In this document: positions 1 to 40,422 of the stretch, piece after piece
Numbering within the stretch: position 1 is the first letter of the stretch
Layout of the letters: every line of letters starts with the position of its first letter
IMG/VR virus record: IMGVR_UViG_2563366920_000004
Direction: 5' to 3' (one strand)
DNA length: 40,422 bases
From: a virus
Lineage: Duplodnaviria; Heunggongvirae; Uroviricota; Caudoviricetes
The notes under the pieces: generated by a model
Told to the model about the DNA's origin: nothing
Database searches by the model: none
Seen by the model: the letters and a program-made list of their open reading frames with translations, nothing else
Made by a program: the position numbers and the translations under genes

Positions 1-174
1 ATGCGAAAACGACACCGATTTAACAGTCGCATGACCCGTATCGTACTGCTCATCAGCTTTATCTTCTTCTTTGGCCGTTTTATCTACTCGTCCGTCGGTG
101 CCTGGCAGCACCATCAGAGCAAAAAAGAAGCTCAGCAATCCACACTCTCCGTCGAATCACCGGTACAACGTTAG
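1..174 (+). CDS. small membrane protein (57 aa), below the ORF-track size cutoff
   Basis: ATG at window position 1, open frame to TAG at 172-174; basic N-terminus followed by one hydrophobic helix (IVLLISFIFFFGRFIY). No RBS visible because the upstream region is outside the window. Confidence 0.3.
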   Translation: MRKRHRFNSRMTRIVLLISFIFFFGRFIYSSVGAWQHHQSKKEAQQSTLSVESPVQR

Positions 175-484
175 CGGTTACCTTCTCCACTCTCACAGAA
201 CATAACGGCACCTCGCTGTCGGATGCTTTTGCTCTTTGAAATTATCAAAGCGGCAGATATTCTTTCATCTTAAATTTTACGTCTTTGTTCTGACTGAAAT
301 TCATCCTGTTCGGCTGCGAAATAAATACATCATTAATACATATGTTGTGATGATGTATTTTTATAAATTATTTCCCACATGAATTTTAATAAATTTAATC
401 TATTCCTTTATACGCAATACATTTACTTTCCTCTTTTGATGATCTTAAATGTCTTATTTTTCGTAATGTGTATAACAAGGAATA

Positions 485-1003
485 GTGATGAAATTTAAAA
501 AATGTCTTCTGCCCGTGGCAATGTTAGCGTCATTCACTCTGGCAGGATGCCAGTCAAATGCTGATGATCATGCCGCCGATGTTTATCAAACCGATCAACT
601 GAATACCAAACAAGAAACTAAAACCGTTAATATTATTTCCATTCTTCCCGCAAAAGTTGCCGTAGACAACGCCCAAAATAAACGGAACGCACAAGCCTTC
701 GGCGCGCTTATTGGCGCTGTCGCTGGCGGTGTTATCGGCCACAACGTCGGGTCTGGCAGCAATTCCGGAACGACGGCAGGTGCAGTTGGCGGCGGAGCTG
801 TAGGCGCGGCAGCGGGTTCTATGGTGAATGATAAAACCTTAGTGGAAGGTGTTTCTTTAACATATAAGGAAGGCACCAAAGTGTATACCTCCACCCAGGT
901 GGGTAAAGAGTGCCAGTTTACGACAGGTTTAGCCGTTGTTATTACCACGACGTATAACGAAACGCGTATTCAGCCAAATACCAAATGTCCTGAAAAGAGC
1001 TAA
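485..1003 (+). CDS. lipoprotein with glycine-zipper domain (YcfJ/SlyB-like outer-membrane lipoprotein family)
   Basis: Signal peptide ending in lipobox LAGC; Gly/Ala-rich stretch GALIGAVAGGVIGHNVG...GAVGGGAVGAAAG typical of glycine-zipper lipoproteins; AAGGAA RBS before ATG; AT-rich upstream region. Confidence 0.6.
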   Translation: MMKFKKCLLPVAMLASFTLAGCQSNADDHAADVYQTDQLNTKQETKTVNIISILPAKVAVDNAQNKRNAQAFGALIGAVAGGVIGHNVGSGSNSGTTAGAVGGGAVGAAAGSMVNDKTLVEGVSLTYKEGTKVYTSTQVGKECQFTTGLAVVITTTYNETRIQPNTKCPEKS

Positions 1004-1018
1004 TAATCAGGAGGAGTC

Positions 1019-1558
1019 ATGAAGAAAGTTTTTCTTTGCGCCATCTTAGCCTCCTTAAGCTATCCGGCTATCGCCTCATCATTGCAGGATCAACTCTCGG
1101 CTGTCGCAGAAGCGGAACAGCAAGGTAAAAATGAAGAGCAAAGGCAGCATGACGAATGGGTCGCGGAGCGCAACAGGGAAATCCAGCAAGAGAAGCAACG
1201 TCGCGCAAACGCCCAGGCCGCGGCTAATAAAAGAGCGGCAACGGCAGCAGCGAATAAGAAAGCTCGTCAGGATAAACTGGACGCCGAAGCCACTGCGGAC
1301 AAAAAACGCGATCAAAGTTATGAAGATGAGCTACGTAGCTTAGAGATTCAGAAACAAAAACTGGCGCTGGCGAAAGAAGAAGCCCGCGTTAAGCGCGAAA
1401 ACGAATTTATCGATCAGGAACTGAAGCACAAAGCTGCGCAAACCGATGTGGTGCAATCTGAAGCTGACGCAAACAGAAATATGACTGAAGGCGGTCGCGA
1501 TCTGATGAAAAGCGTGGGTAAAGCAGAAGAGAATAAATCAGATAGCTGGTTTAACTAA
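1019..1558 (+). CDS. secreted, highly charged coiled-coil protein of unknown function
   Basis: Sec-type signal peptide (MKKVFLCAILASLSYPAIASS); remainder rich in K/E/Q/A/R; AGGAGG RBS 6 nt upstream; starts 16 bp after the preceding gene (operon-like). Confidence 0.5.
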   Translation: MKKVFLCAILASLSYPAIASSLQDQLSAVAEAEQQGKNEEQRQHDEWVAERNREIQQEKQRRANAQAAANKRAATAAANKKARQDKLDAEATADKKRDQSYEDELRSLEIQKQKLALAKEEARVKRENEFIDQELKHKAAQTDVVQSEADANRNMTEGGRDLMKSVGKAEENKSDSWFN

Positions 1559-1596
1559 ACGATGTTAGTAACTTCAAACCTATAATTCTTTAGGAT

Positions 1597-1630
1597 AAAA
1601 AACCCTCTGTAGTAACAGAGGGTTTTGTTC
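1597..1630. terminator. bidirectional intrinsic terminator between convergent genes
   Basis: AACCCTCTGT-AGTA-ACAGAGGGTT hairpin flanked by an A-run upstream and T-run downstream; lies between the 1019..1558 (+) and 1776..2258 (-) gene ends. Confidence 0.6.
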
Positions 1631-1775
1631 ATTCATAGTGCAGGGTCAAATCATTCCCACTCAATTATTTACGACAATCATAACCAATTGAGTGATAACA
1701 TTTTTCCAAAGTTCAACTTTTCCCGTACCGTTTTATATACCGTCACCGGAAATCAGTGCCATGAAAAATACCATG

Positions 1776-2258
1776 CTATCTGGTCAGGGTGTCGTACTGT
1801 TTTTCGCAGACTCTTCCGGCTTCGGCTGCCCGGTCAGCATACTCTGCCAGTTGTCTGTTTCTCTCGAGAGATTTGCTGAGCACGTCGGCAAGCAAAACTC
1901 CGGTGTCTGCGGCTGACGACCCAGCGCCGACAATGGCGTTATACTGCCTGAGCTGCTCACGGATGGCAACGAGCTGTTGCTGCAACCTACCAGCGCGAGC
2001 GGCAGCATCAAGAGCATCGCTGCGCGCCTGATCGATCCTCTGCTGCGCTTCACGTTCATTGGTCGCTTTCTCCTGTTCGTAGTACTGACGAACTTTTTCT
2101 TCTTCGGCTTTGCGGTCTTCTTCCGCCTGCGCATACCCGGCATCGTACTGGCGACTGCCGTGTGCATTCCAGGCTACAACTCCTGATATGACCAGAACAG
2201 CAAGCATCGCCATGATAACCAACTGTTTCCAGTATGCTTTTGCGAATGCCCAGATCAT
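1776..2258 (-). CDS. Rz-like i-spanin (inner-membrane spanin subunit)
   Basis: N-terminal transmembrane helix then coiled-coil Q/E/R/A-rich periplasmic domain; start overlaps endolysin stop by 4 nt; last gene of the lysis cassette. Confidence 0.6.
1784..2059 (-). CDS. Rz1-like o-spanin lipoprotein embedded out of frame within Rz
   Basis: Alternate frame inside the Rz gene encodes a signal peptide with lipobox ([16 protein letters not shown]) followed by a Pro-rich short protein; start taken at internal Met-37 of the track ORF 1784..2167 (Met-51 at 2017 is an alternative). Confidence 0.5.
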   Translation of the reverse strand: MNVKRSRGSIRRAAMLLMLPLALVGCSNSSLPSVSSSGSITPLSALGRQPQTPEFCLPTCSANLSRETDNWQSMLTGQPKPEESAKNSTTP

Positions 2259-2884
2259 ACCGCCAGCACCTTACTGGCAGTGATGTATCGCGCGCGCCGG
2301 TCATCAATGCCGTTCCGGCCACCATTGATAAGCAGAGTTACACGTGCAATATCTCCGGTATACTTCATGCAGCCTTTGCTGGCGAAGAACCACGCCGCGC
2401 TACGAGCCGCATATTCGTCCTGCGCCAGCAGTTCAGGATTCTCCAGCAGGTCAACCTTCAGACCGTTTCCGCAATCACGATAGTTATTCAAACCGGTAAT
2501 CTGGATAAGTCCGCGCCCTCGGTAATTCCAGCCATCACCAGGGGCATTGTTCCCCATGCGTTTGCTGTACACCAGATTGGCAATCGCTCTCTGGCGCTCA
2601 GGTGGCAATGGTGGTTCGCCTGCGCGTCGCCCCAATGCGTTGGCCTGTCCCTGAGTGAGACGCCCAGCCCGAACAAAGTTAGCCAGTCCGCTGACGCTGT
2701 AGTTGAAATTCTCCTGCAACCGGGTGAAGCCTCCAGACTCATGCCCGACCTGAGCAATAAACATAGCCTGATCTTCTGGTTTGCTGATACCAAACTCTTT
2801 CATCGCAGAAGTTATATGCGAGAACCAGCGTGCGGCCAGTGCCTCGCTGATACCAGCAGCTCGCTGGAATTGTTTAATCTCCAT
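2255..2884 (-). CDS. endolysin, glycoside hydrolase family 19 (chitinase-like lysozyme)
   Basis: Start set at internal Met (MEIKQFQ...) of track ORF 2255..3049; motifs [10 protein letters not shown] and [12 protein letters not shown] typical of GH19 phage endolysins; overlaps the upstream holin-like gene. Confidence 0.85.
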
Positions 2885-3182
2885 GTTTAGACCTCGATAC
2901 TTTGAAAATTTGAACGACGTTACCGCGCGTTTTAATAACCGCAGCAAGCATGACAGCGTTGATAATGACCTCGGATAAATCCACAGCCATTGGCGTACGT
3001 AACCAGATTGCATAGGCGACTCGAACAGGAATACTGGCCGCAGCAACAATCAGGAAATAAGCAAGCCATCCTCCCCACCTTCGGTGTTGAGAGCCGTTAC
3101 GCCGGAATGTGACAACGCGAATTGCTATGCCAGTGCAAATAACTGCATTGGTGATAAGCAAAAAAAACTCATGCGTTACCAT
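2874..3182 (-). CDS. holin/antiholin-like small membrane protein
   Basis: 102 aa with 2-3 hydrophobic helices and charged C-terminus; located between a holin-like gene and the endolysin, overlapping both. Confidence 0.5.
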
Positions 3183-3573
3183 CGTCTTTTCTCCCCGGAA
3201 TTAACTCGCGTGGATTATCGGAACGGTGATAGAGCCATATACCAATACGCACAGCGACAATTGCTGACACGAATGCGCCTGCAGAGAAAACAATCCCTTT
3301 TTCAAAAGAGTCCTGCGTGATGGTAGGGATCAGGCTAGCTATGCCGATAAGAATTGATGCTGCTGGTTTGTAAAAGAGAAGGCCGCAAAGAAAGCTGAGC
3401 ATCGACAGGAGCACCCGGCGACGGATGGGGTACTCTACTGCAGAGGTAACAAAAATCACCGCCCCAGCCAAAGCCCCTAAAGCAACCTCCGGAGGGACAC
3501 CTGCAATAACCGCAGCAAGAGAACCAAAACTAAGCAACTGATTTAATTGCTCACTTGTTACTTGAGCAGACAT
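3169..3573 (-). CDS. holin-like membrane protein
   Basis: 134 aa, several hydrophobic helices, charged C-terminal tail; AGGAG RBS 6 nt upstream; first gene of lysis cassette. Confidence 0.55.
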   Translation of the reverse strand: MSAQVTSEQLNQLLSFGSLAAVIAGVPPEVALGALAGAVIFVTSAVEYPIRRRVLLSMLSFLCGLLFYKPAASILIGIASLIPTITQDSFEKGIVFSAGAFVSAIVAVRIGIWLYHRSDNPRELIPGRKDDGNA

Positions 3574-3879
3574 ACTTTCTCCTGTTTACTATCTATAAGC
3601 CAGTCAATTATTGATGACTAAACCCGCATAGTAAACCATATATGAATCATTATTGTTCCATATCATATATCTCAATAAAAGTACTAATGATTTTACAGAA
3701 CGAGCCAGCAGAGTGGGGGCAGTTGTACAGGAACCATAGACTTAATTTTGTATTTAATAATGCTATGGTGTAATAAACCTGAACATGTATTTAAAATACG
3801 TACTGATTCATGATAGAATTCAAAGATAACTTTTCACCAACTCCGTTTTTGATACCCGCAAAATATTGCGGGCTTTTTT

Positions 3880-6800
3880 TTAACGTTCTTCCAGAGACTG
3901 AATCCGCTCTTTTATCTTATCCATTTCTCTGCGCTGCCATGCTGCCTCGATATAGAATAAGAGATCAGGTCTGACCCCCCATCTAGATCCTGCTGGCGTT
4001 ATTTCAACGCGCTCAATGATGTCTTCCATTACCATCACTGGATTATCATCCTCATCAACAATGATGCTCCCGTCATTATCAGTCAGCGGAATTTCCCTTT
4101 GGCCAGTAATGACGTCATCATATACTGCGGGATAATCGTCATAGCAAAGAAAGGCATAGCGGCATGTTGTGCTTTCTTCTTCCATGAGTCCGTGAGAAAT
4201 AAGAACATCACGAAGTTGCTGCGCGATTACACCATGATGTATCCTCGCCCCTTCTTCTCCCTTTATAGCGACAGCGTTCAGCCATTTATAAGCGATATAC
4301 CTGACGTCACCCCAGGCATCCAGCAATGCTTCGTCAGGAGAGACCGGCTCTGTCTTTAATGTTCCGTCACTGGTAACCACAGGATTGGAGCCAAGATAAA
4401 CTGTCGAGAACCTGTTTCCCGGACCACCAAGAGCATTTACATTATCAAGATAAGGTTTAACATCTCCGTTCTCAAAAAGATGTTCGAGTGCGTTATATAC
4501 CGCGCGACGTGGAGTACTGCTTCTGGAACCATGCAACGTTATCATTGCACCATCTGCTGAAGACGTTGTTTCACCGCCGCTAACGATTAATCTCTGAGCG
4601 GTAACATCATCAGACGGTACTTTCTTCGCAATAATGGCGTAATTACCCTCAAGTTTGACTTCCGCGCGAACTTGTCCTGATGTACCTGCATGGACAGTCA
4701 GTGACTGGACGGCAACATCATCTGTGAAATCAACGGGTACAGGAACCGTCCTCACGCCTGACGTCGACATAAAAGTAGGAAGCGTTCTGTTAGGAGTGGC
4801 TCCGTAGACAAAATCCCTTGAAACAAATTCTTCCTGTTTAATTTTCACCCTGAAACAATACAAATCAGCCGGGTGACCATCGTGAACATAAGGATATTTT
4901 CTGTTGTTATCCCCTATGCTCCATGGGTTTAGAAAGTCTTCCCCACCGAAAATGTAGTACAGCCAGTTGTCTTTGATACAAACTGAACCAACACCAACCG
5001 CAGAGTTAACTATTCCGCCCTGATAAATCTGATCAGTAACATTAACCCACTCTACATTATCCAGACTCCACTCATTGACGTTAACTCTGGTCATAAATGT
5101 TCTTGGATAGTTTCCTGCATAACGGTTATCAGGTTCTCCTCCTTCCCACTCACCAAATGCGCGCTCACTGCCAAAAATAATCAGCTCATCGCCAACTTTG
5201 GCAAAAGGAAGGTTTGAGTGATGAACATTATTTGGGAAGCGAAGAGAATTCCATGATGTACCTAAATCAGAGCTTCTGTGCAATGAACTACCGGGTTGAG
5301 TACTTAATGTCCCCCTGGTCGTCAGATACAGAATGCCATCATAATATTTTACACATGGCTCAGATGCATTCGCCTCATATTCTGCAGGTATGCGTCTGCG
5401 AACAAAGCTACCAGGAGAACCGAAAGCATCAGAGAAATAGAGTATCCCAAGCTCGCGTGGACCAATATCACCATTATGGTAGCCAACAGCAAAACTGTTA
5501 TCGCTAATCGTCGCAAAACTGTGAATCTCAGTAACAGGAGTGCTTCCGTCAACAAAAGAAGGAATAGTTCCAAGACTGGTTTTTCTCCATGGTGACGAGT
5601 GAAATGATGTACCAAAACTCCAGTATCTACCCTCGTTATTCTGATCCACATCCTGGGTATTTTGCGTCGTAACTGTAAAAGTATTTTTATCAATAACAGT
5701 AGTCACCGTCATATTCCCGGTAACACCTGTAACACCAGAGTTTGAGAAGTTGACAAAATCACCAGCAAATAATCCGTGATCAGTAATGCGAATATAAGCG
5801 ACTTGCTGATTTGCTGCTTTCGTTATACCACCATAAACGCGAAGGCTGCGACTCATTGGGCGATCCCACAACTCTGCAACCTGCAGTTTATTTCCGCTCA
5901 CGGTCCGCGTCTCAATTACAGCAAAAAGGCGATTTCTGACAACCCCCATACTCATGCAGTGATAGTTAACTGTGGGATAGTTTTCATGTAAATCTGTAAG
6001 CCATTCCGGCGTTGTCCAGGTCTTCCCGTCATCTCCTGAGCGAACCCATGCAACATGGAGGTTATTTACACCATGGCGGTCTCCAGCCATAAAAGGCGCA
6101 TAGATGACATTGTCATATACAAACGTTTTATCCTGCGTCCAGGCGTTGTACCACGGTGTATCTGTAATTTTAAATAACTCTCCCTGGATAAAATCTTCAG
6201 AAGCATAAAAAAGAGGCTGACCCGGTATTCTCTCAAATAAAAAACGAGCATTTTTAAATCGGCTGACATCCGGAAGAGTTGATACTTTAAAAGTAAGCCC
6301 TAATCCGTCAATTTTATAACCTGGAGATGAGGCTTCAAGGCACGCGCTTATTGCAGTGGAATCGTCATTTATACCATCACCAACAGCTCCAAAATCTTTG
6401 GGGCTAATAGCATCACGCATTTTATCCTGGAACGTTCGGTACACAGCCCCAGAACCATACTGAATAAACCAACCAAAACCACCAACAACCCCGGCGATTG
6501 CAGCATCGACATAATTACGCATTGAGCGATTATTTACAGCGTCCTGTTCAAGTGATGGATCTGCAAGGTTAGAAATTTTGTTTTGCTTTGCATCGTAATA
6601 TTTTGCAAGCAAAGATGGTTTCATCAATGCACGTCTGAACCACCCAAAACATTGCTGGATCAGCATCGTCAGGTAGTCAAAAGCATCTTCATGCACTTCG
6701 GGGAAAAATTTTCCCTGATTGCGAAGGTCTGTCTCCTGCACTACATCAAGCACACGATCTATCGTAATTCGCCATCCAGTAGCAAGCGGCGACGGAAGAA

Positions 6801-6999
6801 CCACAGAACCGCCACTATAAGTTCCCGCCCCAGTTACCGTATAACCGGTATCCAGTACTAGTTCTGTTACGTTACCGTTAAGGTCAGACACCTGAACAAC
6901 CAGGTCGGATTTTTTGAAAATACGGAAGGTATACGGAAATGATGTCGTAACGCCGTTACCAGTGTATTCGTTGTGGTCAACTTCGGTTGAGACCGTCAT
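3880..6999 (-). CDS. tailspike / tail fiber with T7 gp17-like N-terminal adaptor domain, sialidase-like Asp-box motifs and C-terminal intramolecular chaperone (S74-like) domain; putative endosialidase
   Basis: N-terminal ~120 aa follow the T7 tail-fiber N-domain pattern; two Asp-box-like motifs (RSGDDGKTW, SSDLGTSW); C-terminal ~150 aa resemble self-cleaving chaperone domains (TSDGTLK ... IHHGVIAQQL). Confidence 0.75.
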   Translation of the reverse strand: MTVSTEVDHNEYTGNGVTTSFPYTFRIFKKSDLVVQVSDLNGNVTELVLDTGYTVTGAGTYSGGSVVLPSPLATGWRITIDRVLDVVQETDLRNQGKFFPEVHEDAFDYLTMLIQQCFGWFRRALMKPSLLAKYYDAKQNKISNLADPSLEQDAVNNRSMRNYVDAAIAGVVGGFGWFIQYGSGAVYRTFQDKMRDAISPKDFGAVGDGINDDSTAISACLEASSPGYKIDGLGLTFKVSTLPDVSRFKNARFLFERIPGQPLFYASEDFIQGELFKITDTPWYNAWTQDKTFVYDNVIYAPFMAGDRHGVNNLHVAWVRSGDDGKTWTTPEWLTDLHENYPTVNYHCMSMGVVRNRLFAVIETRTVSGNKLQVAELWDRPMSRSLRVYGGITKAANQQVAYIRITDHGLFAGDFVNFSNSGVTGVTGNMTVTTVIDKNTFTVTTQNTQDVDQNNEGRYWSFGTSFHSSPWRKTSLGTIPSFVDGSTPVTEIHSFATISDNSFAVGYHNGDIGPRELGILYFSDAFGSPGSFVRRRIPAEYEANASEPCVKYYDGILYLTTRGTLSTQPGSSLHRSSDLGTSWNSLRFPNNVHHSNLPFAKVGDELIIFGSERAFGEWEGGEPDNRYAGNYPRTFMTRVNVNEWSLDNVEWVNVTDQIYQGGIVNSAVGVGSVCIKDNWLYYIFGGEDFLNPWSIGDNNRKYPYVHDGHPADLYCFRVKIKQEEFVSRDFVYGATPNRTLPTFMSTSGVRTVPVPVDFTDDVAVQSLTVHAGTSGQVRAEVKLEGNYAIIAKKVPSDDVTAQRLIVSGGETTSSADGAMITLHGSRSSTPRRAVYNALEHLFENGDVKPYLDNVNALGGPGNRFSTVYLGSNPVVTSDGTLKTEPVSPDEALLDAWGDVRYIAYKWLNAVAIKGEEGARIHHGVIAQQLRDVLISHGLMEEESTTCRYAFLCYDDYPAVYDDVITGQREIPLTDNDGSIIVDEDDNPVMVMEDIIERVEITPAGSRWGVRPDLLFYIEAAWQRREMDKIKERIQSLEER

Positions 7000-7102
7000 G
7001 TTAAATCTCCAGATAGTCGCAGCACCCGTTGCGCCGCATATCTGGTTATTCTATTACCTGAAAAACCACATATGGATAGAAAGACTGTGAATACGAATAG
7101 AT

Positions 7103-7119
7103 ATTACCTTTCGGGTAAT
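7103..7119. promoter_or_regulatory. operator-like palindrome ATTACC-TTTCG-GGTAAT
   Basis: Perfect TTACC-N5-GGTAA inverted repeat in the divergent region between the tailspike start and the SOS-box gene. Confidence 0.6.
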
Positions 7120-7155
7120 TTGCAAAACGTGCTGGATAGCAAACAAATTATTTGA

Positions 7156-7175
7156 TACTGTATAAATATACAGTT
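7156..7175. promoter_or_regulatory. LexA (SOS) box TACTGTATAAATATACAGTT
   Basis: CTGT-N8-ACAG core with an AT-rich spacer, close to the E. coli LexA consensus; about 20 bp upstream of the ATG at 7195. Confidence 0.7.
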
Positions 7176-7194
7176 ATTGCATGGAGAAGATAAG

Positions 7195-7452
7195 ATGCAG
7201 CAGTATCACTATCCACTGGAAGACGGATTTACCGAAAGGATTCACACGCCGGGAGGCGTCAGATCACTGGTGGAGGGATCGCACTTGATGAAATTACTCC
7301 GGGATCTCGATAAGGATGGATTTAATGTCGATGGCCCACTTGCCGAACTGACTGCACTGATTAACTACGTCACCAGCTCACAGATGTCTATGCAGGATCT
7401 GCAAACACATCTCGACTATTGTGCCGAACAATTACGAAAACAAACCACATAA
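7195..7452 (+). CDS. small antirepressor-like protein (paralog of the Bro-N antirepressor C-terminal domain)
   Basis: ATG at 7195 with GGAG RBS 8 nt upstream (track ORF begins at a TTG at 7177); C-terminus LMKLLRDLDKDGFNVDGPLAELTALINYVTSSQMSMQDLQTHLDY aligns with the C-terminus of 8598..9290. Confidence 0.65.
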   Translation: MQQYHYPLEDGFTERIHTPGGVRSLVEGSHLMKLLRDLDKDGFNVDGPLAELTALINYVTSSQMSMQDLQTHLDYCAEQLRKQTT

Positions 7453-7490
7453 AGAAAAGGCCGCTCTAGCGGCCTATCGTTTCGCTTTGT
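7451..7490. terminator. bidirectional intrinsic terminator
   Basis: GGCCGC-TCTA-GCGGCC hairpin with A-run upstream and T-rich tract downstream, between convergent genes 7195..7452 (+) and 7474..8202 (-). Confidence 0.55.
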
Positions 7491-8202
7491 GCTCGTCCCA
7501 GCACGTTTTGCACCATGCCATTAAGCCGTCCGCATTTTGATTATTAGGGTAAAAGCTAGTTCGTTTTCTGCGGACATTACAAATTGGGCACCACTTCATA
7601 TGGCGTGTATTCTTTGGGCCATCGAGACACCTTGCACACCACTTAGTCAATCCATCTGGATTTTTTGACGATTTCCTGAATTTTTCATATGGAAGGTTTA
7701 TTCTGCATCGCAAGCACTGCTTGCTACCACTTGAAACTCTGTTAGCTGATTCTTCTTTTGGCGGCGATACAGAAGGTATTCTTGCTGGCTCTGATACTGC
7801 CTGAGGTGCTTTTTTAGATGACTGAGACGATATGTCATCACCAGGGAATCTTCCATGATATGCCGGACGCGTTGACACTCCGGGTGGAAGCTCAGCTGTA
7901 AACGGCTTTGGCTGAATCAGTTGCCTCTCTTTTGCTAACTCCTGCTGTTTATAATATGTCTGGATTACCGCGCTATCATAAGCAGGAGGTACGGAAATAT
8001 TAGGCGCATTATCTCCCGTTTTTTGAAACTGAGTGGAGGTGTGTTCTATCACCTGTGTACGATTAATCGTTATCTCCCCATCTTCAGTCTTTATCGTTTT
8101 GTTATGATTAACGACCGTACGATCAGAGATCTTAGTCTTGTTCTGGTTGATAACGTAAATAATCACCGCAACCACACCAACAACTACCCAGAAAACTTCC
8201 AT
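7474..8202 (-). CDS. membrane-anchored protein with C-terminal tandem CxxC zinc-ribbon repeats, unknown function
   Basis: N-terminal transmembrane helix (VFWVVVGVVAVIIYVI), long Pro/Ser-rich linker, C-terminal duplicated motif C-x2-C ... DGL-x2-WC-x2-C; GAGGAAAGG RBS before ATG. Confidence 0.6.
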   Translation of the reverse strand: MEVFWVVVGVVAVIIYVINQNKTKISDRTVVNHNKTIKTEDGEITINRTQVIEHTSTQFQKTGDNAPNISVPPAYDSAVIQTYYKQQELAKERQLIQPKPFTAELPPGVSTRPAYHGRFPGDDISSQSSKKAPQAVSEPARIPSVSPPKEESANRVSSGSKQCLRCRINLPYEKFRKSSKNPDGLTKWCARCLDGPKNTRHMKWCPICNVRRKRTSFYPNNQNADGLMAWCKTCWDEHKAKR

Positions 8203-8222
8203 TGCCTTTCCTCACAATAACA

Positions 8223-8237
8223 TTACCTTAAAGGTAA
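8223..8237. promoter_or_regulatory. operator-like palindrome TTACC-TTAAA-GGTAA
   Basis: Perfect palindrome 21 bp upstream of the 7474..8202 start codon, in the divergent region shared with the Bro-N gene. Confidence 0.6.
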
Positions 8238-8315
8238 TATCTTGCTTTCAGGTGATCAAGCGTTAAACGCAATCAACCAAATACGGTTGATTTTAATATT
8301 TCTTCGCGTTTATCA

Positions 8316-8330
8316 TTACCTTTGCGGTAA
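8316..8330. promoter_or_regulatory. operator-like palindrome TTACC-TTTGC-GGTAA
   Basis: Second perfect copy in the same divergent region. Confidence 0.6.
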
Positions 8331-8424
8331 ATTTACATCGCACTCCTCTTGTGCCATAGTAATCGGGCACTGGCAAAATCCAGTGCCGGGATTGGTCTCC
8401 CGGATTACTACAGAGGCACATATG

Positions 8425-8443
8425 CCGCATAAGCGGTTTTTTT
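8425..8443 (+). terminator. intrinsic terminator-like hairpin plus T7 run inside the Bro-N gene leader
   Basis: CCGC-ATAA-GCGG followed by TTTTTTT; preceded by two further GC hairpins (about 8365-8403); lies about 155 bp upstream of the Bro-N start. Confidence 0.45.
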
Positions 8444-8597
8444 ATGTGTAAAGCGCACCTATTCTATGGTGGGCTGTGTGGGGGCACCGAAAGGTGCGCC
8501 GGGTTCCTTTGTAGCCGGTAAGACCAACTCTGCACAGTTCACCACCATCTGATTGGTCTCAGCGGTGGTGATTAACCTAACTACAAAGGTGATCGCC

Positions 8598-9290
8598 ATG
8601 AATACCAAACCTTCCATCTTTTCCTTTGAGTCATCCTGCCAGATCCGTATGTTCATGATTGACGGAGAACCTTGGTTTGTCACCAAAGATGTGTGCAATG
8701 CTTTGAATATTGATGTTACACAAGCGAGAAAACTTGATAAAAAAGGCTGGAACAAAAAGGGGCTGTATTCAATACAGACCCCTGGTGGAATACAAGAACT
8801 ATCCATCGTTTCAGAATCAGGTCTCTACATCCTTATTCTGCGTTGCAAAGAGGCAATGACTGAGGGAACGAGAGCATTCAGATTTCTTGAATGGGTTACA
8901 GGTGAGGTTCTTCCTCAGATCCGCCGCACCGGAAGTTACATTAAAAACTCGCTCCCGCAGGAAGAACGCATAAAGATGGTTGCCGACCAGGTAGCCAACG
9001 CCACAGCATCAGCAGTGATGCAGGCAATGAAGATAGAGAACAAAACCTACAGTGCCCCGCTGAAGCCCGGCTACCGCAGCCTGATTCATTCTCCGTCTGG
9101 TGTTCTCGGCCTGACGGAGAACTCATTGCTTATGAATCTGCTAAACCAGTTACAGGAAGACGGGCACGACGTATCGGGCGCGGCGGCGGAGCTGACCACC
9201 ATGTTCTGCTACATCGTCGGTGTGAGCAAATGCCTGCGTGATATCCAGACGCACGCGGAGTACATCAACGACAAGGCAGGGTTCTTCTGA
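8598..9290 (+). CDS. Bro-N domain antirepressor
   Basis: Start set at internal Met (MNTKPSIFSFESSCQIRMFMIDGEPWFVTKDVCNALNI...) of track ORF 8553..9290, with AAGGTGA RBS; N-terminal Bro-N pattern; C-terminal domain paralogous to 7195..7452. Confidence 0.75.
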   Translation: MNTKPSIFSFESSCQIRMFMIDGEPWFVTKDVCNALNIDVTQARKLDKKGWNKKGLYSIQTPGGIQELSIVSESGLYILILRCKEAMTEGTRAFRFLEWVTGEVLPQIRRTGSYIKNSLPQEERIKMVADQVANATASAVMQAMKIENKTYSAPLKPGYRSLIHSPSGVLGLTENSLLMNLLNQLQEDGHDVSGAAAELTTMFCYIVGVSKCLRDIQTHAEYINDKAGFF

Positions 9291-9297
9291 CGGCGGC

Positions 9298-9320
9298 GGC
9301 ACAGGGATGTGCCTTTAAAT
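9298..9320 (+). terminator. intrinsic terminator after the Bro-N gene
   Basis: GGCACA-GGGA-TGTGCC hairpin followed by TTTAAATAATT. Confidence 0.45.
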
Positions 9321-9361
9321 AATTCTGTACGATTGCAGACCGGGGGGTGAATAGAGTACTA

Positions 9362-9376
9362 TTACCTTACGGGTGA
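9362..9376. promoter_or_regulatory. operator-like palindrome, one mismatch (TTACC-TTACG-GGTGA)
   Basis: Imperfect copy of the TTACC-N5-GGTAA motif immediately downstream of a possible -10 (TACTAT). Confidence 0.45.
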
Positions 9377-9413
9377 TCCATAGCGATTAGGCACCGATAC
9401 AGGAGGAGCCCAC

Positions 9414-9446
9414 ATGAGAAAATTTGACGAGTACGAAGGCGTTTAA
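9414..9446 (+). other. 10-codon leader ORF (MRKFDEYEGV) with strong RBS
   Basis: AGGAGGAG 5 nt upstream of ATG; ORF ends 19 nt before a GC-rich terminator hairpin that directly precedes the 9506 gene. Confidence 0.35.
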
Positions 9447-9464
9447 CATTCGGATAGTTTAATG

Positions 9465-9487
9465 ACGGGGCCATTAGGCCCCGTTTT
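9465..9487 (+). terminator. leader terminator/attenuator hairpin
   Basis: ACGGGGCC-ATTA-GGCCCCGT (8-bp GC stem) followed by TTTC; ends about 19 nt before the GTG start at 9506. Confidence 0.5.
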
Positions 9488-9505
9488 CATGTCTGGAGAC
9501 AGTTT

Positions 9506-10045
9506 GTGTTAAGTGAAGAAATGCAATTTGCCATGGCTGTGGCTCAAATCGTAAGTGCAGTCGCGGTTTCGCTTGGCTTGTTCATAGCTATCGCTACTAT
9601 TATTTATAATGTAAATACAGCGAGAAAAGTACACACTTCAGTATTCCTTGGTGAAAGCAGGTTTGATGTAGATTATAAGAAAGGCCTATCTACTATGCGC
9701 CGCATTCACGAGTCGAACAAATCATTCCGCTCTTATATGTATCCAAGCAATGGGCAGGCTGATCTTACGGATGAAGAAAAGATAGAGAAGAGAGAAATAA
9801 TTTACTGTCTAGGTTTCTACGAACGCATGGCTGTGAGCGTGAAGCGGAAAACTTATGATGAGACCATGATTAAGGAAGTATTTTACAGCTCCGTTGTAAA
9901 TAACTATCAGATTGCGCTACCTCTTATACAAGCTATTAGAGAAAAAGAAAACATAAACACATATTTTAAAGAATATGAATGGTTGGCCACACGATGGAAG
10001 GATTGTCCATTGAAGGATAAATCCCCGTGGTACAAGTTTTGGTAA
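9506..10045 (+). CDS. single-pass membrane protein of unknown function (candidate superinfection-exclusion/abortive-infection moron)
   Basis: GTG start with GGAG RBS 7 nt upstream; N-terminal transmembrane helix (AVAQIVSAVAVSLGLFIAIATIIY) then ~140-aa soluble domain; visibly AT-rich; strong terminator immediately downstream. Confidence 0.6.
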   Translation: MLSEEMQFAMAVAQIVSAVAVSLGLFIAIATIIYNVNTARKVHTSVFLGESRFDVDYKKGLSTMRRIHESNKSFRSYMYPSNGQADLTDEEKIEKREIIYCLGFYERMAVSVKRKTYDETMIKEVFYSSVVNNYQIALPLIQAIREKENINTYFKEYEWLATRWKDCPLKDKSPWYKFW

Positions 10046-10066
10046 GCCCGCGCTGCGGGCTTTTTT
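10046..10066 (+). terminator. intrinsic terminator
   Basis: GCCCGC-GCT-GCGGGC followed by TTTTTT directly after the stop codon of 9506..10045. Confidence 0.7.
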
Positions 10067-10104
10067 GTGTCTGCGGATTCCCGCCCGGGTGGCGGTGGCA
10101 TTCG

Positions 10105-10130
10105 TTAAAAACAAGGCCGCGAAAGCGGCC
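10105..10130 (-). terminator. intrinsic terminator for the minus-strand late operon
   Basis: GGCCGC-GAAA-GCGGCC hairpin; on the minus strand it is followed by a U-run (plus-strand TTAAAAACAA); just downstream of the 10138..10989 stop. Confidence 0.6.
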
Positions 10131-10137
10131 TGTTTGA

Positions 10138-10989
10138 TCACTGTGCAGTTTTCGCTGATCGATTTTCAGCTCTAAATTCAAGAACCGTTTCAATATTTCT
10201 TTCCTTCAGCATATCAATAACATTTTTATTCATTTGACTATCACTGGTTAATAACTGGTAAACGTTGCTTCTCTCTTTATCAGAATTTTCTTTAACAGCT
10301 GCTTTGCATGCCAAATGCTTATTGAAATTTTCTACATCGCTAGTACAGGAATTTACGGCTGCTGATGAAATATCAGACGCTGAAGAAACACCATCATCCA
10401 AACGTTTTATAGCATTTTCTATACATGAGTTAAGGGAATAAACGACAACTGAGCGATACCCTTCAGACGCACACCATTCTAAATTTCTTGAAGGATCGAG
10501 TGGTTTTACTTCGCTGGATTGAATTAACTTGTCAAAAACTGACTTATATTCAATCTGTTTTTTATCTATAGCCCATACTTCAGTAGCTGATTTATAATTC
10601 CCCGTATGCCTATTAACATCAAATCCATGTTTTATAAGCAAATCTGCCCATGAAAGATTTATTGATTCATTGTTATGAGGCCATTTTCCTGTCAGAACCG
10701 CCCCCATAGACCCCATATATCCGCCATATGATGGTATAGCACCATGGCTCAGTAACTTCTCAGCAACCACAGGGCAATTAATTACATAAGAGGCGTAAAG
10801 CCCATTCCATAAAGCCCCTCTATAGTAATCGCCACGATTAGGTTCTTTTAAGTCGATAGCCTTTGATAATTGTTCACACGTTTTGCATGCATCAAAGTTA
10901 TCCTTATTGCATTGCAATGAACTGGCGGCTGTAGGATTTACAGAGACTATTGAAAGCACTATGCCAAAAAACAAATTTATTTTTTTCAT
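10138..10989 (-). CDS. secreted protein of unknown function at the end of the virion-protein operon
   Basis: Sec-type signal peptide (MKKINLFFGIVLSIVSVNPTAASS); start 1 nt after the stop of the 1129-aa gene; visibly AT-rich compared with flanking structural genes. Confidence 0.55.
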   Translation of the reverse strand: MKKINLFFGIVLSIVSVNPTAASSLQCNKDNFDACKTCEQLSKAIDLKEPNRGDYYRGALWNGLYASYVINCPVVAEKLLSHGAIPSYGGYMGSMGAVLTGKWPHNNESINLSWADLLIKHGFDVNRHTGNYKSATEVWAIDKKQIEYKSVFDKLIQSSEVKPLDPSRNLEWCASEGYRSVVVYSLNSCIENAIKRLDDGVSSASDISSAAVNSCTSDVENFNKHLACKAAVKENSDKERSNVYQLLTSDSQMNKNVIDMLKERNIETVLEFRAENRSAKTAQ

Positions 10990-10990
10990 C

Positions 10991-13900
10991 CTATTTCATC
11001 TGCTCTTCAACTTTATTTAGTAATGGTGATATCGCCCACAGATTCTGAAAAGGTAGCATTTTACGGACAGCGTGGGTTTGCTGGCTGTCAAATTCTCCGT
11101 TAAGTACACCATTTGCAACCGTCGCGGCATCACCGCCAAGATCAAAGGTAGGACCAAGTAAAGCACCAATAGCATTACGACTCTGAAACCTTGATACCGG
11201 AGGCGCACCAAACATCGCGCCAAGACCAAACCTACCGCCGCTTATGTTCTCAACGGTATTCAGCGGCTCAGAGAGCCAGCCAAGCATTCCGCCCCGGTCG
11301 ATCCCCTCTTTCACAAGGTTATTCCAGCTGTAGTCGATATCGCGACCGCTTAACTTCTGTTTCATCATATAGACCATTGAGCCAAGCGCAATCGTGCCAA
11401 GCGCACCAAGATAGAATGAAGCATCGCCCTGCTGGATACCAGATACCAACACCCTGTTATGCTGTGCGAAGATAAACGTTTTGAACTGCGTGATCATCTT
11501 CCAGCCTTCTTTACTAAAAAACAGCGGTGTATCACCTACGCCAGGCGTTACAATCACTGAGTCTACATCTTTCAGCACTGCAGACTGGAAAATCTCTCTA
11601 GCGAAACGGTCATCCCACAGATGACTATGCCCGGTTAACAGCCCGTCCATATCCTCTCCGTGCTTCCCGAATTGCTCCCCGATTCGGCGCAGAACATCTT
11701 CATTGATGCCGACCTGTGCCATCTTCCGCATTTCACTTTTGGCGAGCGTGCCACCAGCAGAAACCTGGCGAGCCGCGTCAAGTATCCTCGACTGCACTAT
11801 CATCCCGGACCATGATTTAAGTGCGCTGTTCCACTGATTCATCAGCGTCCAGTTACCGAATTTCTGCGTCATCCAGTTCAGGCCTCGCTCAGCGGCGCTT
11901 CTCCGGCTATAGGGGTCAGTAAGATCCGCTATAGCCTTTGTACGCGTAGACAGGACATAATCAAGCCCAACGGCCATTTCTCGCAAATCCCTGGTTGCAA
12001 TTTTCACTGAGTCCATATTTTTAAGCATGCTTACCATTGGTCCGAGAGATTTTCTCAGGCCATGCTGCATCATCGGTCGCATCAGATCAGTTGCAGCGGA
12101 GACGGTCATTCCACCAAGCAAACGGAGGAAGTTAATATTCCTAGCAACTCGCCCGGCACGAACAAAGAAACTGCGTGGATCTTGAGGTGCGCCGTAAGTA
12201 CCAAGCAGTCGGTCACGCATAGCCGTAATATCCCTAATATCAGCCTCCCGTTGCTTCTCAAGAGCTGCACGTCGTTTAGGTGTTTTAGCCTCTTTTATTA
12301 GCCGGGTATATTCCTCACTAACCTGACGGATTTGCTCCCCCATATCTTTACGGCCAAACTGCGCAGTCAGCTCAATTTCTGGTGCCACCTGCCGGAGATA
12401 ACTTTCCATGATGTAGTTAACATCTGATTCAAGAAAATCTTCTATACGCTCATCAGGAATAAGCAGCGTTCGGCTTTTAGTGAAACCAGCCCGACCAACG
12501 AGTCTCTCTGGGATAATATCGGCTGGTACAAGCCCGGAAGGTGCGCCTATTATTTTATTCACGATCTCGTCAGCAGCGTCCTCTGCTTCCTCTCGGGATA
12601 GAGGCTCCATCTGCTTCAGTGCTCGCTCGCGGCTTGCATTCAGCCTTGTGGTTGAATTTGCCCGTTTTTGCAGTCGGCGAAGCTCAGAACGATATTTCCG
12701 TGGATTATCCAGCAACTCCATATGGCGCTGATAGACAGGAAGCTCACTCTTTGCCTGCGCTATATCATCAAGGCGTGTTTTAAGGTCAGAGCTTTCTTTC
12801 ATCATTCTTGCCTGAAGTTTTTCTGATGAAGTCTCGGCCAACTCTTTTTCTATTCTTGTAAGACGCGCCTGTGTGTCAGTCTCCTGAGATATAAGCTTAT
12901 TTCGTTTATCCAGTTCTTCCATGAGTAGAATTTTTTTACCAGACCATTTCTCCGCTTCAGCGATTTCACTAGCGAGAGCATCAGCGCGCGGTGCCGATTC
13001 CTCTGCAGTTTTTAGCAATGAATTTATCCTTTCAATTCGCTGACCTGCTTTGTCAGCACCTTTGGCACTAATCCCTTGTATCCAGTTGGCAATTCGCCCT
13101 CTGAATTCAGTGCGGTCGGAAAGTATCTTATCGAACTTATAAATGCGGGGAAGATAACTTTTCGCCGTCACGACATCGATATCCTCAGGAAGGATCCCCA
13201 GTTCCTGCATACGGGCTTTTGTGGTCTCGAAAATGGGGCGGATTCTGGCGGCTGCTTGTGAAACCTCAGGAATATCACTCTGATCACCACGGCGCATAGC
13301 CATGCCAACAGCTTCATTGAAATCAATAAAGCTCATCCTCTTCACGCCGCGGGCGCTGACAGATTTGCTGTACTGCTGGTAAGCATCACGAGTGGCTTCC
13401 ATCTGCTTATAAAGCATGGCGTCGTATTGCTTAATCTTAGTCTCGACTGCCGTAAACGTAGCCAACCCCTCATCATTTTTGGCGAAGAAATAGTTATTTT
13501 CGGCAAGCTGCTGGTTAATCTGACGGGAGACAAGAGATGGTGATTGCGCCAAGCGGCCAGCAGGAGTGACACTCAACGTTTTGTTAGCAAGTCCAAGTCC
13601 AGCGAGCTGTTCCTGATCGAGTGTGGTATTGAAAACCTGAGCTGCACCAATGCTTTGAGGAGAATCCATACCTCGCAAATGATTACCTACTGAGTTAACC
13701 ACTGCCTCGCGCGCGCTAGGTCCAGCAAGTAGCTGTGCACCAGCACCAAGGATCCCACCAACGAGAGCATCAACAACAACGTTCGATACGCTCTCCATCG
13801 GTGAGCGAGCTTCCTGAGTGGCCTGCAATGCGGCCTCTGAAGCAACACTGCCAGCAGCATTGGCTAAAGCAAAACGTCCGGCTGTTTCTGCAATACGACC

Positions 13901-14380
13901 GCCACGAACGACAGCGCCGAACGGAATAAACATAGAAATCGCATTGAATGGATCTGCTAATCTCATTGCTACAGAAGAGACTGTACCAGCAAATCCCAAG
14001 CCTGAATTGTATTCCATGTCAGCTCTCTGCTGATCGATTCGATGTTTAATTGCCATTGTTTCTTCAGGCGAACCGGAGTTGATAAACGAATCTGCAAAAT
14101 CTTCATAGCCTTTAATATCTGCTGCATCGTTATCAAATGGGTTATATCCTTCAATCCTGTCAAACTGACTGAAAGGAGCACTGGCAATAAAGCTACCCAG
14201 CGTGTTATCTATACGAAATGCTGCTTGTCTAGACCTTTGAACGCGTTGATCACTGGTAAATGGGTTCACAGCAGAAAGCAAAGAAGGTGTTTCCATATAG
14301 AAATTACTGTCATCAGGTGCTGCTATTTGCTGAATATCCTCGCCAAGCAACTCTTTAGGATCCTGTTCATATATCGGCAT
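10991..14380 (-). CDS. internal virion (ejection) protein, large (T7 gp16-like by position)
   Basis: 1129 aa, last large gene of the tail/ejection operon; coiled-coil-rich central region; assignment by size and synteny. Confidence 0.5.
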   Translation of the reverse strand: MPIYEQDPKELLGEDIQQIAAPDDSNFYMETPSLLSAVNPFTSDQRVQRSRQAAFRIDNTLGSFIASAPFSQFDRIEGYNPFDNDAADIKGYEDFADSFINSGSPEETMAIKHRIDQQRADMEYNSGLGFAGTVSSVAMRLADPFNAISMFIPFGAVVRGGRIAETAGRFALANAAGSVASEAALQATQEARSPMESVSNVVVDALVGGILGAGAQLLAGPSAREAVVNSVGNHLRGMDSPQSIGAAQVFNTTLDQEQLAGLGLANKTLSVTPAGRLAQSPSLVSRQINQQLAENNYFFAKNDEGLATFTAVETKIKQYDAMLYKQMEATRDAYQQYSKSVSARGVKRMSFIDFNEAVGMAMRRGDQSDIPEVSQAAARIRPIFETTKARMQELGILPEDIDVVTAKSYLPRIYKFDKILSDRTEFRGRIANWIQGISAKGADKAGQRIERINSLLKTAEESAPRADALASEIAEAEKWSGKKILLMEELDKRNKLISQETDTQARLTRIEKELAETSSEKLQARMMKESSDLKTRLDDIAQAKSELPVYQRHMELLDNPRKYRSELRRLQKRANSTTRLNASRERALKQMEPLSREEAEDAADEIVNKIIGAPSGLVPADIIPERLVGRAGFTKSRTLLIPDERIEDFLESDVNYIMESYLRQVAPEIELTAQFGRKDMGEQIRQVSEEYTRLIKEAKTPKRRAALEKQREADIRDITAMRDRLLGTYGAPQDPRSFFVRAGRVARNINFLRLLGGMTVSAATDLMRPMMQHGLRKSLGPMVSMLKNMDSVKIATRDLREMAVGLDYVLSTRTKAIADLTDPYSRRSAAERGLNWMTQKFGNWTLMNQWNSALKSWSGMIVQSRILDAARQVSAGGTLAKSEMRKMAQVGINEDVLRRIGEQFGKHGEDMDGLLTGHSHLWDDRFAREIFQSAVLKDVDSVIVTPGVGDTPLFFSKEGWKMITQFKTFIFAQHNRVLVSGIQQGDASFYLGALGTIALGSMVYMMKQKLSGRDIDYSWNNLVKEGIDRGGMLGWLSEPLNTVENISGGRFGLGAMFGAPPVSRFQSRNAIGALLGPTFDLGGDAATVANGVLNGEFDSQQTHAVRKMLPFQNLWAISPLLNKVEEQMK

Positions 14381-17127
14381 TATTTGCCCCCTGCGTATAT
14401 ATTGCTCGGAAGGTAATTGGCTGAACCATAACCGAATGGTTTGGTCAGATCTGGAGGAGTATATCCATCTTTATTGCTGAACTGCGGCAGCGGATTGCCT
14501 TCTCTCCGCACTCTAGCCTCATCAACACGCTGTTGCTGGAACTGAATGGTTTGCCTGTACATTGGAGATGTCAGCTGATCCGGCTTGAAACGAACAGGGA
14601 GACCATTTTCTCCAATATAATTTCTCGGTTCTATCGCTCCGTTTGCGTCAGGCTGTAAAACCATAACAGCATAACTCCTATCCCTTGCCGTAAGGCCATC
14701 AGAAACAAGTATTAAGTCCGTATCACTGCGAGGACCGCCAAAGGATTTTGATTTAAGCTCGCGTTTTTCCTGCTCCCACTGCCCCTGTATCCAGTTACCA
14801 GCACCATTATTTACTCCGTACAATGCCTCAGGTGCATACTTCATAACCTCTGCTTTGCCATTAACCGTAGAAACTCCCCAGGTGGTTCTGATCATGGCAT
14901 TGGTCATTTTCTCAGCCTGTTCTGCATCGCCACCTGTCTGTACAAAGTTAGCATCGTAAATTGTCTGGTAATCTCGCTGATAGGCCGCATTTGATTTTCC
15001 TGGATCGGTAATATCCGGAGACCACGAACCAAAGGAAGTCAGACTGCTGGCGTTATTTTGTGCAGCAGTTACCCTCGCCGCGACATATTTTTTGTCTCGC
15101 ATGGCAGTGGAAAGCATCTGTTTCATTCGGTCATCCTGTTGGAACACCTGACTGTAAGCCATATCAACAGCCTTATCCTCCGGCACGCCAGCGCGGGAAT
15201 AATCGTAAACCTTGCCATAAAATGCCATCGTACTTTTATCAAGTGTTGCCGCTGCCGCCGGATTATTATCGAATAACTGACCGTAGAATTTTGCCATCGG
15301 GACAACCAGCGCAGGATCTCTTGATGTTGCTCCACTGTTAAGCATTGTTTTAACCTGAGTTGGTATCATGCCGCTTTTAGTTGTGACGGTGACCAGTGTA
15401 TTGATGCTCTGCGGATCAGATATGGAAAACGAAGGCGCGATATCCTGCGCGAAATAACGGTCTACCGCTGCCTGATTGTTTTTGTCGTTCGGGTCCAGCG
15501 GGAAGTTATTTTGCATTGAAGACACGAACCTGTTTCTTCCCTGCTGAATCTCCCACTCCCTATCCATCTCTTTAAATTTGGCCTGCATTTTCTCCCAGCG
15601 TTGCTGGTTAGCAGCAAATCCAGGAGCATTTGGATCCTGTGGACGTAAACGTTCAAGAATGTCTTGTCGTCCTTCTGGAGTGAGGTCTTTAGCGGCACCA
15701 ATGACACCTCCATATTGTATCTGCGCCTGCATATCCTTCCACTTCATAGCGCCAATGCGCGGACCATTGGCCCGGATAAAATCGTCCTCAGAAGGTAACT
15801 TCTCAGGTTTCAATCCTTCATCAAGGGCTGAATATGCATCTTTAACTACGGTGCTAAGCTGGTCCGCATACTGCTGGCGGTACTGATTTCTCAGCTCATT
15901 AGCCTGCCTCAATGCCTGTATTTGCATTTGAGGGCTCATAGCATCAAATGCCGCATTGCCCGTATAACGCTTAGGTGAATCAAGGTTAGTTAGACCAAGG
16001 GCTGCCGAGATACCAGTTTCAAGCTGTTCGGTGCTATAAGGCATACTGCCATTTTCGTGTTTAATAATCCCAGCACATAAAGCAGCTAGTGTCTTTGGGT
16101 TAGAGATATCAAGCTGATCATTCTCCCCAACACCAAGCTCACCACACAATGCCCTAATATAAGCATCAGTATTATTACCATCACTAGCCGGAGCATAGCG
16201 ATTAACAATCTCGCTAACGGTGTCATAGCCTTGACGCTGGTAAGACAACATATTTTTACCCAACGCGCGGATTCCATGCTCAGGGGTAGCAAACGTTGCA
16301 AAACGTCCATCGCTACCGATCTGACCTTCCCACGGGTTAGATTTGCTCGCTTCAATATTACCAGGGTTATTATTACGTAAACCACGAGCATCCAATGAAT
16401 TACCATGTGATATTGCACGACTCACACCATCAAGATCCCCTGGCTCTCCATTAACCTGAAGAAACTCGTTGTATTTTTGAGCGATATTTCCTATCCATGC
16501 TTGCTGCCCCATTTGTTCCTTGAGCTGAGTTTTCTGCTGAACACGCCACTCATCAGGAAGCCCATGCGCATCAGCGTATTGATCAATAGATTCAAATCGC
16601 TGCTTGGCTAAATCGACAAATGCTTGGTTATCGCTATATAGCCCCGCAGACTGAGTGACAGCCAATGCATTTCCTGACAAATACGTTTGATCTTGGAATT
16701 GCTGAAACTGCCCAACTTCATATCGACGTGCCTGATTGTAATAAGACTGCATAGACTGCTGGAGTTGAAAGGATAATTTATTCCTTTCCTCACTTTCAGG
16801 GATTGAGCCTAATAATGCCTGAGCCCTTTCCTGCATATTTTTCATAACAGCGTCACTCTGACCAAGAGCGTTTTTACCCTGTTTAGAAATCAGCCCATTT
16901 TCAGGGTTGTTAATCTGGTCATCTGCAAATTGGTTAAATTGCAGTAACGCCTCCTGGGCCATAGCAACATTCGCTTTCTGCCTGGCTTCACCATATGCCA
17001 CCGCATACTGATCTGCGACATTCGCCAGCACCTGACCTGCTTGAGGAACATCGAAGGTCTGAAAACCACCGGTTTGCACACCACGACTTTGCACCTGGCG
17101 TCCGGATGTAGTAGGAACAACAGGCAT
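14380..17127 (-). CDS. internal virion (ejection) protein (T7 gp15-like by position)
   Basis: 915 aa; start/stop overlaps with both neighbours; assignment by synteny. Confidence 0.5.
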   Translation of the reverse strand: MPVVPTTSGRQVQSRGVQTGGFQTFDVPQAGQVLANVADQYAVAYGEARQKANVAMAQEALLQFNQFADDQINNPENGLISKQGKNALGQSDAVMKNMQERAQALLGSIPESEERNKLSFQLQQSMQSYYNQARRYEVGQFQQFQDQTYLSGNALAVTQSAGLYSDNQAFVDLAKQRFESIDQYADAHGLPDEWRVQQKTQLKEQMGQQAWIGNIAQKYNEFLQVNGEPGDLDGVSRAISHGNSLDARGLRNNNPGNIEASKSNPWEGQIGSDGRFATFATPEHGIRALGKNMLSYQRQGYDTVSEIVNRYAPASDGNNTDAYIRALCGELGVGENDQLDISNPKTLAALCAGIIKHENGSMPYSTEQLETGISAALGLTNLDSPKRYTGNAAFDAMSPQMQIQALRQANELRNQYRQQYADQLSTVVKDAYSALDEGLKPEKLPSEDDFIRANGPRIGAMKWKDMQAQIQYGGVIGAAKDLTPEGRQDILERLRPQDPNAPGFAANQQRWEKMQAKFKEMDREWEIQQGRNRFVSSMQNNFPLDPNDKNNQAAVDRYFAQDIAPSFSISDPQSINTLVTVTTKSGMIPTQVKTMLNSGATSRDPALVVPMAKFYGQLFDNNPAAAATLDKSTMAFYGKVYDYSRAGVPEDKAVDMAYSQVFQQDDRMKQMLSTAMRDKKYVAARVTAAQNNASSLTSFGSWSPDITDPGKSNAAYQRDYQTIYDANFVQTGGDAEQAEKMTNAMIRTTWGVSTVNGKAEVMKYAPEALYGVNNGAGNWIQGQWEQEKRELKSKSFGGPRSDTDLILVSDGLTARDRSYAVMVLQPDANGAIEPRNYIGENGLPVRFKPDQLTSPMYRQTIQFQQQRVDEARVRREGNPLPQFSNKDGYTPPDLTKPFGYGSANYLPSNIYAGGK

Positions 17128-17693
17128 CAGTAACCTCCTATTTTGAATCGGGAGTCAGAATTCATAAAACCTGAGTTAGATAACATTGGCGTGTTTCCTT
17201 GCTTACTAATCGGATTGATACTTCCGCCACCCAACTTATATGCACCGTACGCTTTTAGTGGTGCCGTTAACAAAGTGCTGGTCATCGATGATTTAGCAGC
17301 CGACTGAGCAGCAGCCCCCTGTGCCTGAGCATTCATTCCCTGAACCTGATACCCATATGCCTCACGCTGAGCGTTATTCACTGTCGTTAACGCATCAAGA
17401 GTGCCGAACTGAGCATTATCCGCAAAAACGTCAAGAGCTGTTCCGCTACTTAATTCCGCACCGGTAGCCCCCATAGTGGCCGCCGCAGTGCCTGAGCGTT
17501 GACGCATTTCACGACGACGCTGATCCGCTTCAATATTCCCACGATTGATTGAATCCTGTGCCTGAGCTTCAGCAATTTCAGCATTCCGATCAGCTACGGC
17601 TGACTGGTATTTTGCCTGCTTGCTCTGGCTGTACATTGATGCGGCTGTGGATGCCACTGTGACGGCAACCAAAGCGATGGCTGGGTTACACAT
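17127..17693 (-). CDS. internal virion protein (T7 gp14-like by position)
   Basis: 188 aa with hydrophobic N-terminal segment and Ala/Gln-rich body; synteny between the gp13-like and gp15-like genes. Confidence 0.45.
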   Translation of the reverse strand: MCNPAIALVAVTVASTAASMYSQSKQAKYQSAVADRNAEIAEAQAQDSINRGNIEADQRRREMRQRSGTAAATMGATGAELSSGTALDVFADNAQFGTLDALTTVNNAQREAYGYQVQGMNAQAQGAAAQSAAKSSMTSTLLTAPLKAYGAYKLGGGSINPISKQGNTPMLSNSGFMNSDSRFKIGGY

Positions 17694-18157
17694 TATTTTC
17701 TCTCCATGTGAAATCTGTGGAAATTAAGACCAAGAGCACCATAAGGCGCGGCTTCTTCAAGCCTGAATCCAAGCCAGTGCAGCCATGCTTTGGCAACATG
17801 GTTTCGCTCGTCGACGTAGTTTTCCAGGCGCGGATAAACTGCCAGCATCTGCTGCAATACAGGGCGGCAGTGGCGAAGAAATGTCTTCTGATATTTTTCA
17901 ATACGGCTGGTCCCGACCAGCCAGGGCGTACCATTGCCACCGATCATTGACGCCGGAGATACACCAAACATGGTTACCAGTTCTCCGTTCGCGAACCCTG
18001 ACCAGGCCATAGTCGCAGTGCGAAGACCAACACGCAGCGCATCTTCGGTAGTCATCAGCGATACCGCATACAGTTCGTCAATATCAGCCTGACGAACATC
18101 CGGCAAAATCATCTGAAGATGCTCTTCGGTAGCGGGAATAATTCGAACATCGATCAT
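17693..18157 (-). CDS. internal virion protein (T7 gp13-like by position)
   Basis: 154 aa immediately after the tail-tube B-like gene with overlapping stop/start; synteny-based. Confidence 0.4.
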   Translation of the reverse strand: MIDVRIIPATEEHLQMILPDVRQADIDELYAVSLMTTEDALRVGLRTATMAWSGFANGELVTMFGVSPASMIGGNGTPWLVGTSRIEKYQKTFLRHCRPVLQQMLAVYPRLENYVDERNHVAKAWLHWLGFRLEEAAPYGALGLNFHRFHMERK

Positions 18158-20628
18158 CAGAATCCCCCAACAGTAAGGCGAGGAATAACGGCAAGAACAG
18201 ACAGTGGCAACGGGTCAAGCTGACGGATTCTTACACGTCCGTTTTTGCCCCAGTTACTGTCCAGTTTCACTTCTACTTTTCCGGTAGCATCATCAACAGG
18301 ATCATCGTAGAACTCGAATTCACGCTGTGGATATTCGTACCATTTACCGCCGGGCGTAGTCGCCCAGATGCCGCGACTGGCATTCACAACCAGAGTAACG
18401 GACGGGATCACCTGTTTTTTGTCCAGCAGCGTTTCCTGTCCGTTAATGTTGATATCCAGTGTTTCGAATTCAGCAGTTATTGGCAGGCCGATGTGCACAA
18501 CAGCCCCAGGTGATTCCAGCGTGACGGCACCTCCGGAAACCACTTTCTGTGGTTCCACGTTCGCATCAGAGAGAATGTTTACGGTCTGGCCTTCAAGATG
18601 AGACAGGCCTCCAAATGTCCGGCGCGCCATCTGCCAGTTCGTGGTGGCCACATTCCTGAGGGATGGCGGGACGTTCCTGTTAGCACGAACCACTACAGCG
18701 GTGTTGCTGGTTACAGAAATAATGTCGCAACGTAATTCTTTTGACACCTCATCGCCAGTATCAGGATCAGTTCCGGTATAAGGGAACTGTAGTTGCGCGC
18801 CGACATCACTACTGGTGAAGTACGCACCACCAGAAACACTGATTGTATATTCCGCGCGGTAATCCCATTCGCCAGAACCACCAGTGATGATCATCGTTCT
18901 GTCAGACGTATTTCTTCCATCATAGCTAAGGCCAGAATCAACAAAGAAAGCATCTTCATCGCTGGTAAATAAACGGCTGGACAGTCGCTCGATGTATCTC
19001 ACTGTTTGCCCGTTAACGGTTCGGTTAATGACGAAATACACCGCATCTTCATTGCCTTCGCTGATACTGCATGTGCTTTCATATTTTCCGGTACTGGACT
19101 GTGGTGCCCATGCAAAAACCTGTTGATCACGCAAATAGGTCATCACCAGTAATTTACCGTCATCACGAATGCAGAAGGCGCTGGAGTAAGGGACAATAGA
19201 GAAGCACCAGTCAACAATGCTGTGCTTCTGAAAAAGATGATTGGCAAGGATAGTAAGGTCGTTCCCCTGATAGCCGTCAACATCGAATGAGTAGGCCAGA
19301 TCACGGACAACACTGCCTTTCTCCTGGACGAACAGAGCAATATTCGCCACGGCAATTGGTGGGACATTGCTCGAGCCATTTGATCCCTGAGAGCTGAATG
19401 CAAATGATGATGGGGTTAACACTTTGTTCTGGTCGCCGGTGATGACGTACTCACCTCCGGAAGTCAGTGCCACCAGCGAACCGACATCAATCAGGTGGCG
19501 GATCTCATTAACCTGACGCCCGGCATAGGTGTAGATAATTCTGTCGTCATCCTGCGTAGGATTGCTTTTGCCAAAATCCTTATAATCCCCGGTACGGCTG
19601 GCCCAGATAGTCTGAGGGAACGCAGTCGATGCGGCGAAGTAAAGACGTTGTTGATAATAAACAACAGTGCCAGGATAACCATTAACACTGTTCCAGGCAT
19701 ATTTAGCCCATTTATAGCTGGCATTATCCTCGCCAACTACCTGCGAAGGGATATAGGAAATCACCTCGGCAGTTGCAGTAGTTCCATTTGCAGCAGTGAT
19801 ACGGGCAATGCCAAAACCACTGTGCAGATATTCCCACTCAATGCCAGTATCATCATCACCGGATCCGCCCCAGCCATCCCATGATGTGCCTTCTGTATGC
19901 GAAGGGCGCAAAGTACCTGTTTTGCCTGCTGTAACGGCGCGATAGTAGTTACTGTCTGCACGGCGAATATCGCCAATCGACGTACTCTTACTGGTTTCCC
20001 ATACCGGCACTGAATCCACTGCAGGCTGTTCCAGATAGAACAATTTGCCTACCTGCTCCGCGCCAAAAATAGAGGCGCTTGCCGTTAACGTAATTGTCCC
20101 GGTGCTGGCGCTGGCATAAACCGTCACTGACTCGTCAATATTGATATCTTCAAATGGCCCGTTCTTCGTTACCACATCAACCAGTTGCCAGTTGTCATGC
20201 GCATAGCGACGCAACTCTTTCGGCGGGTATGCCGGATGAACCAGCGTAAGCACGTCGGCGCTTTGCGTGAATTTAATTCGGAACAGATCGGCTTCAGTAT
20301 ATGGCGTGGCAATTTCATAAATAACATTGCTGCTGTTCAGCACCAACGCACCATCTTTGATAACGCGCATGTACTGGTGTCCGAACTCCAGAGCATAAGT
20401 CTGAACCGTCGAGAACTGGAACGGGATCAGGCGGCATTTCCGATTTGGGTATTTGGCGGCACCGACAAAACGCGTACCAGGTCGATTCTCAACGCCGCCA
20501 TACTGCCGCACGATAAAGTTATCGCACTTGCGCAATGCCACCTGGTACTTCGCCATGTCGATACGACCGTACAACGACGGTCCAATCTCACCACCGGCAA
20601 AGCTGGGCTGGATCCAACTGATAGCCAT
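18157..20628 (-). CDS. tail tubular protein B-like (nozzle)
   Basis: 823 aa following the tube A-like gene; N-terminal pattern GGEIGPSLYGR ... GGVENRPGTRF weakly recalls T7 gp12; synteny. Confidence 0.55.
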   Translation of the reverse strand: MAISWIQPSFAGGEIGPSLYGRIDMAKYQVALRKCDNFIVRQYGGVENRPGTRFVGAAKYPNRKCRLIPFQFSTVQTYALEFGHQYMRVIKDGALVLNSSNVIYEIATPYTEADLFRIKFTQSADVLTLVHPAYPPKELRRYAHDNWQLVDVVTKNGPFEDINIDESVTVYASASTGTITLTASASIFGAEQVGKLFYLEQPAVDSVPVWETSKSTSIGDIRRADSNYYRAVTAGKTGTLRPSHTEGTSWDGWGGSGDDDTGIEWEYLHSGFGIARITAANGTTATAEVISYIPSQVVGEDNASYKWAKYAWNSVNGYPGTVVYYQQRLYFAASTAFPQTIWASRTGDYKDFGKSNPTQDDDRIIYTYAGRQVNEIRHLIDVGSLVALTSGGEYVITGDQNKVLTPSSFAFSSQGSNGSSNVPPIAVANIALFVQEKGSVVRDLAYSFDVDGYQGNDLTILANHLFQKHSIVDWCFSIVPYSSAFCIRDDGKLLVMTYLRDQQVFAWAPQSSTGKYESTCSISEGNEDAVYFVINRTVNGQTVRYIERLSSRLFTSDEDAFFVDSGLSYDGRNTSDRTMIITGGSGEWDYRAEYTISVSGGAYFTSSDVGAQLQFPYTGTDPDTGDEVSKELRCDIISVTSNTAVVVRANRNVPPSLRNVATTNWQMARRTFGGLSHLEGQTVNILSDANVEPQKVVSGGAVTLESPGAVVHIGLPITAEFETLDININGQETLLDKKQVIPSVTLVVNASRGIWATTPGGKWYEYPQREFEFYDDPVDDATGKVEVKLDSNWGKNGRVRIRQLDPLPLSVLAVIPRLTVGGF

Positions 20629-21236
20629 CAGGACAACCTCGCAATGGTAAACTCGTCAACCGGTGGCTGTGGTTCCTGTGATTCATTCTGGCTATGCGAG
20701 CCAGCACTAAGAATCACGCGATTGTACATATTGAGGGCAAACGTACCGAGGTCTGCATTCCCAGTAAGCGCCATGTTAATAGCTGCCGCAAGACGCCAGG
20801 CCAGCGCCTCCATAAAAATGGCATCAAACATGTTCACATCTGTAACGCGAGAGACATACTTGAGCCATGCCTGCGGCTGGTCTGTGTAGATCAACTTTCC
20901 TGTTCCGTTGGTGTCTGCACCAACTTCGTACTGAACGCGCATTGCTGCTGTTGGATTGCGTACACCAGGAAGCATAATTTCAGTAATGCGCAGACAATCG
21001 GACGGGTACTGATACGCATATTCCCAGTCAGGCGGTGGATTGCTCGTATCTGCAAGCGCCACGCGTTTGGTAGCAAAGTTCCAGTCAAAATCAGAAAGCA
21101 CAGCATCACGGCAGGCCTCAAAGTGCAGCGAACATTCCCCCGCTTCCTTGCTGGCTTCCGTCAGGCTGTTAATGCTGCGGCTGTTGCCAATATTGGACAG
21201 CGCACGATTACAGATCTCTACTACAGAGGCCATCAC
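20628..21236 (-). CDS. tail tubular protein A-like (adaptor)
   Basis: 202 aa; N-terminus ICNRALSNIGNSRSINSL resembles the T7 gp11 N-terminus (VNDILASIGEPPVSTL); size matches gp11 (~196 aa). Confidence 0.55.
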   Translation of the reverse strand: MMASVVEICNRALSNIGNSRSINSLTEASKEAGECSLHFEACRDAVLSDFDWNFATKRVALADTSNPPPDWEYAYQYPSDCLRITEIMLPGVRNPTAAMRVQYEVGADTNGTGKLIYTDQPQAWLKYVSRVTDVNMFDAIFMEALAWRLAAAINMALTGNADLGTFALNMYNRVILSAGSHSQNESQEPQPPVDEFTIARLS

Positions 21237-21562
21237 TCACCTCCGTTACCGTACAGAGTTTCAGCCGCTGATTTTTCTACATCCCCGGAAACAGGAGCGA
21301 TCGCCATATCAGTGATCTGCAGATCGGCGCTGCGATTAACGCCATCGTCAGTTTCTCTGGCAGACAGGCCTCGAATAACAGCCTTTGCAGTTATCATCAC
21401 TTCCGTTCCGACGCCCTTAGGTTGCGCCTTCAGCTTATTCAATGTGTCGTTATTCAGCGTGATGCACAGCCCCCACGGGTATTCATCGCGAGTTCTGGTT
21501 TCTCCGCTCTCATCCTGGTAGCTGTCAGTGCCGGTTTTGAGGTTTACGAGTTCCATATACAC
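21233..21562 (-). CDS. hypothetical virion-module protein
   Basis: 109 aa ORF in the head-to-tail junction region, coupled to neighbours. Confidence 0.4.
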   Translation of the reverse strand: MYMELVNLKTGTDSYQDESGETRTRDEYPWGLCITLNNDTLNKLKAQPKGVGTEVMITAKAVIRGLSARETDDGVNRSADLQITDMAIAPVSGDVEKSAAETLYGNGGE

Positions 21563-21606
21563 TCCTGCAATAAAGGGGCCGAAGCCCCTTGTCTGATCCG
21601 CGAGGC

Positions 21607-21951
21607 TTACACGCCCAGTTCTTTACGCTTATCTGCGATCTTCTCGCGGAGCGTTTCGGCTTTGGCGTTATGGTGTGGCTTCTCGTTAAAGAGCAATTCG
21701 TACTCTTCACGGAGCTTATCCAGTTCACCATCATCTGACACATCGTTGATGATTTTGGTGCTGGTTGCTGCCATAGACACCTTTCCTGCAACTTTTGCTT
21801 TTGCCTGTCTGGCTGCATCGTTAACAGGTTCCAGTGCGCTACCAGGCTCACCTTCGTATTCGATTTCTGCCCCCTCTGGCCACAGAGTGTTATGGATATG
21901 AGAGAGGCGCAGAACGCGGTATCTTGGTTTCTCACCTGACATCGATATCAC
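21607..21951 (-). CDS. hypothetical virion-module protein
   Basis: 114 aa ORF between capsid and tail genes. Confidence 0.4.
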   Translation of the reverse strand: MISMSGEKPRYRVLRLSHIHNTLWPEGAEIEYEGEPGSALEPVNDAARQAKAKVAGKVSMAATSTKIINDVSDDGELDKLREEYELLFNEKPHHNAKAETLREKIADKRKELGV

Positions 21952-21952
21952 C

Positions 21953-22390
21953 TTAACCAGTTACTTTTGAGCGGATCGGGTACGGCGTATTGGCATCAAC
22001 ATCCAGACTGATACCCGCAGTGAATTTGCCAGCCGTTAGTGGGCCAGTTGCGACGGAGTAGTTAACACGCAGATATCGCTGAACACCGGCAGGCACCTTT
22101 GCAGAAACAACTCGTTTACCTGCTGTCAGGGCGGTCTTTGCCAGTGCGCCACTATCATAAATAGTGGTCCATGAGCTGTTATTCTCACTCGTCTGCAACT
22201 GGATGTTTACAGTTGCATCACCGCTTGCCGCGGCGGCTGCGTTAACCAGCGCCCAAAACTCAAGCGGGTAACCCACGCCGATATCACGACGTTTTCCGTC
22301 AATTGGACCGAGATCGATTACGTCAGTAGAAGCCGCGGTATTCGTAACCGCCTGAGCTTCGGAGAACATCAACAGTTTGTCGGTGATCAT
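21953..22390 (-). CDS. putative capsid decoration/minor head protein
   Basis: 145 aa Ala/Thr/Gly-rich ORF directly downstream of the major capsid gene. Confidence 0.4.
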   Translation of the reverse strand: MITDKLLMFSEAQAVTNTAASTDVIDLGPIDGKRRDIGVGYPLEFWALVNAAAAASGDATVNIQLQTSENNSSWTTIYDSGALAKTALTAGKRVVSAKVPAGVQRYLRVNYSVATGPLTAGKFTAGISLDVDANTPYPIRSKVTG

Positions 22391-22441
22391 CTTCTTTCTC
22401 CATTAGTGGGTCTGTTACGACCCACAGGTTAATAACAGGCG

Positions 22442-23434
22442 TTACACCACGCGGGCTTCTGTTTCCAGAAGCGCATCAGTTTCACGGATTGGTACACCAC
22501 GGAATGAAGTCCACCACTCGCCTTCAGTCTCTTTTACGCTGATAGCCAGAGATGTTTTCTCCAGAGATTGCAGATCAAGAGCCTGGCCTACAGTGCGGTT
22601 CATGTAGAACACCGGGCGGCCCATGCCACGGTTTGGAATGCGATGCAGTGCCTTAACCATCAACTTGGCAATATTTGCGGCAGAGGATGGTTCTGAAAGA
22701 TTGCTGACATCGATGTTTGCAATGCGAACAACATAACGCCAGTCACGCAGAGCAAGTCCGTTGTCCCATTTGTAATGGGTGCGATAACCTTCGTACTTGC
22801 CGCCATTAGCATCTTCCAGTGTCACCTGGCCTTTATCTTCCATCTGGATGCCAGCCTTCTTCCCTTTCGGGAAGATGCCATGCACGGTGTTTTCGCCCCA
22901 CACCACTAACCAGATTGAGGTGTTATCTGTACCCGTGCCACCAGCATCAATGATGTTCTGAGCATTACCCGCAGACAGGCTGGAATAGCGGGAGGACAGT
23001 CCCATAAACTGCTGAGGGTTAACGCTGGAATCACCATAAAACAGCGTCTGCGCCATCTGCTGATTCATCGCTTCAATAAATGCGCGGTCTTCAGACAGGC
23101 GGAATTCAGCGGTATTGCCGTTCAGATCAGCCAGTGACTTATCGACTTCAGCATAGGTTTCCAGCATGCCAACGGAATCGGTTACCTGCACTGTGGTTGA
23201 TTTGCTTGGCTGTACGCCATAGTTCAGCAAACGCCAGGTAGCTGAAGGTAAACCAGAACGAATGGTGGTTCGGTGTCCGGTAGGAAGGTTCCCTTCGACA
23301 AAGGGCATATCCTGAAGGATCGGGTTAGTTTGACCGAGAAGCTCGATAATCTTATCGACTTTCCCGTTTGGATCGACGCGCTTACCCCAGTCAGCCAGCG
23401 TTAGCGCAGTTAAGCCTTTAACAGCCATTGTCAT
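22442..23434 (-). CDS. major capsid protein (HK97-fold type)
   Basis: 330 aa, follows the scaffold gene; size and position typical of major capsid proteins. Confidence 0.7.
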   Translation of the reverse strand: MTMAVKGLTALTLADWGKRVDPNGKVDKIIELLGQTNPILQDMPFVEGNLPTGHRTTIRSGLPSATWRLLNYGVQPSKSTTVQVTDSVGMLETYAEVDKSLADLNGNTAEFRLSEDRAFIEAMNQQMAQTLFYGDSSVNPQQFMGLSSRYSSLSAGNAQNIIDAGGTGTDNTSIWLVVWGENTVHGIFPKGKKAGIQMEDKGQVTLEDANGGKYEGYRTHYKWDNGLALRDWRYVVRIANIDVSNLSEPSSAANIAKLMVKALHRIPNRGMGRPVFYMNRTVGQALDLQSLEKTSLAISVKETEGEWWTSFRGVPIRETDALLETEARVV

Positions 23435-23442
23435 TTCCTCTC

Positions 23443-24144
23443 TTATTTGCCATAGAGCACTTCGGCCGCACTACGCTGGCCTTCATTACCACCGGTGACC
23501 ATGCCATCTTCAGACATCGCCTTTCCGATTTTCACGAACGTTTTGACCAGATCAGGGTGATTACCCAGCCCGGTGGTGTTCAGATATTCTTTGAGTTCAG
23601 GTGTCCCGAACTGGTCAAGCGCACGCTGTGCGGCGCTAAGGTTAGAAATCAACTTGTCGCCACCGATTTCTTTGTCAGCTTTTACATCCGCAGCCCACTG
23701 CTCGGTTGTTTTCTGCCAGGCTTCTGCCTGGCGCTGCTGAACACCTGCCAGAATCTTCGGATAAGCATCAACCAGCTTTTGCGCTTGCTCGTTGGTCAGG
23801 TTAAGTTCTCGCGCCACCGGCTCGAATTCCTTCAACGCTTCTGTATCCAGCTCTACGCCTTCGGCAGCCTGAAATTCGTACTTCTCCGGCGCACCCTCTG
23901 GTTTATCGCCGTCTTTTTTTTCACCCTGCTTATCGTTTTCAGATTTTTTTTCATCATCAGGTTTATCGACATCAGCAACAGGTTGTGGCTTATCACCTTC
24001 CTGTTGTGATGGATCACCAACTGGAGCAGGGTTATCACCTGTAGGCGCTGACGGTTCTGACGCAGCCGGAGCTGCTCCACCATCGACTGGTTGCTCATTG
24101 CAAAGACGGCGATACAGCAAACGCTCAAATAAATTCATGATCAC
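23443..24144 (-). CDS. scaffolding protein
   Basis: 233 aa, acidic low-complexity helical protein between portal and capsid genes. Confidence 0.6.
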   Translation of the reverse strand: MIMNLFERLLYRRLCNEQPVDGGAAPAASEPSAPTGDNPAPVGDPSQQEGDKPQPVADVDKPDDEKKSENDKQGEKKDGDKPEGAPEKYEFQAAEGVELDTEALKEFEPVARELNLTNEQAQKLVDAYPKILAGVQQRQAEAWQKTTEQWAADVKADKEIGGDKLISNLSAAQRALDQFGTPELKEYLNTTGLGNHPDLVKTFVKIGKAMSEDGMVTGGNEGQRSAAEVLYGK

Positions 24145-24437
24145 TCCTGTTCACTGGCCTCTTTGGCCATCTTCAAATACTGTTCAGGGCAATGCGCCAT
24201 AACGCGCTGAAACAGTTCCAGCGCCAGATTGCGTTGCCCCTCATTAAATGCCATTGCCATAGCATCCATCGGAGAGATAGCGGAAAACACCCGGCCTTTC
24301 TCCAGCACCGACCAGACAACGCGACGCCCCTGTTCACTGCTCATGACAAAGCGAATGTCATCAATTTCACGCTGCGCCATGTCACGTTGCTTACGGGCGT
24401 TTTCTTCTTTCAGTTGATCGTCTTCGTAATCTGTCAT
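24141..24437 (-). CDS. hypothetical head-assembly protein
   Basis: 98 aa ORF coupled to portal and scaffold genes. Confidence 0.4.
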   Translation of the reverse strand: MTDYEDDQLKEENARKQRDMAQREIDDIRFVMSSEQGRRVVWSVLEKGRVFSAISPMDAMAMAFNEGQRNLALELFQRVMAHCPEQYLKMAKEASEQE

Positions 24438-26113
24438 TGTGATTGCCCACCCTGACCACTAACTGCATTCGCCATAGCTGACAAAACACTCGGATCCGAA
24501 GTTTTAGCTTCACTTAGCGTCTTGGCACCCTGTGCCGCCGCCATCCCCATCGCCATCATTTGTTGCTGCTGTTGTTGCTGTGCCCGTTGCTGGCGAGCCT
24601 GCTCAACCTGTTCCTGCGGAACAATGACGGTTGGAGACACTCCGGACATATCAGCGAATGCATCGATCGCCTGATCAACGTTGAGTTTGTCGAGAGCTTC
24701 TGGTTTCGCTTGCGCAAGTTGACCAATGAAGTTAACCGTGGACGCCAGACTGGACAGGCCGATAGACTTCTGCGCCTGAGCCATGACGGAAATGTATTCG
24801 ACCTTCAGGGGCATGCCTTCCATCGCGTCAGGCGGTGGCGGCAGCATGTTTTTACGCACCATCATCGAGAAAGAGCGATCAATGAGAGGATTAAGACATT
24901 CGTCGTTCAGGCGCTCCAGAACCGGCCCCAACATCAGAAGTTTTTCTTCTTTCATTTCGATCACCGCTTCCACAGGCATCGAGCGGGTATTGATGTTCTG
25001 CAACATCATGAACAGATCGACAAAGTAGGCGCTGTTAATGATTTGACGAGTGTCCTGAATGTCTGCCACCAAATCTGCTGTACTGGGGTTAACCAGATAA
25101 GCAGGCCTGAAACCATCCTGACCAGTAATCTGATCGATATACGTGATGTCGCCAGGAAGAAGGGAGGCGCGCTGATTCTTGAGGGAAGTCGGAGCAACCA
25201 TCGGCGGATTGGTGGCTTTATCAATCAACTGCGACTTGCGCTTCTGGAGAAGCTGCAATGCCTTAACAGGTCCAAGCGCCAGCATACCCGGGCATGATGA
25301 TCCATAAACATCTTCGCCGTTAACTTCCCAGCGCGGAGCCATAATTGGAAACTCATCGAATCCGGACTCACGCAACAACTTGTCGTTATCGCCACCAACC
25401 TCGTAATAAACCGATTTGAATGGCTTGTTCTTGCTATCCAGCTTCGATGTATCGCGGTCAATGTTCGGGTAAACCGAATGCATCACTTCAATCCACTTCT
25501 CGTAGGTGCCGCTTTCCCACATGCTTTTTACGGATTCGCTGACGTTATTTAGCCCGAACTCCTGAACAAGCTGACGAACAGTCATAGAGAACTTGCGAAA
25601 ACAGGTGTCCACACTGCCACGAGGTGAGTTAGCCAGGTAGTAACTGCCTATCGGGAATGGCATTGTGCGAATGATGTCCTCGTCATCCTCCAGCACTGCC
25701 ATTGCACCAGTGCTGTATGTGCCGAGGCTTCCGTATAACTGCGGCAGCGACTGATAGAGATTCGACTTATTGAACATATCGTTCATGCGGTTCTGCACCG
25801 CCTCAAGCCACAACTTAACAGGGCCATAATCCATCATTTCAGGATCTGGCGTAGCCAGGCGAAACCACGGACGCGCGGGGCTTGTGATGCCTGACATCAT
25901 GCCGCTGGCGAGAGTGCGCGCCGCCATAGTCCCGGTCGAATCAATAATGCGTGTATTGCGTCGATCGTTACGGTTGACCTCAGAAGTCAGAAAGCGGGAA
26001 CCACGCGGGTTGATGTAATCACTCAACTCGCGCCAGTGCGGCTCGAACGACTGACGCTCGCTTTCAAGTTGTGCGAACTGTTTGTTCAATCGCTCTTTAG
26101 TTGTTTCCGCCAT
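24434..26113 (-). CDS. portal (head-to-tail connector) protein, podovirus type
   Basis: 559 aa; C-terminal Gln/Ala/Met-rich tail (QQQQQQMMAMGMAAAQGA...) resembles the T7 gp8 C-terminus; GGAG RBS 8 nt upstream. Confidence 0.75.
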   Translation of the reverse strand: MAETTKERLNKQFAQLESERQSFEPHWRELSDYINPRGSRFLTSEVNRNDRRNTRIIDSTGTMAARTLASGMMSGITSPARPWFRLATPDPEMMDYGPVKLWLEAVQNRMNDMFNKSNLYQSLPQLYGSLGTYSTGAMAVLEDDEDIIRTMPFPIGSYYLANSPRGSVDTCFRKFSMTVRQLVQEFGLNNVSESVKSMWESGTYEKWIEVMHSVYPNIDRDTSKLDSKNKPFKSVYYEVGGDNDKLLRESGFDEFPIMAPRWEVNGEDVYGSSCPGMLALGPVKALQLLQKRKSQLIDKATNPPMVAPTSLKNQRASLLPGDITYIDQITGQDGFRPAYLVNPSTADLVADIQDTRQIINSAYFVDLFMMLQNINTRSMPVEAVIEMKEEKLLMLGPVLERLNDECLNPLIDRSFSMMVRKNMLPPPPDAMEGMPLKVEYISVMAQAQKSIGLSSLASTVNFIGQLAQAKPEALDKLNVDQAIDAFADMSGVSPTVIVPQEQVEQARQQRAQQQQQQQMMAMGMAAAQGAKTLSEAKTSDPSVLSAMANAVSGQGGQSQ

Positions 26114-26127
26114 TTCAATGACTCCGG

Positions 26128-26334
26128 TTACTGACCAAGCAGCGTTTTACCGCTGGTATTAGCAGTTGATGTGTCGCCCTGAGAACCGGTAAGCAGCGTA
26201 GAACTACGACCAGCAGCAGCGCGACGGCGACGAGTTTCTTCGTCGCGGGCATCAACAACGGCGGCATCCTGCTCCTGTGGTGCTGCCTGAACTTCTGGTG
26301 TTGCAGGCACTGATGGTGAGCTACCCATGCACAT
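26128..26334 (-). CDS. small hypothetical protein upstream of portal
   Basis: 68 aa; its translation-initiation context (CGGAGTCATTGAT-ATG) is nearly identical to that of the portal gene (CGGAGTCATTGAA-ATG). Confidence 0.4.
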   Translation of the reverse strand: MCMGSSPSVPATPEVQAAPQEQDAAVVDARDEETRRRRAAAGRSSTLLTGSQGDTSTANTSGKTLLGQ

Positions 26335-26424
26335 ATCAATGACTCCGTACGCAATTAAATTATTACCAATTTAACCACATATGATTTATTTATCGTAGAC
26401 AGTTGACATTTAACGCGCGAATTA

Positions 26425-26439
26425 TTACCTTTCAGGTAA
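26425..26439. promoter_or_regulatory. operator-like palindrome TTACC-TTTCA-GGTAA
   Basis: Perfect palindrome just downstream of a TTGACA hexamer, upstream of the portal operon. Confidence 0.6.
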
Positions 26440-26761
26440 CCAAAGAGTTCATTCCGGTTACTAACCTGACTGGCTTGTCGTTAAATTGAACAGGTGGAGT
26501 GAGCTTTTATTTTGAGCAGTACGGCGTATGGCACATGCGCCGATAGCGGTCTGGATGCGTTTAAGGGGCACCCTCCCTGGCTGTGGCAAACGAACCAGGT
26601 AGCCGGAATGTGCAAGTCGAGCGGTTTTATTCCGCGCACGGGGATTCACCATCCCGGCGATTCGGTGTGACGCCTCGGAAGAGACGAGGGTACAACGATG
26701 AGAGCATTTATGGAGCCGCGACAAAGTGTGGCGCCTTAACAGGCTAAGTGCTCTCAGCGTT

Positions 26762-26838
26762 GTGGCATTAGCTCAGTTGGACAGAGCAACCGCCTTCTAA
26801 GCGGTTGGTCGCAGGTTCGAATCCTGCATGCCACGCCA
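26762..26838 (+). tRNA. tRNA-Arg (anticodon UCU), phage-encoded
   Basis: Cloverleaf traced by hand: 7-bp acceptor stem GTGGCAT/ATGCCAC, D-arm GCTC/GAGC, anticodon stem ACCGC/GCGGT with loop CTTCTAA, T-arm GCAGG-TTCGAAT-CCTGC, discriminator G and encoded CCA. Confidence 0.85.
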
Positions 26839-26881
26839 GAATCACGCCTAAGGACCGTGATGCCAGAAGTTCCAGGTGCTT

Positions 26882-26923
26882 GGCGGTGATGGTTTCCCTT
26901 GAAGGACTATCACCGCCCTTTTT
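26882..26923 (+). terminator. intrinsic terminator downstream of the tRNA
   Basis: GGCGGTGAT ... ATCACCGCC stem followed by CTTTTT. Confidence 0.55.
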
Positions 26924-27001
26924 ACAGCAGGACGCCATTGCGATGACTTCATGCTGTAAACCAGTACAGCCACGGAAGGCATAACTCATTGCTTCCAGTT
27001 C

Positions 27002-27025
27002 GCCCGGTTCGCCGGGCATTTTTTT
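27002..27025 (+). terminator. intrinsic terminator 11 nt upstream of the gp49-like gene
   Basis: GCCCGG-TTCG-CCGGGC followed by ATTTTTTT. Confidence 0.7.
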
Positions 27026-27036
27026 AAGGTGAGATT

Positions 27037-27411
27037 ATGAACGACCAGCAAATCGAAAAAGAAATCGTTGAGAAAGGTAAAACGGCACCTCGTGTAACTC
27101 CTGAGAAAATTGAAGGTCTCATTTGCAGTGAGCATTTTTTTACTGCTGCGCAGGGGGATCATCAGGCTAAAGAAGATGACCTTATTTATAATCCAGAGCC
27201 TTATGTCGAAGCCACCCCTGATGCTCTGCACCTTCTCACTTTCTGCGTCCTGGTGCTGCGCAACGGCTTCACCGTCACCGGAGAGAGCGCCTGTGCAAGC
27301 CCGGAAAACTTTGATGCAGAAATTGGTCGGAAGATTGCCCGACAGAATGCTGTAAACAAAATCTGGATGCTTGAAGGTTACTTGCTGAAGCAGAAGTTAA
27401 GCGAGCAATAA
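27037..27411 (+). CDS. phage Gp49-like family protein, unknown function
   Basis: 124 aa; motif ...TVTGESACASPENFDAEIGRKIARQNAVNKIWMLEGY typical of the N4 gp49 / Sf6 gp66-like family; AAGGTGAG RBS; opposite strand to the flanking packaging genes. Confidence 0.6.
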   Translation: MNDQQIEKEIVEKGKTAPRVTPEKIEGLICSEHFFTAAQGDHQAKEDDLIYNPEPYVEATPDALHLLTFCVLVLRNGFTVTGESACASPENFDAEIGRKIARQNAVNKIWMLEGYLLKQKLSEQ

Positions 27412-27432
27412 CACCGTGACATATCACAAACA

Positions 27433-27459
27433 GCCAGCCTATGAGCTGGCTTTGTTTTA
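27433..27459 (+). terminator. intrinsic terminator after the gp49-like gene
   Basis: GCCAGC-CTATGA-GCTGGC followed by TTTGTTTTA. Confidence 0.6.
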
Positions 27460-27501
27460 TCCTCATCAGAGGATATCAACAACATTATCCCCTCAAGCGG
27501 A

Positions 27502-28977
27502 TTAAGCATAGGGATCGTAATCTGTGATGGCCTTGCCTTGCTGGTTCTGCTGCCCGGGAATTCGCAGACGCTTAGACACAGGGAACGCAAACGTCAGCAG
27601 TAGCGCATCGCCTTTACCCGGTGAACGCCCAAGCCGCTCCTTGATATCTTCCTTCGGTTCGATAACGATTTTACCGTCCACTCGAACTTTGTACTCTGCC
27701 GCCGACAGGTCGTCTGCTGTTTCCTGGTCATCCAGCATGCCGCCCAGCCTCAGCCATGTCTTGCATGAATTGAACATCTCCCCACGCTTGTTGAGCATCT
27801 GCGGGTCAGTAGACGCGCCACCGAACGGAACAAGTTGCCATGTACGACCCCAGCCGTCACCGATTGACTTCAAACCGGTTCCGTAACCGAAGTCGATGAA
27901 CACCGCGTCAGCCTGATACTGGTCTTCAAAGTCAGCGATACGCTTCGCCATAATCAGATCGTCGGTAGTCTTGTTGCCAGTCCACAGCACCTTACTGTGT
28001 AGCCCCTGCCGCAGGTATATCACAGCGTCATCAACGCCGGAGTATGCCGGGTCAACGCCGATTATCACCGGAGCATGTGCAACCTGCGCAGCGGTTACCA
28101 CCCGTTTCATTGCCTCGTCAGTAAGACCGGTAGGGATAAACTGCAATTCAGATGCATCAGGGAATATGCCACGCACACGGATTTTAACGAAGTCGCTGTC
28201 TTCCCCGTAGTCATCAACCCATTTCTGCAACTGCTGTTTGTTAGTGCCTTCCACCGTCCGGCTGTCAATCTGCGCAGTTTTCCAGCGGTGTTTATATTTG
28301 CGGAAACATTCGCGAAAACGCCCGGTGTTACGTGTAGGGTTTCCGAACGCCACCCAAATAATCTCAGTGTCTTCGTCCGTAAGCGCACCCTCGGCAACTT
28401 CCCACACCAGATCCGCAATGTTCGACGCTTCATCAAACACCACGATGATGCGTTTGCGCTCGTTGTGTAGTCCGGCGAATGCCTCAGTGTTGTGCTCAGA
28501 CCAGGGTATTGCGTCAGCCCGCCACCGCTTGTCGTGCCCAGGGTCATTGCTGTACATCGCGGTAGCGGTACAGGTAAACCAGTCTTTCGTGATAGCAAGG
28601 TTCGACCACTTGATAATTTCCGGCCAGGTCTTCGTTCGTAGCTGGTTGTCGGTGTTGGCGGTCACCACGACCTTACAATCCTCGCAAGTGGACATGCCCC
28701 AGTTGATGAGCATTGAGATGAATGCGGATTTACCAATACCGTGACCAGAAGCACGTGCCAGCATAAGCGGCTGATAACGCGTCTCTGGATTCTGCAGGTG
28801 ATCACGTATCTCTCGGAACGCATCGGCCTGCCACTGACGTGGACCGGTAGCATGTGCCAGTTCAGTCCCCTCTTCCCCCCAAGGGAACGCATAGAGGGCA
28901 TAGCCAAGCGGATCGTGAGTGAACCCTGCAATATCTTCGATTAACTGCTCTTCAGGAGATAACGCTGCATCTGTCAC
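27502..28977 (-). CDS. terminase large subunit
   Basis: 491 aa; GTG start overlapping the terS stop; nucleotide-binding-like motif (GHGIGKSAF) and position between terS and portal. Confidence 0.8.
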   Translation of the reverse strand: MTDAALSPEEQLIEDIAGFTHDPLGYALYAFPWGEEGTELAHATGPRQWQADAFREIRDHLQNPETRYQPLMLARASGHGIGKSAFISMLINWGMSTCEDCKVVVTANTDNQLRTKTWPEIIKWSNLAITKDWFTCTATAMYSNDPGHDKRWRADAIPWSEHNTEAFAGLHNERKRIIVVFDEASNIADLVWEVAEGALTDEDTEIIWVAFGNPTRNTGRFRECFRKYKHRWKTAQIDSRTVEGTNKQQLQKWVDDYGEDSDFVKIRVRGIFPDASELQFIPTGLTDEAMKRVVTAAQVAHAPVIIGVDPAYSGVDDAVIYLRQGLHSKVLWTGNKTTDDLIMAKRIADFEDQYQADAVFIDFGYGTGLKSIGDGWGRTWQLVPFGGASTDPQMLNKRGEMFNSCKTWLRLGGMLDDQETADDLSAAEYKVRVDGKIVIEPKEDIKERLGRSPGKGDALLLTFAFPVSKRLRIPGQQNQQGKAITDYDPYA

Positions 28978-29570
28978 TGATTACCATCCTGACGTTCTTT
29001 GAGTCGCTTCCTGGCTGCCGCTATGCGATCAGCAATTGTCACATTCACATTAACATCCAGTCGTTCTTTGAATGCGTTGACGTCGACGTGCTTACCAATC
29101 AGTTCGAGGTTCTTCACCTTGTCAGGCCATTTAATTTTTTTGAGGATTGTCTCTATCGAATCCTCGTTCATGTTCATGATGGTCGATGACAGATCAAAGC
29201 CGCTAAGCGTAGTGCGCCAGATTTTCGGCCACTCGCGGATTGGCTTAAGGCTCCCATCGTCGTTGAGGATATCAATCACGTCCATCTGGTCGATCTCCAC
29301 CAGGCGCATGAGAACGTAATCAGCACTGACGCGCATTCGTTTGTTGCGCTCCTCCATCAACTCGGCAATCCGTTTCTGAATGCGTTCATCGCGCATCATG
29401 ACACTGGCTTTAACTGCCGCTGTATTTGGGGAGAATCCTGCATTAATCGCAGCCTGAGTCTGGTTTTCAGGCGTTTTGATGTATGACTGGCAATAAGCCT
29501 CCTGCATTGCTGTTAGTGGCTTAAATTGCGTTGATTTGCGTTTATAGGCTTTAGGTTCAGCAGGCATCAT
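28974..29570 (-). CDS. terminase small subunit
   Basis: Start moved to internal Met-27 (MMPAEPKAYKRK...) of track ORF 28974..29648; the track's TTG-initiated N-terminal extension covers a non-coding operator palindrome. Confidence 0.6.
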   Translation of the reverse strand: MMPAEPKAYKRKSTQFKPLTAMQEAYCQSYIKTPENQTQAAINAGFSPNTAAVKASVMMRDERIQKRIAELMEERNKRMRVSADYVLMRLVEIDQMDVIDILNDDGSLKPIREWPKIWRTTLSGFDLSSTIMNMNEDSIETILKKIKWPDKVKNLELIGKHVDVNAFKERLDVNVNVTIADRIAAARKRLKERQDGNQ

Positions 29571-29586
29571 AACCACCGTGGTAATA

Positions 29587-29601
29587 GTTACCGTTGTGGT
29601 A
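29587..29601. promoter_or_regulatory. operator-like palindrome TTACC-GTTGT-GGTAA
   Basis: Perfect palindrome within a direct repeat of TGGTAATAGT, about 17 bp upstream of the proposed terS start. Confidence 0.55.
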
Positions 29602-29644
29602 ATAGTAACATGCAAAATAAAGCCGCCATAGTTGGCGGCAGTAT

Positions 29645-29878
29645 TCAAAGTCCATCAAATTCATCGTAAAAACTCTCGTCAAGATACCCTTCCCATTTAC
29701 CGCGAATGAAAATTACATCCTCGCCGCAAGGGTGCTGACTGTCGATAACTATATCCCTCCTGGCGCAACCATACTTATGCATGAGAAATTTAACCTCTTT
29801 CGGAAAATTTGCTGAGTTATCTCTCATATCTTCAAGGTCGTAGCGTATTTTTGGCATAACACCTTCGTGACATGTCAC
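29645..29878 (-). CDS. hypothetical protein
   Basis: 77 aa ORF coupled (4-nt overlap) to the upstream gene. Confidence 0.4.
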   Translation of the reverse strand: MTCHEGVMPKIRYDLEDMRDNSANFPKEVKFLMHKYGCARRDIVIDSQHPCGEDVIFIRGKWEGYLDESFYDEFDGL

Positions 29879-30216
29879 ACTATTAATTTCGTTTCATGCC
29901 AGCCTTTAGTCACCCAGCATTGTGAGTCACCATTACACGGACATGAATTAACTGGAACTCTCTCGCCGCACTTACCGCAACGTTTTCTACTGATCGATTT
30001 TATACGCCCGCGCACGCGTGCATCATCCTGGCGGATCAGTAACGCTATATACTCACCAAATTCGTAAGGCGCACGCCCGGGGCGACGCGCGGCACAGTTA
30101 CGCTCAAGCATTTCAATTTCCTGAGCATCAAGCACAATCTCCAGCTTACGTACACCGGATGCAGCTTGTCTGGCTCTCTGAGCGGCTTTGCGCTCTGCTG
30201 CTGATTTAGCCATCAA
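29875..30216 (-). CDS. hypothetical protein with C-terminal Cys-rich (zinc-binding-like) segment
   Basis: 113 aa; C-terminus CGKCGERVPVNSCPCNGDSQC; last but one gene before the packaging operon, a position where late regulators often sit. Confidence 0.4.
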   Translation of the reverse strand: MMAKSAAERKAAQRARQAASGVRKLEIVLDAQEIEMLERNCAARRPGRAPYEFGEYIALLIRQDDARVRGRIKSISRKRCGKCGERVPVNSCPCNGDSQCWVTKGWHETKLIV

Positions 30217-30487
30217 TATTCACCTTTATCGCGTAAACCTTTACCGGTTTATCTCCGAAGTGCGGATGTGTGATTGTCTTGATTTCATATCCGTCATACG
30301 GGACGTCAATTCTGCGGCTGGAATCGTCGCGCTTCGGATATCCCTTTGTGATAATCAGGCGGTCATACTCGCGGAACATAATTCGCTTATTCCAGTAGTC
30401 ATTACACAGGCGATACTCTTCCGTTTTCTCTCCGCGAATCATGGCATCGAAGTATTCACCTTTAACGGCAAGTTGCAGGTTAGCCAC
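30206..30487 (-). CDS. ASCH/DUF3850-like small protein
   Basis: 93 aa with the pattern AVKGEYFDAMIRGEKTEEYR ... KGYPKRDD typical of ASCH-like phage proteins. Confidence 0.45.
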   Translation of the reverse strand: MANLQLAVKGEYFDAMIRGEKTEEYRLCNDYWNKRIMFREYDRLIITKGYPKRDDSSRRIDVPYDGYEIKTITHPHFGDKPVKVYAIKVNIDG

Positions 30488-30692
30488 GACCTTCCTCCTT
30501 TGGCTTGTGAATTTGTATCGTCATGCCGCTTTGAGTGGTGACTACAACGACAGAACCAGGCTGAAGACTGTTAAGATTGAATGCTTCGTAAAACGAAGCC
30601 AAGGCCAGCGCTTTTTTATTCTTTCGGTTCCACCAACGCCATCCATTGCTACAGGCTACACTGACAATCCACTGTCCACTCCTGTAAGCCAT
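30480..30692 (-). CDS. hypothetical protein
   Basis: 70 aa ORF overlapping neighbours within the operon. Confidence 0.35.
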   Translation of the reverse strand: MAYRSGQWIVSVACSNGWRWWNRKNKKALALASFYEAFNLNSLQPGSVVVVTTQSGMTIQIHKPKEEGRG

Positions 30693-30762
30693 ATAAACCA
30701 GATGAGCAAAACCTGAATGAATGCTATCCAGTCAATAATCGTATATTTCGCGAAGGAGTCCA

Positions 30763-31374
30763 TCACTTCGCCTCCTGCGGCGGTTCTGGTAGAGGCATCC
30801 AGTACAAGGCGTTCCCTAACCACGATAAAGTGCCGTCGCTCAACTCCACGTATTCCCCTTGTACCTGTCCTGCCATATACTCGCCGTGCTTTGAATAAAT
30901 TAAAATCCAATCATCTTGAGCGGGCATTCGCTCACTACAGCTTATCCAACCATCCGGAGTTACCGGATAGTTGCCCGACAGCTCGTTCAACTTGTAAGTT
31001 TGGCTTACAGGTTCGGCTTCCAGTTCTGCAATGCGCTTCTCTGCAGCTTCCAGCTCAACGCGCAGCTTCCCTACCGTAAGCGCAATATCCTCGTTCTCCT
31101 GGTCGCGGCGTTTGATGTATTGCTGGTTTCTTTCCCGTTCGTCCAGTAGTGCCTGTACTACTTCAGGGTTGAAAGCTGCGATATAACGAGCGTTGTTCTC
31201 TGCGTTCTTCTGTTCGTCGAATCCTGGCCAGTCGACAATATCTCCGTGATGATTATCACCTGGTGTGTGTACGGCGTACGTGCCGTATTTGCCCGGCGAA
31301 ATAAATGCGACCCATTCGCCTTGTGTTGCCTTTTTTGCTATCTCACGCAATGCCTGGTAATTAATTTCGCTCAC
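30763..31374 (-). CDS. Ead/Ea22-like protein with C-terminal DUF551-like domain
   Basis: 203 aa; central coiled coil and C-terminal W-x-PLPEPP motif. Confidence 0.5.
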   Translation of the reverse strand: MSEINYQALREIAKKATQGEWVAFISPGKYGTYAVHTPGDNHHGDIVDWPGFDEQKNAENNARYIAAFNPEVVQALLDERERNQQYIKRRDQENEDIALTVGKLRVELEAAEKRIAELEAEPVSQTYKLNELSGNYPVTPDGWISCSERMPAQDDWILIYSKHGEYMAGQVQGEYVELSDGTLSWLGNALYWMPLPEPPQEAK

Positions 31375-31907
31375 TGGTTGCCTCCTTTGCGAAGCTGGGC
31401 AGCAAAGTCAACTAACCACTCAGTCATTTCAACCTTCCCTACCAGGTCTGAACCAGGGTGCATACAGCAATCACTCTGCGCCGCTTTGAAATCCTTATAC
31501 TCATATTCTTGGGCCACCAGATTTTTTGCAGCTTCTATAGCAGCATCCACCCCCTGCGCCCGTACTTCAGCCAGGAATGCGTCGGTGGCTGGGGTGTCTG
31601 ATTGCAGAGACTTTGCGCGATAGTCATTCCACCCTCTTGCATACATGGGATTAACTTGCACTCCATCTTTTACGCAATATGCCTGACCTCCACGGTTGAT
31701 AACCTTGATTTCGCCCATAGCGCCAGACTTCAGCCCCGCATTCTCCACAGCCAGCGCATTAGCACGCACCAGTTGCACTTCCAGTTGCGTTGCCAAATCG
31801 CTGAGCAGCTTTGCCACACTGCGCATATCAACGGCACCACATTCTGCTTTCAGTTCCGAAGCCATCTCATGCCCGTCGGCAACTAACCCTTTGATATTAC
31901 TTTCCAT
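31371..31907 (-). CDS. hypothetical phage protein
   Basis: 178 aa ORF coupled to downstream gene. Confidence 0.4.
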   Translation of the reverse strand: MESNIKGLVADGHEMASELKAECGAVDMRSVAKLLSDLATQLEVQLVRANALAVENAGLKSGAMGEIKVINRGGQAYCVKDGVQVNPMYARGWNDYRAKSLQSDTPATDAFLAEVRAQGVDAAIEAAKNLVAQEYEYKDFKAAQSDCCMHPGSDLVGKVEMTEWLVDFAAQLRKGGNQ

Positions 31908-31968
31908 CTTTACCCTCGCTTATCCACATAACTTATTGATTACATTGATAACTAAAAAGATCGTCGAT

Positions 31969-32316
31969 TCAGAACTCTTCGATGTTCCAGCCACCACCTG
32001 CTTTCTTTGGTTTAACCGTTACCCCGATGATTCGGAACGGATACTGATCTGCGGCGACTTTGGTTTTCACCCTGGCGTCGTCGGTCCAGAATCCCCCTTT
32101 CACTTCGTGCAGCTCCATCTCGCCGGTGGCGAGCATCACAGCAAAATCGGGCGTATAGAACGTGTTGTCAGCTAACCGCAGCTTGATACCCTCAAATCGA
32201 TACCAGACGATTTCTCCTGCACGTTTACGCATCTCAAGGTGCTGGCAATACGCAGATTCTGTTTTGTTCATCTGGCCTGTTTTGAGTCGACCAAGAGCCT
32301 GTATCTGTTTTCTCAT
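31969..32316 (-). CDS. PD-(D/E)xK nuclease-like protein (DUF1064-like; possible Holliday-junction resolvase)
   Basis: 115 aa; motif TPDF ... ELHEVKG consistent with a PD-(D/E)xK active site; located after the replication genes. Confidence 0.5.
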   Translation of the reverse strand: MRKQIQALGRLKTGQMNKTESAYCQHLEMRKRAGEIVWYRFEGIKLRLADNTFYTPDFAVMLATGEMELHEVKGGFWTDDARVKTKVAADQYPFRIIGVTVKPKKAGGGWNIEEF

Positions 32317-32319
32317 GAT

Positions 32320-32334
32320 TTACCTCTGAGGTAA
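32320..32334. promoter_or_regulatory. operator-like palindrome TTACC-TCTGA-GGTAA overlapping the RBS of the nuclease gene
   Basis: Perfect palindrome ending 4 nt upstream of the 32316 start codon. Confidence 0.55.
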
Positions 32335-32381
32335 TTAAAAACCACATAAGACACGAAATCAATAGAGTTTAGAATATTTTG

Positions 32382-32396
32382 TTACCCAACAGGTAA
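32382..32396. promoter_or_regulatory. operator-like palindrome GTTACC-CAACA-GGTAAC
   Basis: Perfect 17-bp palindrome about 65 bp upstream of the nuclease gene. Confidence 0.55.
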
Positions 32397-32433
32397 CTAT
32401 CAAGACATAAAAAAATGCGCTATCGCGCTGGTA

Positions 32434-33210
32434 TTACTTGATAAATCCTGCCGCCTTTCCCCGCCTGTATTCCTCCATCAGCCACTGCGCCGGTGTTATT
32501 CCCCCCAGGGTGGCGGCGTTAGGCATGCACCCGAAACTTCGCCCTGGCGGGTGGTAAACGTCTCTCCCTGTGTCCGGAGGCGTACTCATGGGTTCTGGCT
32601 TTGCCTGTATGCTGATCACCGGATCGGGTATCTGCTGTCCGGAAGCCACCTTTTTCGCCCAATCATCGAGCAGCCTGCGCGCGTGTTTCTCAACCTCAAT
32701 CTCGCTAAGCTGGCGCTGATACATTGCACGGCGGGTATCACATACGACCCAGTACATAACCGGATGCCGCCACGGGAATCTTTCGGGACCACCAGGATAT
32801 AAACTTTTTTCCTTGCTGTACCGGTGAAACTCCGCCATCACATCGTCAATGGTGACGCCAAGAACCATCTTGCTGTCTTTACACCACTTGATGAATTGCC
32901 CTGGCGACGGCCAGAACGGAGACTCACTGGCGCGGGCGTGGCGCATACCAGCGTTAACCTGTTCCATTGTAGTGATCCCATTCTCCAGAAACGCAAGCAT
33001 CCATTGCTTACGGAATTCATTAAGTTTGTTCTGCTCCCTTATGGTCGAAACGCTTGCAGGAAATGCAGCCTGTAACTGGACAAATAGTTCATTGAAAATT
33101 CTAGCGACCTGCTCCTTTTTGCCATTGCTGTCACGCCGCTCTTCATGCACAGCAACACCATGCTCACGTAAGCGATCGTACTCATTGAGAAGTTCTGGAG
33201 TTGATTTCAT
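32434..33210 (-). CDS. replication protein P-like (DnaB helicase loader)
   Basis: Recalled-sequence similarity to lambda P: FPAS ... QW-LAF-ENGITTMEQVNAGMR ... PSPGQF. Confidence 0.85.
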   Translation of the reverse strand: MKSTPELLNEYDRLREHGVAVHEERRDSNGKKEQVARIFNELFVQLQAAFPASVSTIREQNKLNEFRKQWMLAFLENGITTMEQVNAGMRHARASESPFWPSPGQFIKWCKDSKMVLGVTIDDVMAEFHRYSKEKSLYPGGPERFPWRHPVMYWVVCDTRRAMYQRQLSEIEVEKHARRLLDDWAKKVASGQQIPDPVISIQAKPEPMSTPPDTGRDVYHPPGRSFGCMPNAATLGGITPAQWLMEEYRRGKAAGFIK

Positions 33211-34030
33211 CCCACACCCCTTCTATCCAGTCAGTGTTATTCCAGTCAAGCTCATCGCTTTTCCCGACGTTTTTTGATTTTCCCCTGATATGATTTACGT
33301 GCCTGGCGAATTTTTGTTCCCACTGAACCTGCGTGAACACTTTGCCCTCAGCCATCCAGTAATCCCGGAATGCAGCAAGTTCAGCAGGTGTAAATTCCGG
33401 TTCCGGCAGGGCCGTTCCCCACAGCGCAGCACGCCGTCGAAAATCCGGCGACGGATGCCAGCCATCGGTCATCGGAAATTTCCCAATAGGTTCACTCAGG
33501 CCATCCAGAAATGCAGGTTCTGCCACCTGCAACGGCGTACCGTTCGCTTCACTGGTCGGATCACTCTCGCGCGCGTGTGCTATGTGTGGGGTTTTATATA
33601 TATCTTCCTCTTCCTCTTCCTCTGGTAACTCCTTTTGTAACGCTGTTGGCGTTACTTTTTGCGTTACTCGTTTTCGATGCTCTGCCACTCTTCTATTCGT
33701 AAGTGCACGTTTTTTCGATGATTCTCCATTGTGTCGCTCAAAGTTTGGAAGAATTAGTTTGCCGTCATGATAAGCAAGCCATCCGACGCTAATGAGGGCG
33801 TCAGCAAATCCTGTAATAAAAGCGAGTCTATCAAGTACTCCTTTTGTAACGCTGCCAGCGTTACCGTCTATTGTTTGCTGGTCAGCCCATGCCCATATAC
33901 GAACCAGCTTTCCAAGAACAGCATCTGGATCAATACCCAGAATTTCTGCTATCTGAAAAATTTCAGGTTTATCAGGAGTGATAACTTCAACCTTAATCCA
34001 GCTGCTTGCCATAGGTTTCCCCTCTTGCAC
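33182..34030 (-). CDS. replication initiator O-like protein
   Basis: Directly upstream of and overlapping the P-like gene; acidic linker (EEEEEE) and Trp-rich C-terminal domain; DNA-level repeats inside the gene. True start may be Met-7 (34012). Confidence 0.65.
   Translation of the reverse strand: MQEGKPMASSWIKVEVITPDKPEIFQIAEILGIDPDAVLGKLVRIWAWADQQTIDGNAGSVTKGVLDRLAFITGFADALISVGWLAYHDGKLILPNFERHNGESSKKRALTNRRVAEHRKRVTQKVTPTALQKELPEEEEEEDIYKTPHIAHARESDPTSEANGTPLQVAEPAFLDGLSEPIGKFPMTDGWHPSPDFRRRAALWGTALPEPEFTPAELAAFRDYWMAEGKVFTQVQWEQKFARHVNHIRGKSKNVGKSDELDWNNTDWIEGVWDEINSRTSQ
33623..33868. repeat. DNA-level repeats inside the O-like gene (candidate origin iterons)
   Basis: Identical 18-mer ACTCCTTTTGTAACGCTG at about 33626 and 33836, each part of an inverted repeat (GTAACGCTG/CAGCGTTAC), plus extra GCGTTAC half-sites; the two copies are read in different codon frames. 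Confidence 0.5.
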
Positions 34031-34205
34031 TCTTTAGTGCACAAGCAAATTCATTACGATGGCGGTTGGCGCTATTCATTGCACATTCAACACATGTTCC
34101 GTTCAGAACATACCTTTCAGAGAGATGGCCGTGACGGCACCGCTTTCCTGTGAAATAGCGATTTAACCCGGCTTTTGCGGCCTCCATTCTGGTTACTATC
34201 TTCAA
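33993..34205 (-). CDS. small Cys-rich (zinc-ribbon-like) protein in the cII-equivalent position
   Basis: 70 aa; C-x3-H ... C-x2-C motif (CRHGH ... CVEC); between the Cro-like gene and the O-like gene. Confidence 0.45.
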   Translation of the reverse strand: MKIVTRMEAAKAGLNRYFTGKRCRHGHLSERYVLNGTCVECAMNSANRHRNEFACALKSARGETYGKQLD

Positions 34206-34283
34206 TTTTTCCGCCCCTTTTTGTTATTGATATTGGCTATTTTGCACAATTGGAAAATTTGATCAACCAGATTTGGTTTTTTA

Positions 34284-34298
34284 TTACCTTTGAGGTAC
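34284..34298. promoter_or_regulatory. operator-like palindrome, one mismatch (TTACC-TTTGA-GGTAC)
   Basis: About 80 bp upstream of the 33993..34205 start. Confidence 0.4.
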
Positions 34299-34353
34299 GA
34301 ATAGATATGAAAAGACCGCCGGATGGCGGTCTACAGAGGGTTGTGGATGGATA

Positions 34354-34584
34354 TCATGAGTAGAAGAAGTATGCCAGTTCTGCTTTTGAGCGCAGCCATT
34401 GTCTTGTTTTACAGGCTTTAAAAAGCCCATTCATCAATACCTTACCTGGCATTTTGCGCTTGCCTGTTAAGTGAGTCTGGATATAGTGACTCGTCGTTCC
34501 GGCTTCCTGTGCGAAGGCTTCACGCTCATCCGGAGTAAGTGCAAGCCAGTGCTTTTTGAAATCGAAATGTCCGTTATCGCTCAT
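34354..34584 (-). CDS. Cro-like HTH regulator (YdaS/Cro family)
   Basis: 76 aa; HTH-like segment LTPDEREAFAQEAGTTSHYIQTHLTGKRKMPGK; divergent from the repressor gene. Confidence 0.6.
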   Translation of the reverse strand: MSDNGHFDFKKHWLALTPDEREAFAQEAGTTSHYIQTHLTGKRKMPGKVLMNGLFKACKTRQWLRSKAELAYFFYS

Positions 34585-34620
34585 AGCTATTGCCTGATAT
34601 TTATTTCAGATAATAAATAT

Positions 34621-34683
34621 TCACCCATAAGGTAACAAAAATCAAGGATAGTTACCTATGAGGTGCATTTACCTGTTGGGTAA
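34621..34683. promoter_or_regulatory. right-operator-like cluster of three palindromes between Cro-like and repressor genes
   Basis: TCACC-CATAA-GGTAA (34621..34635), TTACC-TATGA-GGTGC (34652..34666) and TTACC-TGTTG-GGTAA (34669..34683) in the 154-bp divergent intergenic region. Confidence 0.65.
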
Positions 34684-34738
34684 TATTGCTTTAAATTGAA
34701 TCATCTACTGATTCATATATGAGGCGATTTTCCAGAAA

Positions 34739-35323
34739 ATGAAAAGTATCCAGGACGTCCGCAGGCAAAATCTCAACGACTTGATCGACCGTGAATTCAA
34801 TGGTGTTCAGACGCGGATGGCAGAAAAACTTGGAACTCAGGCAAATCTGGTAAACCGCTGGGCTCTTGGCAAGAAGGTTATCGGCGACCAGGTTGCGCGA
34901 AAAATTGAAGCTGCCGCCAATAAACCCCGTAACTGGCTTGATATCGATCGCTCGCTTTCTCAGGAAGGTTTTCAGCCTGTCGGACCAAGCGACATTGGTC
35001 AACTGGCGGCTCACAACCTGGAACGCTGGATGAGCGAAAGCCGCGACCTTTCAACACAGGGAAAACTTCACCGTGCATCCGGCGTCGCCCAGGTGACAAT
35101 CAGCCGCCTGTTAAACAATGAGGTCAGCGTTTCCATTTCCACCCTGGAGAATGTTGCATCCGCATTCGGGCGTCACGGCTATGAATTACTGATTCACCCG
35201 CACGACCCTGCGACCATCAACTATGACCGCTCGCGCTACGCATTGTTACCCGAAACCGAGAAAGCAAAGATCGAAAGTTACATTGAATTTGTCATCAACC
35301 AGAACGAAAAAAACAAACAATAA
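34739..35323 (+). CDS. immunity repressor with two tandem XRE-type HTH domains and no S24 peptidase domain
   Basis: 194 aa; HTH-like segments QTRMAEKLGTQANLVNRWALGKK and ASGVAQVTISRLLNNEVSVSISTLENVASAFG; no Ala-Gly/Ser-Lys autocleavage signature; GAGGCG RBS. Confidence 0.7.
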   Translation: MKSIQDVRRQNLNDLIDREFNGVQTRMAEKLGTQANLVNRWALGKKVIGDQVARKIEAAANKPRNWLDIDRSLSQEGFQPVGPSDIGQLAAHNLERWMSESRDLSTQGKLHRASGVAQVTISRLLNNEVSVSISTLENVASAFGRHGYELLIHPHDPATINYDRSRYALLPETEKAKIESYIEFVINQNEKNKQ

Positions 35324-35345
35324 AATCATATTTTTCAGTAAGTAA

Positions 35346-35367
35346 GCCGCCTTCTGGCGGCTTTTTT
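35346..35367 (+). terminator. intrinsic terminator after the repressor gene
   Basis: GCCGCC-TTCT-GGCGGC followed by TTTTTT. Confidence 0.75.
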
Positions 35368-35380
35368 ATTGCCTGTTCGA

Positions 35381-35457
35381 TTACCTAATAGGTAATTTTT
35401 TCAACTCATATCTATTGACATCAAACCAGATACGCATAATTATTACCTCAACGGTAA
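35381..35457. promoter_or_regulatory. left-operator-like pair flanking a TTGACA promoter for the early-left operon
   Basis: TTACC-TAATA-GGTAA (35381..35395) and TTACC-TCAAC-GGTAA (35443..35457) on either side of TTGACA (35415..35420) and an AT-rich -10 region. Confidence 0.65.
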
Positions 35458-35631
35458 CAGACCGAGATAACAAGTTATGCAGTGGAAAATCATCAACGGT
35501 TGGTACTGCGTTACTGCATGCGGATTCATGAGCTGGAAATTCCGCACCTTACAGGAAGGCATTAAGTGGGCTTTCGTCAGCAAAGAAGCTCGCGATGTGG
35601 CCAACGATAACGAGATATGGGAGGGCTGATA

Positions 35632-35931
35632 ATGAACGTTAATCAGCAGAAAAATCTTCAAAAAATCATGCTGGCATTCGACAAGGACTACCGCCTGTCA
35701 GAACAGCTATATGACCGACAAGTTGAACTGATTGAGAGCATCCGACTTCATCAACTGTCCTCAACTTTCGACGTTGTAACAGGCAAAGGCGTTCGTCAGG
35801 AAGTACTGGAGGCTGCTAAAGACAGCCCTGAGTTCGAAGAACTGATGGATGCCTATCGGCGAGAGGCAATGGCAATTATCGCCCGCTGGGATCTGGCAGA
35901 TCAGCTTGATGGACAGAGGGACGCGGCATGA
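35632..35931 (+). CDS. hypothetical early protein (first sizeable gene of the early-left operon)
   Basis: Start set at internal Met (MNVNQQK...) of track ORF 35617..35931 with GGGAGGG RBS; 4-nt overlap with the exonuclease gene. Confidence 0.5.
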   Translation: MNVNQQKNLQKIMLAFDKDYRLSEQLYDRQVELIESIRLHQLSSTFDVVTGKGVRQEVLEAAKDSPEFEELMDAYRREAMAIIARWDLADQLDGQRDAA

Positions 35932-36749
35932 AACCGGGAATTTATTTCGACATCAGCAACGAAGACTACCACGCCGGTGACGGCGTGAGTAAGTCGCAAC
36001 TGGACATGGTTGCCAAGAATCCGGCGCTTCTCAAATGGGTTCAGGCAGCACCAGAAGACGAAGAGAAAAAGTCTGCACTAGATATGGGAACTGCATTGCA
36101 CTGTCTGCTTCTGGAACCTGGAGAATTCGACAAACGCTTCATTGTTTCACCAAAGTTCGATCGTCGGACGAAACAAGGTAAAGCTGACGAAGAAGCATTT
36201 CTTCGTGATGTAGCGGATATGGGGATTTCGGTACTTGATGCAGAGCAGTGGCGAAAACTGGAGCTGATGCGTGATAGCGCAATGGCTCACCCAGCGGCAC
36301 GCTGGATGTTGGAAGCACCTGGTTACTGCGAAGCATCAATGTACTGGAACGATGAAGATACGGGTGAGTTGTGCCGAATTCGTCCAGACAAATGGCTGAA
36401 CGAGCACAACGTGATCGTCGACGTGAAAAAGGTTGCAGATATGGACCGTTTTGCACGCCACATCGAGGAATTCCGCTACCACGTGCAGGACGCAATGTAC
36501 CGCGAAGGCGCAATGAAGGTTACTGGTCAGCCGCATGGTTTTTTCTTTCTTGCCGTGAGCGAAAGCATTGATTGTGGTCGGTATCCGGTACGCGTGTTCG
36601 AGCTGGATGCGCCGGATGTCGATGCCGGGCACGCTCTGTTCCGCCGGGATCTGAATACCTATCACGAATGCCGCATCAACGATGAGTGGGGCGGAGTGGA
36701 AATTATTAAACGCCCTGACTGGGCACGTAAACAGGATATGTACGTATGA
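35928..36749 (+). CDS. YqaJ-like viral recombinase exonuclease (PD-(D/E)xK)
   Basis: 273 aa; IRPDKWL ... VIVDVKKV motif pattern of the lambda-exonuclease/YqaJ family; coupled to the RecT-like gene. Confidence 0.7.
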   Translation: MKPGIYFDISNEDYHAGDGVSKSQLDMVAKNPALLKWVQAAPEDEEKKSALDMGTALHCLLLEPGEFDKRFIVSPKFDRRTKQGKADEEAFLRDVADMGISVLDAEQWRKLELMRDSAMAHPAARWMLEAPGYCEASMYWNDEDTGELCRIRPDKWLNEHNVIVDVKKVADMDRFARHIEEFRYHVQDAMYREGAMKVTGQPHGFFFLAVSESIDCGRYPVRVFELDAPDVDAGHALFRRDLNTYHECRINDEWGGVEIIKRPDWARKQDMYV

Positions 36750-37627
36750 GCAATGATATCGCAATCACATCACAACCAGGCGCAACTGTAGGTACTGCTG
36801 CGGCAATCTTCAGCCCGGAGGGCATGAATCAACTGGTGCGTTTCGCGGAGTTGATGTCACAAAGCAAAGCGACTGTACCGAAACATCTTGAAGGCAAACC
36901 TGCCGATTGTCTGGCGGTGACCATGCAGGCGGCACAGTGGGGAATGAATCCTTTCGCCGTGGCGCAGAAAACGCATGTGGTAAACGGAACGTTAGGCTAC
37001 GAAGCACAGTTGGTAAACGCGGTCGTATCCTCTTCCAGCCTGCTAGCGACACGCCTGAATTATCGCTGGAGCGGTGACTGGTCGAATGTTAACGGCAAAA
37101 CAGATAAATCACCGAATCTGACGGTAACTGTGTCAGCAGTTCTTAAAGGAGAAGCAGAACCCCGTGAGCTTACCATCAGTATGGCGCAAGCCGGAGTGCG
37201 TAACTCTCCATTGTGGGAACAGGATCCGCGCCAGCAGCTTGCCTATCTTTGCACGAAACGATGGGCTCGCCTGCACGCTCCTGATGTACTTCTCGGTGTT
37301 TACACCCCTGACGAATTACAGGAAACGGCACCGCGCGTTGAGCGAGACATTACTCCGCAAACGACCACTGCTGCGGGAATGAACAGTCTGATCAACGCTA
37401 AACCAGCGAAAAAGCCTGATGAGCAAACGCGTAAAGCGGATAGCCGTGATCCAGAAGAAATGCTGATGGCCTTTACCAGCGCAGCGATGAATTACAGCAC
37501 TGTCTCCGAACTGGATAAGGCTTACAAATACATTGCACAAAAACTTTCAGATGATGACGAACTGCTGGCAAAAGCCACCGACGTTTACAGCGTTCGTCGG
37601 GAAGAATTAAACGAAACATCTATGTAA
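36746..37627 (+). CDS. recT: RecT-family single-strand annealing protein
   Basis: 293 aa; segment FAELMSQSKATVPKHLEGKPADCLAVTMQAAQWGMNPFAVAQKTHVVNG typical of RecT; partnered with the exonuclease. Confidence 0.75.
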   Translation: MSNDIAITSQPGATVGTAAAIFSPEGMNQLVRFAELMSQSKATVPKHLEGKPADCLAVTMQAAQWGMNPFAVAQKTHVVNGTLGYEAQLVNAVVSSSSLLATRLNYRWSGDWSNVNGKTDKSPNLTVTVSAVLKGEAEPRELTISMAQAGVRNSPLWEQDPRQQLAYLCTKRWARLHAPDVLLGVYTPDELQETAPRVERDITPQTTTAAGMNSLINAKPAKKPDEQTRKADSRDPEEMLMAFTSAAMNYSTVSELDKAYKYIAQKLSDDDELLAKATDVYSVRREELNETSM

Positions 37628-37676
37628 CCACCACCGCGGCGCCACGCGCGCCGCACTGCAACCAAGAGAGGTATTT

Positions 37677-37925
37677 ATGAAAGGTGCATTAGGTAAGAAG
37701 GAACTCCTGGCGGTGGTGCCACTGTCATGGAGCACTATCGACCGTATGGAGCGCGCAGGGGAATTTCCTAAACGCTGGTATATCACTGACAAACGCTGCG
37801 CATGGAACCGTGATGAAGTTGAGCGTTGGCTTGATGAACGTCAGGCAGCAAGCCCGGCAGAGTTCCAGGGTAAAAAACCTCCTGTTCAGCAACGTGTATA
37901 TCGTCCTGTGAGCAACGCGGCATGA
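37677..37925 (+). CDS. AlpA-family DNA-binding protein (excisionase/transcriptional regulator-like)
   Basis: 82 aa; LSWSTIDRMERAGEFPKRWYI matches the AlpA-family HTH pattern; near a P4-type integrase. Confidence 0.6.
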   Translation: MKGALGKKELLAVVPLSWSTIDRMERAGEFPKRWYITDKRCAWNRDEVERWLDERQAASPAEFQGKKPPVQQRVYRPVSNAA

Positions 37926-38034
37926 GTGTGCTGCTAAGGCACTGGAGCAAATGGTCAGGATGGTACTTATTCCTGGCCTCTGTTTCAGCATGGCTTTATC
38001 TGCTGGCATTAATTTTCAGAGAGGGTTGGATTAA

Positions 38035-38334
38035 GTGAGAAAGTTAAGCCGACTTGAAAAATATCACATGAACAAGGTTTCAATGCGCAGCCCTTCAAAG
38101 GTTGTTGCCGTTACTCCTGCGGCGATAGAGATCGAAAAACGCGCGATTGAAAGAGAGAAAAAAGGGCAGTTCCGCATTGCTGCCCACCTTTGGCTTCAGT
38201 GTATGGATGTTGCTTCTGGTGATGTTGAGCGTGCAAGGATCGCGGTTCGCAGGGACCAATGTATCACAAAAGGTAACGGCCTTCGCCGTGGCGACTATAG
38301 CGGTATAGGATGTTGCGGGGTGGTTTATGACTAA
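38035..38334 (+). CDS. PerC-like transcriptional regulator (tentative)
   Basis: 99 aa; FRIAAHLWLQCMDV ... ERARIAVRRDQC recalls the PerC-family pattern; GTG start with GAGGGTTGG RBS; 8-nt overlap with the methyltransferase gene. Confidence 0.4.
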   Translation: MRKLSRLEKYHMNKVSMRSPSKVVAVTPAAIEIEKRAIEREKKGQFRIAAHLWLQCMDVASGDVERARIAVRRDQCITKGNGLRRGDYSGIGCCGVVYD

Positions 38335-38977
38335 GAAATACACGCTAATCTATGCAGATCCACCCTGGGTATACCGGGATAAAGCCGCAGATGGTAATCG
38401 CGGTGCCGGTTTTAAATATCCGGTTATGAGTGTGCTGGATATCTGCCGCCTTCCTGTGTGGGATTTGGCCGATGAAAACTGTCTGTTGGCCATGTGGTGG
38501 GTGCCAACACAACCACTCGAAGCGCTAAAAGTTGTTGAAGCCTGGGGATTCCGTCTGATGACCATGAAGGGCTTCACGTGGATAAAATGTGGTAGTCGAC
38601 AACCAGATAAACTGGTTATGGGTATGGGACACATGACTCGCGCCAATAGTGAAGATTGCCTGTTTGCAGTAAAGGGAAAACTACCTACGCGCATTAATGC
38701 AGGGATCGTTCAGTCATTTACCGCACCGCGGCTTGAGCACTCAAGAAAACCAGATATCGTTCGTGAAAAACTTGTGCAATTGTTAGGCGATGTTTCTCGC
38801 ATTGAACTGTTCGCCCGCCAGACGTCTCATGGTTTCGATGTTTGGGGTAATCAGTGTGAAGACCCGGCAGTGCAACTACATCCTGGATACGCGTTGGATA
38901 TTGCCGGATTAACAAATGCATTCAGCAATGCTCCGCTGTCACCAACAGACAACCAGGGGCGGGAGCGTGCAGCATGA
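38327..38977 (+). CDS. MT-A70-family DNA N6-adenine methyltransferase
   Basis: 216 aa; catalytic DPPW motif (IYADPPWVY) near the N-terminus; no adjacent restriction endonuclease gene (orphan). Confidence 0.75.
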   Translation: MTKKYTLIYADPPWVYRDKAADGNRGAGFKYPVMSVLDICRLPVWDLADENCLLAMWWVPTQPLEALKVVEAWGFRLMTMKGFTWIKCGSRQPDKLVMGMGHMTRANSEDCLFAVKGKLPTRINAGIVQSFTAPRLEHSRKPDIVREKLVQLLGDVSRIELFARQTSHGFDVWGNQCEDPAVQLHPGYALDIAGLTNAFSNAPLSPTDNQGRERAA

Positions 38978-39168
38978 ACAGGGCATCACCAGCAGATTTA
39001 AGGAAATGCCTTGAAACTGCAAACATGCTTGCACACAGCGGGATCAGGTTTGTTCCAATTCCCGCTGTCACTGATGCTGAATTTGCAACACTGTCAGCAA
39101 TATTCACAGATAAAATTGAATCACTGGCAGCAGAAGCCGAGATGGAAGAAAATCAGCAGAATAATTAA
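38974..39168 (+). CDS. small hypothetical protein (DUF1382-like)
   Basis: 64 aa; coupled (ATGA overlap) to the methyltransferase gene; convergent with the integrase. Confidence 0.4.
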   Translation: MNRASPADLRKCLETANMLAHSGIRFVPIPAVTDAEFATLSAIFTDKIESLAAEAEMEENQQNN

Positions 39169-39171
39169 ACG

Positions 39172-40422
39172 TTATTCCCCCGCCATCCACTTCTCAAACT
39201 TCGACGGGGAGAACGGAATCAGATCCGTATGCTCCCCGTCAATCCAGGAATCAATCATATCGGCCCACTGCTGCAACATGTAGGCGCGCTGTCTGGCGTA
39301 TTCCGCTTTGTTATATACGGCGCGCACACCTTTCTGCTCATGTGCCAGAGCCTTTTCAATCCAGTCTGAAGGATAACCAGCCTCATGCAACAATGTACTG
39401 GCTGTACGGCGCATATCGTGTACGGTGAAGCCCTGAATATGCTCACCATCTTCATTTATTATTTTCACCGTTCTGTCGATCAGAGAGTTCAGCGCGGCAT
39501 TAGATAATGGCTTCCGGAAATTGTAACGACCAGGAACCAGATATTCACTTCCACCAGCGCACATCTGCAATCCGACCAATATATCCTGAGCCTGTTTAGG
39601 CAGGTAAATAACGTGCGCCCGGCTTCCCTTCATGCGGTCTGAAGGAATGGTCCATGTCCATTTTTTAAAATCTATTTCATCCCACGTTGCGTTGGTGAAT
39701 TCGCCTTTACGAACCATAGTGATAAGCACCAGCTTTAAAGCCATTTTCATAGTGCCCATAGCACCAATGGCATCCAGCGTACGGAAGAACAGGCCAATTT
39801 CTTCTGGTGTCAGTGTTCGCTCTCGTGGTTTAAATATGGCGATAGACGAAGGTTTAATGTCAGCCGCAGGATTAAACAAACCATGACCACGGTCATTGGC
39901 GTGACGGTATACGCTGCTGATGATCTCCCTTGCCTGTACTGCTGTTGCCCGACCACCGCGTTCGACAATCCGGTCACACAAATCACGAACCATCGATGTG
40001 GTAATTTCAGCCATCATTTTGTTGCCAAGAACCGGAAGTATGTCACGGTCGATCACTGCCTGCTTCATTGCGCGGGTACTTTCAGCCAGGATGACGTGTT
40101 TCATATAACTGTCGGTATGTACCGCAAACGTCTCGGCACCACGAATCTTTTTGATACCGTCACGTTTAGCCGCAGCCGGCGACTGGCCTGCTTTAAGCAG
40201 CTTCTTTGCAGCAATCAGTTCTTCTCGCGCTTCTGCCAGGCTGATACCGTCACGCCCATACTGCCCGATTACCAGTGTTTCGCGGCGACCGTTGATACGG
40301 TAGTCATAGCGAAACGAGACCGTGCCTGACGTAAGCACAGCTACATACAGCCCGTCACGATCGGAGACCTTGTACAGTTTGTCCTGCGGCTTGAGGTTTT
40401 TTAATTTTGTATCGGTAAGCAC
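39172..40422 (-). CDS. int: tyrosine integrase, P4-type (5' end at or beyond the window edge)
   Basis: 416 aa; N-terminal arm-binding pattern (LTDTKLKNLKP ... GLYVAV), C-terminal catalytic motifs (HDMRRT ... RAVYNKAEY); the reading frame is still open at position 40422. Confidence 0.85.
   Translation of the reverse strand: MLTDTKLKNLKPQDKLYKVSDRDGLYVAVLTSGTVSFRYDYRINGRRETLVIGQYGRDGISLAEAREELIAAKKLLKAGQSPAAAKRDGIKKIRGAETFAVHTDSYMKHVILAESTRAMKQAVIDRDILPVLGNKMMAEITTSMVRDLCDRIVERGGRATAVQAREIISSVYRHANDRGHGLFNPAADIKPSSIAIFKPRERTLTPEEIGLFFRTLDAIGAMGTMKMALKLVLITMVRKGEFTNATWDEIDFKKWTWTIPSDRMKGSRAHVIYLPKQAQDILVGLQMCAGGSEYLVPGRYNFRKPLSNAALNSLIDRTVKIINEDGEHIQGFTVHDMRRTASTLLHEAGYPSDWIEKALAHEQKGVRAVYNKAEYARQRAYMLQQWADMIDSWIDGEHTDLIPFSPSKFEKWMAGE

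Follow-up and report, generated by a model that had tools for sequence, protein, structure and literature searches.

The closest described integration system is that of phage vB_EcoP_ZX5 (ZX5), which infects a K1 host (PMC9782041). Its att core, attgagtgggaatgatt, was verified by PCR and Sanger sequencing and is cited as the attP of phiV10 and epsilon15; integrase-dependent excision and integration at the guaA site were shown experimentally (PMC9782041). The closest described gene arrangement is that of Escherichia coli K-12, in which yfgH and yfgI (b2505–b2506) lie between yfgG and guaA. The stress-induced lipoprotein SlyB (PDB 7ojf/7ojg), the genes upf50.5/upf50.0 of phage-plasmid P7 and the bor/lom morons of phage lambda are further points of comparison for this gene pair.

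The window analyzed here is the whole stretch of 40,422 nucleotides. It resembled the ZX5/phiV10/epsilon15 guaA site in the 17-bp core, in the position of the core over the guaA stop codon, and in the P4-type integrase beside attP. It differed from the free-phage attP systems in that the phage copy was integrated and the window carried attL only. The left end resembled the K-12 locus in genes, order, spacing, terminator, and neighbours, whereas guaA was pushed about 39 kb away by the prophage. The results left very little doubt that window 1–1665 is ordinary E. coli core chromosome and that the prophage was inserted at the 3' end of guaA. No evidence contradicting this explanation was found.

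Integration at the guaA 3' end

The features of the two ends of the window were as follows.

1–174, plus strand: 3' part of host gene yfgG (57 codons and stop), encoding a small DUF2633 membrane protein
485–1003, plus strand: host core gene yfgH (172 aa), encoding a SlyB-like outer-membrane lipoprotein with a glycine-zipper 2TM domain
1009–1014, plus strand: ribosome-binding site AGGAGG of yfgI, 5 nt past the yfgH double stop TAATAA
1019–1558, plus strand: host core gene yfgI (179 aa), encoding an exported DUF5384 protein
1599–1626, both strands: predicted intrinsic terminator with perfect 12-nt arms (1599–1610 and 1615–1626)
1649–1665, no strand: 17-bp attL core AATCATTCCCACTCAAT, where the host match ends and the phage match starts
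1666–1775, no strand: phage P' arm of attP, collinear with the attP of ZX5 and phiV10
1726–1731 (TACCGT) and 1737–1747 (ATACCGTCACC): candidate arm-type integrase sites, with putative binding
1776–2258, minus strand: Rz-like spanin (DUF2514, Pfam E 6e-43), the first prophage gene
1784–2059, minus strand: Rz1 lipoprotein embedded in the spanin gene, from the ORF list
2255–2884, minus strand: GH19 endolysin of the lysis cassette
39172–40422, minus strand: P4-type tyrosine integrase (Pfam PF13356, Arm-DNA-binding; PF22022; PF00589)

Window 1–1665 was matched by all complete E. coli genomes in the DNA comparison (5426/5426). In prophage-free E. coli, the match ended at 1665, the features annotated there were yfgG, yfgH, yfgI, and guaA, and guaA directly adjoined yfgI. 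The stretch consisted of the end of yfgG, yfgH, yfgI, the terminator, and the last 14 coding bases of guaA. The window started 18 nt inside the 192-nt yfgG (Pfam DUF2633, E 2.7e-28); in the prophage-free strain L001, yfgG was annotated at 2483–2674 and the match ran from 2501. A nickel/cobalt tolerance phenotype has been described for yfgG (bioRxiv 10.1101/387399). An earlier note on this DNA had left two readings of the yfgH–yfgI pair standing, phage morons and host genes, and had proposed a comparison with prophage-free genomes. That comparison located the empty site, with guaA next to yfgI, which the note had named as the outcome speaking against morons. The host homology was unbroken to 1665 and the genes were present in prophage-free strains, so the host-gene reading was borne out.

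The free ZX5, phiV10, and phiv142-3 genomes matched the window from 1649 on and nowhere before it. Host similarity ended at 1665, and the overlap was therefore 17 bases. The 17-mer AATCATTCCCACTCAAT was observed at the attB of L001, the attR of a lysogen (L002), and the attP of ZX5 and phiV10, and was the sole long string common to attL, attB, and attR. Its exact reverse complement is the core published for ZX5, attgagtgggaatgatt. Read on the minus strand, the core contained the guaA stop codon (1652–1654) and the last four codons, I-E-W-E (1655–1666), the final base of which fell outside the core. The attP of ZX5 and phiV10 consisted of the attR phage arm, the core, and window 1666 onward. 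By this alignment, attL is placed at 1649–1665 with phage DNA from 1666, inside the range of about 1560–1775 predicted earlier for the case of host genes. This integration site at the 3' end of guaA has already been published for phiV10, epsilon15, and ZX5.

The window ended at the integrase start codon, so attR and guaA should lie just beyond it. The far junction was therefore taken from L002, a lysogen of another strain, which was 99.0% identical over window 1–4000, 98.5% over 1–2300, and 100% over 38900–40422. In L002, the integrase gene was followed by 192 nt and then by guaA. The gene was intact: GuaA had the same accession, WP_000138282.1, in lysogen and non-lysogen, because the phage arm at the far junction brings the same four codons and the stop. 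A podovirus of the ZX5/phiV10/epsilon15 type has integrated at the guaA 3' end through its P4-type tyrosine integrase, with recombination within the 17-bp identity of attP and attB, AATCATTCCCACTCAAT. The attP arms were almost identical with their counterparts in ZX5 and phiV10, with small differences in the P' arm. The sequence ATACCGTCA occurred three times in the reconstructed attP, and an inverted repeat (1658–1674/1678–1694) overlapped the att core. The integrase may bind the P'-arm sites, to judge from their sequence.

A tRNA-like att remnant had been reported as not visible, and no tRNA lay near the left end, because this phage group targets the 3' end of the protein gene guaA. A tRNA-type att site was rejected; the only tRNA of the window in the tRNA search was a phage-borne tRNA-Arg at 26762–26838, internal to the prophage.

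The prophage belongs to Uetakevirus, is ZX5-like, and encodes an endosialidase tailspike. ZX5 covered 83% of window 1560–9000 at 97.7% identity; the accessory region 7000–10990 appeared different from ZX5 and L002, judging by ORF sizes alone. The spanin/Rz1 pair agreed with the annotation of Rz and Rz1 in phiV10. The junction was crossed into spanin and endolysin in 527 of the 5426 E. coli genomes, and the integrase was present in 554; such a prophage occupied the guaA site in about 10% of E. coli genomes.

The yfgH–yfgI pair lay on the plus strand and Rz, Rz1, and the endolysin on the minus strand, so the arrangement was convergent, as described before. The bidirectional terminator claimed between them was also found. 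Its fold energy was −19.3 kcal/mol on the plus strand and −17.8 kcal/mol on the minus strand, and a T run followed the hairpin on each strand (TTTTGTT on the plus strand, TTTTTTAT on the minus strand). The same 28 positions, 1599–1626, were identical in prophage-free L001. The element is the host yfgI/guaA intrinsic terminator, predicted to act on both strands; it separates yfgI from the lysis genes as a feature of the host, not of the phage or of a moron. In the empty site it is common to the convergent yfgI and guaA; in the lysogen, the phage lysis operon takes the place of guaA opposite yfgI. A consensus promoter/terminator scan was uninformative: its counts were not above those of shuffles, and it missed this real terminator, a miss that we attribute to stem extension swallowing the T run.

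At the far junction, the phage arm carried its own terminator between guaA and the integrase gene. This Uetakevirus attP-arm terminator had the same stem as the host yfgI/guaA terminator, so an equivalent terminator is present at both junctions and in the free and integrated states. This phage-borne copy of the host terminator may be previously undescribed.

The yfgH–yfgI pair and its phage-plasmid paralogue

YfgH was annotated on all E. coli matches. The glycine-zipper lipoprotein that the earlier note had read from the letters was confirmed: by eye, the signal MMKFKKCLLPVAMLASFTLAG preceded the cysteine of a lipobox LAG/C, three G-x3-G-x3-G zippers were present, and Pfam PF05433 (Glycine zipper 2TM) matched at 33.2 bits with a cut-off of 24.2. 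In the PDB sequence search, YfgH matched the SlyB structure 7ojf over its full length (E 4.4e-10). Like YfgH, SlyB has a lipobox, a central glycine zipper, and a C-terminal beta region. However, the two are separate paralogues, and a DUF5384 gene accompanies yfgH but not slyB. Their suppressors also differ, clsA for yfgH and Mla for slyB, and cross-complementation was absent (bioRxiv 10.64898/2025.12.22.696046). The same preprint gives a SignalP lipoprotein call, outer-membrane fractionation, and an AlphaFold prediction of an oligomeric YfgH ring in the outer membrane (bioRxiv 10.64898/2025.12.22.696046). The reported role of YfgH is outer-membrane stabilisation during envelope stress, a mechanism for which one genetic-interaction screen and one preprint are the basis (PMC3219608; bioRxiv 10.64898/2025.12.22.696046). 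A TraT-like serum-resistance role was rejected: the Pfam TraT match scored 28 bits, below the cut-off of 31, and the PDB match had an E value of 0.004. This weak match is probably due to common fold elements and not to function.

YfgI matched Pfam DUF5384 (PF17358) with an E value of 4e-62 and 209 bits against a gathering cut-off of 25, over the entire profile (1–145/145). The gene had been described as encoding a secreted, charged coiled-coil protein. The N-terminus was signal-like by eye, ending at AIA/SS, and 39% of the mature protein was charged. AlphaFold2, run on the single sequence, gave one unbroken helix over residues 16–178 with a mean pLDDT of 88. YfgI is thus predicted to be exported and to form one long charged alpha-helix, which supports the helical part of that description. 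A solved relative was not matched in the PDB sequence search. A yfgI mutant showed 7% survival on nalidixic acid (PMC3536626).

The yfgH–yfgI gap was 15 nt, and a spacing of 16–21 nt was retained in 13 loci of other species. The two genes are probably co-transcribed, because the gap is so short. Within E. coli and Shigella, K-12 included, the YfgH and YfgI proteins were 97–100% identical throughout. The gene order yfgG–yfgH–yfgI, with guaA next where it was within the fetched stretch, was also found in other Escherichia, Shigella, Pseudocitrobacter, and two further Enterobacteriaceae. The yfgH–yfgI pair alone was found in Citrobacter, Kluyvera, and a Candidatus Pantoea.

A full-length paralogous pair was found in P7, SJ46, RCS47, and P1-like phage-plasmids, with amino-acid identities of 67% (YfgH) and 47.5% (YfgI). 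Order and spacing were as in the chromosome, and the pair was present in most of the approximately 200 matching plasmid records. In P7, the homologues upf50.5/upf50.0 belong to the same two families, stand in the same order, nearly abut, and are flanked by the tail-tube genes on one side and the immI (c4-icd-ant) region on the other. The P7-type copy is genuinely mobile cargo.

An alpha-helix rises 1.5 Å per residue, so a helix of about 160 residues is about 24 nm long, about the width of the periplasm. We tentatively suggest, as a rather doubtful reading, that yfgH–yfgI is a portable two-protein envelope module in which a SlyB-like ring lipoprotein acts together with such an exported helix; on that reading, the P7/P1-like copy would be a genuine conversion cassette. 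YfgH and YfgI may be physical partners.

The phage-plasmid copies also raise the question of whether yfgHI was anciently acquired as a mobile cassette and fixed in Escherichia beside an integration hot spot. Such a history would concern origin only and is compatible with yfgHI being host DNA today. The matching order and spacing of the paralogues would agree with it, as would the 25% GC of the upstream region, the presence of orthologues in S. Typhi and their absence from S. Typhimurium (PMC11619404), and the additional DNA or missing guaA immediately past yfgI in several related loci. On the other hand, all E. coli genomes compared have the pair, its synteny spans several genera, its coding GC is ordinary (45–56% in the composition scan), the repeat search found no flanking repeats or integrase remnants around it, and transfer from chromosome to phage-plasmid is equally possible. 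An ancient mobile origin is therefore considered unlikely.

The AT-rich region upstream of yfgH

Three features were distinguished upstream of yfgH.

175–484, no strand: yfgG–yfgH intergenic region, AT-rich, with a variable distal and a conserved proximal part
323–360, no strand: near-palindrome of 38 nt, 16 of 19 positions complementary, allele-specific and not conserved
422–450, plus strand: candidate yfgHI promoter, TTTACT (422–427), 17-nt spacer, TTAAAT (445–450)

The AT-rich stretch noticed earlier was confirmed, with 25–32% GC over 201–500. In a 13-locus alignment, binned identity within Escherichia/Shigella was 0.25–0.35 at 295–334 and 355–374, and 0.8–1.0 at 415–494. The TTTACTTT and TTAAA columns were invariant or almost so in 12–13 loci of six genera, which suggests that TTTACT/TTAAAT is the yfgHI promoter. 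This candidate was not listed in the consensus scan, which demands A at position 2 of the −10 hexamer.

The inverted repeat described in this stretch was present, with perfect arms of 11 nt (AAATACATCAT, 323–333; ATGATGTATTT, 350–360) and not 10 bp as had been given. It might be taken for a regulatory operator or a transcript hairpin controlling yfgHI. An arm of at least 11 nt occurred in only 9 of 2000 dinucleotide-preserving shuffles of 175–484, and some 100 nt separate the palindrome from the conserved promoter-like block downstream. Among the allele differences, three raise complementarity and one lowers it; a further one, C-G in the window and T-A in the K-12 type, is compensated and speaks for such a role. 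No single event of quasi-palindrome template switching accounts for all of these differences.

However, conservation of the intergenic region is lowest where the palindrome lies, and short palindromes arise readily in AT-rich DNA. Among 5381 matching E. coli records, segment 300–385 was at least 99% identical in 18, 95–99% in 1102, and 80–90% in 3569. The segment was 86% identical to the K-12-type allele, in which 14 of 19 positions were complementary by hand count. The allele of the window was present in about one fifth of E. coli genomes, and the majority allele was degraded to a perfect arm of 7 nt. In the 13-locus alignment, the palindrome was not found in E. ruysiae, E. whittamii, or other genera, the sequence of the sister species being unrelated. 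A conserved operator was rejected on these comparisons across and within species. An Rfam search of 1–2300 at a permissive threshold returned two chance-level eukaryotic lncRNA matches only, so neither the AT-rich region nor the palindrome contains a known RNA element. The S. Typhi orthologues, srgIL, are reported to be under SdiA control, but SdiA did not regulate the fusion carrying E. coli yfgHI (PMC11619404), and SdiA control of E. coli yfgHI was dropped on this ground. A regulatory role of the palindrome is thus judged very improbable.

Moron reading and meaning of the host assignment

The likeness to lambda bor/lom, with a true attL to the left of the window start, has next to no probability: it draws on a small envelope lipoprotein gene downstream of late/lysis genes with its own terminator and AT-rich upstream DNA, on the sub-threshold TraT match, on the RefSeq "phage" record TL-2011b that counts these genes as phage genes, and on the diverged pair truly carried by P7-type phage-plasmids, but the pair is in 5426/5426 genomes, about 90% of which are without the prophage junction, host homology is continuous to 1665 and empty sites continue into guaA, free Uetakevirus genomes match from 1649 only and none has yfgH/yfgI, and the att core was mapped experimentally in ZX5 (PMC9782041). 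The genes end at 1558 and the core starts at 1649, so they are outside the prophage. Unlike the lambda genes, yfgH is situated beyond the att sites, occurs throughout the species, and is missing from the free phage. It thus does not qualify as a moron of this prophage, and the moron reading of the earlier note is refuted. The terminator and the AT-rich upstream region fit a host operon equally well.

The sole near-identical "phage" match to yfgH/yfgI was TL-2011b, an over-extended prophage record. It also includes yfgG and part of pdeF and thus overshoots into host DNA.

Since these are host genes and the guaA site is published, the finding is ordinary and already known, and its value is mainly corrective. 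The left 1.65 kb should be labelled as host DNA, with the prophage limits at 1649/1666. This avoids scoring yfgH/yfgI as phage-borne virulence or serum-resistance cargo. A mislabelling of this kind is already found in RefSeq, where TL-2011b presents the host genes as phage genes.

The forward value lies in the phage-borne copy of the host terminator, the mobile yfgH/yfgI paralogue on P7-type phage-plasmids, and the conserved association of yfgH with yfgI, whose product is uncharacterised. If the module reading is true, the copy on P7/P1-like phage-plasmids would harden the outer membrane of its carrier or exclude other phages.

Left-end genes and the attachment site

All features that the earlier note had described at the left end were found in the sequence and are real. 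The window started 18 nt inside yfgG and ended at the integrase start codon; therefore, attR and guaA lay just outside it.

Features at the left end of the window (coordinates, strand, description)
1-174, +, truncated small ORF, the 3' part of yfgG; DUF2633 (Pfam)
175-484, no strand, intergenic region; GC 25-32% across 201-500
485-1003, +, yfgH, 172-aa ORF; lipobox LAG/C and three G-x3-G-x3-G zippers; Glycine zipper 2TM PF05433 (Pfam)
1009-1014, +, ribosome-binding site AGGAGG within the 15-nt gap
1019-1558, +, yfgI, 179-aa ORF; signal-like N-terminus (…PAIA/SS), 39% charged mature part; DUF5384 (Pfam)
1599-1626, no strand, terminator hairpin; perfect 12-nt arms
1776-2258, -, Rz-like spanin; Rz1 embedded at 1784-2059
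2255-2884, -, GH19 endolysin; holins next

Window 1-2300 was used as the megablast query against 5426 complete E. coli genomes, and all of them (5426/5426) were matched. The match was exactly 1-1665 in most genomes, with yfgG, yfgH, yfgI, and guaA as the underlying features; in 527 genomes, it reached further, into the genes for the DUF2514 spanin and endolysin. The prophage-free locus of E. coli L1PEag1 showed 99.7% identity across 1-1665. Its gene order was pdeF, yfgG, yfgH, and yfgI, followed by convergent guaA and guaB, with 93 nt from the end of yfgI to the guaA stop.

The att core was determined by comparing attL (the window), attB (L1PEag1), and attR (lysogen MS20659, whose integrase end matches the window at 100% identity). 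The window and attB were identical through 1665 and unrelated beyond. The only long string common to attL and attR was the 17-mer AATCATTCCCACTCAAT at 1649-1665, whose minus strand reads as the final four codons of guaA (I-E-W-E) followed by the TGA stop and three further bases. As an independent line, the window match of the free phages vB_EcoP_ZX5, phiV10, phiv142-3, and others started exactly at 1649. The attP of ZX5 and that of phiV10 consisted of the attR phage arm, the 17-mer, and window 1666 onward. The published ZX5 core, attgagtgggaatgatt, is the reverse complement of the window 17-mer; ZX5 attB, attL, and attR were confirmed by PCR and Sanger sequencing, and the identical core was stated as attP of phiV10 and epsilon15 (PMC9782041). 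The GuaA protein accession was identical in MS20659 and L1PEag1, so guaA is left intact by integration. From the host and phage match limits, the shared 17-mer, and the ZX5 core, attL is therefore 1649-1665.

The earlier note had likened the two left-flank genes to the bor/lom morons of lambda. This analogy was wrong: the pair was present in every complete E. coli genome compared, and attL lay to its right. The alternative offered there, host genes with attL at 1560-1775, was right, and attL falls within this range, named beforehand as speaking against the moron idea. Both the yfgH/yfgI genes and the guaA attachment site are already known.

The reconstructed attP contained three copies of ATACCGTCA, one at window 1737-1747, and TACCGT was present at 1726-1731. 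These motifs are plausible candidates for arm-type sites. A 17-nt inverted repeat with 82% complementarity was also observed at 1658-1674 and 1678-1694 (CACTCAATT … AATTGAGTG), pairing an arm inside the att core with one located in the phage P' arm. The repeat may be a core-type site, a site for an accessory protein, or a product of chance.

Junction terminators and the intergenic palindrome

The fold energy of the hairpin at 1599-1626 was -19.3 kcal/mol on the plus strand and -17.8 kcal/mol on the minus strand, with a T run past the stem on both. The hairpin was not listed by a simple terminator scan; in our reading, stem extension consumes the T run. The phage arm adjoining attR carried the terminator AAAAACCCTCTGTAAAAACAGAGGGTT (42975-43001 of the MS20659 locus, just beyond the right end of the window), which the phiV10 annotation also calls a terminator. 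Its 8-bp stem (CCCTCTGT/ACAGAGGG) was identical to that of the host yfgI/guaA terminator. The two elements shared a 14-mer and an 11-mer in register, which is very unlikely by chance for such arm sizes. Judged from their sequences, they are probably homologous through shared ancestry and not convergent. In the lysogen, the phage copy lies between guaA and int, and the host copy faces the phage lysis operon; therefore, both junctions have an equivalent terminator whether the phage is free or integrated.

The inverted repeat reported in the intergenic region was real and slightly longer than first described, with perfect 11-nt arms at 323-333 and 350-360 enclosed in a 38-nt near-palindrome (16/19 positions complementary). 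When the intergenic region was shuffled 2000 times with dinucleotide composition preserved, a perfect 11-nt arm was reached in only 9 shuffles. The block conserved across 13 loci was 415-494. It contained TTTACT, a 17-nt spacer, and TTAAAT at 422-450, taken to be a candidate promoter, followed by a ribosome-binding site. The palindrome sat in the stretch with the least conservation. Segment 300-385 was matched in 5381 E. coli records, with identity of at least 99% in only 18, 95-99% in 1102, and 80-90% in 3569. In the K-12-type allele (AAATATAAAATTAATATATATGTTGTAATGATATATTT), the longest perfect arm was 7 nt, with 14/19 positions complementary by our count, and sister species had unrelated sequence at this position. 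The palindrome is therefore a statistically unusual but lineage-specific allele, and a role as a conserved regulatory site is unlikely.

Within E. coli, 295-375 varied far more than the sequence around it (identity to the K-12 type of 86%, versus about 97% for the whole of 1-1665). The differences were concentrated inside the palindrome, with one compensated pair and three raising complementarity. They may have arisen by quasi-palindrome template switching.

The prophage and its accessory region

ZX5 covered 83% of window 1560-9000 with 97.7% identity. The MS20659 annotation showed an epsilon15-like gene set, including the capsid staple protein gp10, a T7 gp14-like core protein, and large internal proteins. 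The integrase had arm-binding, central, and catalytic domains (Pfam). A prophage with a matching integrase was found in 554 of the 5426 complete E. coli genomes (about 10%).

The tailspike (3880-6999, minus strand) contained the complete set of endosialidase domains, with a chaperone domain at its C-terminus. It was a mosaic, notably over 3909-6301: the catalytic part shared 99.6% DNA identity with the endosialidase of CUS-3, a P22-like K1 prophage, while the N-terminal adaptor and the remaining genome were of the Uetakevirus (epsilon15/phiV10) type. K1 strains were numerous among lysogens at the guaA site (IHE3034, APEC O18, and O1/O2:K1 isolates among them). A phage-borne tRNA-Arg (anticodon TCT; 26762-26838, plus strand) separated the portal/small-protein block from the terminase genes, and was also annotated in MS20659. 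The accessory region proper was 7000-10990, in mixed orientation, with the tailspike gene on one side and the genes for internal virion proteins on the other.

Genes of the accessory region
7474-8202, 242-aa membrane protein with Cys-rich C-terminus
8553-9290, BRO-N anti-repressor
9506-10045, DUF4760 protein
10138-10989, 283-aa signal-peptide protein without Pfam match

Judging by ORF sizes, two other small genes seem to take the place of the last one in the near-identical MS20659 prophage.

The yfgH-yfgI pair and its mobile relatives

YfgH matched the solved SlyB structure 7ojf over its full length (E 4.4e-10) and TraT weakly. Aggravating genetic interactions of yfgH with lptD, together with vancomycin sensitivity, link it to outer-membrane integrity (PMC3219608). 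In a 2025 preprint, YfgH was localised to the outer membrane, its mutant was sensitive to SDS/EDTA, depletion of LpxC, LptD, or BamA strongly induced yfgH, and clsA mutations suppressed the yfgH phenotype; yfgI is nowhere mentioned there (bioRxiv 10.64898/2025.12.22.696046). The sole yfgI phenotype is nalidixic-acid sensitivity (PMC3536626). YfgI had no solved relative in a PDB sequence search, and its single-sequence AlphaFold2 model was one unbroken helix (residues 16-178, mean pLDDT 88).

The yfgH-yfgI order and a gap of 16-21 nt were kept in other Escherichia species, Shigella, Citrobacter, Pseudocitrobacter, and Kluyvera; the gap in Candidatus Pantoea was 12 nt. This conservation across genera supports a predicted operon with a joint function. 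In E. whittamii, about 820 nt (3571-4394 of its locus) separated yfgI from guaA, versus 93 nt in E. coli. No guaA end followed yfgI in Escherichia sp. E1V33, two Citrobacter, and one Kluyvera within the roughly 1.9 kb examined (about 1.0 kb to the contig end in one locus, L013). The extra DNA or missing guaA suggests that this hot spot has received other insertions as well.

The RefSeq "phage" record TL-2011b (NC_019445.1, 1861-5285 of its locus) continues into host DNA for about 3.6 kb beyond the att core, and its listed phage features include yfgI, yfgH, yfgG, and a portion of pdeF. The label "DNA methyltransferase" stood under the YfgH-homologue match in NC_019445, NC_050152 (P7), NC_031129 (SJ46), and NC_042128 (RCS47); in NC_019445, the coordinates place it on the yfgH CDS. 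This looks like a propagated mis-annotation.

In P7 (AF503408.1), upf50.5 and upf50.0 (4008-5072 of the retrieved locus) were diverged full-length homologues of yfgH and yfgI, with 67% and 47.5% amino-acid identity, with tubA on one side and the c4-icd-ant immunity region on the other. SJ46, RCS47, and further P1-like phage-plasmids also carried the diverged pair, as did the majority of the roughly 200 plasmid records matched. Therefore, the yfgH/yfgI family can be mobile cargo, though not in this prophage.

Follow-up and report, generated by a model that had tools for sequence, protein, structure and literature searches.

The tailspike gene in the 40,422-nt stretch of DNA analyzed here (hereafter the window; IMG/VR record IMGVR_UViG_2563366920_000004) is a mosaic, in which a Uetakevirus (phiV10/epsilon15-like) anchor of roughly 200 residues is joined to a 2.4-kb endosialidase cassette. 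We consider it about 95% probable that its product is the only receptor-binding tailspike of the phage, a temperate podovirus of the epsilon15/phiV10 type (Uetakevirus) whose hosts are K1-encapsulated E. coli. What the sequence shows directly is which domains are present, that key residues are conserved, that the protein closely matches the assayed CUS-3 enzyme and ZX5 ORF7, and that the gene is of mosaic origin; the activity, autocleavage and tail attachment of the window tailspike itself are predicted from its sequence.

The tailspike open reading frame is intact, occupies window positions 3880-6999 on the minus strand with its ATG at 6997-6999, and specifies a protein of 1039 aa. All of the tailspike elements named by a first-pass annotation, which had been made from the sequence alone, are present in this frame; its observation is confirmed, and its interpretation is supported with the adjustments described below. 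In E. coli genomes, RefSeq labels this 3120-nt gene as encoding an endosialidase-domain protein; no NCBIfam model matched the tailspike. On the 3′ side of the gene, a gap of 280 nt (3599-3879) contains no open reading frame and has no homologue in CUS-3 or in any of the further Uetakeviruses used for comparison. The small open reading frames near the gene gave no defence-system match in PADLOC.

Features of the tailspike gene and its surroundings (window positions; aa, residues of the 1039-aa tailspike)
Feature	Position	Strand	Basis or remark
Segment common to other Uetakeviruses	6404-7474	-	96%; upstream region plus gene nt 1-596
Ribosome-binding site GGAG	7007-7010	-	7 nt 5′ of ATG; read from sequence
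Complete tailspike gene	3880-6999	-	1039 codons plus stop; ORF list; length equals ZX5 ORF7
Virion-anchor module, Uetakevirus type, aa 1-204	6388-6999	-	92% to EC.W1-9, phiv142-3
Anchor beta-sandwich, aa 8-87	6739-6978	-	followed by helical neck
CUS-3 siaK1-like cassette, 2393 nt	3909-6301	-	99.5% identity; gene nt 699-3091
Endosialidase N-terminal extension, aa 205-271	6187-6387	-	Pfam PF12218, E 5.9e-32
Six-bladed catalytic beta-propeller, aa 272-721	4837-6186	-	Pfam PF12217, E 1.4e-233
Catalytic codons	H309 6073-6075, R515 5455-5457, E547 5359-5361, R562 5314-5316, R613 5161-5163	-	endoNF mapping
Asp-box 1 SGDDGKTW, aa 321-328	6016-6039	-	opposite endoNF SGDDGQTW
Beta-barrel inserted in propeller, aa 383-465	5605-5853	-	Pfam PF12195, E 3.2e-46
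Asp-box 2 SSDLGTSW, aa 576-583	5251-5274	-	opposite endoNF SRDIGQTW
Stalk (triple beta-helix/tail-spike domain), aa 722-876	4372-4836	-	Pfam PF12219, E 4.5e-78
Autocleavage site TSDGTLK, aa 876-882	4354-4374	-	scissile T876/S877, general base K882
Intramolecular chaperone (Peptidase S74), aa 877-1039	3883-4371	-	PF13884; 3gw6; 3gud
G+C-rich hairpin	3855-3872		8 nt past tailspike stop codon; T-run on + strand only

The mosaic structure is evident when the gene is set against the two phage lineages that share its parts. Elsewhere, the window shares 96-98% identity with Uetakevirus genomes. In contrast, the cassette matches siaK1 of CUS-3, a P22-like Lederbergvirus (CP000711), so closely that residues ~237-1020, a span that takes in the propeller with its barrel, the stalk and the greater part of the chaperone, are essentially identical to SiaK1. 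Windowed identities and the DNA junctions at 6404 and 6301 place the switch between donor lineages at aa ~200-236, within the endosialidase N-terminal extension. The ends of the two proteins differ: CUS-3 carries a P22 gp9-type head-binding domain (its aa 1-133) where the window tailspike has the Uetakevirus anchor, and the last ~18 residues are unlike. A neuO O-acetyltransferase gene adjoins the endosialidase gene in CUS-3, whereas neither neuO nor an AAGACTC repeat is found beside the tailspike gene or anywhere in the window.

As a complete protein, the tailspike is already known. ORF7 of the Uetakevirus vB_EcoP_ZX5 (MW722083) has the same length and is 99.5% identical in amino acids and 99.2% in nucleotides, the window tailspike being distinguished from it by five substitutions (K29R, L150F, S368R, R826G and I970M). 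Both genes lie upstream of a holin/endolysin cassette, while window positions 7453 to about 10070, upstream of the tailspike gene, and 1-1648 at the left end are not shared with ZX5. The same three domains as here were given for ORF7 in 2022, in a paper that does not mention CUS-3 (PMC9782041). With this near-identical protein described, and with the gene labeled by RefSeq in dozens of genomes, the finding is an ordinary one of little discovery value. Its practical value lies in annotation: the gene marks its carrier as a temperate phage specific for K1, from which the host's capsule type can be predicted. Work on crystal structures of the K1F enzyme has covered the endosialidase family in general, from its architecture and the way it catalyzes to the chaperone that cuts itself off.

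The first-pass annotation had described the tailspike as endosialidase-like and proposed a search with sialidase and S74 profiles as a check. All four endosialidase domains and Peptidase_S74 were returned in canonical order, each above its Pfam gathering score: the propeller scored 774.9 bits (cut-off 24) over the full length of the model (1-367), and lower scores were given by the tail-spike domain (261.3 bits), the beta-barrel (155.7 bits) and the N-terminal extension (109.6 bits). These matches are far beyond chance. Among PDB sequences searched with phmmer, endoNF (1v0e/3gvl) matched aa 205-876 at E=0 and the phi92 endosialidase (4hiz) matched at 1e-271. Identity to the crystallized endoNF, gp17 of phage K1F (PDB 1V0E, 3GVL, 3GW6), is 63% over aa 196-1039, and the two proteins agree in the order of their five domains, their catalytic and autocleavage residues and their Asp-boxes. 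They differ in a 7-residue insertion in the window tailspike at about aa 482-488, and K1F is itself a lytic T7-like phage. A pectate-lyase-like match at aa 201-221 (E 0.035) reflects merely a shared 'DFGA.GDG..DD' capping motif, and placement in another depolymerase family was rejected.

The five endoNF residues H350, R549, E581, R596 and R647, whose roles at the active site have been described (PMC12632334), correspond to H309, R515, E547, R562 and R613 of the tailspike and are all conserved. The motifs RSGDDGKTW (aa 320-328, window 6016-6042) and SSDLGTSW, which had been noted as a sialidase propeller signature, both lie opposite Asp-boxes of endoNF; they account for the exactly two copies of S-x-D-x-G-x-x-[WFY] in the protein, each inside the endoNF-aligned stretch. 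The central domain is a GH58-type endosialidase, a more specific assignment than sialidase-like, and by analogy the tailspike is likely to cleave alpha-2,8-polysialic acid. In endoNF the beta-barrel is a polysialic-acid binding domain, and Q853 is a contact of the stalk with the polymer. Because this position is M819 in the window tailspike, as it likewise is in CUS-3, the stalk may bind the polymer differently from that of endoNF, or the enzyme may be processive to a different degree.

The C-terminal region had been likened to the chaperone of K1 endosialidases and T5 tail fibres, which is borne out in kind, though not in size: the domain released would comprise 163 residues (877-1039) and not ~150. 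Peptidase_S74 (PF13884) matches aa 877-937 directly after PF12219 (E 1.7e-10; 41.4 bits, cut-off 22). The endoNF chaperone (3gw6) is matched at 7e-94 by the full tailspike and at 8.3e-48 by aa 877-1039 alone, covering aa 878-1038, and the GA-1 neck appendage (3gud) matches the domain at E 2e-10. The motif TSDGTLK, previously proposed to hold the cleavage site, contains T876/S877 and K882, which together with the upstream R863 (in GNRF) are the equivalents of endoNF T910/S911, K916 and R897; all are conserved. Furthermore, crystallized mature endoNF chains stop exactly opposite T876, the end of the stalk and the mature C-terminus. The chaperone of T5 pb1 (4UW7/4UW8) likewise combines Peptidase_S74, Thr/Ser...Lys(+5) and an upstream Arg, and the cleavage mechanism has been described for both pb1 and K1F (PMC4690869). 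At 18% identity to endoNF (PMC4690869), pb1 is too distant from the tailspike to be picked up when PDB sequences were searched with phmmer. The chaperone is predicted to leave after the trimer has folded.

At the other end of the protein, the anchor belongs to the Uetakevirus type, defined as the first ~205 residues of the phiV10 receptor-binding protein (PMC10408124), as it combines high N-terminal identity with a Uetakevirus genome context. It is 92% identical to the EC.W1-9 and phiv142-3 tail fibres over aa 1-227 and 69% identical to phiV10 over aa 1-165. The nearest solved relative is the fibre of the podovirus Carin-1 (Dpo31/Carin-1 tail fibre, E 9e-36 by phmmer of PDB sequences), whose D1 domain sits at the virion base in cryo-EM (PMC13317679).

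The first-pass annotation had instead assigned the N-terminal ~120 residues to the T7 gp17 pattern. This comparison is supported at the level of the predicted fold only, and the module extends to about 200 residues. An AlphaFold model, for which the alignment was made from relatives found in a large protein search, has a pLDDT of about 90 over aa 10-80; past aa ~87 the confidence is low, in line with a coiled-coil trimer having been modeled as a single chain. When the model was searched with Foldseek, the N-terminal domains of Carin-1, LME-1, PhiM1 and T7 gp17 were matched, and all of the top 20 matches were phage tail or fibre assemblies, with T7 gp17 N-terminal chains among the best (7ey9, E 6e-4; 7boz, E 1.2e-3; 7ey7, rmsd 1.8 Å over 79 columns; probability 1.0). 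Overall, the T7 gp17 matches range from E 6e-4 to 1e-2 with an rmsd of 1.8-2.9 Å over 79-86 columns, at just 15-20% identity. The structure prediction that had been suggested as a check thus points to a T7 gp17-type fold shared with podovirus fibre anchors, and with the T7 anchor itself (PF03906; 7EY9, 7BOZ) over the first ~80-120 residues.

At the level of sequence, the T7 likeness is weak. PF03906 (Phage_T7_tail) scored 16.4 bits on the anchor, below its gathering threshold of 25.2. It was matched weakly by all 25 of the anchor family members scanned (best 2.2e-6), and no precomputed PF03906 assignment was present among the 120 relatives listed in the large protein search. That search returned close relatives only (58% identity or higher, for the most part fragments of genes) and no bridge to T7. 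In a PDB profile search with the anchor alignment, the matches included Carin-1, PhiM1 gp47 and further fibres, and T7 gp17 was absent. Direct comparisons were unusable as proof, whether by BLASTP of aa 1-204 against T7 gp17 (a 22-aa match, E 0.043) or by hhalign of the anchor family against the T7 and K1F gp17 N-termini (E 0.026, probability 1.9%). A weak profile alignment is nevertheless co-linear, pairing aa 16-155 with T7 15-149, and a motif, 'DA..N.I.NL.DP...DA', is common to both proteins at an equal position. K1F has a genuine T7 gp17-type domain at its N-terminus, which shows no detectable sequence similarity to the window tailspike; the alignment with K1F starts at aa 196.

These elements suggest how the tailspike may work. 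Three chains would fold into a trimer, with the chaperone nucleating folding of the triple beta-helix stalk. The chaperone would then cut itself off between T876 and S877, with S877 activated by K882 and R863 contributed by a neighboring chain. The mature spike (aa 1-876) would join the tail via its N-terminal beta-sandwich, and the propeller would cut alpha-2,8-polysialic acid at the site formed by E547, R562, R613, H309 and R515. The barrel and stalk would hold the polymer while it is cleaved, and the virion could in this way tunnel across the K1 capsule.

Decay is frequent in prophage genes, and the window does resemble an integrated prophage, with other Uetakevirus records starting or ending at window 1649 and positions 1-1648 being extra; moreover, the cassette is truncated or split by an IS3-family element in a few E. 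coli genomes. It is nonetheless very improbable that the gene is part of a decayed remnant, its product inactive or no longer put into virions. We rejected this because the reading frame is full length, without frameshift or stop, and because the tailspike of ZX5, which forms plaques, differs from its product in just 5 residues out of 1039. The catalytic and cleavage residues are all intact, as are nearby structural, lysis and packaging genes, which share 96-98% identity with their counterparts in isolated phages.

Phage ZX5 plaques on and lysogenizes E. coli YO1, an O87:H52:K1 strain (PMC9782041). Among the 5,426 complete genomes of E. coli, 72 contain the full-length gene, including O1:K1:H7, O2:K1:H7 and APEC O1, and the cassette is carried by 194 E. 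coli genomes. The gene is found in classical K1 strains such as IHE3034, APEC O1 and IAI39. K1 E. coli is thus supported as the host, in keeping with the earlier suggestion of a polysialic-acid capsule such as K1 as the target. These observations, and a cassette almost identical to that of CUS-3, for which endo-alpha-sialidase activity is on record from a direct assay, argue against a drifted specificity in which K1 is not the true or only target and the protein acts on O-acetylated, alpha-2,9 or mixed-linkage K92 polymer, or binds without cleaving. What speaks for drift is that the stalk is just 56% identical to endoNF and the beta-barrel 68%, that one stalk contact is replaced, that neuO is missing from the window, unlike CUS-3, and that stalk and barrel residues tune discrimination among K1 strains in a mutational scan of K1F (PMC12632334). 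On balance we regard drift as marginally less probable even than decay, and we retain a K1-directed tailspike.

The near-identity of the cassette in two otherwise different phages suggests a recent exchange. We favor, with some reservation, the view that the 2.4-kb cassette moved very recently between unrelated temperate podoviruses of K1 E. coli, and it may still be homogenized by recombination. The lineages involved would be CUS-3-type Lederbergvirus and Uetakevirus, recombining as co-resident prophages. Exchange of receptor-binding domains between these same two genera has already been documented for O-antigen tailspikes (PMC10408124), and the gene provides a clean case of a receptor-binding cassette that, in extra-intestinal pathogenic E. 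coli, epsilon15-like prophages have in common with P22-like ones. Both prophage types occur together in the single genomes of IHE3034, APEC O18, EC69 and MS20659.

The single long open reading frame (ORF) assigned to the tailspike by the first-pass annotation was confirmed, and all three peptides quoted from it were located in the translation. Five Pfam domains, four endosialidase models and Peptidase_S74, occur in the tailspike in canonical order, every one far above its gathering score. A search of solved structures ranked endosialidases highest: 1v0e and 3gvl of endoNF, the gp17 enzyme of coliphage K1F, matched aa 205-876 with E = 0, and 4hiz of phage phi92 matched with E 1e-271. A scripted alignment gave 63% identity to full-length K1F gp17 across aa 196-1039. 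All five endoNF residues H350, R549, E581, R596, and R647 are conserved in the tailspike as H309, R515, E547, R562, and R613, and a study that applied deep mutational scanning to K1F gp17 lists the same five as catalytic and intolerant of substitution (PMC12632334). The two Asp-box-like motifs noticed in the central part are present and align opposite their endoNF counterparts. Together, the Pfam endosialidase domains, the similarity to endoNF, and the conserved catalytic residues support the prediction of an endosialidase-like tailspike. The protein has M819 at the position equivalent to endoNF Q853, a polysialic-acid contact of the stalk.

Features of the tailspike gene and of the rest of the window
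Feature	Residues (aa)	Window (strand)	Evidence or nearest relative
Tailspike gene	1-1039	3880-6999 (minus)	ORF list
GGAG, 7 nt upstream of tailspike ATG		(minus)	read from sequence
G+C-rich hairpin, 8 nt past tailspike stop codon
End_N_terminal	205-271		Pfam, E 5.9e-32
End_beta_propel	272-721		Pfam, E 1.4e-233
End_beta_barrel, inserted	383-465		Pfam, E 3.2e-46
End_tail_spike	722-876		Pfam, E 4.5e-78
Peptidase_S74	877-937		Pfam, E 1.7e-10
First Asp-box-like motif	320-328	6016-6042 (minus)
Second Asp-box-like motif	576-583	5251-5274 (minus)
TSDGTLK	876-882	4354-4374 (minus)
Upstream region and gene nt 1-596		6404-7474	phiv142-3, EC.W1-9 (Uetakevirus), 96%
Gene nt 699-3091		3909-6301	siaK1 of P22-like prophage CUS-3, 99.5%
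Downstream lysis genes		3000-3598	phiv142-3, EC.W1-9 (Uetakevirus), 91%
Tailspike stop to lysis cassette, 280 nt		3599-3879	AT-rich
KDFGAVGDGINDD	201-221	6337-6399	weak pectate-lyase-like Pfam match
Gly-zipper/TraT-like lipoprotein ORF		485-1003
DUF5384 ORF		1019-1558
242-aa ORF		7474-8202 (minus)	weak Stc1 Pfam match
tRNA-Arg (anticodon TCT)		26762-26838 (plus)

The proposed C-terminal intramolecular chaperone was likewise borne out, both by the Peptidase_S74 domain and by the endoNF stalk-plus-chaperone structure 3gw6, which matched the tailspike with E 7e-94 and its final 163 aa alone with E 8e-48. The same 163 aa matched the chaperone of the GA-1 neck appendage (3gud, E 2e-10). In the alignment, crystallized mature endoNF chains terminate exactly opposite tailspike T876, S877-D-G-T-L-K882 lies opposite endoNF S911...K916, and R863 opposite R897. 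In T5 pb1, by a shared mechanism, a Thr|Ser bond is cut once the Ser is activated by a Lys five residues downstream; an Arg of the neighboring chain participates, and cleavage needs a correctly folded trimer (PMC4690869). TSDGTLK, the site originally suggested, is therefore the right candidate, and the domain released is predicted to be 163 aa long.

The earlier comparison of the N-terminus with T7 gp17 held at the level of fold but not of sequence. The gp17-type model PF03906 scored 16.4 bits, under its cut-off of 25.2; BLASTP paired T7 gp17 with the anchor over one 22-aa motif that occupies the same place in both (E 0.043); and hhalign placed a 25-member family alignment co-linear with the T7 and K1F gp17 N-termini at very low probability. 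In favor of a shared fold, PF03906 matched all 25 family members, if weakly (best 2.2e-6). The nearest solved relative is the tail fiber of marine podovirus Carin-1 (8ck1/28lx, E 9e-36); in cryo-EM, residues 8-87 of that fiber form the D1 beta-sandwich at the virion base (PMC13317679). An AlphaFold model from the family alignment gave a confident beta-sandwich at aa ~8-87 (pLDDT about 90) and a low-confidence helical neck, and its top Foldseek matches in the PDB were podovirus fiber anchors only (Carin-1, LME-1, PhiM1, T7 gp17 N-terminal, Kp7, Kp9, and P-SCSP1u), with T7 represented by 7ey9 (6e-4), 7boz (1.2e-3), and 7ey7 (rmsd 1.8 Å over 79 columns). Given this fold-level support and the weak sequence support, the anchor is probably a remote homolog of the gp17 anchor that works alike, but by Pfam criteria it falls outside PF03906. 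It should be labeled the Uetakevirus anchor domain, delimited as about the first 205 aa (PMC10408124).

By sequence, the window belongs to a temperate podovirus of the epsilon15/phiV10-like kind, with structural, lysis, replication, and integrase genes 96-98% identical to those of EC.W1-9, TL-2011b, phiv142-3, phiV10, and vB_EcoP_ZX5. The tailspike gene has a mosaic DNA sequence, with a catalytic cassette closest to the CUS-3 endosialidase gene. Neither donor was matched in the DNA comparison by ~100 nt around the junction, or by the gene's final 29 nt plus the intergenic region. The intergenic region lacks ORFs and is homologous neither to CUS-3 nor to the other compared Uetakeviruses. CUS-3 carries the capsule O-acetyltransferase gene neuO downstream of its endosialidase gene, whereas neither neuO nor its AAGACTC heptanucleotide repeat was found throughout the window. 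The motif KDFGAVGDGINDD, which opens the endosialidase N-terminal extension at the position of the recombination junction, recurs at about 60% conservation in two unrelated receptor-binding domains, those of EC.W1-9 ('eliminase') and phiv142-3, and may be a common crossover point.

This tailspike endosialidase is already known. Five of its 1039 residues are different in ORF7, the spike of the plaque-forming K1 phage vB_EcoP_ZX5 and a protein described in 2022 as having a T7-like tail fiber N-terminus, an endosialidase-like middle, and an endosialidase intramolecular chaperone at the C-terminus (PMC9782041). The ZX5 host, E. coli YO1, is O87:H52:K1 (PMC9782041). Among 5,426 complete E. coli genomes, the full-length gene is present in 72, annotated as 'endosialidase catalytic beta-propeller domain-containing protein'; carriers include O1:K1:H7 and O2:K1:H7 strains, APEC O1, APEC O18, and a cerebrospinal-fluid isolate. 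The catalytic cassette occurs in 194 of these genomes at 263 places (e.g. IHE3034, S88, UTI89, IAI39, ATCC 11775). The predicted targeting of the K1 capsule is thus supported by the ZX5 host serotype and by carriage in named K1 strains of E. coli.

The intactness of the ORF and its near-identity to a functional phage's spike make a decayed remnant unlikely. A shift in enzyme specificity is also unlikely, since the hosts are K1 and the cassette is 99.5% identical to CUS-3 siaK1, whose product is annotated with direct-assay evidence for endo-alpha-sialidase activity. In the favored reading, the protein would fold as a trimer with assistance from aa 877-1039, be cleaved at T876|S877, dock on the tail via aa 1-~200, and depolymerize alpha-2,8-polysialic acid, so reaching the outer membrane.

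The one mildly new aspect is the presence of this cassette in two unrelated prophage types, sometimes within one genome, which fits the documented exchange of receptor-binding domains between Lederberg- and Uetakeviruses (PMC10408124). Several K1 genomes carry two endosialidase genes, one of CUS-3 type, P22-like at the N-terminus, and one of Uetakevirus type resembling that of the window: NC_017628.1 (IHE3034, the two near 2.718 Mb and 2.885 Mb), NZ_CP006830.1 (APEC O18), NZ_CM128670.1 (EC69), and NZ_CP082073.1 (MS20659). The paired cassettes are >99% identical, and recombination between co-resident prophages is possible.

Elsewhere, the lipoprotein and DUF5384 ORFs lie at the left end, in a segment (1-1648) common among phage records to TL-2011b only. 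Several other Uetakevirus records begin or stop exactly at window 1649, a position suggestive of an attachment-site boundary, with 1-1648 as host flank or moron block. The tRNA-Arg gene lies inside the phage, with portal and terminase regions on either side. The 242-aa ORF, which adjoins the tailspike region on its upstream side, encodes a protein with a hydrophobic stretch near the N-terminus and a pair of Cys-rich repeats (C..C ... WC..C) toward the C-terminus; PADLOC and NCBIfam returned nothing for it, and ZX5 lacks the block from 7453 to about 10070. It also occurs, as a hypothetical protein, in E. coli FDAARGOS_1301. In that genome, at NZ_CP070111.1 4863470-4880589, the integrase and early genes come immediately after a DUF2514 gene. 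This is the gene order of a circular phage; a prophage divided by an attachment site lying between the DUF2514 gene and the integrase would be expected to show another order. Because the query was found at three places in this record, the copy may be a tandem one or one integrated differently.

What the first reader, a model, noticed from the sequence alone, without database searches (positions are those of the whole stretch)
7103..35457. A 15-bp palindrome TTACC-N5-GGTAA recurs about 13 times, almost exclusively in intergenic regions
Perfect or one-mismatch copies sit at about 7104, 8223, 8316, 9362, 26425, 29587, 32320, 32382, 34284, 34621, 34652, 34669, 35381 and 35443. A 10-bp-specified palindrome is expected well under once by chance in 40 kb, and only one weak copy (about 6878) is inside a gene. 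The copies cluster on both sides of the repressor gene like OR/OL operators, but others sit in front of the packaging operon, the portal operon, a nuclease gene and the accessory genes near the tailspike. A single repressor silencing many dispersed promoters is unusual for a lambdoid phage, which normally has operators only at OL and OR.
Basis: seen in the sequence. Interest (0 to 1): 0.8.

Follow-up and report, generated by a model that had tools for sequence, protein, structure and literature searches.

The report
Repressor operators of an epsilon15-like phage
The repeated palindrome is real and is almost certainly the binding site of this phage's prophage repressor at about fifteen places, but the same scattered sites are already annotated in the related phage epsilon15, so the finding is correct and not new.

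Summary
TTACC-N5-GGTAA occurs 10 times perfectly (0.03 expected) and 15 times with at most one mismatch (0.68 expected). Fourteen of those 15 lie in the 9% of the window that is intergenic (P about 3e-14).

The window is not a lambdoid phage. It is a Uetakevirus (epsilon15/phiV10-like podovirus), about 98% identical to phages ZX5 and HEMP4. Its repressor (34739-35323) is a full-length homologue of Salmonella phage SPC32H Rep (PDB 5D50). Its small antirepressor Ant (7195-7452) sits behind a perfect LexA box.

The same motif occurs 7-11 times, at the same gene junctions, in epsilon15, SPC32H, Tyrion (Enterobacter), BUCT711 (Klebsiella), ZX5 and TL-2011b. The half-sites never vary; the 5-base spacer does. 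The epsilon15 GenBank record already labels seven of these sites as repressor binding sites, including the ones before terS, the portal operon, the tailspike gene and a nuclease gene.

Best explanation: these are Rep operators that overlap the -10/+1 region of many promoters. At two promoters, two operators exactly 62 bp apart bracket the promoter.

Verdict: real, the operator reading is right, already known. Direct Rep binding to these sites was not tested here. Side finds include a P1-like isrK/C4 RNA plus antirepressor module under one operator.

The parts
34739..35323 (+). Rep, the prophage repressor (194 aa). It has an N-terminal DNA-binding domain, a C-terminal HTH_3-like tetramerisation and Ant-binding domain, and no S24 peptidase domain.
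   Evidence: Matches PDB 5D50_A (SPC32H Rep) at E=4e-42 over residues 1-190. Pfam finds HTH_3 only. It is 100% identical to ZX5 ORF21, whose overexpression cut holin and endolysin RNA by more than 99.9% (PMC9782041).
34354..34584 (-). Cro-like small regulator, transcribed divergently from rep.
   Evidence: Matches phrog_35 'transcriptional repressor' at E=5.6e-13. Its position corresponds to epsilon15 gp39 and SPC32H_042.
34669..34683 (.). O3, a perfect operator next to rep.
   Evidence: Its columns are conserved in alignment A4.
34652..34666 (.). O2, a degenerate operator (2 mismatches) 17 bp from O3.
   Evidence: A4 shows a perfect copy at the same position in epsilon15, SPC32H and BUCT711, and the same GCACC variant in Tyrion.
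34621..34635 (.). O1 (1 mismatch, TCACC half-site). It lies in the spacer and -35 of the predicted leftward promoter for cro (TTGTTA 34638-34633, 17 nt, TATTAT 34615-34610).
   Evidence: A one-base variant half-site (TCACC or ACACC) recurs at this position in epsilon15, SPC32H and BUCT711.
35381..35395 (.). Upstream operator of the PL pair, ending 19 nt before the -35.
35415..35443 (+). PL-like promoter: TTGACA, 17 nt, AATTAT. It drives the rightward early operon (exonuclease, RecT and others).
   Evidence: Its -35 and -10 are invariant in A1.
35443..35457 (.). Downstream operator of the PL pair, 62 bp from 35381. Its first T is the last T of the -10 hexamer, and it covers +1.
34284..34298 (.). 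One-mismatch operator after the cro terminator (34313-34332) and before the replication genes.
   Evidence: One-mismatch copies sit at the same position in Tyrion (35365) and BUCT711 (6032).
32382..32396 (.). Upstream operator of the second 62-bp pair. It also fills the spacer of an alternative promoter, TTGATA-16-CAAAAT.
32334..32362 (-). Promoter between the pair: TTGATT, 17 nt, TTTAAT. It has the same geometry as PL and drives the DUF1064 gene and the downstream nin-like genes.
32320..32334 (.). Downstream operator of the second pair. It overlaps the -10/+1 region and the ribosome-binding site of gene 31969-32316.
29588..29602 (.). Perfect operator just after a terminator (29639-29612). It abuts a conserved extended -10 (TGTTACTAT, 29610-29602) upstream of terS.
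29570..29584 (.). One-mismatch operator 18 bp further on. It overlaps the terS ribosome-binding site (ATG at 29567).
   Evidence: A one-mismatch copy sits at the same position in epsilon15 (30-44) and Tyrion (85-99).
26425..26439 (.). Perfect operator between gp3/portal (leftward) and tRNA-Arg/orf (rightward). It overlaps the -10 of a conserved rightward promoter, TTGACA (26403-26408), 17 nt, TACCTT.
7104..7118 (.). Perfect operator between the tailspike gene (3880-6999, minus strand) and ant.
   Evidence: Invariant in A5. The epsilon15 counterpart, 19895-19911, is annotated as a repressor site.
7156..7175 (.). LexA box, TACTGTATAAATATACAGTT, upstream of ant.
   Evidence: Conserved in A5.
7195..7452 (+). 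Ant, the small antirepressor (85 aa).
   Evidence: Matches PDB 5D50_E at E=1.3e-47.
8223..8237 (.). Perfect operator 21 bp upstream of gene 7474-8202 (minus strand; phrog_6762, function unknown).
8316..8330 (.). Perfect operator at +1 of the promoter TTGATT (8287-8292), 18 nt, TATCAT (8311-8316).
8367..8549 (+). isrK sRNA (8367-8443) and C4 antisense RNA (8462-8549), downstream of that promoter.
   Evidence: Rfam scores of 74.7 and 78.6 bits, both above the gathering thresholds.
8598..9290 (+). Second antirepressor, of the Bro/ANT type.
   Evidence: Matches phrog_130 'anti-repressor Ant' at E=3.5e-51 and is 81% identical to the ZX5 anti-repressor.
9362..9376 (.). One-mismatch operator abutting the -10 hexamer TACTAT (9357-9362), upstream of the DUF4760 gene 9506-10045.
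6872..6886 (.). One-mismatch copy inside the tailspike gene. It is probably a chance match.
   Evidence: There is no counterpart in epsilon15, and 0.68 one-mismatch copies are expected by chance.

Best explanation
The sites are operators of the prophage repressor Rep (34739-35323). This is the SPC32H-type, non-self-cleaving repressor of epsilon15-like podoviruses.

Proposed mechanism, all inferred:
- Two N-terminal helix-turn-helix domains of Rep read the two TTACC half-sites, whose centres lie one helical turn apart.
- Most operators sit so that the last T of a -10 hexamer is the first T of the operator, or they lie within the promoter spacer. Bound Rep would therefore block RNA polymerase.
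- In this way Rep would control the cro promoter, PL, a promoter for the nin-like genes, the terS promoter, a promoter next to the portal operon, the tailspike/ant region, and three accessory promoters, one of which drives a C4-RNA/antirepressor operon.
- At PL and at the nin-like promoter, two operators exactly 62 bp apart (about six turns, so on the same face of the helix) bracket the promoter. This fits one Rep tetramer holding both.
- Induction would not involve repressor cleavage. Loss of LexA from the box at 7156-7175 would allow Ant to be made, and Ant would take Rep apart.

What was shown here: the sites, their excess over chance, their positions, their conservation, and the identity of Rep, Ant and the LexA box.

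What was not shown here: binding of Rep to the sites, promoter activity, and looping.
For: 1. Excess over chance and intergenic bias.

2. Rep and Ant are full-length homologues of the two chains of PDB 5D50, and a perfect LexA box precedes ant.

3. The same motif is found 7-11 times perfectly in six phages from four host genera. It sits at the same junctions each time. Five alignments show invariant half-sites with a variable N5 spacer.

4. The epsilon15 GenBank record marks seven of these sites as protein_bind features with bound moiety 'repressor', and their coordinates coincide with motif hits.

5. The motif tracks the Rep N-terminal domain:
- 90 of 127 loci that were fetched carry a Rep homologue (30-100% identity) beside the sites.
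- L097 has the same N-terminal domain joined to what looks like an S24 peptidase tail, with two perfect sites just upstream of the gene.
- In Pseudomonas phage PseuP_224 the cI repressor has a different stretch (SANYISRC) at the position of the invariant NLVNRW segment, and that phage has no such sites.
- The segment NLVNRW is invariant across the five Uetakevirus Reps aligned (window, Tyrion, BUCT711, epsilon15, SPC32H).

6. Promoter geometry. The layout is operator, 19 nt, TTGAnn, 17 nt, then a -10 hexamer ending on the first base of the second operator. It holds in 98 distinct sequences falling into 17 clusters. Within the sampled range of 47-77 bp, 62 bp occurs 124 times and 63 bp 20 times; apart from 76 bp (11) and 74 bp (4), no spacing occurs more than twice.

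7. A Rep identical to this one, when overexpressed, abolished holin and endolysin transcription in phage ZX5 (PMC9782041).
Against: No binding experiment or footprint was available to me. The three papers most likely to contain one are Kropinski 2007, Kim and Ryu 2013, and Kim et al. 2016; none is in the library.

Promoters are consensus predictions. Their overall number is no higher than in shuffled sequence.

The operators at 7104 and 26425 lie about 50-65 bp upstream of the best candidate -10 hexamers of the tailspike and portal operons. Direct occlusion of those late promoters is therefore not evident.

The window has no site before its lysis cassette, although epsilon15 has one.

The Cro-like protein may share some or all of the sites.
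Confidence: 0.88

Rival explanations
1. The sites are bound mainly by a different phage regulator, with Rep acting only near its own gene. Candidates are the Cro-like protein (34354-34584) and the phrog_536 'transcriptional regulator' (29875-30213) upstream of terS. The dispersed copies would then be lytic-cycle control sites, either for turning early genes down or for activating late genes.
For: A Cro-like regulator is encoded divergently from rep, and Cro proteins typically share operators with their repressor (my knowledge). The sites before the tailspike and portal operons lie upstream of the candidate -10 hexamers, a position more typical of activators.
Against: The motif co-occurs with the Rep N-terminal domain even in L097, which has a different genome context. 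Most sites overlap the -10/+1 region, which is a repressing position. The epsilon15 curators assigned them to the repressor.
Confidence: 0.07
2. The palindrome is the target of a host protein, or of a DNA-processing system such as restriction-modification, packaging or recombination. It would not be a transcriptional operator.
For: The phage encodes DNA methyltransferases. Two copies sit immediately before terS, where packaging signals are sometimes found.
Against: The sites are almost all intergenic and in register with -10 hexamers. A restriction or methylation target would be scattered through coding sequence or avoided altogether. The motif is kept in phages of four host genera and follows the Rep domain.
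Confidence: 0.02
3. The copies are passive remnants of a duplicated promoter cassette and have no binding function of their own.
For: PL and the nin-like promoter share an almost identical 77-bp layout.
Against: In all five alignments the half-sites are invariant while the N5 spacer varies. The flanking sequence also varies in several of them. Isolated copies also occur with unrelated flanks.
Confidence: 0.03

Closest known systems
Repressor binding sites of Salmonella phage epsilon15 (GenBank AY150271.2; Kropinski et al. 2007, Virology 369:234)
   Same: The half-sites are the same (TTACC-N5-GGTAA) and so is the extended 17-mer. The locations correspond: before terS, before gp3/portal, between ant and the tailspike gene, a pair 62 bp apart at PL, a pair before the nuclease or DUF1064 gene, and a triplet between rep and cro.
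   Different: The two Rep proteins are only 43% identical overall. The window has extra sites before accessory genes (8223, 8316, 9362) and none before its lysis cassette. The epsilon15 record annotates 7 of its 11 perfect copies.
Rep-Ant-LexA switch of Salmonella phage SPC32H (PDB 5D50 and 5D4Z; Kim and Ryu 2013; Kim et al. 2016)
   Same: Rep and Ant are full-length homologues (E=4e-42 and 1e-47), there is a LexA box before ant, and the operator set matches. Rep is reported to act as a tetramer on palindromic sites (as cited in PMC9638917).
   Different: The window carries a second antirepressor of the Bro/ANT type behind isrK and C4 RNAs. No antirepressor of that type is annotated in the SPC32H record. 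I could not read the primary papers, so I do not know which operators they tested.
Phage P1/P7 C1 repressor, with many dispersed operators and the immI (c4 RNA-ant) operon
   Same: One repressor controls many scattered promoters. One of those promoters drives a C4 antisense RNA followed by an antirepressor gene. What P1 does is from my own knowledge.
   Different: P1 operators are asymmetric 17-mers, and C1 is unrelated to Rep (my knowledge; I did not compare Rep with C1). Here the sites are palindromes read by an HTH protein of the Cro/CI type.
Lambda CI/Cro with OL and OR
   Same: There are three tandem operators between divergent repressor and cro-like genes, and further operators at a leftward early promoter on the other side of the repressor gene.
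   Different: Rep has no S24 self-cleavage domain. Operators also occur at about eight other promoters. Induction goes through an antirepressor.

Membership tests
Uetakevirus (epsilon15/SPC32H-type) Rep operator regulon | The repressor is homologous to SPC32H Rep over both domains. | tested here: met
   5D50_A matches at E=4e-42 over residues 1-190. Alignment A6 supports this.
Uetakevirus (epsilon15/SPC32H-type) Rep operator regulon | A small antirepressor Ant is present behind a LexA box, divergent from the tailspike gene. | tested here: met
   5D50_E matches at E=1.3e-47. The LexA box CTGTATAAATATACAG lies at 7158-7173. The synteny matches SPC32H ant/tsp.
Uetakevirus (epsilon15/SPC32H-type) Rep operator regulon | The operator sequence and positions match the sites annotated as repressor-bound in epsilon15. 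| tested here: met
   and alignments A1-A5.
Uetakevirus (epsilon15/SPC32H-type) Rep operator regulon | Rep physically binds the sites and represses the adjacent promoters. | not testable with these tools
   There is only indirect support: an identical Rep, when overexpressed in ZX5, removed more than 99.9% of holin and endolysin RNA (PMC9782041).
Lambdoid CI/Cro switch | The repressor has a RecA-stimulated S24 self-cleavage domain. | tested here: not met
   Pfam finds only HTH families and no Peptidase_S24.
Lambdoid CI/Cro switch | Operators are confined to OL and OR. | tested here: not met
   Fifteen sites lie at about ten intergenic regions.
Lambdoid CI/Cro switch | The genome is of lambdoid type. 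| tested here: not met
   The best matches are Uetakevirus podoviruses.
P1-type dispersed-operator immunity (C1, immI) | Many dispersed operators are controlled by one repressor. | tested here: met
P1-type dispersed-operator immunity (C1, immI) | A C4 antisense RNA lies upstream of an antirepressor gene, in an operon whose promoter carries a repressor operator. | tested here: met
   Rfam C4 scores 78.6 bits at 8462-8549. The Ant gene is at 8598-9290, and the operator at 8316 abuts the -10 hexamer.
P1-type dispersed-operator immunity (C1, immI) | The operator is an asymmetric 17-bp sequence and the repressor is of the C1 family. | tested here: not met
   The sites are palindromic and Rep has an HTH_3 domain. 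This is therefore an analogy, not membership. No direct comparison with the C1 sequence was run.

The most novel reading that the evidence does not exclude
Two ideas remain open.

First, a single Rep tetramer may clamp PL and the nin-like promoter by bridging two operators fixed at 62 bp, forming a very short loop that cages the promoter.

Second, because more than a dozen operators would have to change together, operator specificity may be frozen across Escherichia, Salmonella, Enterobacter and Klebsiella Uetakeviruses. Differences in immunity would then be carried by the antirepressor modules (LexA-Ant and C4 RNA-Bro/Ant), as they are in P1 and P7.

I could not check whether the SPC32H papers already describe the 62-bp arrangement.
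Probability: 0.3. Interest if true: 0.5.

Novelty: already known. Interest (0 to 1): 0.22.

Why it matters
The result confirms that the first-stage reader can pick out a real regulon from raw sequence. It adds little new biology, because scattered Rep operators are the annotated pattern for epsilon15-like phages and the Rep-Ant switch has been solved structurally.

Four practical points follow:
- The phiV10/ZX5/TL-2011b-type records that were looked at lack these annotations and could be given them by transfer.
- The strict 62-bp spacing of operator pairs gives a concrete, testable geometry for how a tetrameric repressor holds a promoter.
- All Uetakeviruses sampled use the same operator, which suggests possible cross-immunity among phages of different enterobacterial hosts.
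- A C4-RNA/antirepressor operon sits under Rep control in this lineage.

Tried and rejected
1. I tried to read Kropinski 2007 (PMC2698709, PubMed 17825342), Kim and Ryu 2013 (PMC3807360) and Kim et al. 2016 (PMC4983836). None is held. Prior experimental mapping of the operators therefore rests on the GenBank annotation and on my memory.

2. Five literature searches found no open paper that gives the operator sequence. The ZX5 paper does not mention the sites.

3. I looked for a site before the lysis cassette (3574-3879), as epsilon15 has one. There is none at up to two mismatches.

4. I tested whether the palindrome TTAAATT-N6-AATTTAA, found upstream of the portal operon, recurs elsewhere. It does not.

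5. I looked for a changed motif in a distant Rep-domain relative, Pseudomonas phage PseuP_224. No clear recurrent palindrome lies near its cI gene; there is only a TTACC-N4-GGTAA-like sequence 21 bp upstream. This was not followed further.

6. NarL 7-2-7 sites were considered as a look-alike host target. I rejected this from my own knowledge of the NarL site, because the half-site spacing differs.

7. Two further CTGT-N8-ACAG matches (22412, 26954) lie inside genes. I treated them as chance, although three matches where 0.59 are expected is itself unusual (1 of 100 shuffles reached three).

Full report
**Observation**

A pattern search finds 10 perfect copies of TTACC-N5-GGTAA in the 40,422-base window, against a shuffle mean of 0.03. 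With at most one mismatch there are 15, against 0.68, and 0 of 100 shuffles reach that number.
- 34652 has two mismatches.
- 29587 should be 29588.
- A one-mismatch copy at 29570 was missed.

The flanks extend the consensus to the 17-mer ATTACC-T-N3-A-GGTAAT. I built a gene map by transferring the ZX5 annotation with tblastn. On that map only 9.1% of the window is intergenic, yet 14 of the 15 sites are intergenic (binomial P = 3.5e-14). The single copy inside a gene (6872, tailspike) has no counterpart in epsilon15 and is within the chance expectation.

**What the window is**

The window is not a lambdoid phage. It is about 97-98% identical to the Escherichia phages HEMP4, vB_EcoP_ZX5 and TL-2011b, and it is related to phiV10, Enterobacter phage Tyrion, the Salmonella phages epsilon15 and SPC32H, and Klebsiella phages. 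All of these are in the genus Uetakevirus or close to it.

It has HTH domains and no S24 peptidase domain. The ORF at 7195-7452, divergent from the tailspike gene, is the small antirepressor Ant from the same crystal (5D50_E, E=1.3e-47). A perfect LexA box, TACTGTATAAATATACAGTT, lies at 7156-7175 just upstream of it.

The window therefore carries the SPC32H-type switch. As I recall it from Kim and Ryu 2013 and Kim et al. 2016, Rep is not cleaved on induction. Instead Ant, which is repressed by LexA, disassembles it. Open papers cite the same account.

**Prior knowledge**

The epsilon15 GenBank record carries seven protein_bind features labelled 'repressor / lysogeny':
- 12-27, before terS
- 2931-2947, before gp3/portal
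- 19895-19911, between gp19 and the tailspike gene
- 32479-32494, 32554-32570 and 32616-32632, next to the repressor gene
- 35906-35922, before the RuvC gene

Each of these coincides with a perfect TTACC-N5-GGTAA hit. In the ZX5 paper, a Rep identical to this window's was overexpressed and lowered holin and endolysin transcripts by more than 99.9% (PMC9782041). That paper does not mention the sites.

I could not obtain the three primary papers. Whether individual operators have been footprinted is therefore unknown to me.

**Comparative evidence**

The perfect motif occurs 7 to 11 times in each of TL-2011b (partial locus), epsilon15, ZX5, Tyrion, BUCT711 and SPC32H. One-mismatch searches of the three searched at that level give 13-18 sites against about 0.5-0.7 expected. 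The sites sit at the same junctions in every genome. Five alignments across phages of four host genera were made:
- PL (A1)
- the promoter before the DUF1064 or RuvC gene (A2)
- upstream of gp3/portal (A3)
- between rep and cro (A4)
- between the tailspike gene and ant (A5)

In all five the half-sites are invariant while the 5-base spacer varies. The flanking sequence also varies in several of them. This is the pattern expected for the target of a dimeric helix-turn-helix protein.

The imperfect sites are conserved as imperfect sites. A variant half-site (TCACC or ACACC) in the cro-proximal operator recurs in epsilon15, SPC32H and BUCT711. The second terS operator carries one mismatch in epsilon15 and Tyrion. 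The site after cro carries one mismatch in Tyrion and BUCT711.

**Link to Rep**

Overall Rep identity falls to 43% between this window and epsilon15. The N-terminal 70 residues keep a fixed core, including the segment NLVNRW, in all five Uetakevirus Reps aligned (A6).

A scan of viral contigs for operator pairs returned more than 120 loci. Of the 127 loci fetched in all, 90 carry a Rep homologue (30-100% identity) beside the sites. One of them, L097, encodes a 233-residue repressor with the same N-terminal domain and a C-terminal sequence that looks like an S24 peptidase. Two perfect sites lie just upstream of its gene, so the motif follows the DNA-binding domain rather than the phage backbone. 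A Pseudomonas phage cI with a related domain but a different stretch at the position of the NLVNRW segment has no such sites.

**How it probably works**

At PL the layout is as follows:
- operator 35381-35395
- 19 nt
- TTGACA (35415-35420)
- 17 nt
- AATTAT (35438-35443)
- operator 35443-35457, which shares its first T with the -10 hexamer and covers +1

The pair at 32382/32320 has exactly the same layout around TTGATT-17-TTTAAT on the minus strand. Both layouts are conserved in all five genomes.

The contigs were selected for pairs 47-77 bp apart. Among them a 62-bp spacing occurs 124 times and 63 bp 20 times. A 76-bp spacing (11 times) and 74 bp (4 times) also recur; nothing else in the range exceeds two. 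The 62-bp pairs comprise 98 distinct sequences in 17 clusters at about 85% identity, and nearly all have the -35 at the same offset. Sixty-two bp is about six helical turns, so the two operators lie on the same face of the DNA. This fits one tetramer with two pairs of DNA-binding domains holding both. That part is inference.

The same rule, '-10 ends on the first T of the operator', holds at three more places:
- terS: the extended -10 TGTTACTAT runs directly into operator 29588-29602 and follows a terminator. The arrangement is conserved in epsilon15, Tyrion and ZX5.
- 8316: TATCAT.
- 9362: TACTAT.

Operator 34621 lies in the spacer of the predicted cro promoter. Operator 26425 overlaps the -10 of a conserved promoter, TTGACA-17-TACCTT. 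This promoter points away from the portal operon, towards tRNA-Arg and the ORF 27037-27411.

For the tailspike and portal operons themselves, the full operator lies roughly 50-65 bp upstream of the best -10 candidates. How Rep affects those two late promoters is therefore not clear.

**Rivals**

Four alternatives were considered: a different phage regulator (the Cro-like protein or the phrog_536 regulator), a host protein, a DNA-processing target, and passive promoter duplication. None explains together the palindromic symmetry with a free spacer, the register with -10 hexamers, and the co-occurrence with the Rep domain. Sharing of some sites with the Cro-like protein remains likely and does not conflict with the main explanation.

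**Comparison and novelty**

The feature belongs to the epsilon15/SPC32H Rep regulon. All the sequence-level criteria I could test are met, and physical binding cannot be tested here. It fails the defining tests for a lambdoid CI switch.

It works like the P1 C1 system in two respects: one repressor controls many scattered promoters, and one of those promoters drives a C4 antisense RNA followed by an antirepressor. It is not a member of that family, because the operators are palindromic and Rep has an HTH_3 domain.

I rate it as already known and of low interest as a discovery. Three points seem worth a specialist's attention. I did not find them in the literature available to me, and they may or may not be in the unavailable papers:
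- the fixed 62-bp promoter-bracketing pairs
- the identical operator specificity across the genus
- the C4/isrK-Ant module under Rep control

Noticed in passing
window 8287-9290: A P1/P7 immI-like module. A promoter (TTGATT-18-TATCAT) is overlapped by operator 8316. It is followed by an isrK sRNA (8367-8443, with a terminator), a C4 antisense RNA (8462-8549) and a Bro/ANT-type antirepressor gene (8598-9290). The phage therefore has two antirepressors, one controlled by LexA and one apparently controlled by Rep and C4 RNA.
   Followed up: partly
window 7156-7175: A perfect LexA box (TACTGTATAAATATACAGTT) lies 20 bp upstream of the Ant start codon. It is conserved in epsilon15, SPC32H, Tyrion and BUCT711 (A5).
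   Followed up: yes
window 7064-7072, 26373-26381, 32340-32348 (minus strand); 3634-3642 with one mismatch: A second recurring motif, TATGTGGTT, lies on the late-gene strand upstream of the tailspike gene, gp3/portal, the nin-like genes and (with one mismatch) the lysis cassette. Counting copies with up to one mismatch gives 17 where 8.5 are expected. Before the tailspike and portal genes it is followed by a GGTAAT half-site that abuts a -10-like hexamer (TAGAAT or TAATTT). The block ATATGTGGTTAAATTGGTAATAATTTAA is invariant in five phages (A3). It may be a late promoter or an activator site.
   Followed up: partly
window 29867-29878: The perfect 12-bp palindrome GTGACATGTCAC lies at the stop codon of the phrog_536 'transcriptional regulator' gene, upstream of terS. 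It is also present in epsilon15, Tyrion and ZX5. Its function is unknown.
   Followed up: no
window 26762-26838 (+): tRNA-Arg (anticodon tct) lies on the strand opposite the late genes. It overlaps an ORF (26768-27019) whose ZX5 counterpart is annotated as a CDS. It sits downstream of the operator-overlapped promoter TTGACA (26403-26408)-17-TACCTT.
   Followed up: partly
L002 26882, L004 28568, L006 26960, L005 12620: The relatives carry a conserved one-mismatch operator about 40-60 bp upstream of the integrase start codon. The window ends exactly at the integrase ATG (40422), so its own copy cannot be seen.
   Followed up: no
L002 (epsilon15) 24704, 33341, 33358, 35969: Four perfect operator copies in epsilon15 are not annotated in its GenBank record. 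They include both strong sites between rep and cro, and the second member of the 62-bp pair before the RuvC gene.
   Followed up: yes
window 9357-9505: The operator-overlapped promoter at 9362 is followed by a 10-codon ORF (9415-9447) and a terminator-like hairpin (about 9462-9487). Only then comes the DUF4760 gene. This looks like a leader or attenuator arrangement.
   Followed up: no
L097 5091-5874: A viral contig encodes a 233-aa repressor with the Rep-type N-terminal domain and a C-terminal sequence that looks like an S24 self-cleavage domain. Two perfect TTACC-N5-GGTAA sites, 48 bp apart, lie just upstream. This is the same DNA-binding module in what looks like a classical CI-type repressor.
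   Followed up: partly

Follow-up and report, generated by a model that had tools for sequence, protein, structure and literature searches.

A putatively LexA-repressed antirepressor gene as the probable SOS-sensing arm of the lysis–lysogeny switch in an epsilon15/phiV10-like prophage of Escherichia coli

RESULTS

The window analysed here, a 40,422-nucleotide stretch of viral DNA (IMGVR_UViG_2563366920_000004), very probably carries the SOS-sensing arm of a lysis–lysogeny switch, in which an 85-aa antirepressor (Ant) repressed by host LexA would inactivate the non-cleavable repressor (Rep) of an epsilon15/phiV10-like prophage. A LexA box lies in front of ant and is conserved among relatives, Ant and Rep are orthologous to the crystallised Ant–Rep pair of phage SPC32H, and Rep lacks an S24 domain; LexA binding to the box, the promoter hexamers of ant and the binding of Ant to Rep are predicted for this phage. 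A preliminary description of the locus had proposed induction by an SOS-derepressed antirepressor, and this logic appears well supported by the mechanism that has been annotated and solved for the orthologous SPC32H genes. The features discussed below are collected in Table 1.

Identity of the prophage

The window matches the Uetakevirus phages phiV10, TL-2011b, vB_EcoP_ZX5 and EC.W1-9 at 91–98% DNA identity, contains a match to ATTGAGTGGGAATGATT, which has been described as the attachment core of phiV10, epsilon15 and ZX5 (PMC9782041), and ends in an integrase gene. On these phage matches, the attachment core and the terminal integrase gene, the window reads as an integrated E. coli prophage of the epsilon15/phiV10 type (Uetakevirus), flanked by ∼1.6 kb of host DNA on its left. 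The three ORFs of this flank resemble, as we presume, E. coli yfgG, yfgH and yfgI, next to guaA. Such a flank would fit integration at the 3′-end of guaA, as reported for ZX5 (PMC9782041). A tRNA-Arg gene (anticodon TCT; 26762-26838, + strand) is found inside the prophage.

Table 1. Features of the prophage switch region, the neighbouring insertion and the host flank (window coordinates; 'aligned phages' are the ten phages of the intergenic alignment described in the text)
Feature	Position	Strand	Remarks
Host flank	1-1665		Attachment core at its end; flanking ORFs of 57, 172 and 179 aa
Attachment core ATTGAGTGGGAATGATT	1649-1665		Sequence match to the reported phage core
Operator-like perfect palindrome ATTACC-N5-GGTAAT	7103-7119	none	Between the tailspike gene and ant; in 10/10 aligned phages
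Putative -35 TGGATA	7133-7138	+	In the nearly invariant alignment block TGCTGGATAG; 17 nt upstream of TACTGT
Putative -10 TACTGT	7156-7161	+	First six bases of the box; conserved in the alignment; analogy to 186 p95
LexA (SOS) box TACTGTATAAATATACAGTT	7156-7175	none	18/20 match to the consensus; unique in the window
Shine-Dalgarno GGAG	7183-7186	+	8 nt before the ATG; invariant in the alignment
ant, 85-aa antirepressor, ortholog of SPC32H Ant	7195-7452	+	Identity, PDB and PHROG matches
G+C-rich hairpin, GGCCGC-N4-GCGGCC core	7458-7475	none	Terminator scan; likely bidirectional terminator
3.5-kb insertion relative to SPC32H	7474-10989		Between ant and the virion genes; carries the Bro-N module
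Membrane-anchored protein with zinc-ribbon/endonuclease VII-like motifs	7474-8202		In the insertion; convergent to ant
Control region of the Bro-N gene	8315-8549	+	Operator-like palindrome, promoter-like site, isrK-type RNA, C4 RNA
Operator-like palindrome of the Bro-N control region	8315-8331		Abuts the promoter-like site
Promoter-like TTTACA-17-CATAGT	8332-8360	+	Promoter scan
isrK-type leader RNA	8367-8443	+	Rfam isrK, 74.7 bits (gathering score 50)
Target repeats a1, a2	8390-8399, 8551-8560		Face the C4 loop AGACCAA at 8521-8527
Target repeats b1, b2	8408-8416, 8581-8589		Face the C4 loop CCTTTGTAG at 8506-8514
C4 antisense RNA	8462-8549	+	Rfam RF01695, 78.6 bits (gathering score 45); full model covered
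Second antirepressor, Bro-N with Ant-like C-terminal domain (ant paralog)	8598-9290	+	Pfam, PHROG and PDB matches
DUF4760 protein	9506-10045		In the insertion
283-aa ORF	10138-10989		In the insertion; N-terminus reads like a signal peptide
Operator-like palindrome TTTACCTGTTGGGTAAT	34668-34684	none	Between rep and the divergent cro-like ORF 34354-34584
rep, 194-aa immunity repressor, predicted target of Ant	34739-35323	+	PDB 5D50_A and Pfam matches
Two operator-like palindromes downstream of rep	35380-35396, 35442-35458	none	First perfect, second with one mismatch

A unique LexA box upstream of ant

The preliminary description had placed a near-consensus LexA box with a CTGT-N8-ACAG core some 20 bp upstream of a gene of about 85 aa, and both the site and its position were borne out. 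The 20-mer TACTGTATAAATATACAGTT departs from the E. coli LexA consensus, TACTGTATATATATACAGTA, in 2 of its 20 positions, has both cores of an E. coli-type SOS box intact around the spacer ATAAATAT, and ends 19 nt before the ATG of ant at 7195. It is the sole site in the 40-kb window with three or fewer mismatches to the consensus. The looser core CTGT-N8-ACAG occurs three times in the window against 0.59 expected, and the remaining two sites have G+C-rich spacers and lack the AT-rich spacer of the box. Given that the region is AT-rich and intergenic, the match might be thought a chance palindrome with no function, but this explanation is effectively refuted, since none of 100 dinucleotide-preserving shuffles contained a match at up to three mismatches and the CTGT and ACAG cores are retained across genera, in the alignment described below and in further prophages, while the spacer varies.

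The tailspike–ant intergenic region was aligned for ten phages of Escherichia, Salmonella, Enterobacter and Klebsiella, and the box occupies the same columns in all ten, SPC32H included. A box 19 nt before an ant ortholog is also present in prophages of Citrobacter, Erwinia dacicola, Pseudocitrobacter and Scandinavium, which share the order tailspike gene–box–ant with the ten aligned phages. Relatives from Klebsiella, Kluyvera and Superficieibacter have ATGT for CTGT in the left half-site (TATATGTATATATATACAGTA), with the right half-site intact; these relatives thus lack a base that is normally essential for LexA binding. No box was found upstream of the ant homolog of Morganella (35% identity).

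A natural variant of the box is provided by the lytic phage variant SPC32N: a comparison with SPC32H over the 1052 bp around ant gave just two differences, and one of the two is a C-to-A change in a half-site, where SPC32N has AAAG for ACAG. The two phages are said, in work by Kim and Ryu from 2013, to differ by two nucleotides genome-wide, and a point mutation in the LexA box reportedly made Ant constitutive and the phage lytic in the same study. The C-to-A change in the SPC32N box fits this account of the lytic mutant.

The box has no orientation of its own and lies, together with conserved blocks and an operator-like palindrome, in a 195-bp intergenic region that ant shares with the tailspike gene, so it could be asked whether it mainly controls the divergent leftward tailspike/lysis genes (6999 downwards) and not ant. 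We consider this very unlikely. The tailspike ATG is 157 nt from the box, compared with the 19 nt that separate the box from the ant ATG, and the operator-like palindrome lies between box and tailspike gene; the gene adjacent to the mutated SPC32N box is named ant in the record; and LexA boxes normally overlap the promoter that they repress.

The ant gene and its putative promoter

Ant is 88% identical (tblastn) to the product of SPC32H ant (KC911856, SPC32H_020), and the SPC32H and SPC32N orthologs are annotated 'ant: anti-repressor protein' (KC911856/KC911857). PDB entry 5D50_E, 'Anti-repressor protein', matches residues 2-85 of Ant with an E value of 1.3e-47 (phmmer). Ant has 100% identity with TL-2011b gp47, 97.6% with phiV10p24 and 84.5% with epsilon15 gp19, of which the first two carry the annotation 'hypothetical protein'. 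It matches phrog_450 ('unknown function', 1.4e-47), and a Pfam search of Ant returned only a sub-threshold DUF724 match, with no family covering the protein.

A scan for sigma-70 consensus promoters returned nothing at the box. We propose TGGATA-17-TACTGT as a weak ant promoter with its start inside the box, a position at which LexA would block RNA polymerase directly. This pair was retained because both hexamers are conserved and because coliphage 186 uses TACTGT in the same way: in the 186 record, these first six bases of the LexA box are the annotated -10 of the SOS promoter p95, and by analogy the TACTGT of the window box could serve as a -10. Several other hexamer pairs, picked by eye, were rejected.

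The G+C-rich hairpin downstream of ant is likely to terminate transcription in both directions, from ant and from the convergent ORF 7474-8202. An equivalent hairpin follows ant in SPC32H, and the one in epsilon15 is annotated as a terminator. Since the hairpin separates ant from the convergent ORF, ant is a one-gene unit, and the locus has the SPC32H-type gene order, in which ant is divergent from the tailspike gene and forms a single-gene unit with a hairpin terminator.

The repressor and its putative operators

The preliminary description had assigned two HTH domains and no S24 autocleavage domain to the immunity repressor, which agrees with our domain searches. Rep matches PDB 5D50_A ('Repressor') over its full length (residues 1-190, E = 4e-42). 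The C-terminal half of Rep scores 38.5 bits against Pfam HTH_3 (cutoff 23), and the N-terminal half has a weak match to a YdaS/Cro-like HTH. Pfam gave no S24 domain in Rep at E values up to 1, and tblastn searches of the entire window with LexA and lambda cI (manually entered queries) gave no S24-like match better than E = 2.7. Rep is 100% identical to the repressors of phiV10 and vB_EcoP_ZX5 and 41.8% identical to SPC32H Rep, with 54% identity in the N-terminal domain and 38% in the C-terminal domain. The C-terminal domain of Rep is reportedly the main contact for Ant, as described by Kim and co-workers in PNAS in 2016, and in view of the divergence from SPC32H Rep (42% overall), most marked in that domain, Ant–Rep binding in this phage is predicted purely by homology. 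The difference in identity to the SPC32H partners, 88% for Ant against 42% for Rep, suggests either contact through a small conserved patch or some other constraint on Ant.

Palindromes of the form ATTACC-N5-GGTAAT with up to two mismatches occur 15 times in the window against 1.24 expected, an approximately 12-fold over-representation. Eleven of the 15 lie between mapped ORFs (at 7103, 8222, 8315, 9361, 26424, 32319, 32381, 34283, 34668, 35380 and 35442), and two further 17-bp palindromes, at 29569 and 29587, are inside the ORF taken as the small terminase subunit. The epsilon15 RefSeq equivalent of the 7103 site is annotated as protein_bind 'repressor, lysogeny', and three epsilon15 equivalents of the sites downstream of rep are likewise annotated as repressor binding sites. 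Upstream of rep, paired equivalents are present in SPC32H (1114 and 1131 in the sequence extract) and epsilon15. The palindrome thus recurs at equivalent places in SPC32H and epsilon15, even though the repressors are only 42% identical, and a putative recognition stretch, NLVNRW, is common to the divergent repressors. We regard these repressor-operator-like sites as putative Rep operators.

A model for SOS induction through Ant

In the lysogen, host LexA would sit on the box at 7156-7175, over the -10 and start region of the weak TGGATA-17-TACTGT promoter, and this overlap is proposed to keep ant silent. DNA damage would activate RecA, LexA would cleave itself and ant would be transcribed. The 85-aa Ant would then bind Rep (34739-35323), which, having no S24 domain, is not expected to be cleaved with the help of RecA, and Rep would leave its ATTACC-N5-GGTAAT operators, releasing the prophage into lytic growth. 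A passage in a review, citing Kim and Ryu 2013, describes such an Ant as made after LexA self-cleavage and as inhibiting the repressor by protein–protein contact (PMC7380047), and passages in two other reports describe a tetrameric Ant that binds two Rep dimers and breaks the DNA-binding Rep tetramer (PMC9638917; bioRxiv 10.1101/2025.11.27.690993). Mitomycin C lifts the titre of free vB_EcoP_ZX5 from 1e7 to 1e9 PFU/ml (PMC9782041), and the Ant of ZX5 is identical to that of the window over 84 aa, alongside its fully identical Rep. In the window prophage, part of the induction could be carried by the Bro-N gene 8598-9290, whose product has the same C-terminal domain as Ant.

The presence of this second protein with an Ant domain, together with the drop in identity to SPC32H from 88% for Ant to only 42% for Rep, could also be read to mean that the LexA–ant unit is not the main inducer. 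Rep would then have diverged, induction would proceed via the Bro-N/Ant-like protein or another route, and Ant would be vestigial or act on a different or co-resident repressor. This alternative is unlikely in our view: the phage records with ant (35) and those with rep (37) are essentially one set; every close relative with ant conserves the ORF along with the box and promoter block; the phiV10 Bro-N gene is frameshifted in its Ant-like domain, yet ant and box are intact; and SPC32H has no Bro-N gene at all. One experimental result in its favour is that overexpression of the ZX5 Bro-N antirepressor changed the prophage titre, which fell from 1e9 to 1e6 (PMC9782041). We favour LexA-repressed Ant, acting on Rep, as the SOS-responsive arm of the switch.

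The Bro-N gene and its C4 RNA module

The preliminary description had aligned the small protein with the C-terminal domain of the Bro-N protein, and the alignment was recovered at residues 149-222 of the 8598-9290 product (42% identity over 74 aa, E = 7e-16). The same domain matches PDB 5D50_E (E = 9e-14, residues 149-225), and PHROG assigns the protein to phrog_130, 'anti-repressor Ant', as well as to phrog_450 over residues 147-228; the Bro-N domain itself occupies residues 16-106 (Pfam, 1.8e-13). In phiV10, this gene (4766-5445 in the extract) is annotated as p23 plus p22 owing to the frameshift inside its Ant-like domain, and the small ant and its box are intact.

The Bro-N gene is not under the LexA box. 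It is preceded by the isrK-type and C4 RNA module listed in Table 1, and the b2 target repeat of this module lies over the ribosome-binding site of the gene. In TL-2011b and phiV10, the targets are TTGGCGT, facing ACGCCAA, and CTAAAAGG, facing CCTTTTAG; the C4 loops and all four targets therefore change together between the window and these phages, as compensatory changes. Such matched changes point to at least two C4 specificity alleles among E. coli relatives, and this covariation resembles the way in which P1 and P7 differ in immunity specificity. Duplex energies calculated for the whole C4 molecule and its target barely beat those of shuffled targets (9 of 300 reached the observed value), so the exact loop/target repeats and their covariation were used instead. 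No icd/orf45-type coupled frame was found at the start of the Bro-N gene, where the only candidate, 28 codons within C4 (8466-8552), ends 45 nt short of the ATG at 8598.

The Bro-N module forms part of the insertion relative to SPC32H, which has neither the Bro-N gene nor the C4 module. A PADLOC search of the four proteins of the insertion next to ant returned no match. The equivalent of ORF 7474-8202 appears in the TL-2011b record as a misc_feature, 'similar to hypothetical protein', without a CDS.

A possible arrangement, which we put forward tentatively and as somewhat less probable than its negation, is that the two antirepressors share one Rep-binding (Ant) domain and answer to different signals, namely DNA damage through LexA and a C4 antisense RNA, with the Bro-N/Ant copy serving as positive feedback that locks induction or as a superinfection sensor. 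If this were true, the copy could lock in induction once Rep starts failing, or it could alternatively sense a superinfecting relative that carries a different C4 allele. Ant is far better conserved (88%) than Rep (42%), and a single Ant might for this reason also induce several related prophages of different immunity in trans.

DISCUSSION

Coliphage 186 Tum and the Gifsy prophages had been named as precedents in the preliminary description; the logic is indeed alike, but the proper precedent is the Ant/Rep/LexA switch of SPC32H, and homology to Tum is absent. The genetics and structure of the SPC32H switch were reportedly described by Kim and Ryu in 2013 (J Virol) and by Kim et al. in 2016 (PNAS); the structures of that system are PDB 5D50 and 5D4Z. 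The two phages share an orthologous Ant (88% identity), a LexA box placed 19 nt ahead of ant and a tailspike gene divergent from ant. Their repressors are homologous two-domain proteins without S24, and ATTACC-N5-GGTAAT sites are found around rep and next to ant in both. The phages differ in that the window has a divergent rep allele (42%), identical to that of phiV10 and ZX5, in the box spacer, which is ATAAATAT here and ATGTTTAT in SPC32H, and in the 3.5-kb insertion after ant with its C4-controlled Bro-N/Ant-like gene. The Ant–Rep complex has been solved for the SPC32H pair (PDB 5D50), and with Rep 42% identical, equivalent binding is predicted for the window proteins. The system is already known through SPC32H; it is an E. 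coli copy of a published switch and introduces no new principle.

In coliphage 186, according to the annotations of its record, a LexA box over the promoter -10 drives an antirepressor, Tum, that blocks DNA binding by a non-cleavable repressor. The 186 box TACTGTATGTTTATACAGTA (9045-9064) and the SPC32H ant box TACTGTATGTTTATACAGTG (2956-2975; extract coordinates) agree at 19 of 20 positions, spacer included, and the genes downstream of them are unrelated. Ant was considered as a Tum homolog and rejected, as BLASTP gave no credible alignment (E = 0.07). Tum is a protein of 146 aa with nested starts and belongs to phrog_189 (DinI-like), whereas Ant belongs to phrog_450, and the repressors of 186 and the window are also unrelated. 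Ant would work like Tum, but the lack of similarity and the different PHROG families place it outside the Tum family, and it is a member of the SPC32H Ant family.

For the Gifsy prophages, passages in two publications describe GfoA and GfhA as LexA-controlled small antirepressors that act on uncleaved repressors, and in trans on other prophages (PMC3121763; PMC7380047). A tblastn search of 50,697 phage records with Ant gave 35 matches, confined to Uetakevirus-like phages and a few Klebsiella prophages; no Gifsy-labelled record was among the 35.

The Bro-N gene has likenesses of its own. As in the immI region of P1 and P7 (c4, icd, ant), matches to the C4 and isrK models above their gathering scores lie directly upstream, the paired a and b targets are complementary to the two C4 loops, with b2 placed over the ribosome-binding site. 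Its arrangement also matches Gifsy-1 isrK-orf45-anrP, in which an antirepressor gene downstream of the isrK promoter is transcribed from it but, at rest, not translated (PMC4825925). Unlike both systems, the Bro-N gene has no icd- or orf45-type frame across its start, and the C-terminal domain of its product is Ant-like in the sense of SPC32H and not like P1 Ant.

The two-antirepressor wiring is a side finding that deserves modest follow-up, and the practical value of this analysis lies in an annotation gap. The 2022 study of ZX5, a phage nearly identical to this one, tested only the Bro-N protein as an anti-repressor and left the small ant unnamed (PMC9782041). Of 5426 complete E. coli genomes, 529 carry the gene with its box, and the product is called 'hypothetical protein' in all matches listed. 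Naming ant predicts that these common prophages, which include relatives of phiV10 and of TL-2011b from pathogenic strains, would be SOS-inducible through Ant.

Follow-up and report, generated by a model that had tools for sequence, protein, structure and literature searches.

An IsrK–c4 RNA control cassette of known type, probably a P1/P7-like immI region, precedes a Bro-N/Ant antirepressor gene in an epsilon15/phiV10-like coliphage

The c4-type mechanism, originally reported from phages P1 and P7, has been known since 1990. In these phages the c4 RNA is reportedly released by RNase P and represses translation of its target, findings that are said to go back to Hartmann et al. in 1995 and Biere et al. 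in 1992. In the Salmonella prophage Gifsy-1, IsrK is detected by Northern blots (PMC4825925), and Hfq binding and accumulation of a discrete small RNA have been shown only for this Salmonella IsrK (PMC2330248, PMC4825925). Supplied in trans, Gifsy-1 IsrK raises translation of the downstream antirepressor more than 100-fold, and activating mutations (G28A and G31A) as well as suppressors (C162U and C159U) have been described (PMC4825925). The authors attributed activation to refolding of the long mRNA together with coupling to the upstream orf45, and invoked neither c4 titration nor the a/b framework (PMC4825925). On the protein side, the small antirepressor Ant of phage SPC32H was co-crystallised with its repressor (PDB 5D50), according to the GenBank and PDB annotations and the citing papers from which facts on SPC32H are taken here.

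The DNA analysed here (the window, 40,422 nucleotides) is that of an epsilon15/phiV10-like (Uetakevirus) temperate podophage of the integrating type. Between the start codon of a divergent gene (8202) and the ATG of a Bro-N gene lies a 395-bp leader (8203-8597), and the locus as a whole is situated between the tailspike and injection-protein genes. A first-pass annotation had suggested that this leader could hold a short regulatory RNA or an attenuator for the antirepressor, and Rfam matches above threshold bear out the regulatory RNA: the leader is a known RNA control cassette, consisting of IsrK followed by a c4 antisense RNA of the P1/P7 type. We put the probability that the cassette is a secondary immunity region ('immI') of the P1/P7 type at roughly 0.85. 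What is new is the example, in an epsilon15/phiV10-like coliphage; the mechanism itself is already known. At a permissive threshold other Rfam families gave chance-level matches only (lysM-TM7 and a CRISPR direct repeat, E 2-3), and ARAGORN found no tRNA or tmRNA in the leader, its sole find being a tRNA-Arg at 26762-26838. Public records of this phage group label the region 'hypothetical protein', 'ash family protein' or 'putative anti-immunity protein'.

The Bro-N/Ant fusion antirepressor gene (8598-9290, plus strand, 230 aa) encodes a Bro-N domain at aa 16-106 (PF02498; 51.4 bits against a Pfam cut-off of 25.6, E 1.8e-13) and a C-terminal Ant-like domain at aa 149-225 (nt 9042-9272), residues 149-225 aligning on residues 3-79 of PDB 5D50 chain E (E 9.1e-14). 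The protein also matches PHROG 130 'anti-repressor Ant' and, over aa 147-228, PHROG 450 (E 3.2e-37). Its partner module (7103-7452, plus strand) comprises a predicted Rep operator (7103-7119) that abuts TTGCAA, a LexA box (TACTGTATAAATATACAGTT, 7156-7175), and a small antirepressor gene (7195-7452, plus strand, 85 aa) orthologous to SPC32H Ant; the module is laid out identically in epsilon15, whose record annotates the repressor site. Against SPC32H 'ant' the small protein shows 88% identity, and it matches PDB 5D50_E over residues 2-85 (E 1.3e-47) and PHROG 450 (E 1.4e-47). Its proposed SOS control is supported by the LexA box, which is unique, and its paralogy to the C-terminus of the Bro-N protein also stands (aa 149-222 against aa 2-75 of the small protein; 42% identity, E 8e-20), with the length corrected from 60 to about 75 aa. 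As had been suggested, the two proteins share a putative repressor-binding domain under different control, both matching the Ant chain of PDB 5D50; judging from these similarities, the C-terminal domain of Bro-N/Ant should bind and inactivate the phage repressor Rep.

A different view of this protein takes it to be a DNA-binding or a host- or competitor-directed factor, the Ant similarity marking an oligomerisation module only. Bro-N domains are DNA-binding modules without a clear function, the C-terminal domain shares just the above 42% identity with the small Ant, and SPC32H Ant is a tetramer according to a statement in PMC9638917, so that the shared domain could serve assembly. We nevertheless hold this view to be improbable, because overexpression of ZX5 ORF4, which is 81% identical to the Bro-N protein with an identical C-terminal half, cut lysogeny 1000-fold (lysogens from 1e9 to 1e6) and repressor transcription by 75% (PMC9782041). 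Among phages with an identical Rep, moreover, the C-terminal domain is about 98% conserved whereas the Bro-N part is 61-76% identical, and c4 cassettes precede antirepressors in P1, Stx phages and Gifsy-1.

The candidate target of both proteins is encoded in the immunity region (34620-35458, plus strand), where three OR sites (34620-34684) and two OL sites (35380-35396 and 35442-35458) flank the rep gene (34739-35323, plus strand). Rep, a protein of 194 aa with two HTH regions, has 100% identity to its phiV10 and ZX5 counterparts and resembles SPC32H Rep (PDB 5D50_A, E 4e-42); a Pfam search found only HTH domains and no S24 peptidase domain in it. The motif ATTACC-N5-GGTAAT, allowing at most 2 mismatches, occurs 15 times in the window against 1.24 expected, and 0 of 100 shuffles reached 15. 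It is present at OR and OL and also accounts for the two palindromes of the leader, which had been recognised as operators in the first-pass annotation; both are predicted operators of the main prophage repressor Rep and not sites of a dedicated secondary repressor such as Mnt or Arc. The first, ATTACCTTAAAGGTAAT (8222-8238, unstranded), is a perfect palindrome found by motif enrichment, lying 20-36 bp upstream of the start codon of the divergent gene and at -145 from the IsrK start; the site homologous to it carries a 'repressor' annotation in the epsilon15 GenBank record. The second, ATTACCTTTGCGGTAAA (8315-8331, unstranded), was identified by motif enrichment and by its conserved position, which is kept in all uetakevirus variants and in Klebsiella relatives with conserved half-sites and a variable spacer.

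This second operator abuts the -35 element of the presumptive IsrK/c4/ant promoter, spanning -52 to -36 from the start site with its centre at about -44, and is therefore located upstream of the -35 element and not over the core promoter. Given this placement, Rep at the putative operator may repress or even stimulate the promoter. The promoter-like site itself (8332-8360, plus strand) consists of a -35 element TTTACA (8332-8337), a 17-nt spacer and a TG-extended -10 element CATAGT (8355-8360), and matches at 9 of 12 positions in a scan that overall was not enriched (6 sites found, 5.0 expected). Position 1 of the Rfam isrK model aligns at 8367, which places the transcription start at about this position. 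For this phage we infer the promoter and the start site, as well as the efficiency of the IsrK terminator and the processing of c4.

The first RNA of the cassette is a 77-nt small RNA of the IsrK family (8367-8443, plus strand; RF01394, 74.7 bits against a threshold of 50). Its predicted fold (z = -2.7) contains two 5' hairpins, which are the two GC-rich hairpins noted earlier (8367-8386 and 8387-8402), and a rho-independent terminator, which corresponds to the previously noted hairpin with a T7 run about 155 bp before the start codon. The terminator, also found by a terminator scan, has its stem at 8424-8437 and its T run at 8437-8443, 154 nt before the ATG. A short transcript of about 8340-8443 ending at the T7 run, as the first-pass annotation had envisaged, coincides with this predicted RNA; indeed, every leader feature listed there is present where it had been placed. 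Within IsrK, an a1 box (UUGGUCU, 8392-8398, plus strand) lies in the loop of hairpin 2, followed by a b1 box (CUACAGAGG, 8408-8416, plus strand) that makes one G-U pair with its c4 counterpart b'. The dedicated c4-a1b1 model (RF03163) scored 39.9 bits, under its threshold of 46.7.

The second RNA, the tRNA-like antisense RNA c4 (8462-8549, plus strand; RF01695), matches its model over the full length (positions 1-87) with 78.6 bits against a threshold of 45. It has a 17-bp closing stem and two hairpins, all reproduced by the minimum-energy fold (-43.6 kcal/mol, z = -4.5). Across 74 diverse homologues 98.5% of the cells are paired and compensatory changes occur at 20 of 27 pairs, compared with 35-49% pairing in slid controls. 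The b' box (CCUUUGUAG, 8506-8514, plus strand) occupies the loop of hairpin 2, and the a' box (AGACCAA, 8521-8527, plus strand) a single-stranded junction. The 'further inverted repeats' reported for this part of the leader do exist, though c4 itself, the central element, had gone unrecognised. One of them, GCGCACC (8453-8459) with GGTGCGC (8493-8499), is present as a repeat whose downstream arm is the 3' half of c4 hairpin 1; we rejected it as a functional helix, since relatives do not preserve its upstream arm.

The other, ACCACC/GGTGGT, is both conserved and co-varying. Its 5' arm UCACCACC (8539-8546, plus strand) belongs to the 3' strand of c4, and its 3' arm GGUGGUGA (8564-8571, plus strand) follows the a2 target box (UUGGUCU, 8553-8559, plus strand), which is complementary to a' and is displayed in the loop of the resulting hairpin. 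The hairpin is an alternative to the c4 fold, possible solely in the unprocessed read-through transcript. It is present in the minimum-energy fold of 8367-8610, and in other phages the helix is 93.2% paired with compensatory changes at 5 of its 8 pairs. Further downstream, the b2 target box (CUACAAAGG, 8581-8589, plus strand), complementary to b', contains the Shine-Dalgarno sequence AAAGG (8585-8589), 8 nt before the ATG at 8598; in relatives the distance from the end of b2 to the ATG is usually 4-11 nt. P1 and P7 have icd and ant1/ant2, and there translation of the icd leader ORF is what c4 targets directly and what ant transcription requires. Here no ORF separates c4 from the Bro-N ATG, and b2 therefore covers the antirepressor's own Shine-Dalgarno.

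Exact complementarity links all six a/b boxes, a' and b' pairing with a2/b2 and equally with a1/b1 inside IsrK. The duplex between the c4 core and its target is predicted at -27.3 kcal/mol, compared with -14.3 +/- 3.2 for shuffles, none of 1000 being as low, and IsrK binds c4 in silico at least as well as the target does. In 74 sequences a':a2 is 99.2% paired and co-varies at 4 of 7 positions (slid controls, 18-40%), and in 109 of 124 related units from viral contigs a1 equals both a2 and the reverse complement of a'. About 124 units from other phages hold some 59 b' variants with matching b1 and b2, and about 11 a' types. The longest complementary run is likewise longer for cognate than for non-cognate combinations, both for b2 (8.85 vs 6.28 nt) and for b1 (7.76 vs 5.28 nt). 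When the Gifsy-1 mutations are mapped onto this locus, G28A and G31A fall in a1, and C162U and C159U in a'.

These patterns bear on two further explanations of the leader, both of which we consider very unlikely. In one, the leader is solely a cis-acting transcription attenuator, whose T7 terminator limits read-through with no trans-acting RNA involved. A good intrinsic terminator (8424-8443) does lie between promoter and Bro-N gene, and in Gifsy-1 just a subset of transcripts reads through (PMC4825925). An attenuator, however, leaves unexplained a c4 fold with compensatory changes at most of its pairs and the three-way covariation of short boxes located in loops and over the Shine-Dalgarno, and in Gifsy-1 IsrK activates translation in trans (PMC4825925). 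In the other, the leader encodes small proteins whose translation matters, either an orf45- or icd-like peptide over c4 or the product of a 69-aa ORF at 8242-8451. Gifsy-1 orf45 overlaps the c4-equivalent RNA and reportedly couples translation to anrP (PMC4825925), a 28-codon frame starts here with the AUG at 8466, and CDSs are annotated over c4 elsewhere, such as the ZX5 'ash family protein' and VT2-Sakai orf34. Yet this frame ends with a stop codon at 8550-8552, leaving 45 nt to the ant ATG, which makes coupling unlikely; no Shine-Dalgarno precedes 8466, and the AUG lies within the closing stem. Coding potential over c4 was rejected because close relatives differ by frame-shifting 1-nt indels in the b' loop, and substitutions keep base pairs, not codons.

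Scarcely credible is a P22-like immI region, in which the palindromes would serve a dedicated Mnt/Arc-type repressor and an opposite-strand sar-like RNA would act: the position between tailspike and injection-protein genes matches P22 immI and the antirepressor has a weak, sub-threshold P22_AR_N match (E 0.004), but Pfam, PHROGs and NCBIfam found no arc- or mnt-like gene among the neighbours, the palindrome is the OR/OL motif next to rep, the region 7000-9600 has no Rfam sar match even at E<=10, and the promoter scan found no minus-strand promoter-like site in the leader.

Taking the cassette as a P1/P7-type immI region, we propose that one promoter, flanked by a Rep operator, would drive IsrK, then c4 and then the antirepressor mRNA. 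By analogy with P1/P7 and Gifsy-1, most transcripts would stop at the IsrK terminator. Those that read through would yield c4, which in P1 is freed by RNase P, and its a' and b' boxes would pair with a2 and b2 and block ribosome binding on the Bro-N/Ant mRNA; because no icd-like leader ORF is present, this repression would be direct. Since IsrK carries the same boxes and is predicted to bind c4 no less strongly, it can act by titrating c4 or by refolding the read-through RNA; either event would switch Bro-N/Ant translation on. The protein would then bind and inactivate Rep via its Ant-like C-terminus. Such a phage would have two Rep antagonists: a small Ant that is LexA-gated and would therefore respond to SOS, and Bro-N/Ant, gated by an RNA specificity code.

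As between P1 and P7, phages that are otherwise homoimmune are probably made heteroimmune by the cassette. The a/b codes vary among relatives whose Rep is identical, and the window and phiV10 themselves are of different a/b types despite their identical Rep. A more far-reaching reading combines an RNA 'barcode' of heteroimmunity, an IsrK:c4 trigger and a phage-against-phage weapon or superinfection sensor; taken jointly, we regard it as tentative and doubtful. E. coli uetakeviruses with one identical repressor would fall into many types, each heteroimmune to the others, according to a and b boxes that recombine independently and stay matched in IsrK, c4 and mRNA, and the IsrK:c4 ratio would be an SOS-independent trigger. 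A promoter burst would produce terminated IsrK in excess over c4 and titrate the stable c4 pool, and the second antirepressor would fire; in addition, Bro-N/Ant might form mixed assemblies with the small Ant that LexA controls. If true, the cassette would be a weapon and superinfection sensor, beyond a back-up immunity lock. Apart from this reading, many sequenced relatives with an identical repressor differ only in their a/b boxes and therefore offer a natural series for testing c4 heteroimmunity, which also suits the study of prophage cross-induction. The analysis further corrects the annotation of the region in public records of the phage group.

Comparison with P1 (curated record NC_005856; Citron & Schuster 1990, Cell 62:591) and P7 shows how closely the locus follows immI. 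The order is the same, namely primary-repressor operator (Oc4 in P1), promoters, a1, b1, c4, a2, b2 and antirepressor operon; the c4 family (RF01695) is shared, and in both cases b2 is placed at the first ORF's ribosome-binding site. In P1, too, the 3' strand of c4 can pair alternatively with the stretch that follows a2, the P1 arms being CCUGCCACC/GGUAGCAGG, and P1 and P7 are likewise relatives with a common repressor and different a/b boxes. P1 Oc4 at the c4 promoters is analogous to the Rep operator at 8315-8331, where binding is predicted. However, P1 repressor C1 reads an asymmetric site, whereas the SPC32H-type Rep here reads a palindrome; P1 is a plasmid prophage and the phage here an integrating podovirus; and the antirepressor is unrelated to P1 Ant1/Ant2, neither half of the Bro-N protein having a tblastn hit in the P1 immI locus at E<=1e-3.

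Gifsy-1 shares with the locus an IsrK with its own terminator, a processed stable RNA after it and then an antirepressor gene, all on one strand, in the order isrK-STnc1160(orf45)-anrP (Hershko-Shalev et al. 2016, PMC4825925). Its read-through RNA can fold alternatively so that the middle of IsrK pairs with downstream RNA, and a fold of this type is predicted here. It differs in depending, according to its model, on translational coupling through orf45, a frame without conservation here (28 codons, disrupted in relatives by loop indels), and in AnrP, which targets a lambdoid prophage and switches on the AntQ antiterminator (PMC4825925). The APSE phages of Hamiltonella (LR794147; Rouil et al. 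2020, bioRxiv 10.1101/2020.03.17.996009) likewise carry IsrK and c4 immediately before a BRO-N gene, whose upstream region is matched by a' and b'. They differ in phage genus and a/b boxes, a LexA-controlled paralogue is not described there, and tblastn detected no similarity between their BRO-N protein and either the Bro-N or the Ant-like half of the protein here. P22 sar/ant resembles the locus in the position of the antirepressor gene, between tailspike and injection genes, and in a small RNA that limits its synthesis, but the loose comparison with sar drawn in the first-pass annotation does not hold: sar is a cis-antisense transcript of the opposite strand over the ant leader and of a different RNA family, unlike IsrK and c4, which lie on the same strand as their target and use short loop complementarities, the a/b boxes.

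With SPC32H the phage shares, as far as the annotations and citing papers go, a LexA-boxed small Ant and a homologous Rep without an autocleavage domain (Kim & Ryu 2013, J Virol 87:11775; PDB 5D50), and the operator half-sites do not differ from those of epsilon15. SPC32H and epsilon15 have the small Ant only, with one Ant-like place per genome, and neither IsrK nor c4 was found in the 6-kb neighbourhood in either phage. To this arrangement the window adds a second Ant-domain protein, predicted to be RNA-gated and fused to Bro-N, which is absent from SPC32H and epsilon15. On this comparison, epsilon15/phiV10-like coliphages appear to join a LexA-gated Ant of the SPC32H type and an RNA-gated antirepressor of the P1 type against the same repressor.

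The 2.6 kb around the Bro-N locus shares 91-98% identity with the Escherichia phages TL-2011b, EC.W1-9, ZX5 and phiV10, which are epsilon15-like temperate podophages of the genus Uetakevirus. On one side of the locus is the tailspike gene (3880-6999, minus strand) and on the other are the genes for large internal virion proteins (from 10991, also minus strand); in P22 the corresponding position is occupied by immI. A tRNA-Arg gene (anticodon UCU, 26762-26838) sits among the structural genes of the window. The Bro-N gene (ATG 8598 to 9290; Pfam Bro-N domain at aa 16-106, E = 1.8e-13) is preceded by a 395-bp leader (8203-8597). On reading the sequence, we found all leader features described by the first-pass annotation in place, including two GC-rich hairpins (8367-8386 and 8387-8402) and a terminator hairpin with a T7 run (8424-8443). 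Its proposal that the leader might encode a short regulatory RNA is borne out by an Rfam scan of the entire window (curated thresholds: IsrK 50, C4 antisense RNA 45 and c4-a1b1 46.7 bits), in which IsrK (RF01394; 8367-8443, 74.7 bits) and C4 antisense RNA (RF01695; 8462-8549, 78.6 bits) both score well over threshold; the c4-a1b1 model (8354-8406, 39.9 bits) remains under its own. Folded alone, IsrK (z = -2.7) and c4 (-43.6 kcal/mol, z = -4.5) each adopt their family structure. Judged by these sequence models, the leader RNAs are members of known Rfam families. Public records label the leader region as hypothetical proteins or even place CDSs over c4: those annotated right over it in ZX5 (L213 1642-1755), VT2-Sakai (L087 1263-1436) and a Klebsiella phage (L084 1323-1520), named "ash family protein" or "hypothetical protein", are probably mis-annotations.

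The c4 RNA presents box b' (8506-8514, CCUUUGUAG) in the loop of its hairpin 2 and box a' (8521-8527, AGACCAA) in a single-stranded junction. The mRNA leader carries their exact complements, a2 (8553-8559, UUGGUCU) and b2 (8581-8589, CUACAAAGG), and the Shine-Dalgarno sequence AAAGG lies inside b2, 8 nt before the ATG of the Bro-N gene. IsrK carries a1 (8392-8398, UUGGUCU), a complement of a' located in a hairpin loop, and b1 (8408-8416, CUACAGAGG), which pairs with b' with one G-U pair. The predicted duplexes of the c4 core with the mRNA leader and with IsrK reach -27.3 and -29.1 kcal/mol, respectively; shuffled targets gave -14 to -17 +/- 3 kcal/mol, with 0/1000 as low as the observed duplexes.

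An IsrK-c4 leader is present in 81/81 viral contigs encoding a relative of the Bro-N protein, and an IsrK-anchored pattern search added more distant phages, giving 211 units in total (142 unique). Tandem IsrK and c4 occur in Stx phages, SfV, APSE, a Moraxella phage, a Klebsiella phage and others. Among the 124 parsable units, a1 equals a2, both being exact complements of a', in 109; these units comprise about 11 a types (UUGGCGU, UUGGUCU, UUGGAAC, UUGAGAC, UUGACAG and others) and about 59 distinct b' regions, each matched by a b1 and a b2 of its own. The end of b2 falls 4-11 nt short of the start codon in most units. The longest complementary run averages 8.85 nt for cognate versus 6.28 nt for non-cognate b':b2 pairs, and 7.76 versus 5.28 nt for b':b1. 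In an alignment of 74 diverse IsrK-c4 sequences, pairing reaches 98.5% for the c4 fold, where 20 of 27 pairs show compensatory changes, and 99.2% for a':a2, where 4 of 7 positions co-vary, against 18-49% in slid controls. Within the phage group, the window combines a = UCU with b = CUACAAAGG and phiV10 combines a = CGU with b = CUAAAAGG; CUAAGUGG and GUCACAGG also serve as b boxes, and recombinants join the a of one type to the b of another. One close relative carries a second IsrK-c4 unit with another b box (CUAAGUGG) on the opposite strand (L006 4972-5095, minus), and another carries a third Ant-like coding region, also on the opposite strand, with 94% identity to the Bro-N C-terminal domain (L056 4296-4547, minus). 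These extras suggest a second, convergently oriented IsrK-c4-Bro-N/Ant module in some relatives, which, if so, would give such a phage three proteins with an Ant domain.

An alternative hairpin (8539-8571) arises when the 3' strand of the c4 closing stem (UCACCACC, 8539-8546) pairs instead with GGUGGUGA (8564-8571); it exposes a2 in its loop and is possible only in unprocessed read-through RNA. Across the same 74 sequences this helix is 93.2% paired, with compensatory changes at 5 of 8 pairs, and P1 has an equivalent (L092 3412-3441), for which we found no published description. The minimum-energy fold of the full read-through RNA (8367-8610, z = -5.2) combines the alternative helix with in-cis a1:a' and b1:b' pairing. 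A similar fold, the translationally inactive "structure A", has been demonstrated by experiment at the Gifsy-1 isrK locus (PMC4825925), and the alternative hairpin is probably a part of structure A. In Gifsy-1, mutations G28A and G31A are suppressed by C162U and C159U (PMC4825925); compared with the window, the former map to the a1 equivalent and the latter to the a' equivalent. Of the two further inverted repeats reported by the first-pass annotation, ACCACC/GGTGGT is present and conserved, whereas GCGCACC/GGTGCGC is present in the window but is discounted because it is unconserved in relatives. A palindrome with 8-bp arms at 8271-8292 (AATCAACC-N6-GGTTGATT) is unexplained.

Two palindromes in the leader, at 8222-8238 (ATTACCTTAAAGGTAAT) and at 8315-8331 (ATTACCTTTGCGGTAAA), the latter abutting the -35 element of the IsrK promoter, had been proposed as operators. 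The sites flanking rep share their motif, and we conclude that they are putative operators of the main repressor Rep. The window contains 15 matches to ATTACC-N5-GGTAAT at <=2 mismatches (1.24 expected). Three lie in the interval that separates rep from the divergent cro-like gene (34620-34684), two beyond rep at the leftward promoter (35380-35396, 35442-35458) and one upstream of the small LexA-controlled gene (7103-7119); the 17-bp homologue of this last site is annotated as a repressor binding site in the epsilon15 GenBank record. The 8315-8331 site keeps its position in all variants examined, with only the spacer varying. By analogy, Rep at the IsrK promoter would likely repress; the centre of the operator, however, falls near -44, and either direction of control would fit the sequence. 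Operator-like palindromes (<=2 mismatches) also lie far from the immunity region, at 3214, 14401, 26424-26440, 29569-29603, 32319-32397 and 34283-34299, including a tandem pair at the start of the small-terminase gene (29569/29587) and a pair upstream of a resolvase-like gene (32319/32381).

Rep (194 aa, 34739-35323) matches SPC32H Rep (PDB 5D50 chain A, E = 4e-42) and is 100% identical in the window, phiV10, ZX5, phiv142-3 and EC.W1-9; a Pfam domain search found HTH domains only and no autocleavage domain. The small Ant is 88% identical to the SPC32H gene annotated "ant" and matches PDB 5D50 chain E (E = 1.3e-47); in SPC32H, Ant is reported to form a tetramer that takes the Rep tetramer apart (PMC9638917). 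The small Ant gene is preceded by the window's only LexA box (7156-7175), in agreement with the predicted SOS control. Its paralogy to the Bro-N protein holds, although 74 aa rather than the claimed C-terminal 60 aa align (42% identity, E = 8e-20). Bro-N protein aa 149-225 match almost the entire 5D50 Ant chain (E = 9.1e-14), as well as PHROG 450, and by homology the two proteins would thus share a putative repressor-binding domain, as had been suggested. Overexpression of ZX5 ORF4, the orthologue of the Bro-N protein (81% identity overall, C-terminal half identical), brought lysogens down from 1e9 to 1e6 and cut repressor transcription by 75% (PMC9782041). Conservation among E. coli relatives is ~98% in the Ant-like C-terminal domain versus only 61-76% identity for the Bro-N part. 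In phiV10 (L001 4204-4442) the Ant-like domain is split by a frameshift into gp23 (194 aa) and a 29-aa "gp22"; therefore, either the phiV10 Bro-N antirepressor is truncated or the record contains a sequencing error, and the split explains the low ORF4-ORF23 identity in the ZX5 paper. Epsilon15 and SPC32H have the small Ant only: each genome contains a single Ant-like place, and neither IsrK nor c4 was found beside it, indicating that the RNA-gated Bro-N/Ant is a module added in the coliphage branch. Between the coliphage and Salmonella (SPC32H/epsilon15) branches, the small Ant is 85-88% identical and operator half-sites are the same, yet Rep is only ~42% identical; constraint seems far stronger on Ant and the DNA-recognition surface than on the remainder of Rep.

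In phiV10-type relatives (L056, L077 and L001), the small ant gene stops ~60 bp short of the IsrK promoter and no terminator is obvious in the gap, so LexA-controlled transcription could continue into the IsrK-c4-ant cassette. In the window, the two are kept apart by a hairpin terminator (7458-7475) and an inserted divergent gene. This gene (7474-8202, minus), absent from phiV10 and preceded by its own Rep operator (8222-8238), encodes a 242-aa protein (PHROG 6762, function unknown; weak endonuclease VII/Lar-like matches) that has a membrane helix at its N-terminus and two Cys-rich, zinc-ribbon-like repeats at its C-terminus. Downstream of the Bro-N gene, a fourth Rep-type palindrome (9361-9377) is followed by a mini-ORF of 10 codons that has a strong Shine-Dalgarno sequence (9414-9446), then by a terminator-like hairpin (9465-9487) and finally by a DUF4760 gene (9506-10045); together these may form a moron that is under Rep control and has a leader peptide.

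By analogy with P1/P7 and Gifsy-1, transcription would start near 8367, and most transcripts would stop at 8443 as IsrK. Read-through RNA would yield c4, which would pair with a2 and b2 to block Bro-N/Ant translation; because IsrK carries the same boxes, it could sequester c4 or refold the long RNA, switching translation on, and the Bro-N/Ant produced would inactivate Rep. The small Ant would respond to LexA, hence to DNA damage, and Bro-N/Ant to the RNA code, in line with the suggestion that the two proteins are under different control.

We found no link between uetakeviruses and c4 or IsrK in the literature searched. An IsrK-c4 cassette before a BRO-N gene has already been noted in APSE phages. 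The window's cassette helps annotation and offers a natural test series, but specialists would find no surprise in it. The small Ant and Rep together make up the SPC32H system, and the RNA arrangement is that of P1 immI, whose curated record lists the C1 operator Oc4, two promoters, a1, b1, c4, a2, b2, icd and ant1/ant2, an order matched by the window save for icd. P1 likewise has a terminator-like hairpin after b1, Oc4 is an operator of the main repressor, and the scattered Rep-operator-like palindromes recall the dispersed C1 operators; however, the window's antirepressor is unrelated to P1 Ant, and the repressor type differs. A phage with a different a/b code should evade the c4 of the resident prophage, make its antirepressor and prevail over a repressor identical to its own, and the window and phiV10, with identical Rep and different a/b types, are in the same situation as P1 and P7.

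Follow-up and report, generated by a model that had tools for sequence, protein, structure and literature searches.

A widespread pseudoknotted phage RNA and an exchangeable tRNA slot in a putative repressor-controlled unit of RNA modules

Results and Discussion

The DNA analysed here (hereafter the window; 40,422 nucleotides) is a phiV10/epsilon15-like (Uetakevirus) prophage of E. coli. On the upstream side of its single tRNA gene we found a conserved RNA core of approximately 175 nt, which is a real and widespread RNA class, occurs in model phages as well as in medically relevant ones and is uncatalogued, judging by Rfam 15 and the literature open to search. Together with the modules that follow it, including the tRNA and two terminators, the core lies in a segment (26403-27025) that looks like one repressor-controlled transcription unit composed of RNA modules (Table 1).

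Counterparts of the surrounding region, 26335-27036, with 98-100% identity are present in phiV10, in O157 typing phages 9 and 10 and on numerous chromosomes of E. coli. An earlier note, made from the sequence alone, had described a GC-rich non-coding stretch of about 430 bp before the tRNA, and this description holds: 427 bp are free of genes (26335-26761), the G+C content of 26460-26760 is 54.8% compared with 48.3% for the window, which ranks in the top 6% of 300-nt windows, and that of the core is 60.7%. The only ORFs overlapping the stretch encode 52, 54 and 87 aa, and none is conserved in the homologues. Some records call short hypothetical ORFs across it. A protein-coding reading was rejected, as stop codons interrupt all six frames in 4 of the 35 homologues and the length differences among homologues show no preference for multiples of three (17/9/9), with lengths ranging from 152 to 184 nt.

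Table 1. Features of the unit and its downstream neighbour, in window coordinates.
Feature	Position	Strand	Basis
Predicted promoter: -35 TTGACA (26403-26408), 17-nt spacer, -10 TACCTT (26426-26431)	26403-26431	+	read from sequence
Predicted repressor operator TTACC-N5-GGTAA, overlapping the -10 hexamer and start site	26425-26439	.	palindrome count, epsilon15 annotation
Leader, length and sequence variable by lineage, partly common to epsilon15	26440-26515	+	alignments
Conserved pseudoknotted core RNA	26516-26693	+	covariance model R1, covariation
Core helix P1	26522-26526/26538-26542	+	compensatory changes
Core PK1 (GCACAU/AUGUGC)	26531-26536/26608-26613	+	proposed; essentially invariant
Core helix P2, enclosing variable P3	26550-26554/26595-26599	+	
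Core helix P4, enclosing variable P5	26616-26618/26656-26658	+	proposed; only C-G to U-G changes
Core helix P6	26641-26644/26652-26655	+	
Core PK2	26647-26650/26664-26667	+	covaries
Core helix P7	26673-26677/26685-26689	+	covaries
H hairpin CAAC-G-AUGAGAGCAUU...(variable tip)...AAGUGCUCUCAGC-GUUG; last G is G1 of the tRNA	26693-26762	+	covariation
tRNA-Arg(UCU) with encoded CCA, in the tRNA slot	26762-26838	+	ARAGORN, Rfam tRNA model
Conserved small hairpin AUCACG-CCUAAGGAC-CGUGAU	26841-26861	+	27 of 59 cluster representatives
Single-stranded "seed-like" stretch and terminator 1 (stem 26882-26917, T-run to 26924)	26862-26924	+	terminator-like hairpin, homology across the family
Second conserved non-coding module, ending in terminator 2 (27002-27017 and T7)	26925-27025	+	27 distinct sequences
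124-aa ORF, N4 Gp49/Sf6 gene 66 family; neighbour, outside the RNA family	27037-27411	+	Pfam PF13876, E=1.8e-34

Structure of the core RNA

The structure of the core was judged on an alignment of 35 sequences (A2). With the proposed pairing, 98.4% of the cells are paired and 11 pairs show compensatory changes; none of 500 shuffles reached this, and control structures slid by 1-3 columns gave only 26-48% pairing. The core is composed of seven helices, two of them as proposed pseudoknots, and at least five are backed by covariation. Helix P1 changes from CGGCG/CGCCG to CGGCA/UGCCG, PK2 from CACC/GGUG to AACC/GGUU, and P7 from CCUCG/CGAGG through CCCGG/CCGGG to GCCGG/CCGGC. No compensatory change was found in PK1 or P4 in this alignment; because PK1 is invariant and thus beyond the reach of covariation, it has the status of a proposal, and one variant (L186) would break it. 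The RNAalifold consensus preferred the long-range pairing GCACAU/AUGUGC over the local P1 hairpin. Because helix P1 covaries, both pairings were kept, with the long-range one as a pseudoknot. Approximately 60 nucleotides are near-invariant, located in the junctions and the two proposed pseudoknots, and the core is about 150-185 nt long across the family.

The core is read from the + strand because its conserved G·U pairs would become A·C on the other strand. The same strand carries the tRNA and the terminators and, in phage P1, the ban operon. The earlier suggestion that several hairpin-capable segments might form a structured RNA is therefore borne out by the covariation, the shuffle controls and the strand-specific G·U pairs.

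A covariance model of the core (R1, 162 model positions) scores the window copy at 143.8 bits (E=7e-46) and finds exactly one copy per phage. In Rfam 15, the core has no counterpart: scanning the window at gathering thresholds gave nothing on the core, a scan of 26100-27100 at E<=10 gave only the tRNA and chance-level matches, and seven homologous loci at E<=0.1 gave no match to the core. Nor did a search of the full-text literature available without subscription, including by conserved sequence strings, find a description of the core. A guide-like function of the variable parts was considered and rejected, as their complementarity to the rest of the phage consists of chance-level 11-mers only (17 found compared with approximately 11 expected).

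Spread of the core family

Used alone as a DNA query, the stretch gave matches of 72-82% identity in phages that are otherwise unrelated in their virion modules and gene order, and the flanks of these matches are unrelated as well. The carriers include lambdoid phages (mEp460, cdtI, 2H10, Ayreon, and Stx2c and Stx2a converting phages), P1-like phages (P1, P7, D6, SJ46 and RCS47), epsilon15-like phages (Tyrion, PAT1 and SPN1S), Klebsiella phages and one phage whose recorded host is Stenotrophomonas. The exact 19-mer GGTAGCCGGAATGTGCAAG (26598-26616) has 23 true copies among species-representative genomes, all in Enterobacterales, and occurs in at least 120 IMG/VR contigs. Two Bacillota-labelled genomes were discarded, one as a chance 19-mer match and the other as a short contig that is probably misbinned.

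In total, 149 core copies fall into 59 clusters at 92% identity. Because the loci were partly fished by a 19-mer of the core itself, which inflates the apparent conservation, the scan was repeated with a different anchor, which corrects the bias partly. The independent anchor gave 141 copies (approximately 137 full-length), of which 128 keep the exact 19-mer GGUAGCCGGAAUGUGCAAG and the others differ from it at 1-4 positions. A same-strand tRNA lies within 1.5 kb in 47 of 152 loci, mostly directly flanking the element, and the core has no nearby tRNA in the other 105.

Among complete E. coli genomes, 1840 of 5426 (34%) contain the core, in some cases as many as four times. Plasmids account for 554 of the places, and no annotation under the core was found in any listed record of these genomes. 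An RNA with covariation-backed helices is therefore present but unannotated in some of the most studied sequences of biology, namely phage P1, the Stx2a and Stx2c converting phages and a third of the complete genomes of E. coli.

The tRNA and the slot that holds it

ARAGORN calls a single tRNA in the window, a tRNA-Arg with the anticodon tct (anticodon position 35), and the Rfam tRNA model RF00005 scores it at 73.3 bits against a gathering score of 29. Its 3' end, ATGCCAC-G-CCA, shows that CCA is encoded and that the acceptor end is intact. Both neighbours lie on the opposite strand, namely the portal gene (24434-26113, -) and a 491-aa ORF (27502-28977, -), which we take to be the large terminase through the homologous annotated genes of epsilon15 and Typing phage 9. 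The ORF in the position of 27037-27411 varies from relative to relative. Elsewhere the window carries a C4 RNA (8462-8549), as revealed by the Rfam scan.

The best chromosomal match to the tRNA, K-12 included, is 85.9% identical and spans positions 7-77 only, and the 5' acceptor strand differs from that of argU. The acceptor stem is unlike argU because its first four pairs (GUGG.../...CCAC) are those of the helix that encloses the slot, GUUGUGG/CCACAAC. The earlier note had thus correctly described a complete tRNA-Arg(UCU) with encoded CCA, opposite in strand to the packaging and head genes and different from host argU in the acceptor stem. Its view of the tRNA as phage cargo rather than an attachment-site remnant also agrees with a complete, high-scoring, CCA-ended gene located mid-phage between terminase and portal. 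Taken alone, the tRNA is routine phage cargo.

Counting of AGA and AGG codons, which the note had proposed, gave 8.1 and 5.7 per 1000 codons, respectively, in the 36 long ORFs of the window; the E. coli K-12 genome averages are approximately 2 and 1. These codons are concentrated in tail and tailspike genes (e.g. 16 AGA within 3880-6999) and near zero in the head and terminase genes. Given this richness, especially in the tail genes, it is plausible that the tRNA supplies a decoder for rare codons, and we predict that it is charged and used in translation.

An invariant helix brackets the slot in which the tRNA sits, and relatives hold at least five other types of cassette in the same place. 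The slot is filled by a real tRNA, tRNA-Arg(UCU), in six clusters (the window and five others), and in L120 by a tRNA-like element with D and T arms. The commonest non-tRNA cassette consists of two hairpins with the complementary loops GCUGAU/AUCAGC, which are jointly changed to GCUAAU/AUUAGC in L107; judged from these loops, it is a putative kissing-loop mimic of the tRNA elbow. The exchange of cassettes is well illustrated by the pair L057 and L019, which have the same sequence as far as ...GCGTTGTGG and then diverge, one into a tRNA and the other into a 94-nt cassette, before identity resumes at AATCACGCC. A slot in which different cassettes are closed by one invariant helix may be of interest to RNA engineers.

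The other modules are similarly mobile. The H hairpin follows P7 via CAAC and closes with GUUG; its lower stem (GAGAGCAUU/AGUGCUCUC) is conserved, its tip is hypervariable and is swapped as a module between different cores, and compensatory changes were found in 8 of its 16 pairs (23 sequences), with one U·G that fits the + strand only. On the other side of the slot, the small hairpin follows directly in 27 of 59 cluster representatives regardless of the slot content. The two terminators that had been noted after the tRNA are both present as terminator-like hairpins: the first is a hairpin with a 14-bp stem and a T-run, and the second has 6 G-C pairs and T7. The stretch containing terminator 1 is homologous family-wide (UUGGCGG...CCGCCCUUUUUAC), and in relatives its counterpart resembles the 3' half of the Hfq-dependent sRNA RprA, whereas the window copy does not. 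The Rfam threshold for RprA (70 bits) was not reached by either, as the window gave no match at E<=10 and one relative (L007) scored 50.2 bits (E=0.0013). The second 3' module is conserved in 27 distinct sequences ahead of different ORFs, and its variants gave no unambiguous set of helices for 26925-27001. Across the family, modules are swapped, tandemly repeated or positioned before the core. In epsilon15, the segment from the core through terminator 1 is deleted and the phage is viable; the deletion arose by recombination between two UUCCCUUGAUGCU loops.

The interpretation given in the earlier note is therefore supported but was too small, since the tRNA, the upstream stretch and the terminators appear to be parts of one modular unit. 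A predicted operator-controlled promoter of its own, the tRNA slot, the match of the acceptor stem to the slot helix and the occurrence in phages that differ in virion modules and gene order lie beyond what that note had described.

Promoter and regulation of the unit

The predicted promoter is overlapped at its -10 hexamer by a palindrome that occurs 10 times in the window compared with 0.03 expected, and epsilon15 has a homologous site that carries the annotation "repressor, lysogeny". A generic promoter scan gave a weaker alternative, TAGACA-18-AATTAT at 26396-26425. Among 21 epsilon15-type cluster representatives with the operator, 14 fully match TTGAC(A/T)-N15-19-TA...T and most of the remaining ones have near-match promoters (TTGACC, TTGGCA); the spacer sequence and the distance from promoter to core (20-153 nt) vary across these representatives. 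In other members, the core begins approximately 5-45 nt from the predicted start site.

In the lambdoid phages, the element opens the early-left operon, with PL and the OL operators directly before it. In mEp460, cI with its own terminator is followed by OL-type operators (TTGC-N7-GCAA) and PL (TTGCAT-17-TATCTT), approximately 40 nt before the core. The depositors' annotation of Ayreon has, at the equivalent site, a terminator followed by a promoter. In 19 clusters, representing at least four immunity types, the gene immediately upstream encodes a CI-type repressor in the same orientation, and all seven of these repressors that were tested contain HTH domains with or without S24 domains. In phage P1, the core follows tRNA-Ile by 14 nt inside the C1-controlled ban operon. 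From these lambdoid, epsilon15-like and P1 contexts, we infer that the RNA would be carried on a transcript silenced by the phage repressor and made immediately upon infection or induction.

SopranoGao carries the element directly behind a promoter-like sequence, recognised by eye in the alignment, and has no gene of the same orientation downstream of it. For the ORF downstream of the element, L016 has a separate operator and promoter-like sequence.

Possible function of the unit

We give an even chance to the view that 26403-27025 is a self-contained, repressor-controlled early gene for non-coding RNAs, the processed and stable core of which acts in trans; its promoter, start site, processing and stability are inferred from the sequence. 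When the repressor leaves the operator over the -10 hexamer, host RNA polymerase would transcribe the whole string of modules, and RNase P and the tRNA 3'-end enzymes would cut at the tRNA or, in relatives, at its tRNA-shaped stand-ins. Three kinds of product would result: a core-plus-hairpin RNA of approximately 250-320 nt, mature tRNA-Arg to decode AGA and AGG, in which the tail genes are rich, and small RNAs that terminate at the two terminators. Once free, the core would serve as a stable trans-acting RNA and bind a conserved host machine. Because the family is consistently associated with tRNAs and tRNA mimics, our best guess is a partner linked to tRNA or translation. The role of the RNA would be accessory rather than essential, because epsilon15 remains viable after deleting the core through terminator 1. 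A stand-alone, trans-acting RNA gene would explain why the slot invariably contains a substrate of the RNase P type, be it a tRNA or not, why the modules behave like interchangeable beads, and why the terminators move together with the cassette. The layouts of SopranoGao and L016, as read from their sequences, and the viability of epsilon15 after its deletion fit such a gene.

The lambdoid phages are harder to reconcile with an RNA acting in trans, as the unit and two strong terminators stand there between PL and all early-left genes with no N annotated, which is easier to explain by read-through. The main alternative, possible but rather doubtful, is that the core is a cis-acting processive antitermination RNA, similar in action to HK022 put or Bacillus EAR but with a sequence and fold of its own. 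As it emerges, the core would bind RNA polymerase and cause read-through of the terminators, allowing the expression of the downstream ORF, the N-less early-left operon and ban of phage P1, and the leader would carry the tRNA and small RNAs as cargo. In mEp460, Ayreon, 2H10, Stx2a_1447 and mEp390, the core is the first element after PL, the place occupied by nutL and N in lambda; an N gene is annotated in none of these records, and one or two strong intrinsic terminators separate the RNA from the first early-left ORF. The terminators in the window directly precede the ORF as well, with no intervening promoter seen by eye, and the mid-operon position of the phage P1 copy is shared by EAR. Three clusters (L055, L068 and L111) have, after the core, a hairpin and then the rrn-type boxA UGCUCUUUAACAA; the boxA consensus GCUCUU(U/A)A was found after the core only in these three and is absent from the window unit. 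Early antitermination in N-less lambdoid phages is treated as an open question (PMC12315714), for which the core is a concrete candidate, as it may be how these phages pass the early-left terminators. However, each genome has one copy and none is in the PR operon, in contrast to HK022 with putL and putR (PMC9378689), and the covariance model did not find near PR the second, diverged copy that would be expected of a put-like system. Also against read-through are SopranoGao, in which no co-oriented gene follows, L016, in which the ORF downstream comes with a promoter-like sequence of its own, and epsilon15, which is viable after losing the core. Moreover, the terminators accompany the cassette in every context, suggesting that they define the 3' ends of the RNA, and antitermination assigns no role to the tRNA-shaped cassettes. 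A tblastn search with the L036-type CI repressor, aimed at the mutual exclusion of the element and N, found relatives that are only about 62% identical at the closest in the phage set.

Less probable still is a ligand-sensing, riboswitch-like aptamer or a self-processing ribozyme that gates or cuts the early transcript. The roughly 60 near-invariant nucleotides of the junctions and proposed pseudoknots, a length of 150-185 nt as is usual for complex aptamers and for ribozymes the size of glmS or VS, and the alternative pairings CAAC/GUUG and GUUGUGG/CCACAAC are all features that such an RNA might have, but no expression platform overlaps the core, the terminators are 190-400 nt downstream with independent modules in between, no consistent class of downstream gene hints at a ligand, and the models of known ribozymes and riboswitches gave no match, although the threshold was relaxed to E<=10. 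We consider it very improbable that only the tRNA matters and that the upstream stretch is spacer DNA, the remains of a gene or a site that works at the DNA level, for example in recombination or packaging. The stretch is unannotated in every record and some records place short hypothetical ORFs over it, but it shows compensatory changes and strand-specific G·U pairs, retains 72-82% identity between phages with unrelated virion modules, gene order and flanks, lacks a conserved reading frame, and occurs without a nearby tRNA in 105 of 152 loci.

If antitermination proved right, which we regard as a tentative prospect, the core would be a new class of RNA-only regulator of host transcription: a pseudoknotted antiterminator that replaces protein N in N-less lambdoid phages, including Shiga-toxin phages, and serves ban in phage P1, with tRNA-shaped cassettes and small RNAs as cargo.

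Comparison with known RNAs

The unit belongs to none of the known systems we compared, as the features of sequence and structure that define membership failed and only positional ones are shared. The closest in position is put of HK022, an RNA of approximately 70 nt with two stems and a short triplex, present in two copies at PL and PR (PMC9378689). Like put, the core is a non-coding RNA directly after a repressor-controlled early promoter and ahead of terminators in lambdoid phages without an annotated N, with no dedicated phage protein nearby; this location, after PL and before terminators with no N, was found in mEp460, Ayreon and 2H10. In contrast to the two-stem put, the core spans 162 positions in its model, with seven helices of which two form proposed pseudoknots. 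The core is present in a single copy (in mEp460 and the window), and occurs also in P1-like, epsilon15-like and other phages and at the end of an operon. EAR of Bacillus is a pseudoknotted RNA of approximately 120 nt that lies within an operon and promotes read-through of distal terminators. It offers a precedent for the mid-operon copy in phage P1, but comes from a different phylum and is not known to be phage-borne, and the Rfam scans gave no EAR match in the core region.

Release by tRNA-processing enzymes has precedents too. The C4 RNAs of P1 and P7 and the CI RNA of P4 are cut from longer transcripts by RNase P via tRNA-like features; unlike the core, to which they have no similarity, they are antisense immunity RNAs of 70-90 nt. 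The T4 "species 1 and 2" are stable non-tRNA RNAs that are co-transcribed with phage tRNAs and released by tRNA-processing enzymes. They are smaller and come from a virulent phage, and their likeness to the unit is by analogy only.

GOLLD and ROOL are RNAs of 500-800 nt from Lactobacillales, rumen and lake samples. No match to their models was reported in the Rfam scans (4227 families, among which GOLLD and ROOL are assumed to be included), and the core is shorter, approximately 175 nt, and comes from Enterobacterales phages. Like the present family, they are large and intricately structured prophage RNAs often found beside tRNA genes. GOLLD and ROOL are reported to form homo-oligomeric complexes (PMC12286853). 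In a bolder reading, the core may be the E. coli-phage counterpart of these ornate tRNA-associated RNAs, for which the family offers a genetically tractable system in E. coli.

Variable modules around the core

Modules are found on either side of the conserved pseudoknotted core. Upstream of it, a mini slot (GUUGUGAA...UUCACAAC) or hairpin-type modules occur in L018, L020, L166, and L180, and downstream of it two tandem hairpin-plus-slot units occur in L011, L020, and L024. The number and order of the modules are therefore variable. In L111, L055, and L068, an rrn-type boxA (UGCUCUUUAACAA in L111) together with a hairpin takes the place of the hairpin and slot modules after the core, about 120-130 nt past the 19-mer, the exact core word used to find copies in genome collections. 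The slot, which holds tRNA-Arg(UCU) in the window, is occupied in mEp460 and relatives by a non-tRNA cassette (type a) closed by a GUUGUGG/CCACAAC helix. This cassette contains two hairpins with the complementary loops GCUGAU and AUCAGC, which are jointly GCUAAU and AUUAGC in L107, and it appears to imitate the tRNA elbow through kissing loops.

The element of epsilon15 retains only helix P1 and the start of P2/P3, joined to terminator 1, of which the 3' half remains. The fusion junction falls in UUCCCUUGAUGCU, which relatives carry in both the P3 loop and the terminator-1 loop. From this sequence comparison, the loss of the core, the hairpin, the slot, and the small hairpin is attributed to recombination between the two loops.

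Terminator 1 is preceded by (U)UGCUGUGUGUAGUCUUGGC in L007, L013, L027, L038, L058, L080, L107, L126, and L132. The host sRNA RprA has nearly this sequence as its 3' half, and in L007 the Rfam RprA model gives a score of 50.2 bits (E=0.0013), which is under the gathering score. Judged by this resemblance, the stretch may be an RprA mimic carried by the phages. The window copy differs from it in sequence.

Genomic surroundings and outlying copies

In Klebsiella phage SopranoGao (L008 and L160-L161), the element is located at the genome end, after the lysis genes and convergent with the integrase gene. Inspection by eye shows an inverted repeat and the promoter-like sequence TTGCAA-18-TATATT immediately upstream of the element. 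In a prophage, its transcription would run outward, in the direction of the attachment site. In Enterobacter phage Tyrion, an int-alpA RNA lies a few hundred bases 3' of the element. By eye, an apparent short ORF of about 14 codons was seen between the core and ban in phage P1, the stop of which overlaps the ban start codon (UAAUG); this reading suggests that the two are translationally coupled.

Chance alone should give about four matches to the 19-mer in 596 Gb. One such chance hit is that in the Oscillospiraceae MAG L017, whose flanks are unrelated. A 1.7-kb contig of a 'Bacillota' MAG (L029) carries a true copy of the element, and this contig is probably misbinned.

Codon usage and the putative immunity region of the window

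In the window, AGA and AGG are enriched in genes for the tailspike, the tail, and internal proteins, as well as in several early genes, and hardly occur in those for the head, the portal, and the terminase. This distribution suggests that the two blocks differ in origin or expression demands.

Coordinates of features in the window and in homologous loci
Feature	Sequence	Position	Score
TTACC-N5-GGTAA	window	7104, 8223, 8316, 26425, 29588, 32320, 32382, 34669, 35381, 35443	
isrK	window	8367-8443	Rfam 74.7 bits
C4 antisense RNA	window	8462-8549	Rfam 78.6 bits
AGA/AGG-rich ORF blocks (e.g.)	window	3880-6999, 10991-17127	
AGA/AGG-poor ORF blocks (e.g.)	window	21953-26113, 27502-29576	
isrK + C4 pair	mEp460 (L002)	706-894	
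Type a slot cassette	mEp460 (L002)	3240-3372	
Region with apparent short ORF before ban	P1 (L003)	3169-3275	
Residual element	epsilon15 (L004)	2545-2620	
int-alpA RNA	Tyrion (L005)	3208-3272	Rfam 44 bits (gathering 35.8)
RprA-like stretch	L007	2131-2250	

The palindrome TTACC-N5-GGTAA occurs ten times in the window against 0.03 copies expected, and the ten copies presumably make up the prophage's entire repressor regulon. Two of them (8223 and 8316) lie just upstream of adjacent isrK and C4 antisense RNA genes, a pair also present in mEp460. This region looks like the immI-type antirepressor control region of P1 in an epsilon15-like phage, and the palindromes, dispersed genome-wide, resemble the C1 operators of P1.

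Follow-up and report, generated by a model that had tools for sequence, protein, structure and literature searches.

Why should a replication initiator gene carry, in the midst of its own coding sequence, two copies of the same stretch of DNA? The question is raised by a locus in the 40.4-kb window (the whole stretch of viral DNA analysed here), in which the 18-mer ACTCCTTTTGTAACGCTG occurs exactly twice, at 33628-33645 and 33837-33854, with a spacing of 209 bp. A first-pass annotation, made from the letters of the window, had taken these repeats as marks of a candidate origin of replication. Based on the comparison of this locus with its relatives, we consider it probable (at roughly 0.75) that the repeats are the initiator-binding sites, and an adjoining purine-rich stretch the unwinding tract, of a lambda-like replication origin that belongs to a non-homologous initiator family. 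Neither a published description of the element nor an experiment on it was found in the searchable literature.

For this 18-mer, 0.03 matches are expected by chance, and none of 100 shuffled sequences contained two matches. Aligned in register, the two copies are 28 nt long and identical at 25 of the 28 positions, all three differences falling within a 5-nt spacer. Each copy contains a perfect 7-5-7 palindrome, GTAACGC-N5-GCGTTAC (19 bp); besides these two, at 33637-33655 and 33846-33864, no third one was found in the window when up to two mismatches were allowed. Additional half-sites are present as an exact GCGTTAC at 33661-33667 and as GTAACTC, with one mismatch, at 33625-33631, and the linker-proximal cluster consists of four half-sites with an exact 12-bp period. 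Over the window as a whole, the 7-mer half-site was counted 13 times compared to 4.1 expected, and five of the 13 lie within 33637-33864. This layout explains the 18-mer noticed initially, which is made up of one palindrome arm, the spacer AAAAG and the start of a third, degenerate half-site. Thus, the identical copies about 210 bp apart, the inverted partner following each of them and the extra GCGTTAC half-sites were all described correctly in the first-pass annotation, while the repeated unit has to be corrected from an 18-mer to a 7-bp half-site with a period of 11-12 bp.

Both copies lie inside the minus-strand open reading frame 33182-34030. As the annotation had noted, they are translated in different frames, GNAGSVTKGV and VTPTALQKEL; 209 is not a multiple of three. 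The codons of site A specify GNAGSVT (aa 50-56), located in a loop that connects two helices, and the site B cluster encodes RVTQKVTPTALQKEL at the end of a basic helix. The EEEEEED codons (33604-33624) directly adjoin the linker-proximal copy, which is the contact with the acidic-linker codons that had been pointed out from the letters.

Table 1 Features of the candidate origin locus (positions in the window)
Feature	Coordinates	Strand	Description
Replication initiator gene	33182..34012	-	ORF list; 276 aa from ATG 34012
N-terminal domain coding region	33638..34012	-	presumed sequence-specific DNA-binding domain
Site A	33846..33864	.	GTAACGC-TGCCA-GCGTTAC, 19-bp palindrome within repeat copy 33837-33864
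Site B cluster	33625..33667	.	+ strand: GTAACTC, GTAACGC, GCGTTAC, GCGTTAC; the inner pair is the palindrome 33637-33655
Purine-rich, AT-rich tract	33592..33624	-	AGAGGAAGAGGAAGAGGAAG-ATATATATAAAA; directly after site B in gene orientation
DnaT-like C-terminal domain coding region	33272..33478	-	PF17948, E 1e-18
Lambda-P-like helicase loader gene	32434..33210	-	PF06992 Phage_lambda_P, E 2e-55; phrog_109 'P-like helicase loader'

Other signals in the region were also considered. No DnaA boxes were found at the element, and their count in the window is at chance level. The cumulative GC-skew minimum lies near 34-35 kb, at the same place as the switch in gene orientation; it is confounded by this switch and is therefore not independent evidence. 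A reading of the palindromes as intrinsic terminators was rejected: a scan flags both of them on the antisense (+) strand, a T-run is present at only one, the arms are AT-rich (four GC pairs of eight) and the flanks are not T-run-conserved in the family logo.

The open frame of the initiator extends to a GTG at 34030, and translation probably begins at the ATG at 34012, which is preceded by a GAGGGG ribosome-binding site. The protein matches phrog_2509 'replication initiation protein' (E 6e-129) and is composed of an N-domain (aa 1-~125), an acidic disordered linker and a DnaT-like C-domain; the loader gene follows immediately downstream and overlaps the end of the initiator by 29 nt. In the AF2 model, the N-domain forms four helices and a beta-hairpin (aa 16-87), followed by a long basic helix (aa 97-119), with a pLDDT of 80-96 for most of aa 11-90. 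The N-domain had no Pfam or NCBIfam match at the thresholds used and no solved structural relative was found by sequence; fold searches returned weak winged-helix-like matches for the N-domain, and the C-domain is firmly DnaT. Presumably, the C-domain serves as the contact to the loader or to single-stranded DNA. According to the same model, the sites fall in a loop, a helix end and the disordered linker, i.e., in structurally permissive parts of the protein. The family defined by the N-domain is large, with 7172 cluster representatives (50% identity) at E<=1e-3.

The gene had been called O-like in the first-pass annotation. By homology this does not hold, as there was no match to the lambda O family (PF04492, Phage_rep_O) at E<=0.01 and the comparison of the family profile with lambda O gave an hhalign probability of 0.2%; the gene is O-like by analogy only. 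Assignment to the DUF1376/YdaU type of initiators was rejected as well, with no DUF1376 match in the initiator of the window. A full-length DnaT identity (NCBIfam NF002770) was not supported either: the score was 93.5 bits against a cut-off of 201, with the match limited to aa 177-258, and the DnaT match of the initiator holds at the domain level. E. coli DnaT is unrelated to the N-terminal two thirds of the initiator, and the protein of the window is a phage initiator that borrowed a DnaT domain.

We surveyed 80 species-representative genome loci and 80 viral contigs with homologs of the N-domain (34-100% identity). Sites were scored as palindromes with at most two mismatches, over 81 loci from about 80 species. 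The genome loci originate from Enterobacterales, Pseudomonas, Burkholderiales, Planctomycetota and Verrucomicrobiota, including Akkermansia. The site A palindrome was found at a constant offset, +148 from the ATG, in 77 of the 81 loci, and the site B palindrome in 76 of them, at +337 to +393, just before the linker. Both sites were present in all distinct viral contigs (63/63), and beyond the first 450 nt of the gene there were only 12 palindrome matches in 476,270 positions. The 5-nt spacers are free to vary, with 31 different versions at site A and 42 at site B.

The organisation of the sites follows a common plan. Site B arrays typically contain 3-5 half-sites at 11-12 bp, mostly arranged > > < <, and many of them include an odd, unpaired half-site at the 11-12-nt period. 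Some relatives carry insertions of exactly four codons (12 nt; CNAR, SNAS or SNAG) in the site-A loop, each of which adds one half-site. The distance between sites A and B ranges from 189 to 237 bp across the family; no helical phasing of this distance was seen, so it gives no argument for a fixed loop. Site B is read in two frames, as NAxSVT in 63 matches and as VTxxAL in 17, with the window among the latter.

The codons used at the sites show where this conservation resides. Taking the same amino acids elsewhere in the same genes as background, glycine at site A was encoded by GGT in 70 of 71 cases (20% in the background), asparagine by AAC in 76 of 76 (65%), alanine by GCT in 64 of 75 (23%), serine by AGC in 61 of 61 (26%) and valine by GTT in 74 of 77 (29%). 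At site B, the leucines overlapping half-sites were encoded by TTA in 81 of 83 cases, a codon with a background share of 8%. The freezing of codons holds also in the 30 loci with a GC3 of at least 0.65. Across 53 conserved degenerate amino-acid columns, one codon reached at least 90% in only six, all six within the two sites; invariant residues elsewhere reached 26-89% for one codon, which provides an internal control for shared ancestry. Given the frozen synonymous codons and the two reading frames, the conservation of the sites lies in the DNA (or RNA) and not in the peptide. The view taken from the window that the repeats are conserved at the DNA level is thus confirmed across the 81 loci. 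The annotation had also named an outcome that would speak against it, namely that related phages keep the protein sequence and lose the DNA repeats; the opposite was seen, as the DNA repeats persist in relatives even when the peptide they encode is a different one.

A similar constraint is apparent in the tract next to site B, which encodes the acidic, charged linker. In the family mean, purine and AT content peak just after site B at 0.81 and 0.64, respectively, compared to about 0.53 and 0.43 elsewhere within +/-450 bp. The gene's longest purine run falls within the tract in 72 of 76 loci; its median length there is 19 nt versus 8. Much of the family shares a near-identical version of it, CCAGAGAAGAGAAGAGAAGAG, which is unchanged in the lineages with switched half-sites described below, and AGAGAAGAGAAGAGAAGAG is found with at most two mismatches in about half of the distinct sequences. 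Arginine within the tract is encoded by AGA in 87% of cases compared to 5% in the background, which indicates that the DNA is what is selected. In the window itself, the tract shows only a moderate AT-richness over 40 bp (GC 0.375-0.40), which is matched by other stretches of the gene. Sites and tract are under strong DNA-level selection that is independent of the encoded peptide.

We propose that the tract acts as the DNA-unwinding element. Its purine strand is the mRNA-sense strand, and it is conceivable, albeit doubtful, that the tract is a separate functional element in which transcription leads to a stable R-loop, in the style of a polypurine tract, that opens or primes the origin. Should this apply, expression of the initiator would be intrinsically coupled to origin firing.

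Rare lineages in which the half-site sequence has switched give an indication of how the sites are read. Sites A and B together with the extra half-site have become GTCACGC / GCGTGAC in one lineage (L155), and both sites with their extra half-sites GTTGCGC / GCGCAAC in another (L068). CTAACGG / GCGTTAG occupies sites A and B in L032, and GTGGCGC / GCGCCAC is found in L179-182 at site B and its extra half-site only, with no palindrome detected at site A. The variant lineages keep the complementarity of the arms. Across phyla, the arms are nearly invariant, and the changes that occur mostly affect one arm only, at either the outermost or the innermost pair (pair 1 broken in 8 and 20 cases, pair 7 in 6 and 25), with only one compensatory case; selection for a hairpin is therefore not favoured. 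Concerted switches of the half-sites are what would be expected for a single sequence-specific, dimeric reader.

The N-domain of the initiator would be the most economical choice for this reader, because the initiator is the only gene common to all site-carrying loci; the other large open reading frame clusters are its antisense shadows. The downstream loader varies across the loci and belongs to another family in some of them. The small Cys-rich open reading frame located just upstream of the initiator gene (33993-34205) was rejected as reader, being confined to close relatives and not conserved with the sites.

To relate the sites to the parts of the protein, the locus can be compared with related phages and prophages, as the first-pass annotation had asked for with co-variation in mind. 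The initiator region is 99% identical in DNA to Escherichia phage TL-2011b, where the gene is annotated as replication initiation protein and no origin is annotated in the corresponding region. DNA similarity to other phages splits at ~33595-33601, i.e., in the linker and inside the conserved tract. Similarity to the N-domain half is found in Enterobacter phage BUCT554, in a Klebsiella phage and in the gene 'ydaU' from a Rac prophage of E. coli strain 442/2, a gene that combines this N-domain with the sites. The C-domain half matches the Rac-SA53 and PPompW prophages and has been exchanged among phages independently of the N-domain.

Four proteins with a common N-domain differ in their C-domains and loaders; all of them keep the palindromes at a spacing of 207-209 bp, with differing spacers. 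Where the same C-domain is joined to an N-domain of the DUF1376 type or of another kind, the palindromes are absent. Rac-SA53 YdaU and K-12 YdaU are of the DUF1376 type, the Rac-SA53 gene being without palindromes, and in the PPompW prophage the linker contains direct repeats of its own, of the TTTGGGT type, instead. Sites and tract follow the N-domain, irrespective of the C-domain and of the neighbouring genes. The comparison bears out the expected co-variation: the sites track the N-domain, are absent with other N-domains, and their variants change together. The literature on oriJ of the K-12 Rac prophage was considered as an account of the element and set aside, because the N-domain of K-12 Rac YdaU is of a different type. 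Among plasmids, only two phage-like records carry the initiator gene, so that there is no natural minimal replicon to learn from.

Together, these observations suggest the following course of initiation. Dimers of the N-domain would recognise GTAACGC-N5-GCGTTAC and occupy site A and the site B array. The resulting nucleoprotein complex would destabilise the adjoining purine-rich, AT-rich tract, and the DnaT-like C-domain together with the lambda-P-like loader would recruit the host DnaB helicase. In this reading, the element would fire replication.

The position of the repeats had been likened to that of the lambda ori iterons inside O, and the likeness is close: inverted repeats at the boundary between N-domain and linker are followed by an AT-rich tract, with a P-like loader downstream. 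The lambda iteron is a 19-bp imperfect inverted repeat, and the minimal unwinding unit of lambda consists of two iterons plus the AT-rich tract (PMC7466680). In lambda gene O, ACAAAAGAAAAAAGAAAAGA, a stretch coding for a charged linker, comes after four annotated iterons. The origin of lambda and Stx phages (oriLambda, with O and P) is likewise placed centrally in its initiator gene, where the DNA-binding N-domain gives way to the linker, with inverted-repeat sites of 18-19 bp compared to 19-bp palindromes here. It likewise has an AT-rich tract after the sites, purine-rich on the coding strand and encoding a charged linker, and a P-family loader gene immediately downstream. However, oriLambda has one contiguous array of 4-6 iterons, whereas the sites of the window form two clusters about 200 bp apart. 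Further differences are the 7-bp half-site unit with its 11-12-bp period, the near-invariance of the site sequence across bacterial phyla, and an initiator that is non-homologous to lambda O and has a DnaT-like C-domain.

Origins inside initiator or replisome-organiser genes are also found in P22 (gene 18) and in the Bacillus phage SPP1 (oriL in gene 38). In such systems, the gene's own coding sequence holds the binding repeats beside an easily melted region, as proposed here, and the N-terminal domain of the protein binds the origin while the C-terminal part recruits the helicase loader. The protein families and repeat sequences of P22 and SPP1, as generally described, differ from those of the window. 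Iteron plasmids with winged-helix Rep proteins have short repeats beside an AT-rich unwinding element that are read by their own initiator, and Rep dimers bind inverted repeats. Plasmid iterons are usually intergenic direct repeats of ~20 bp, and the inverted repeats of plasmids are usually operators. In contrast, everything is intragenic at the locus studied here, and a winged-helix fold is weakly indicated.

The operator role of inverted repeats bound by Rep dimers leads to the possibility that the sites are bound by the initiator for autoregulation or copy control, as an intragenic operator, through a roadblock or by handcuffing, and that the DNA is opened elsewhere. Two sites ~200 bp apart in the initiator's own gene could repress its transcription, and a third palindrome is present in five relatives at 30-45 bp upstream of their start codon, which is an operator-like position. 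However, a pure operator model assigns no role to the tract with its forced AGA codons beside site B, and no further repeat cluster in 33100-34300 suggests itself as an alternative origin; we hold this explanation to be improbable. Autoregulation and origin roles are not mutually exclusive. It is very unlikely, in our view, that the palindromes function as hairpins in mRNA or single-stranded DNA, be it in the control of translation or stability, with an RNA-bound protein or as a single-strand initiation signal. Each palindrome does fold into a modest 7-8-bp stem that can be lengthened by the outer half-sites at site B (-7.4 to -8.8 kcal/mol, z ~ -4), and the retained complementarity of the variant arms would fit. 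Yet the near-invariance of the arm sequence itself, with its single compensatory case, and the odd half-sites that have no partner argue against a fold as the selected property. Moreover, the genome-wide switch of all sites to one variant points to one sequence-specific reader, and a search of 33000-34700 against Rfam 15 gave no match on either strand at E<=1.

A different factor, a host or phage protein, might read the sites, or the sites might be junctions that promote the recombinational exchange of initiator modules. The homology breakpoints between N- and C-modules inside the conserved tract would be in line with junctions, and the small Cys-rich open reading frame just upstream of the initiator gene would offer another phage protein. 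Neither version is at all probable: the loci have no neighbouring gene in common, that open reading frame included, and concerted switches that are specific to lineages would be left unexplained by a host factor shared among Planctomycetota, Verrucomicrobiota and Proteobacteria. Easier recombination would more plausibly result from the conservation than have caused it. Finally, the presence of the NAxSVT peptide at both places in most of the family could suggest that the repeat is a by-product of a repeated peptide motif, or else a chance match. This explanation is refuted by the failure of the shuffles to reproduce the match, by the different frames of the two window copies, and by synonymous positions fixed at 96-100% compared to 8-65% in the background, including in the loci with high GC3.

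Textbooks describe origins that lie within the initiator gene, and a specialist would expect one here. What appears to be new, as far as the searchable literature shows, is the initiator family with an N-domain that lacks a Pfam match, and, for the element itself, the split of the sites into two clusters, a half-site code that is near-universal across phyla and the purine tract of forced codons. A very large and uncharacterised family of prophage replication modules thereby receives a concrete candidate origin. Its members range from phages of pathogenic E. coli (TL-2011b) and the Rac-like prophages found in E. coli and Shigella to prophages in Pseudomonas, Akkermansia and Planctomycetota.

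The element also appears to be an unusually clean natural case of dual coding, in which the peptides GNAxSVT and ALPE(K/E)RREE would be largely due to the DNA-binding site and the unwinding tract; this matters for protein-family models and for the recoding of phage genomes. The conserved DNA is the exact joint at which N- and C-domain modules are exchanged between phages, and the lineages with switched half-sites are ready-made mutants for studying how the domain reads DNA. It is also conceivable, though as doubtful as the R-loop idea, that with a near-universal half-site code the initiators of prophages from different phyla could cross-activate each other's origins or compete for them.

The initiator gene contains a mosaic joint, at which DNA homology to the phages sharing its N-domain ends and homology to those sharing its C-domain begins. 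Because the switch in homology falls at this point, the conserved DNA of the proposed origin coincides with a domain-shuffling junction.

In several relatives encoding N-domain homologs, the GTAACGC half-sites have been switched to a variant: GTCACGC in L155, GTTGCGC in L068, CTAACGG in L032 and GTGGCGC in L179-L182. The variant occupies both proposed origin sites, A and B, in the first three lineages, and was detected at site B only in L179-L182. Meanwhile, the CCAGAGAAGAGAAGAG tract that follows the half-sites is constant in all of these switched lineages, which would be natural specificity mutants. Among more distant N-domain relatives, the linker of L183, L185 and L186 carries tandem peptide repeats (VTPPLRSRY x2; HVTVASRS x2). 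These look like other iteron types, of the direct-repeat kind, at the same location.

Coordinates of the features described in the window and in its relatives
Feature	Location	Strand	Remarks
DnaA box	31920-31928	+	between genes 31371-31907 and 31969-32316
Mosaic joint	~33595-33601		initiator gene
Cys/His-rich ORF	33993-34205	-	70 aa; phrog_1081 (unknown function)
Terminator-like hairpin	34313-34332	-	AGACCGCCATCCGGCGGTCT, then T-run
cro-like gene	34354-34584	-	immunity region 34354-35323
Intergenic region	34585-34738		GC 0.22-0.25
cI-like HTH gene	34739-35323	+	immunity region 34354-35323
Variant half-sites	+148 and +331 to +380 from gene start		switched lineages
Third palindrome	30-45 bp 5' of start codon		L009, L012, L013, L014, L017
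Third palindrome	position 1954		L004
High-identity distant N-domains			L015, L016, L018, L020, L021, L022, L029, L030, plus others
Initiator on NC_015459.1 (L237)			41-kb plasmid, Pusillimonas sp. T7-7
Initiator on CP088505.1 (L238)			52-kb pE16EC1016-8, E. coli

The N-domains of enterobacterial phages share 54-59% identity with those encoded by Akkermansia prophages and by prophages of other Verrucomicrobiota and of Planctomycetota, a value that is unusually high given the distance between the hosts, perhaps because the embedded DNA sites pin part of the sequence. The initiator was also encountered within phage-like gene sets on two circular 'plasmid' records, which could represent either phage-plasmids or phage genomes that were assembled as circles.

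In some relatives, among them the Rac prophage of E. coli strain 442/2 and copies on Shigella or E. coli chromosomes, a third palindrome precedes the start codon of the initiator by 30-45 bp; the window lacks one. Here, the small Cys/His-rich ORF ends with a 20-nt overlap of the initiator start. This ORF is kept in the Enterobacter phage BUCT554 and in the Klebsiella phage that share the N-domain, whereas Rac-type relatives have ydaT in its place.

Between two genes ~1.7 kb from the sites lies one perfect match to the DnaA box, TTATCCACA, and the count of DnaA-box-like matches across the window is at chance level. On the other side of the initiator, the immunity region comprises a cI-like HTH gene and a divergent cro-like gene, separated by a very AT-rich intergenic region. 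Finally, a strong terminator-like hairpin is located between the replication genes and the cro-like gene, in a position resembling that of lambda tR1.
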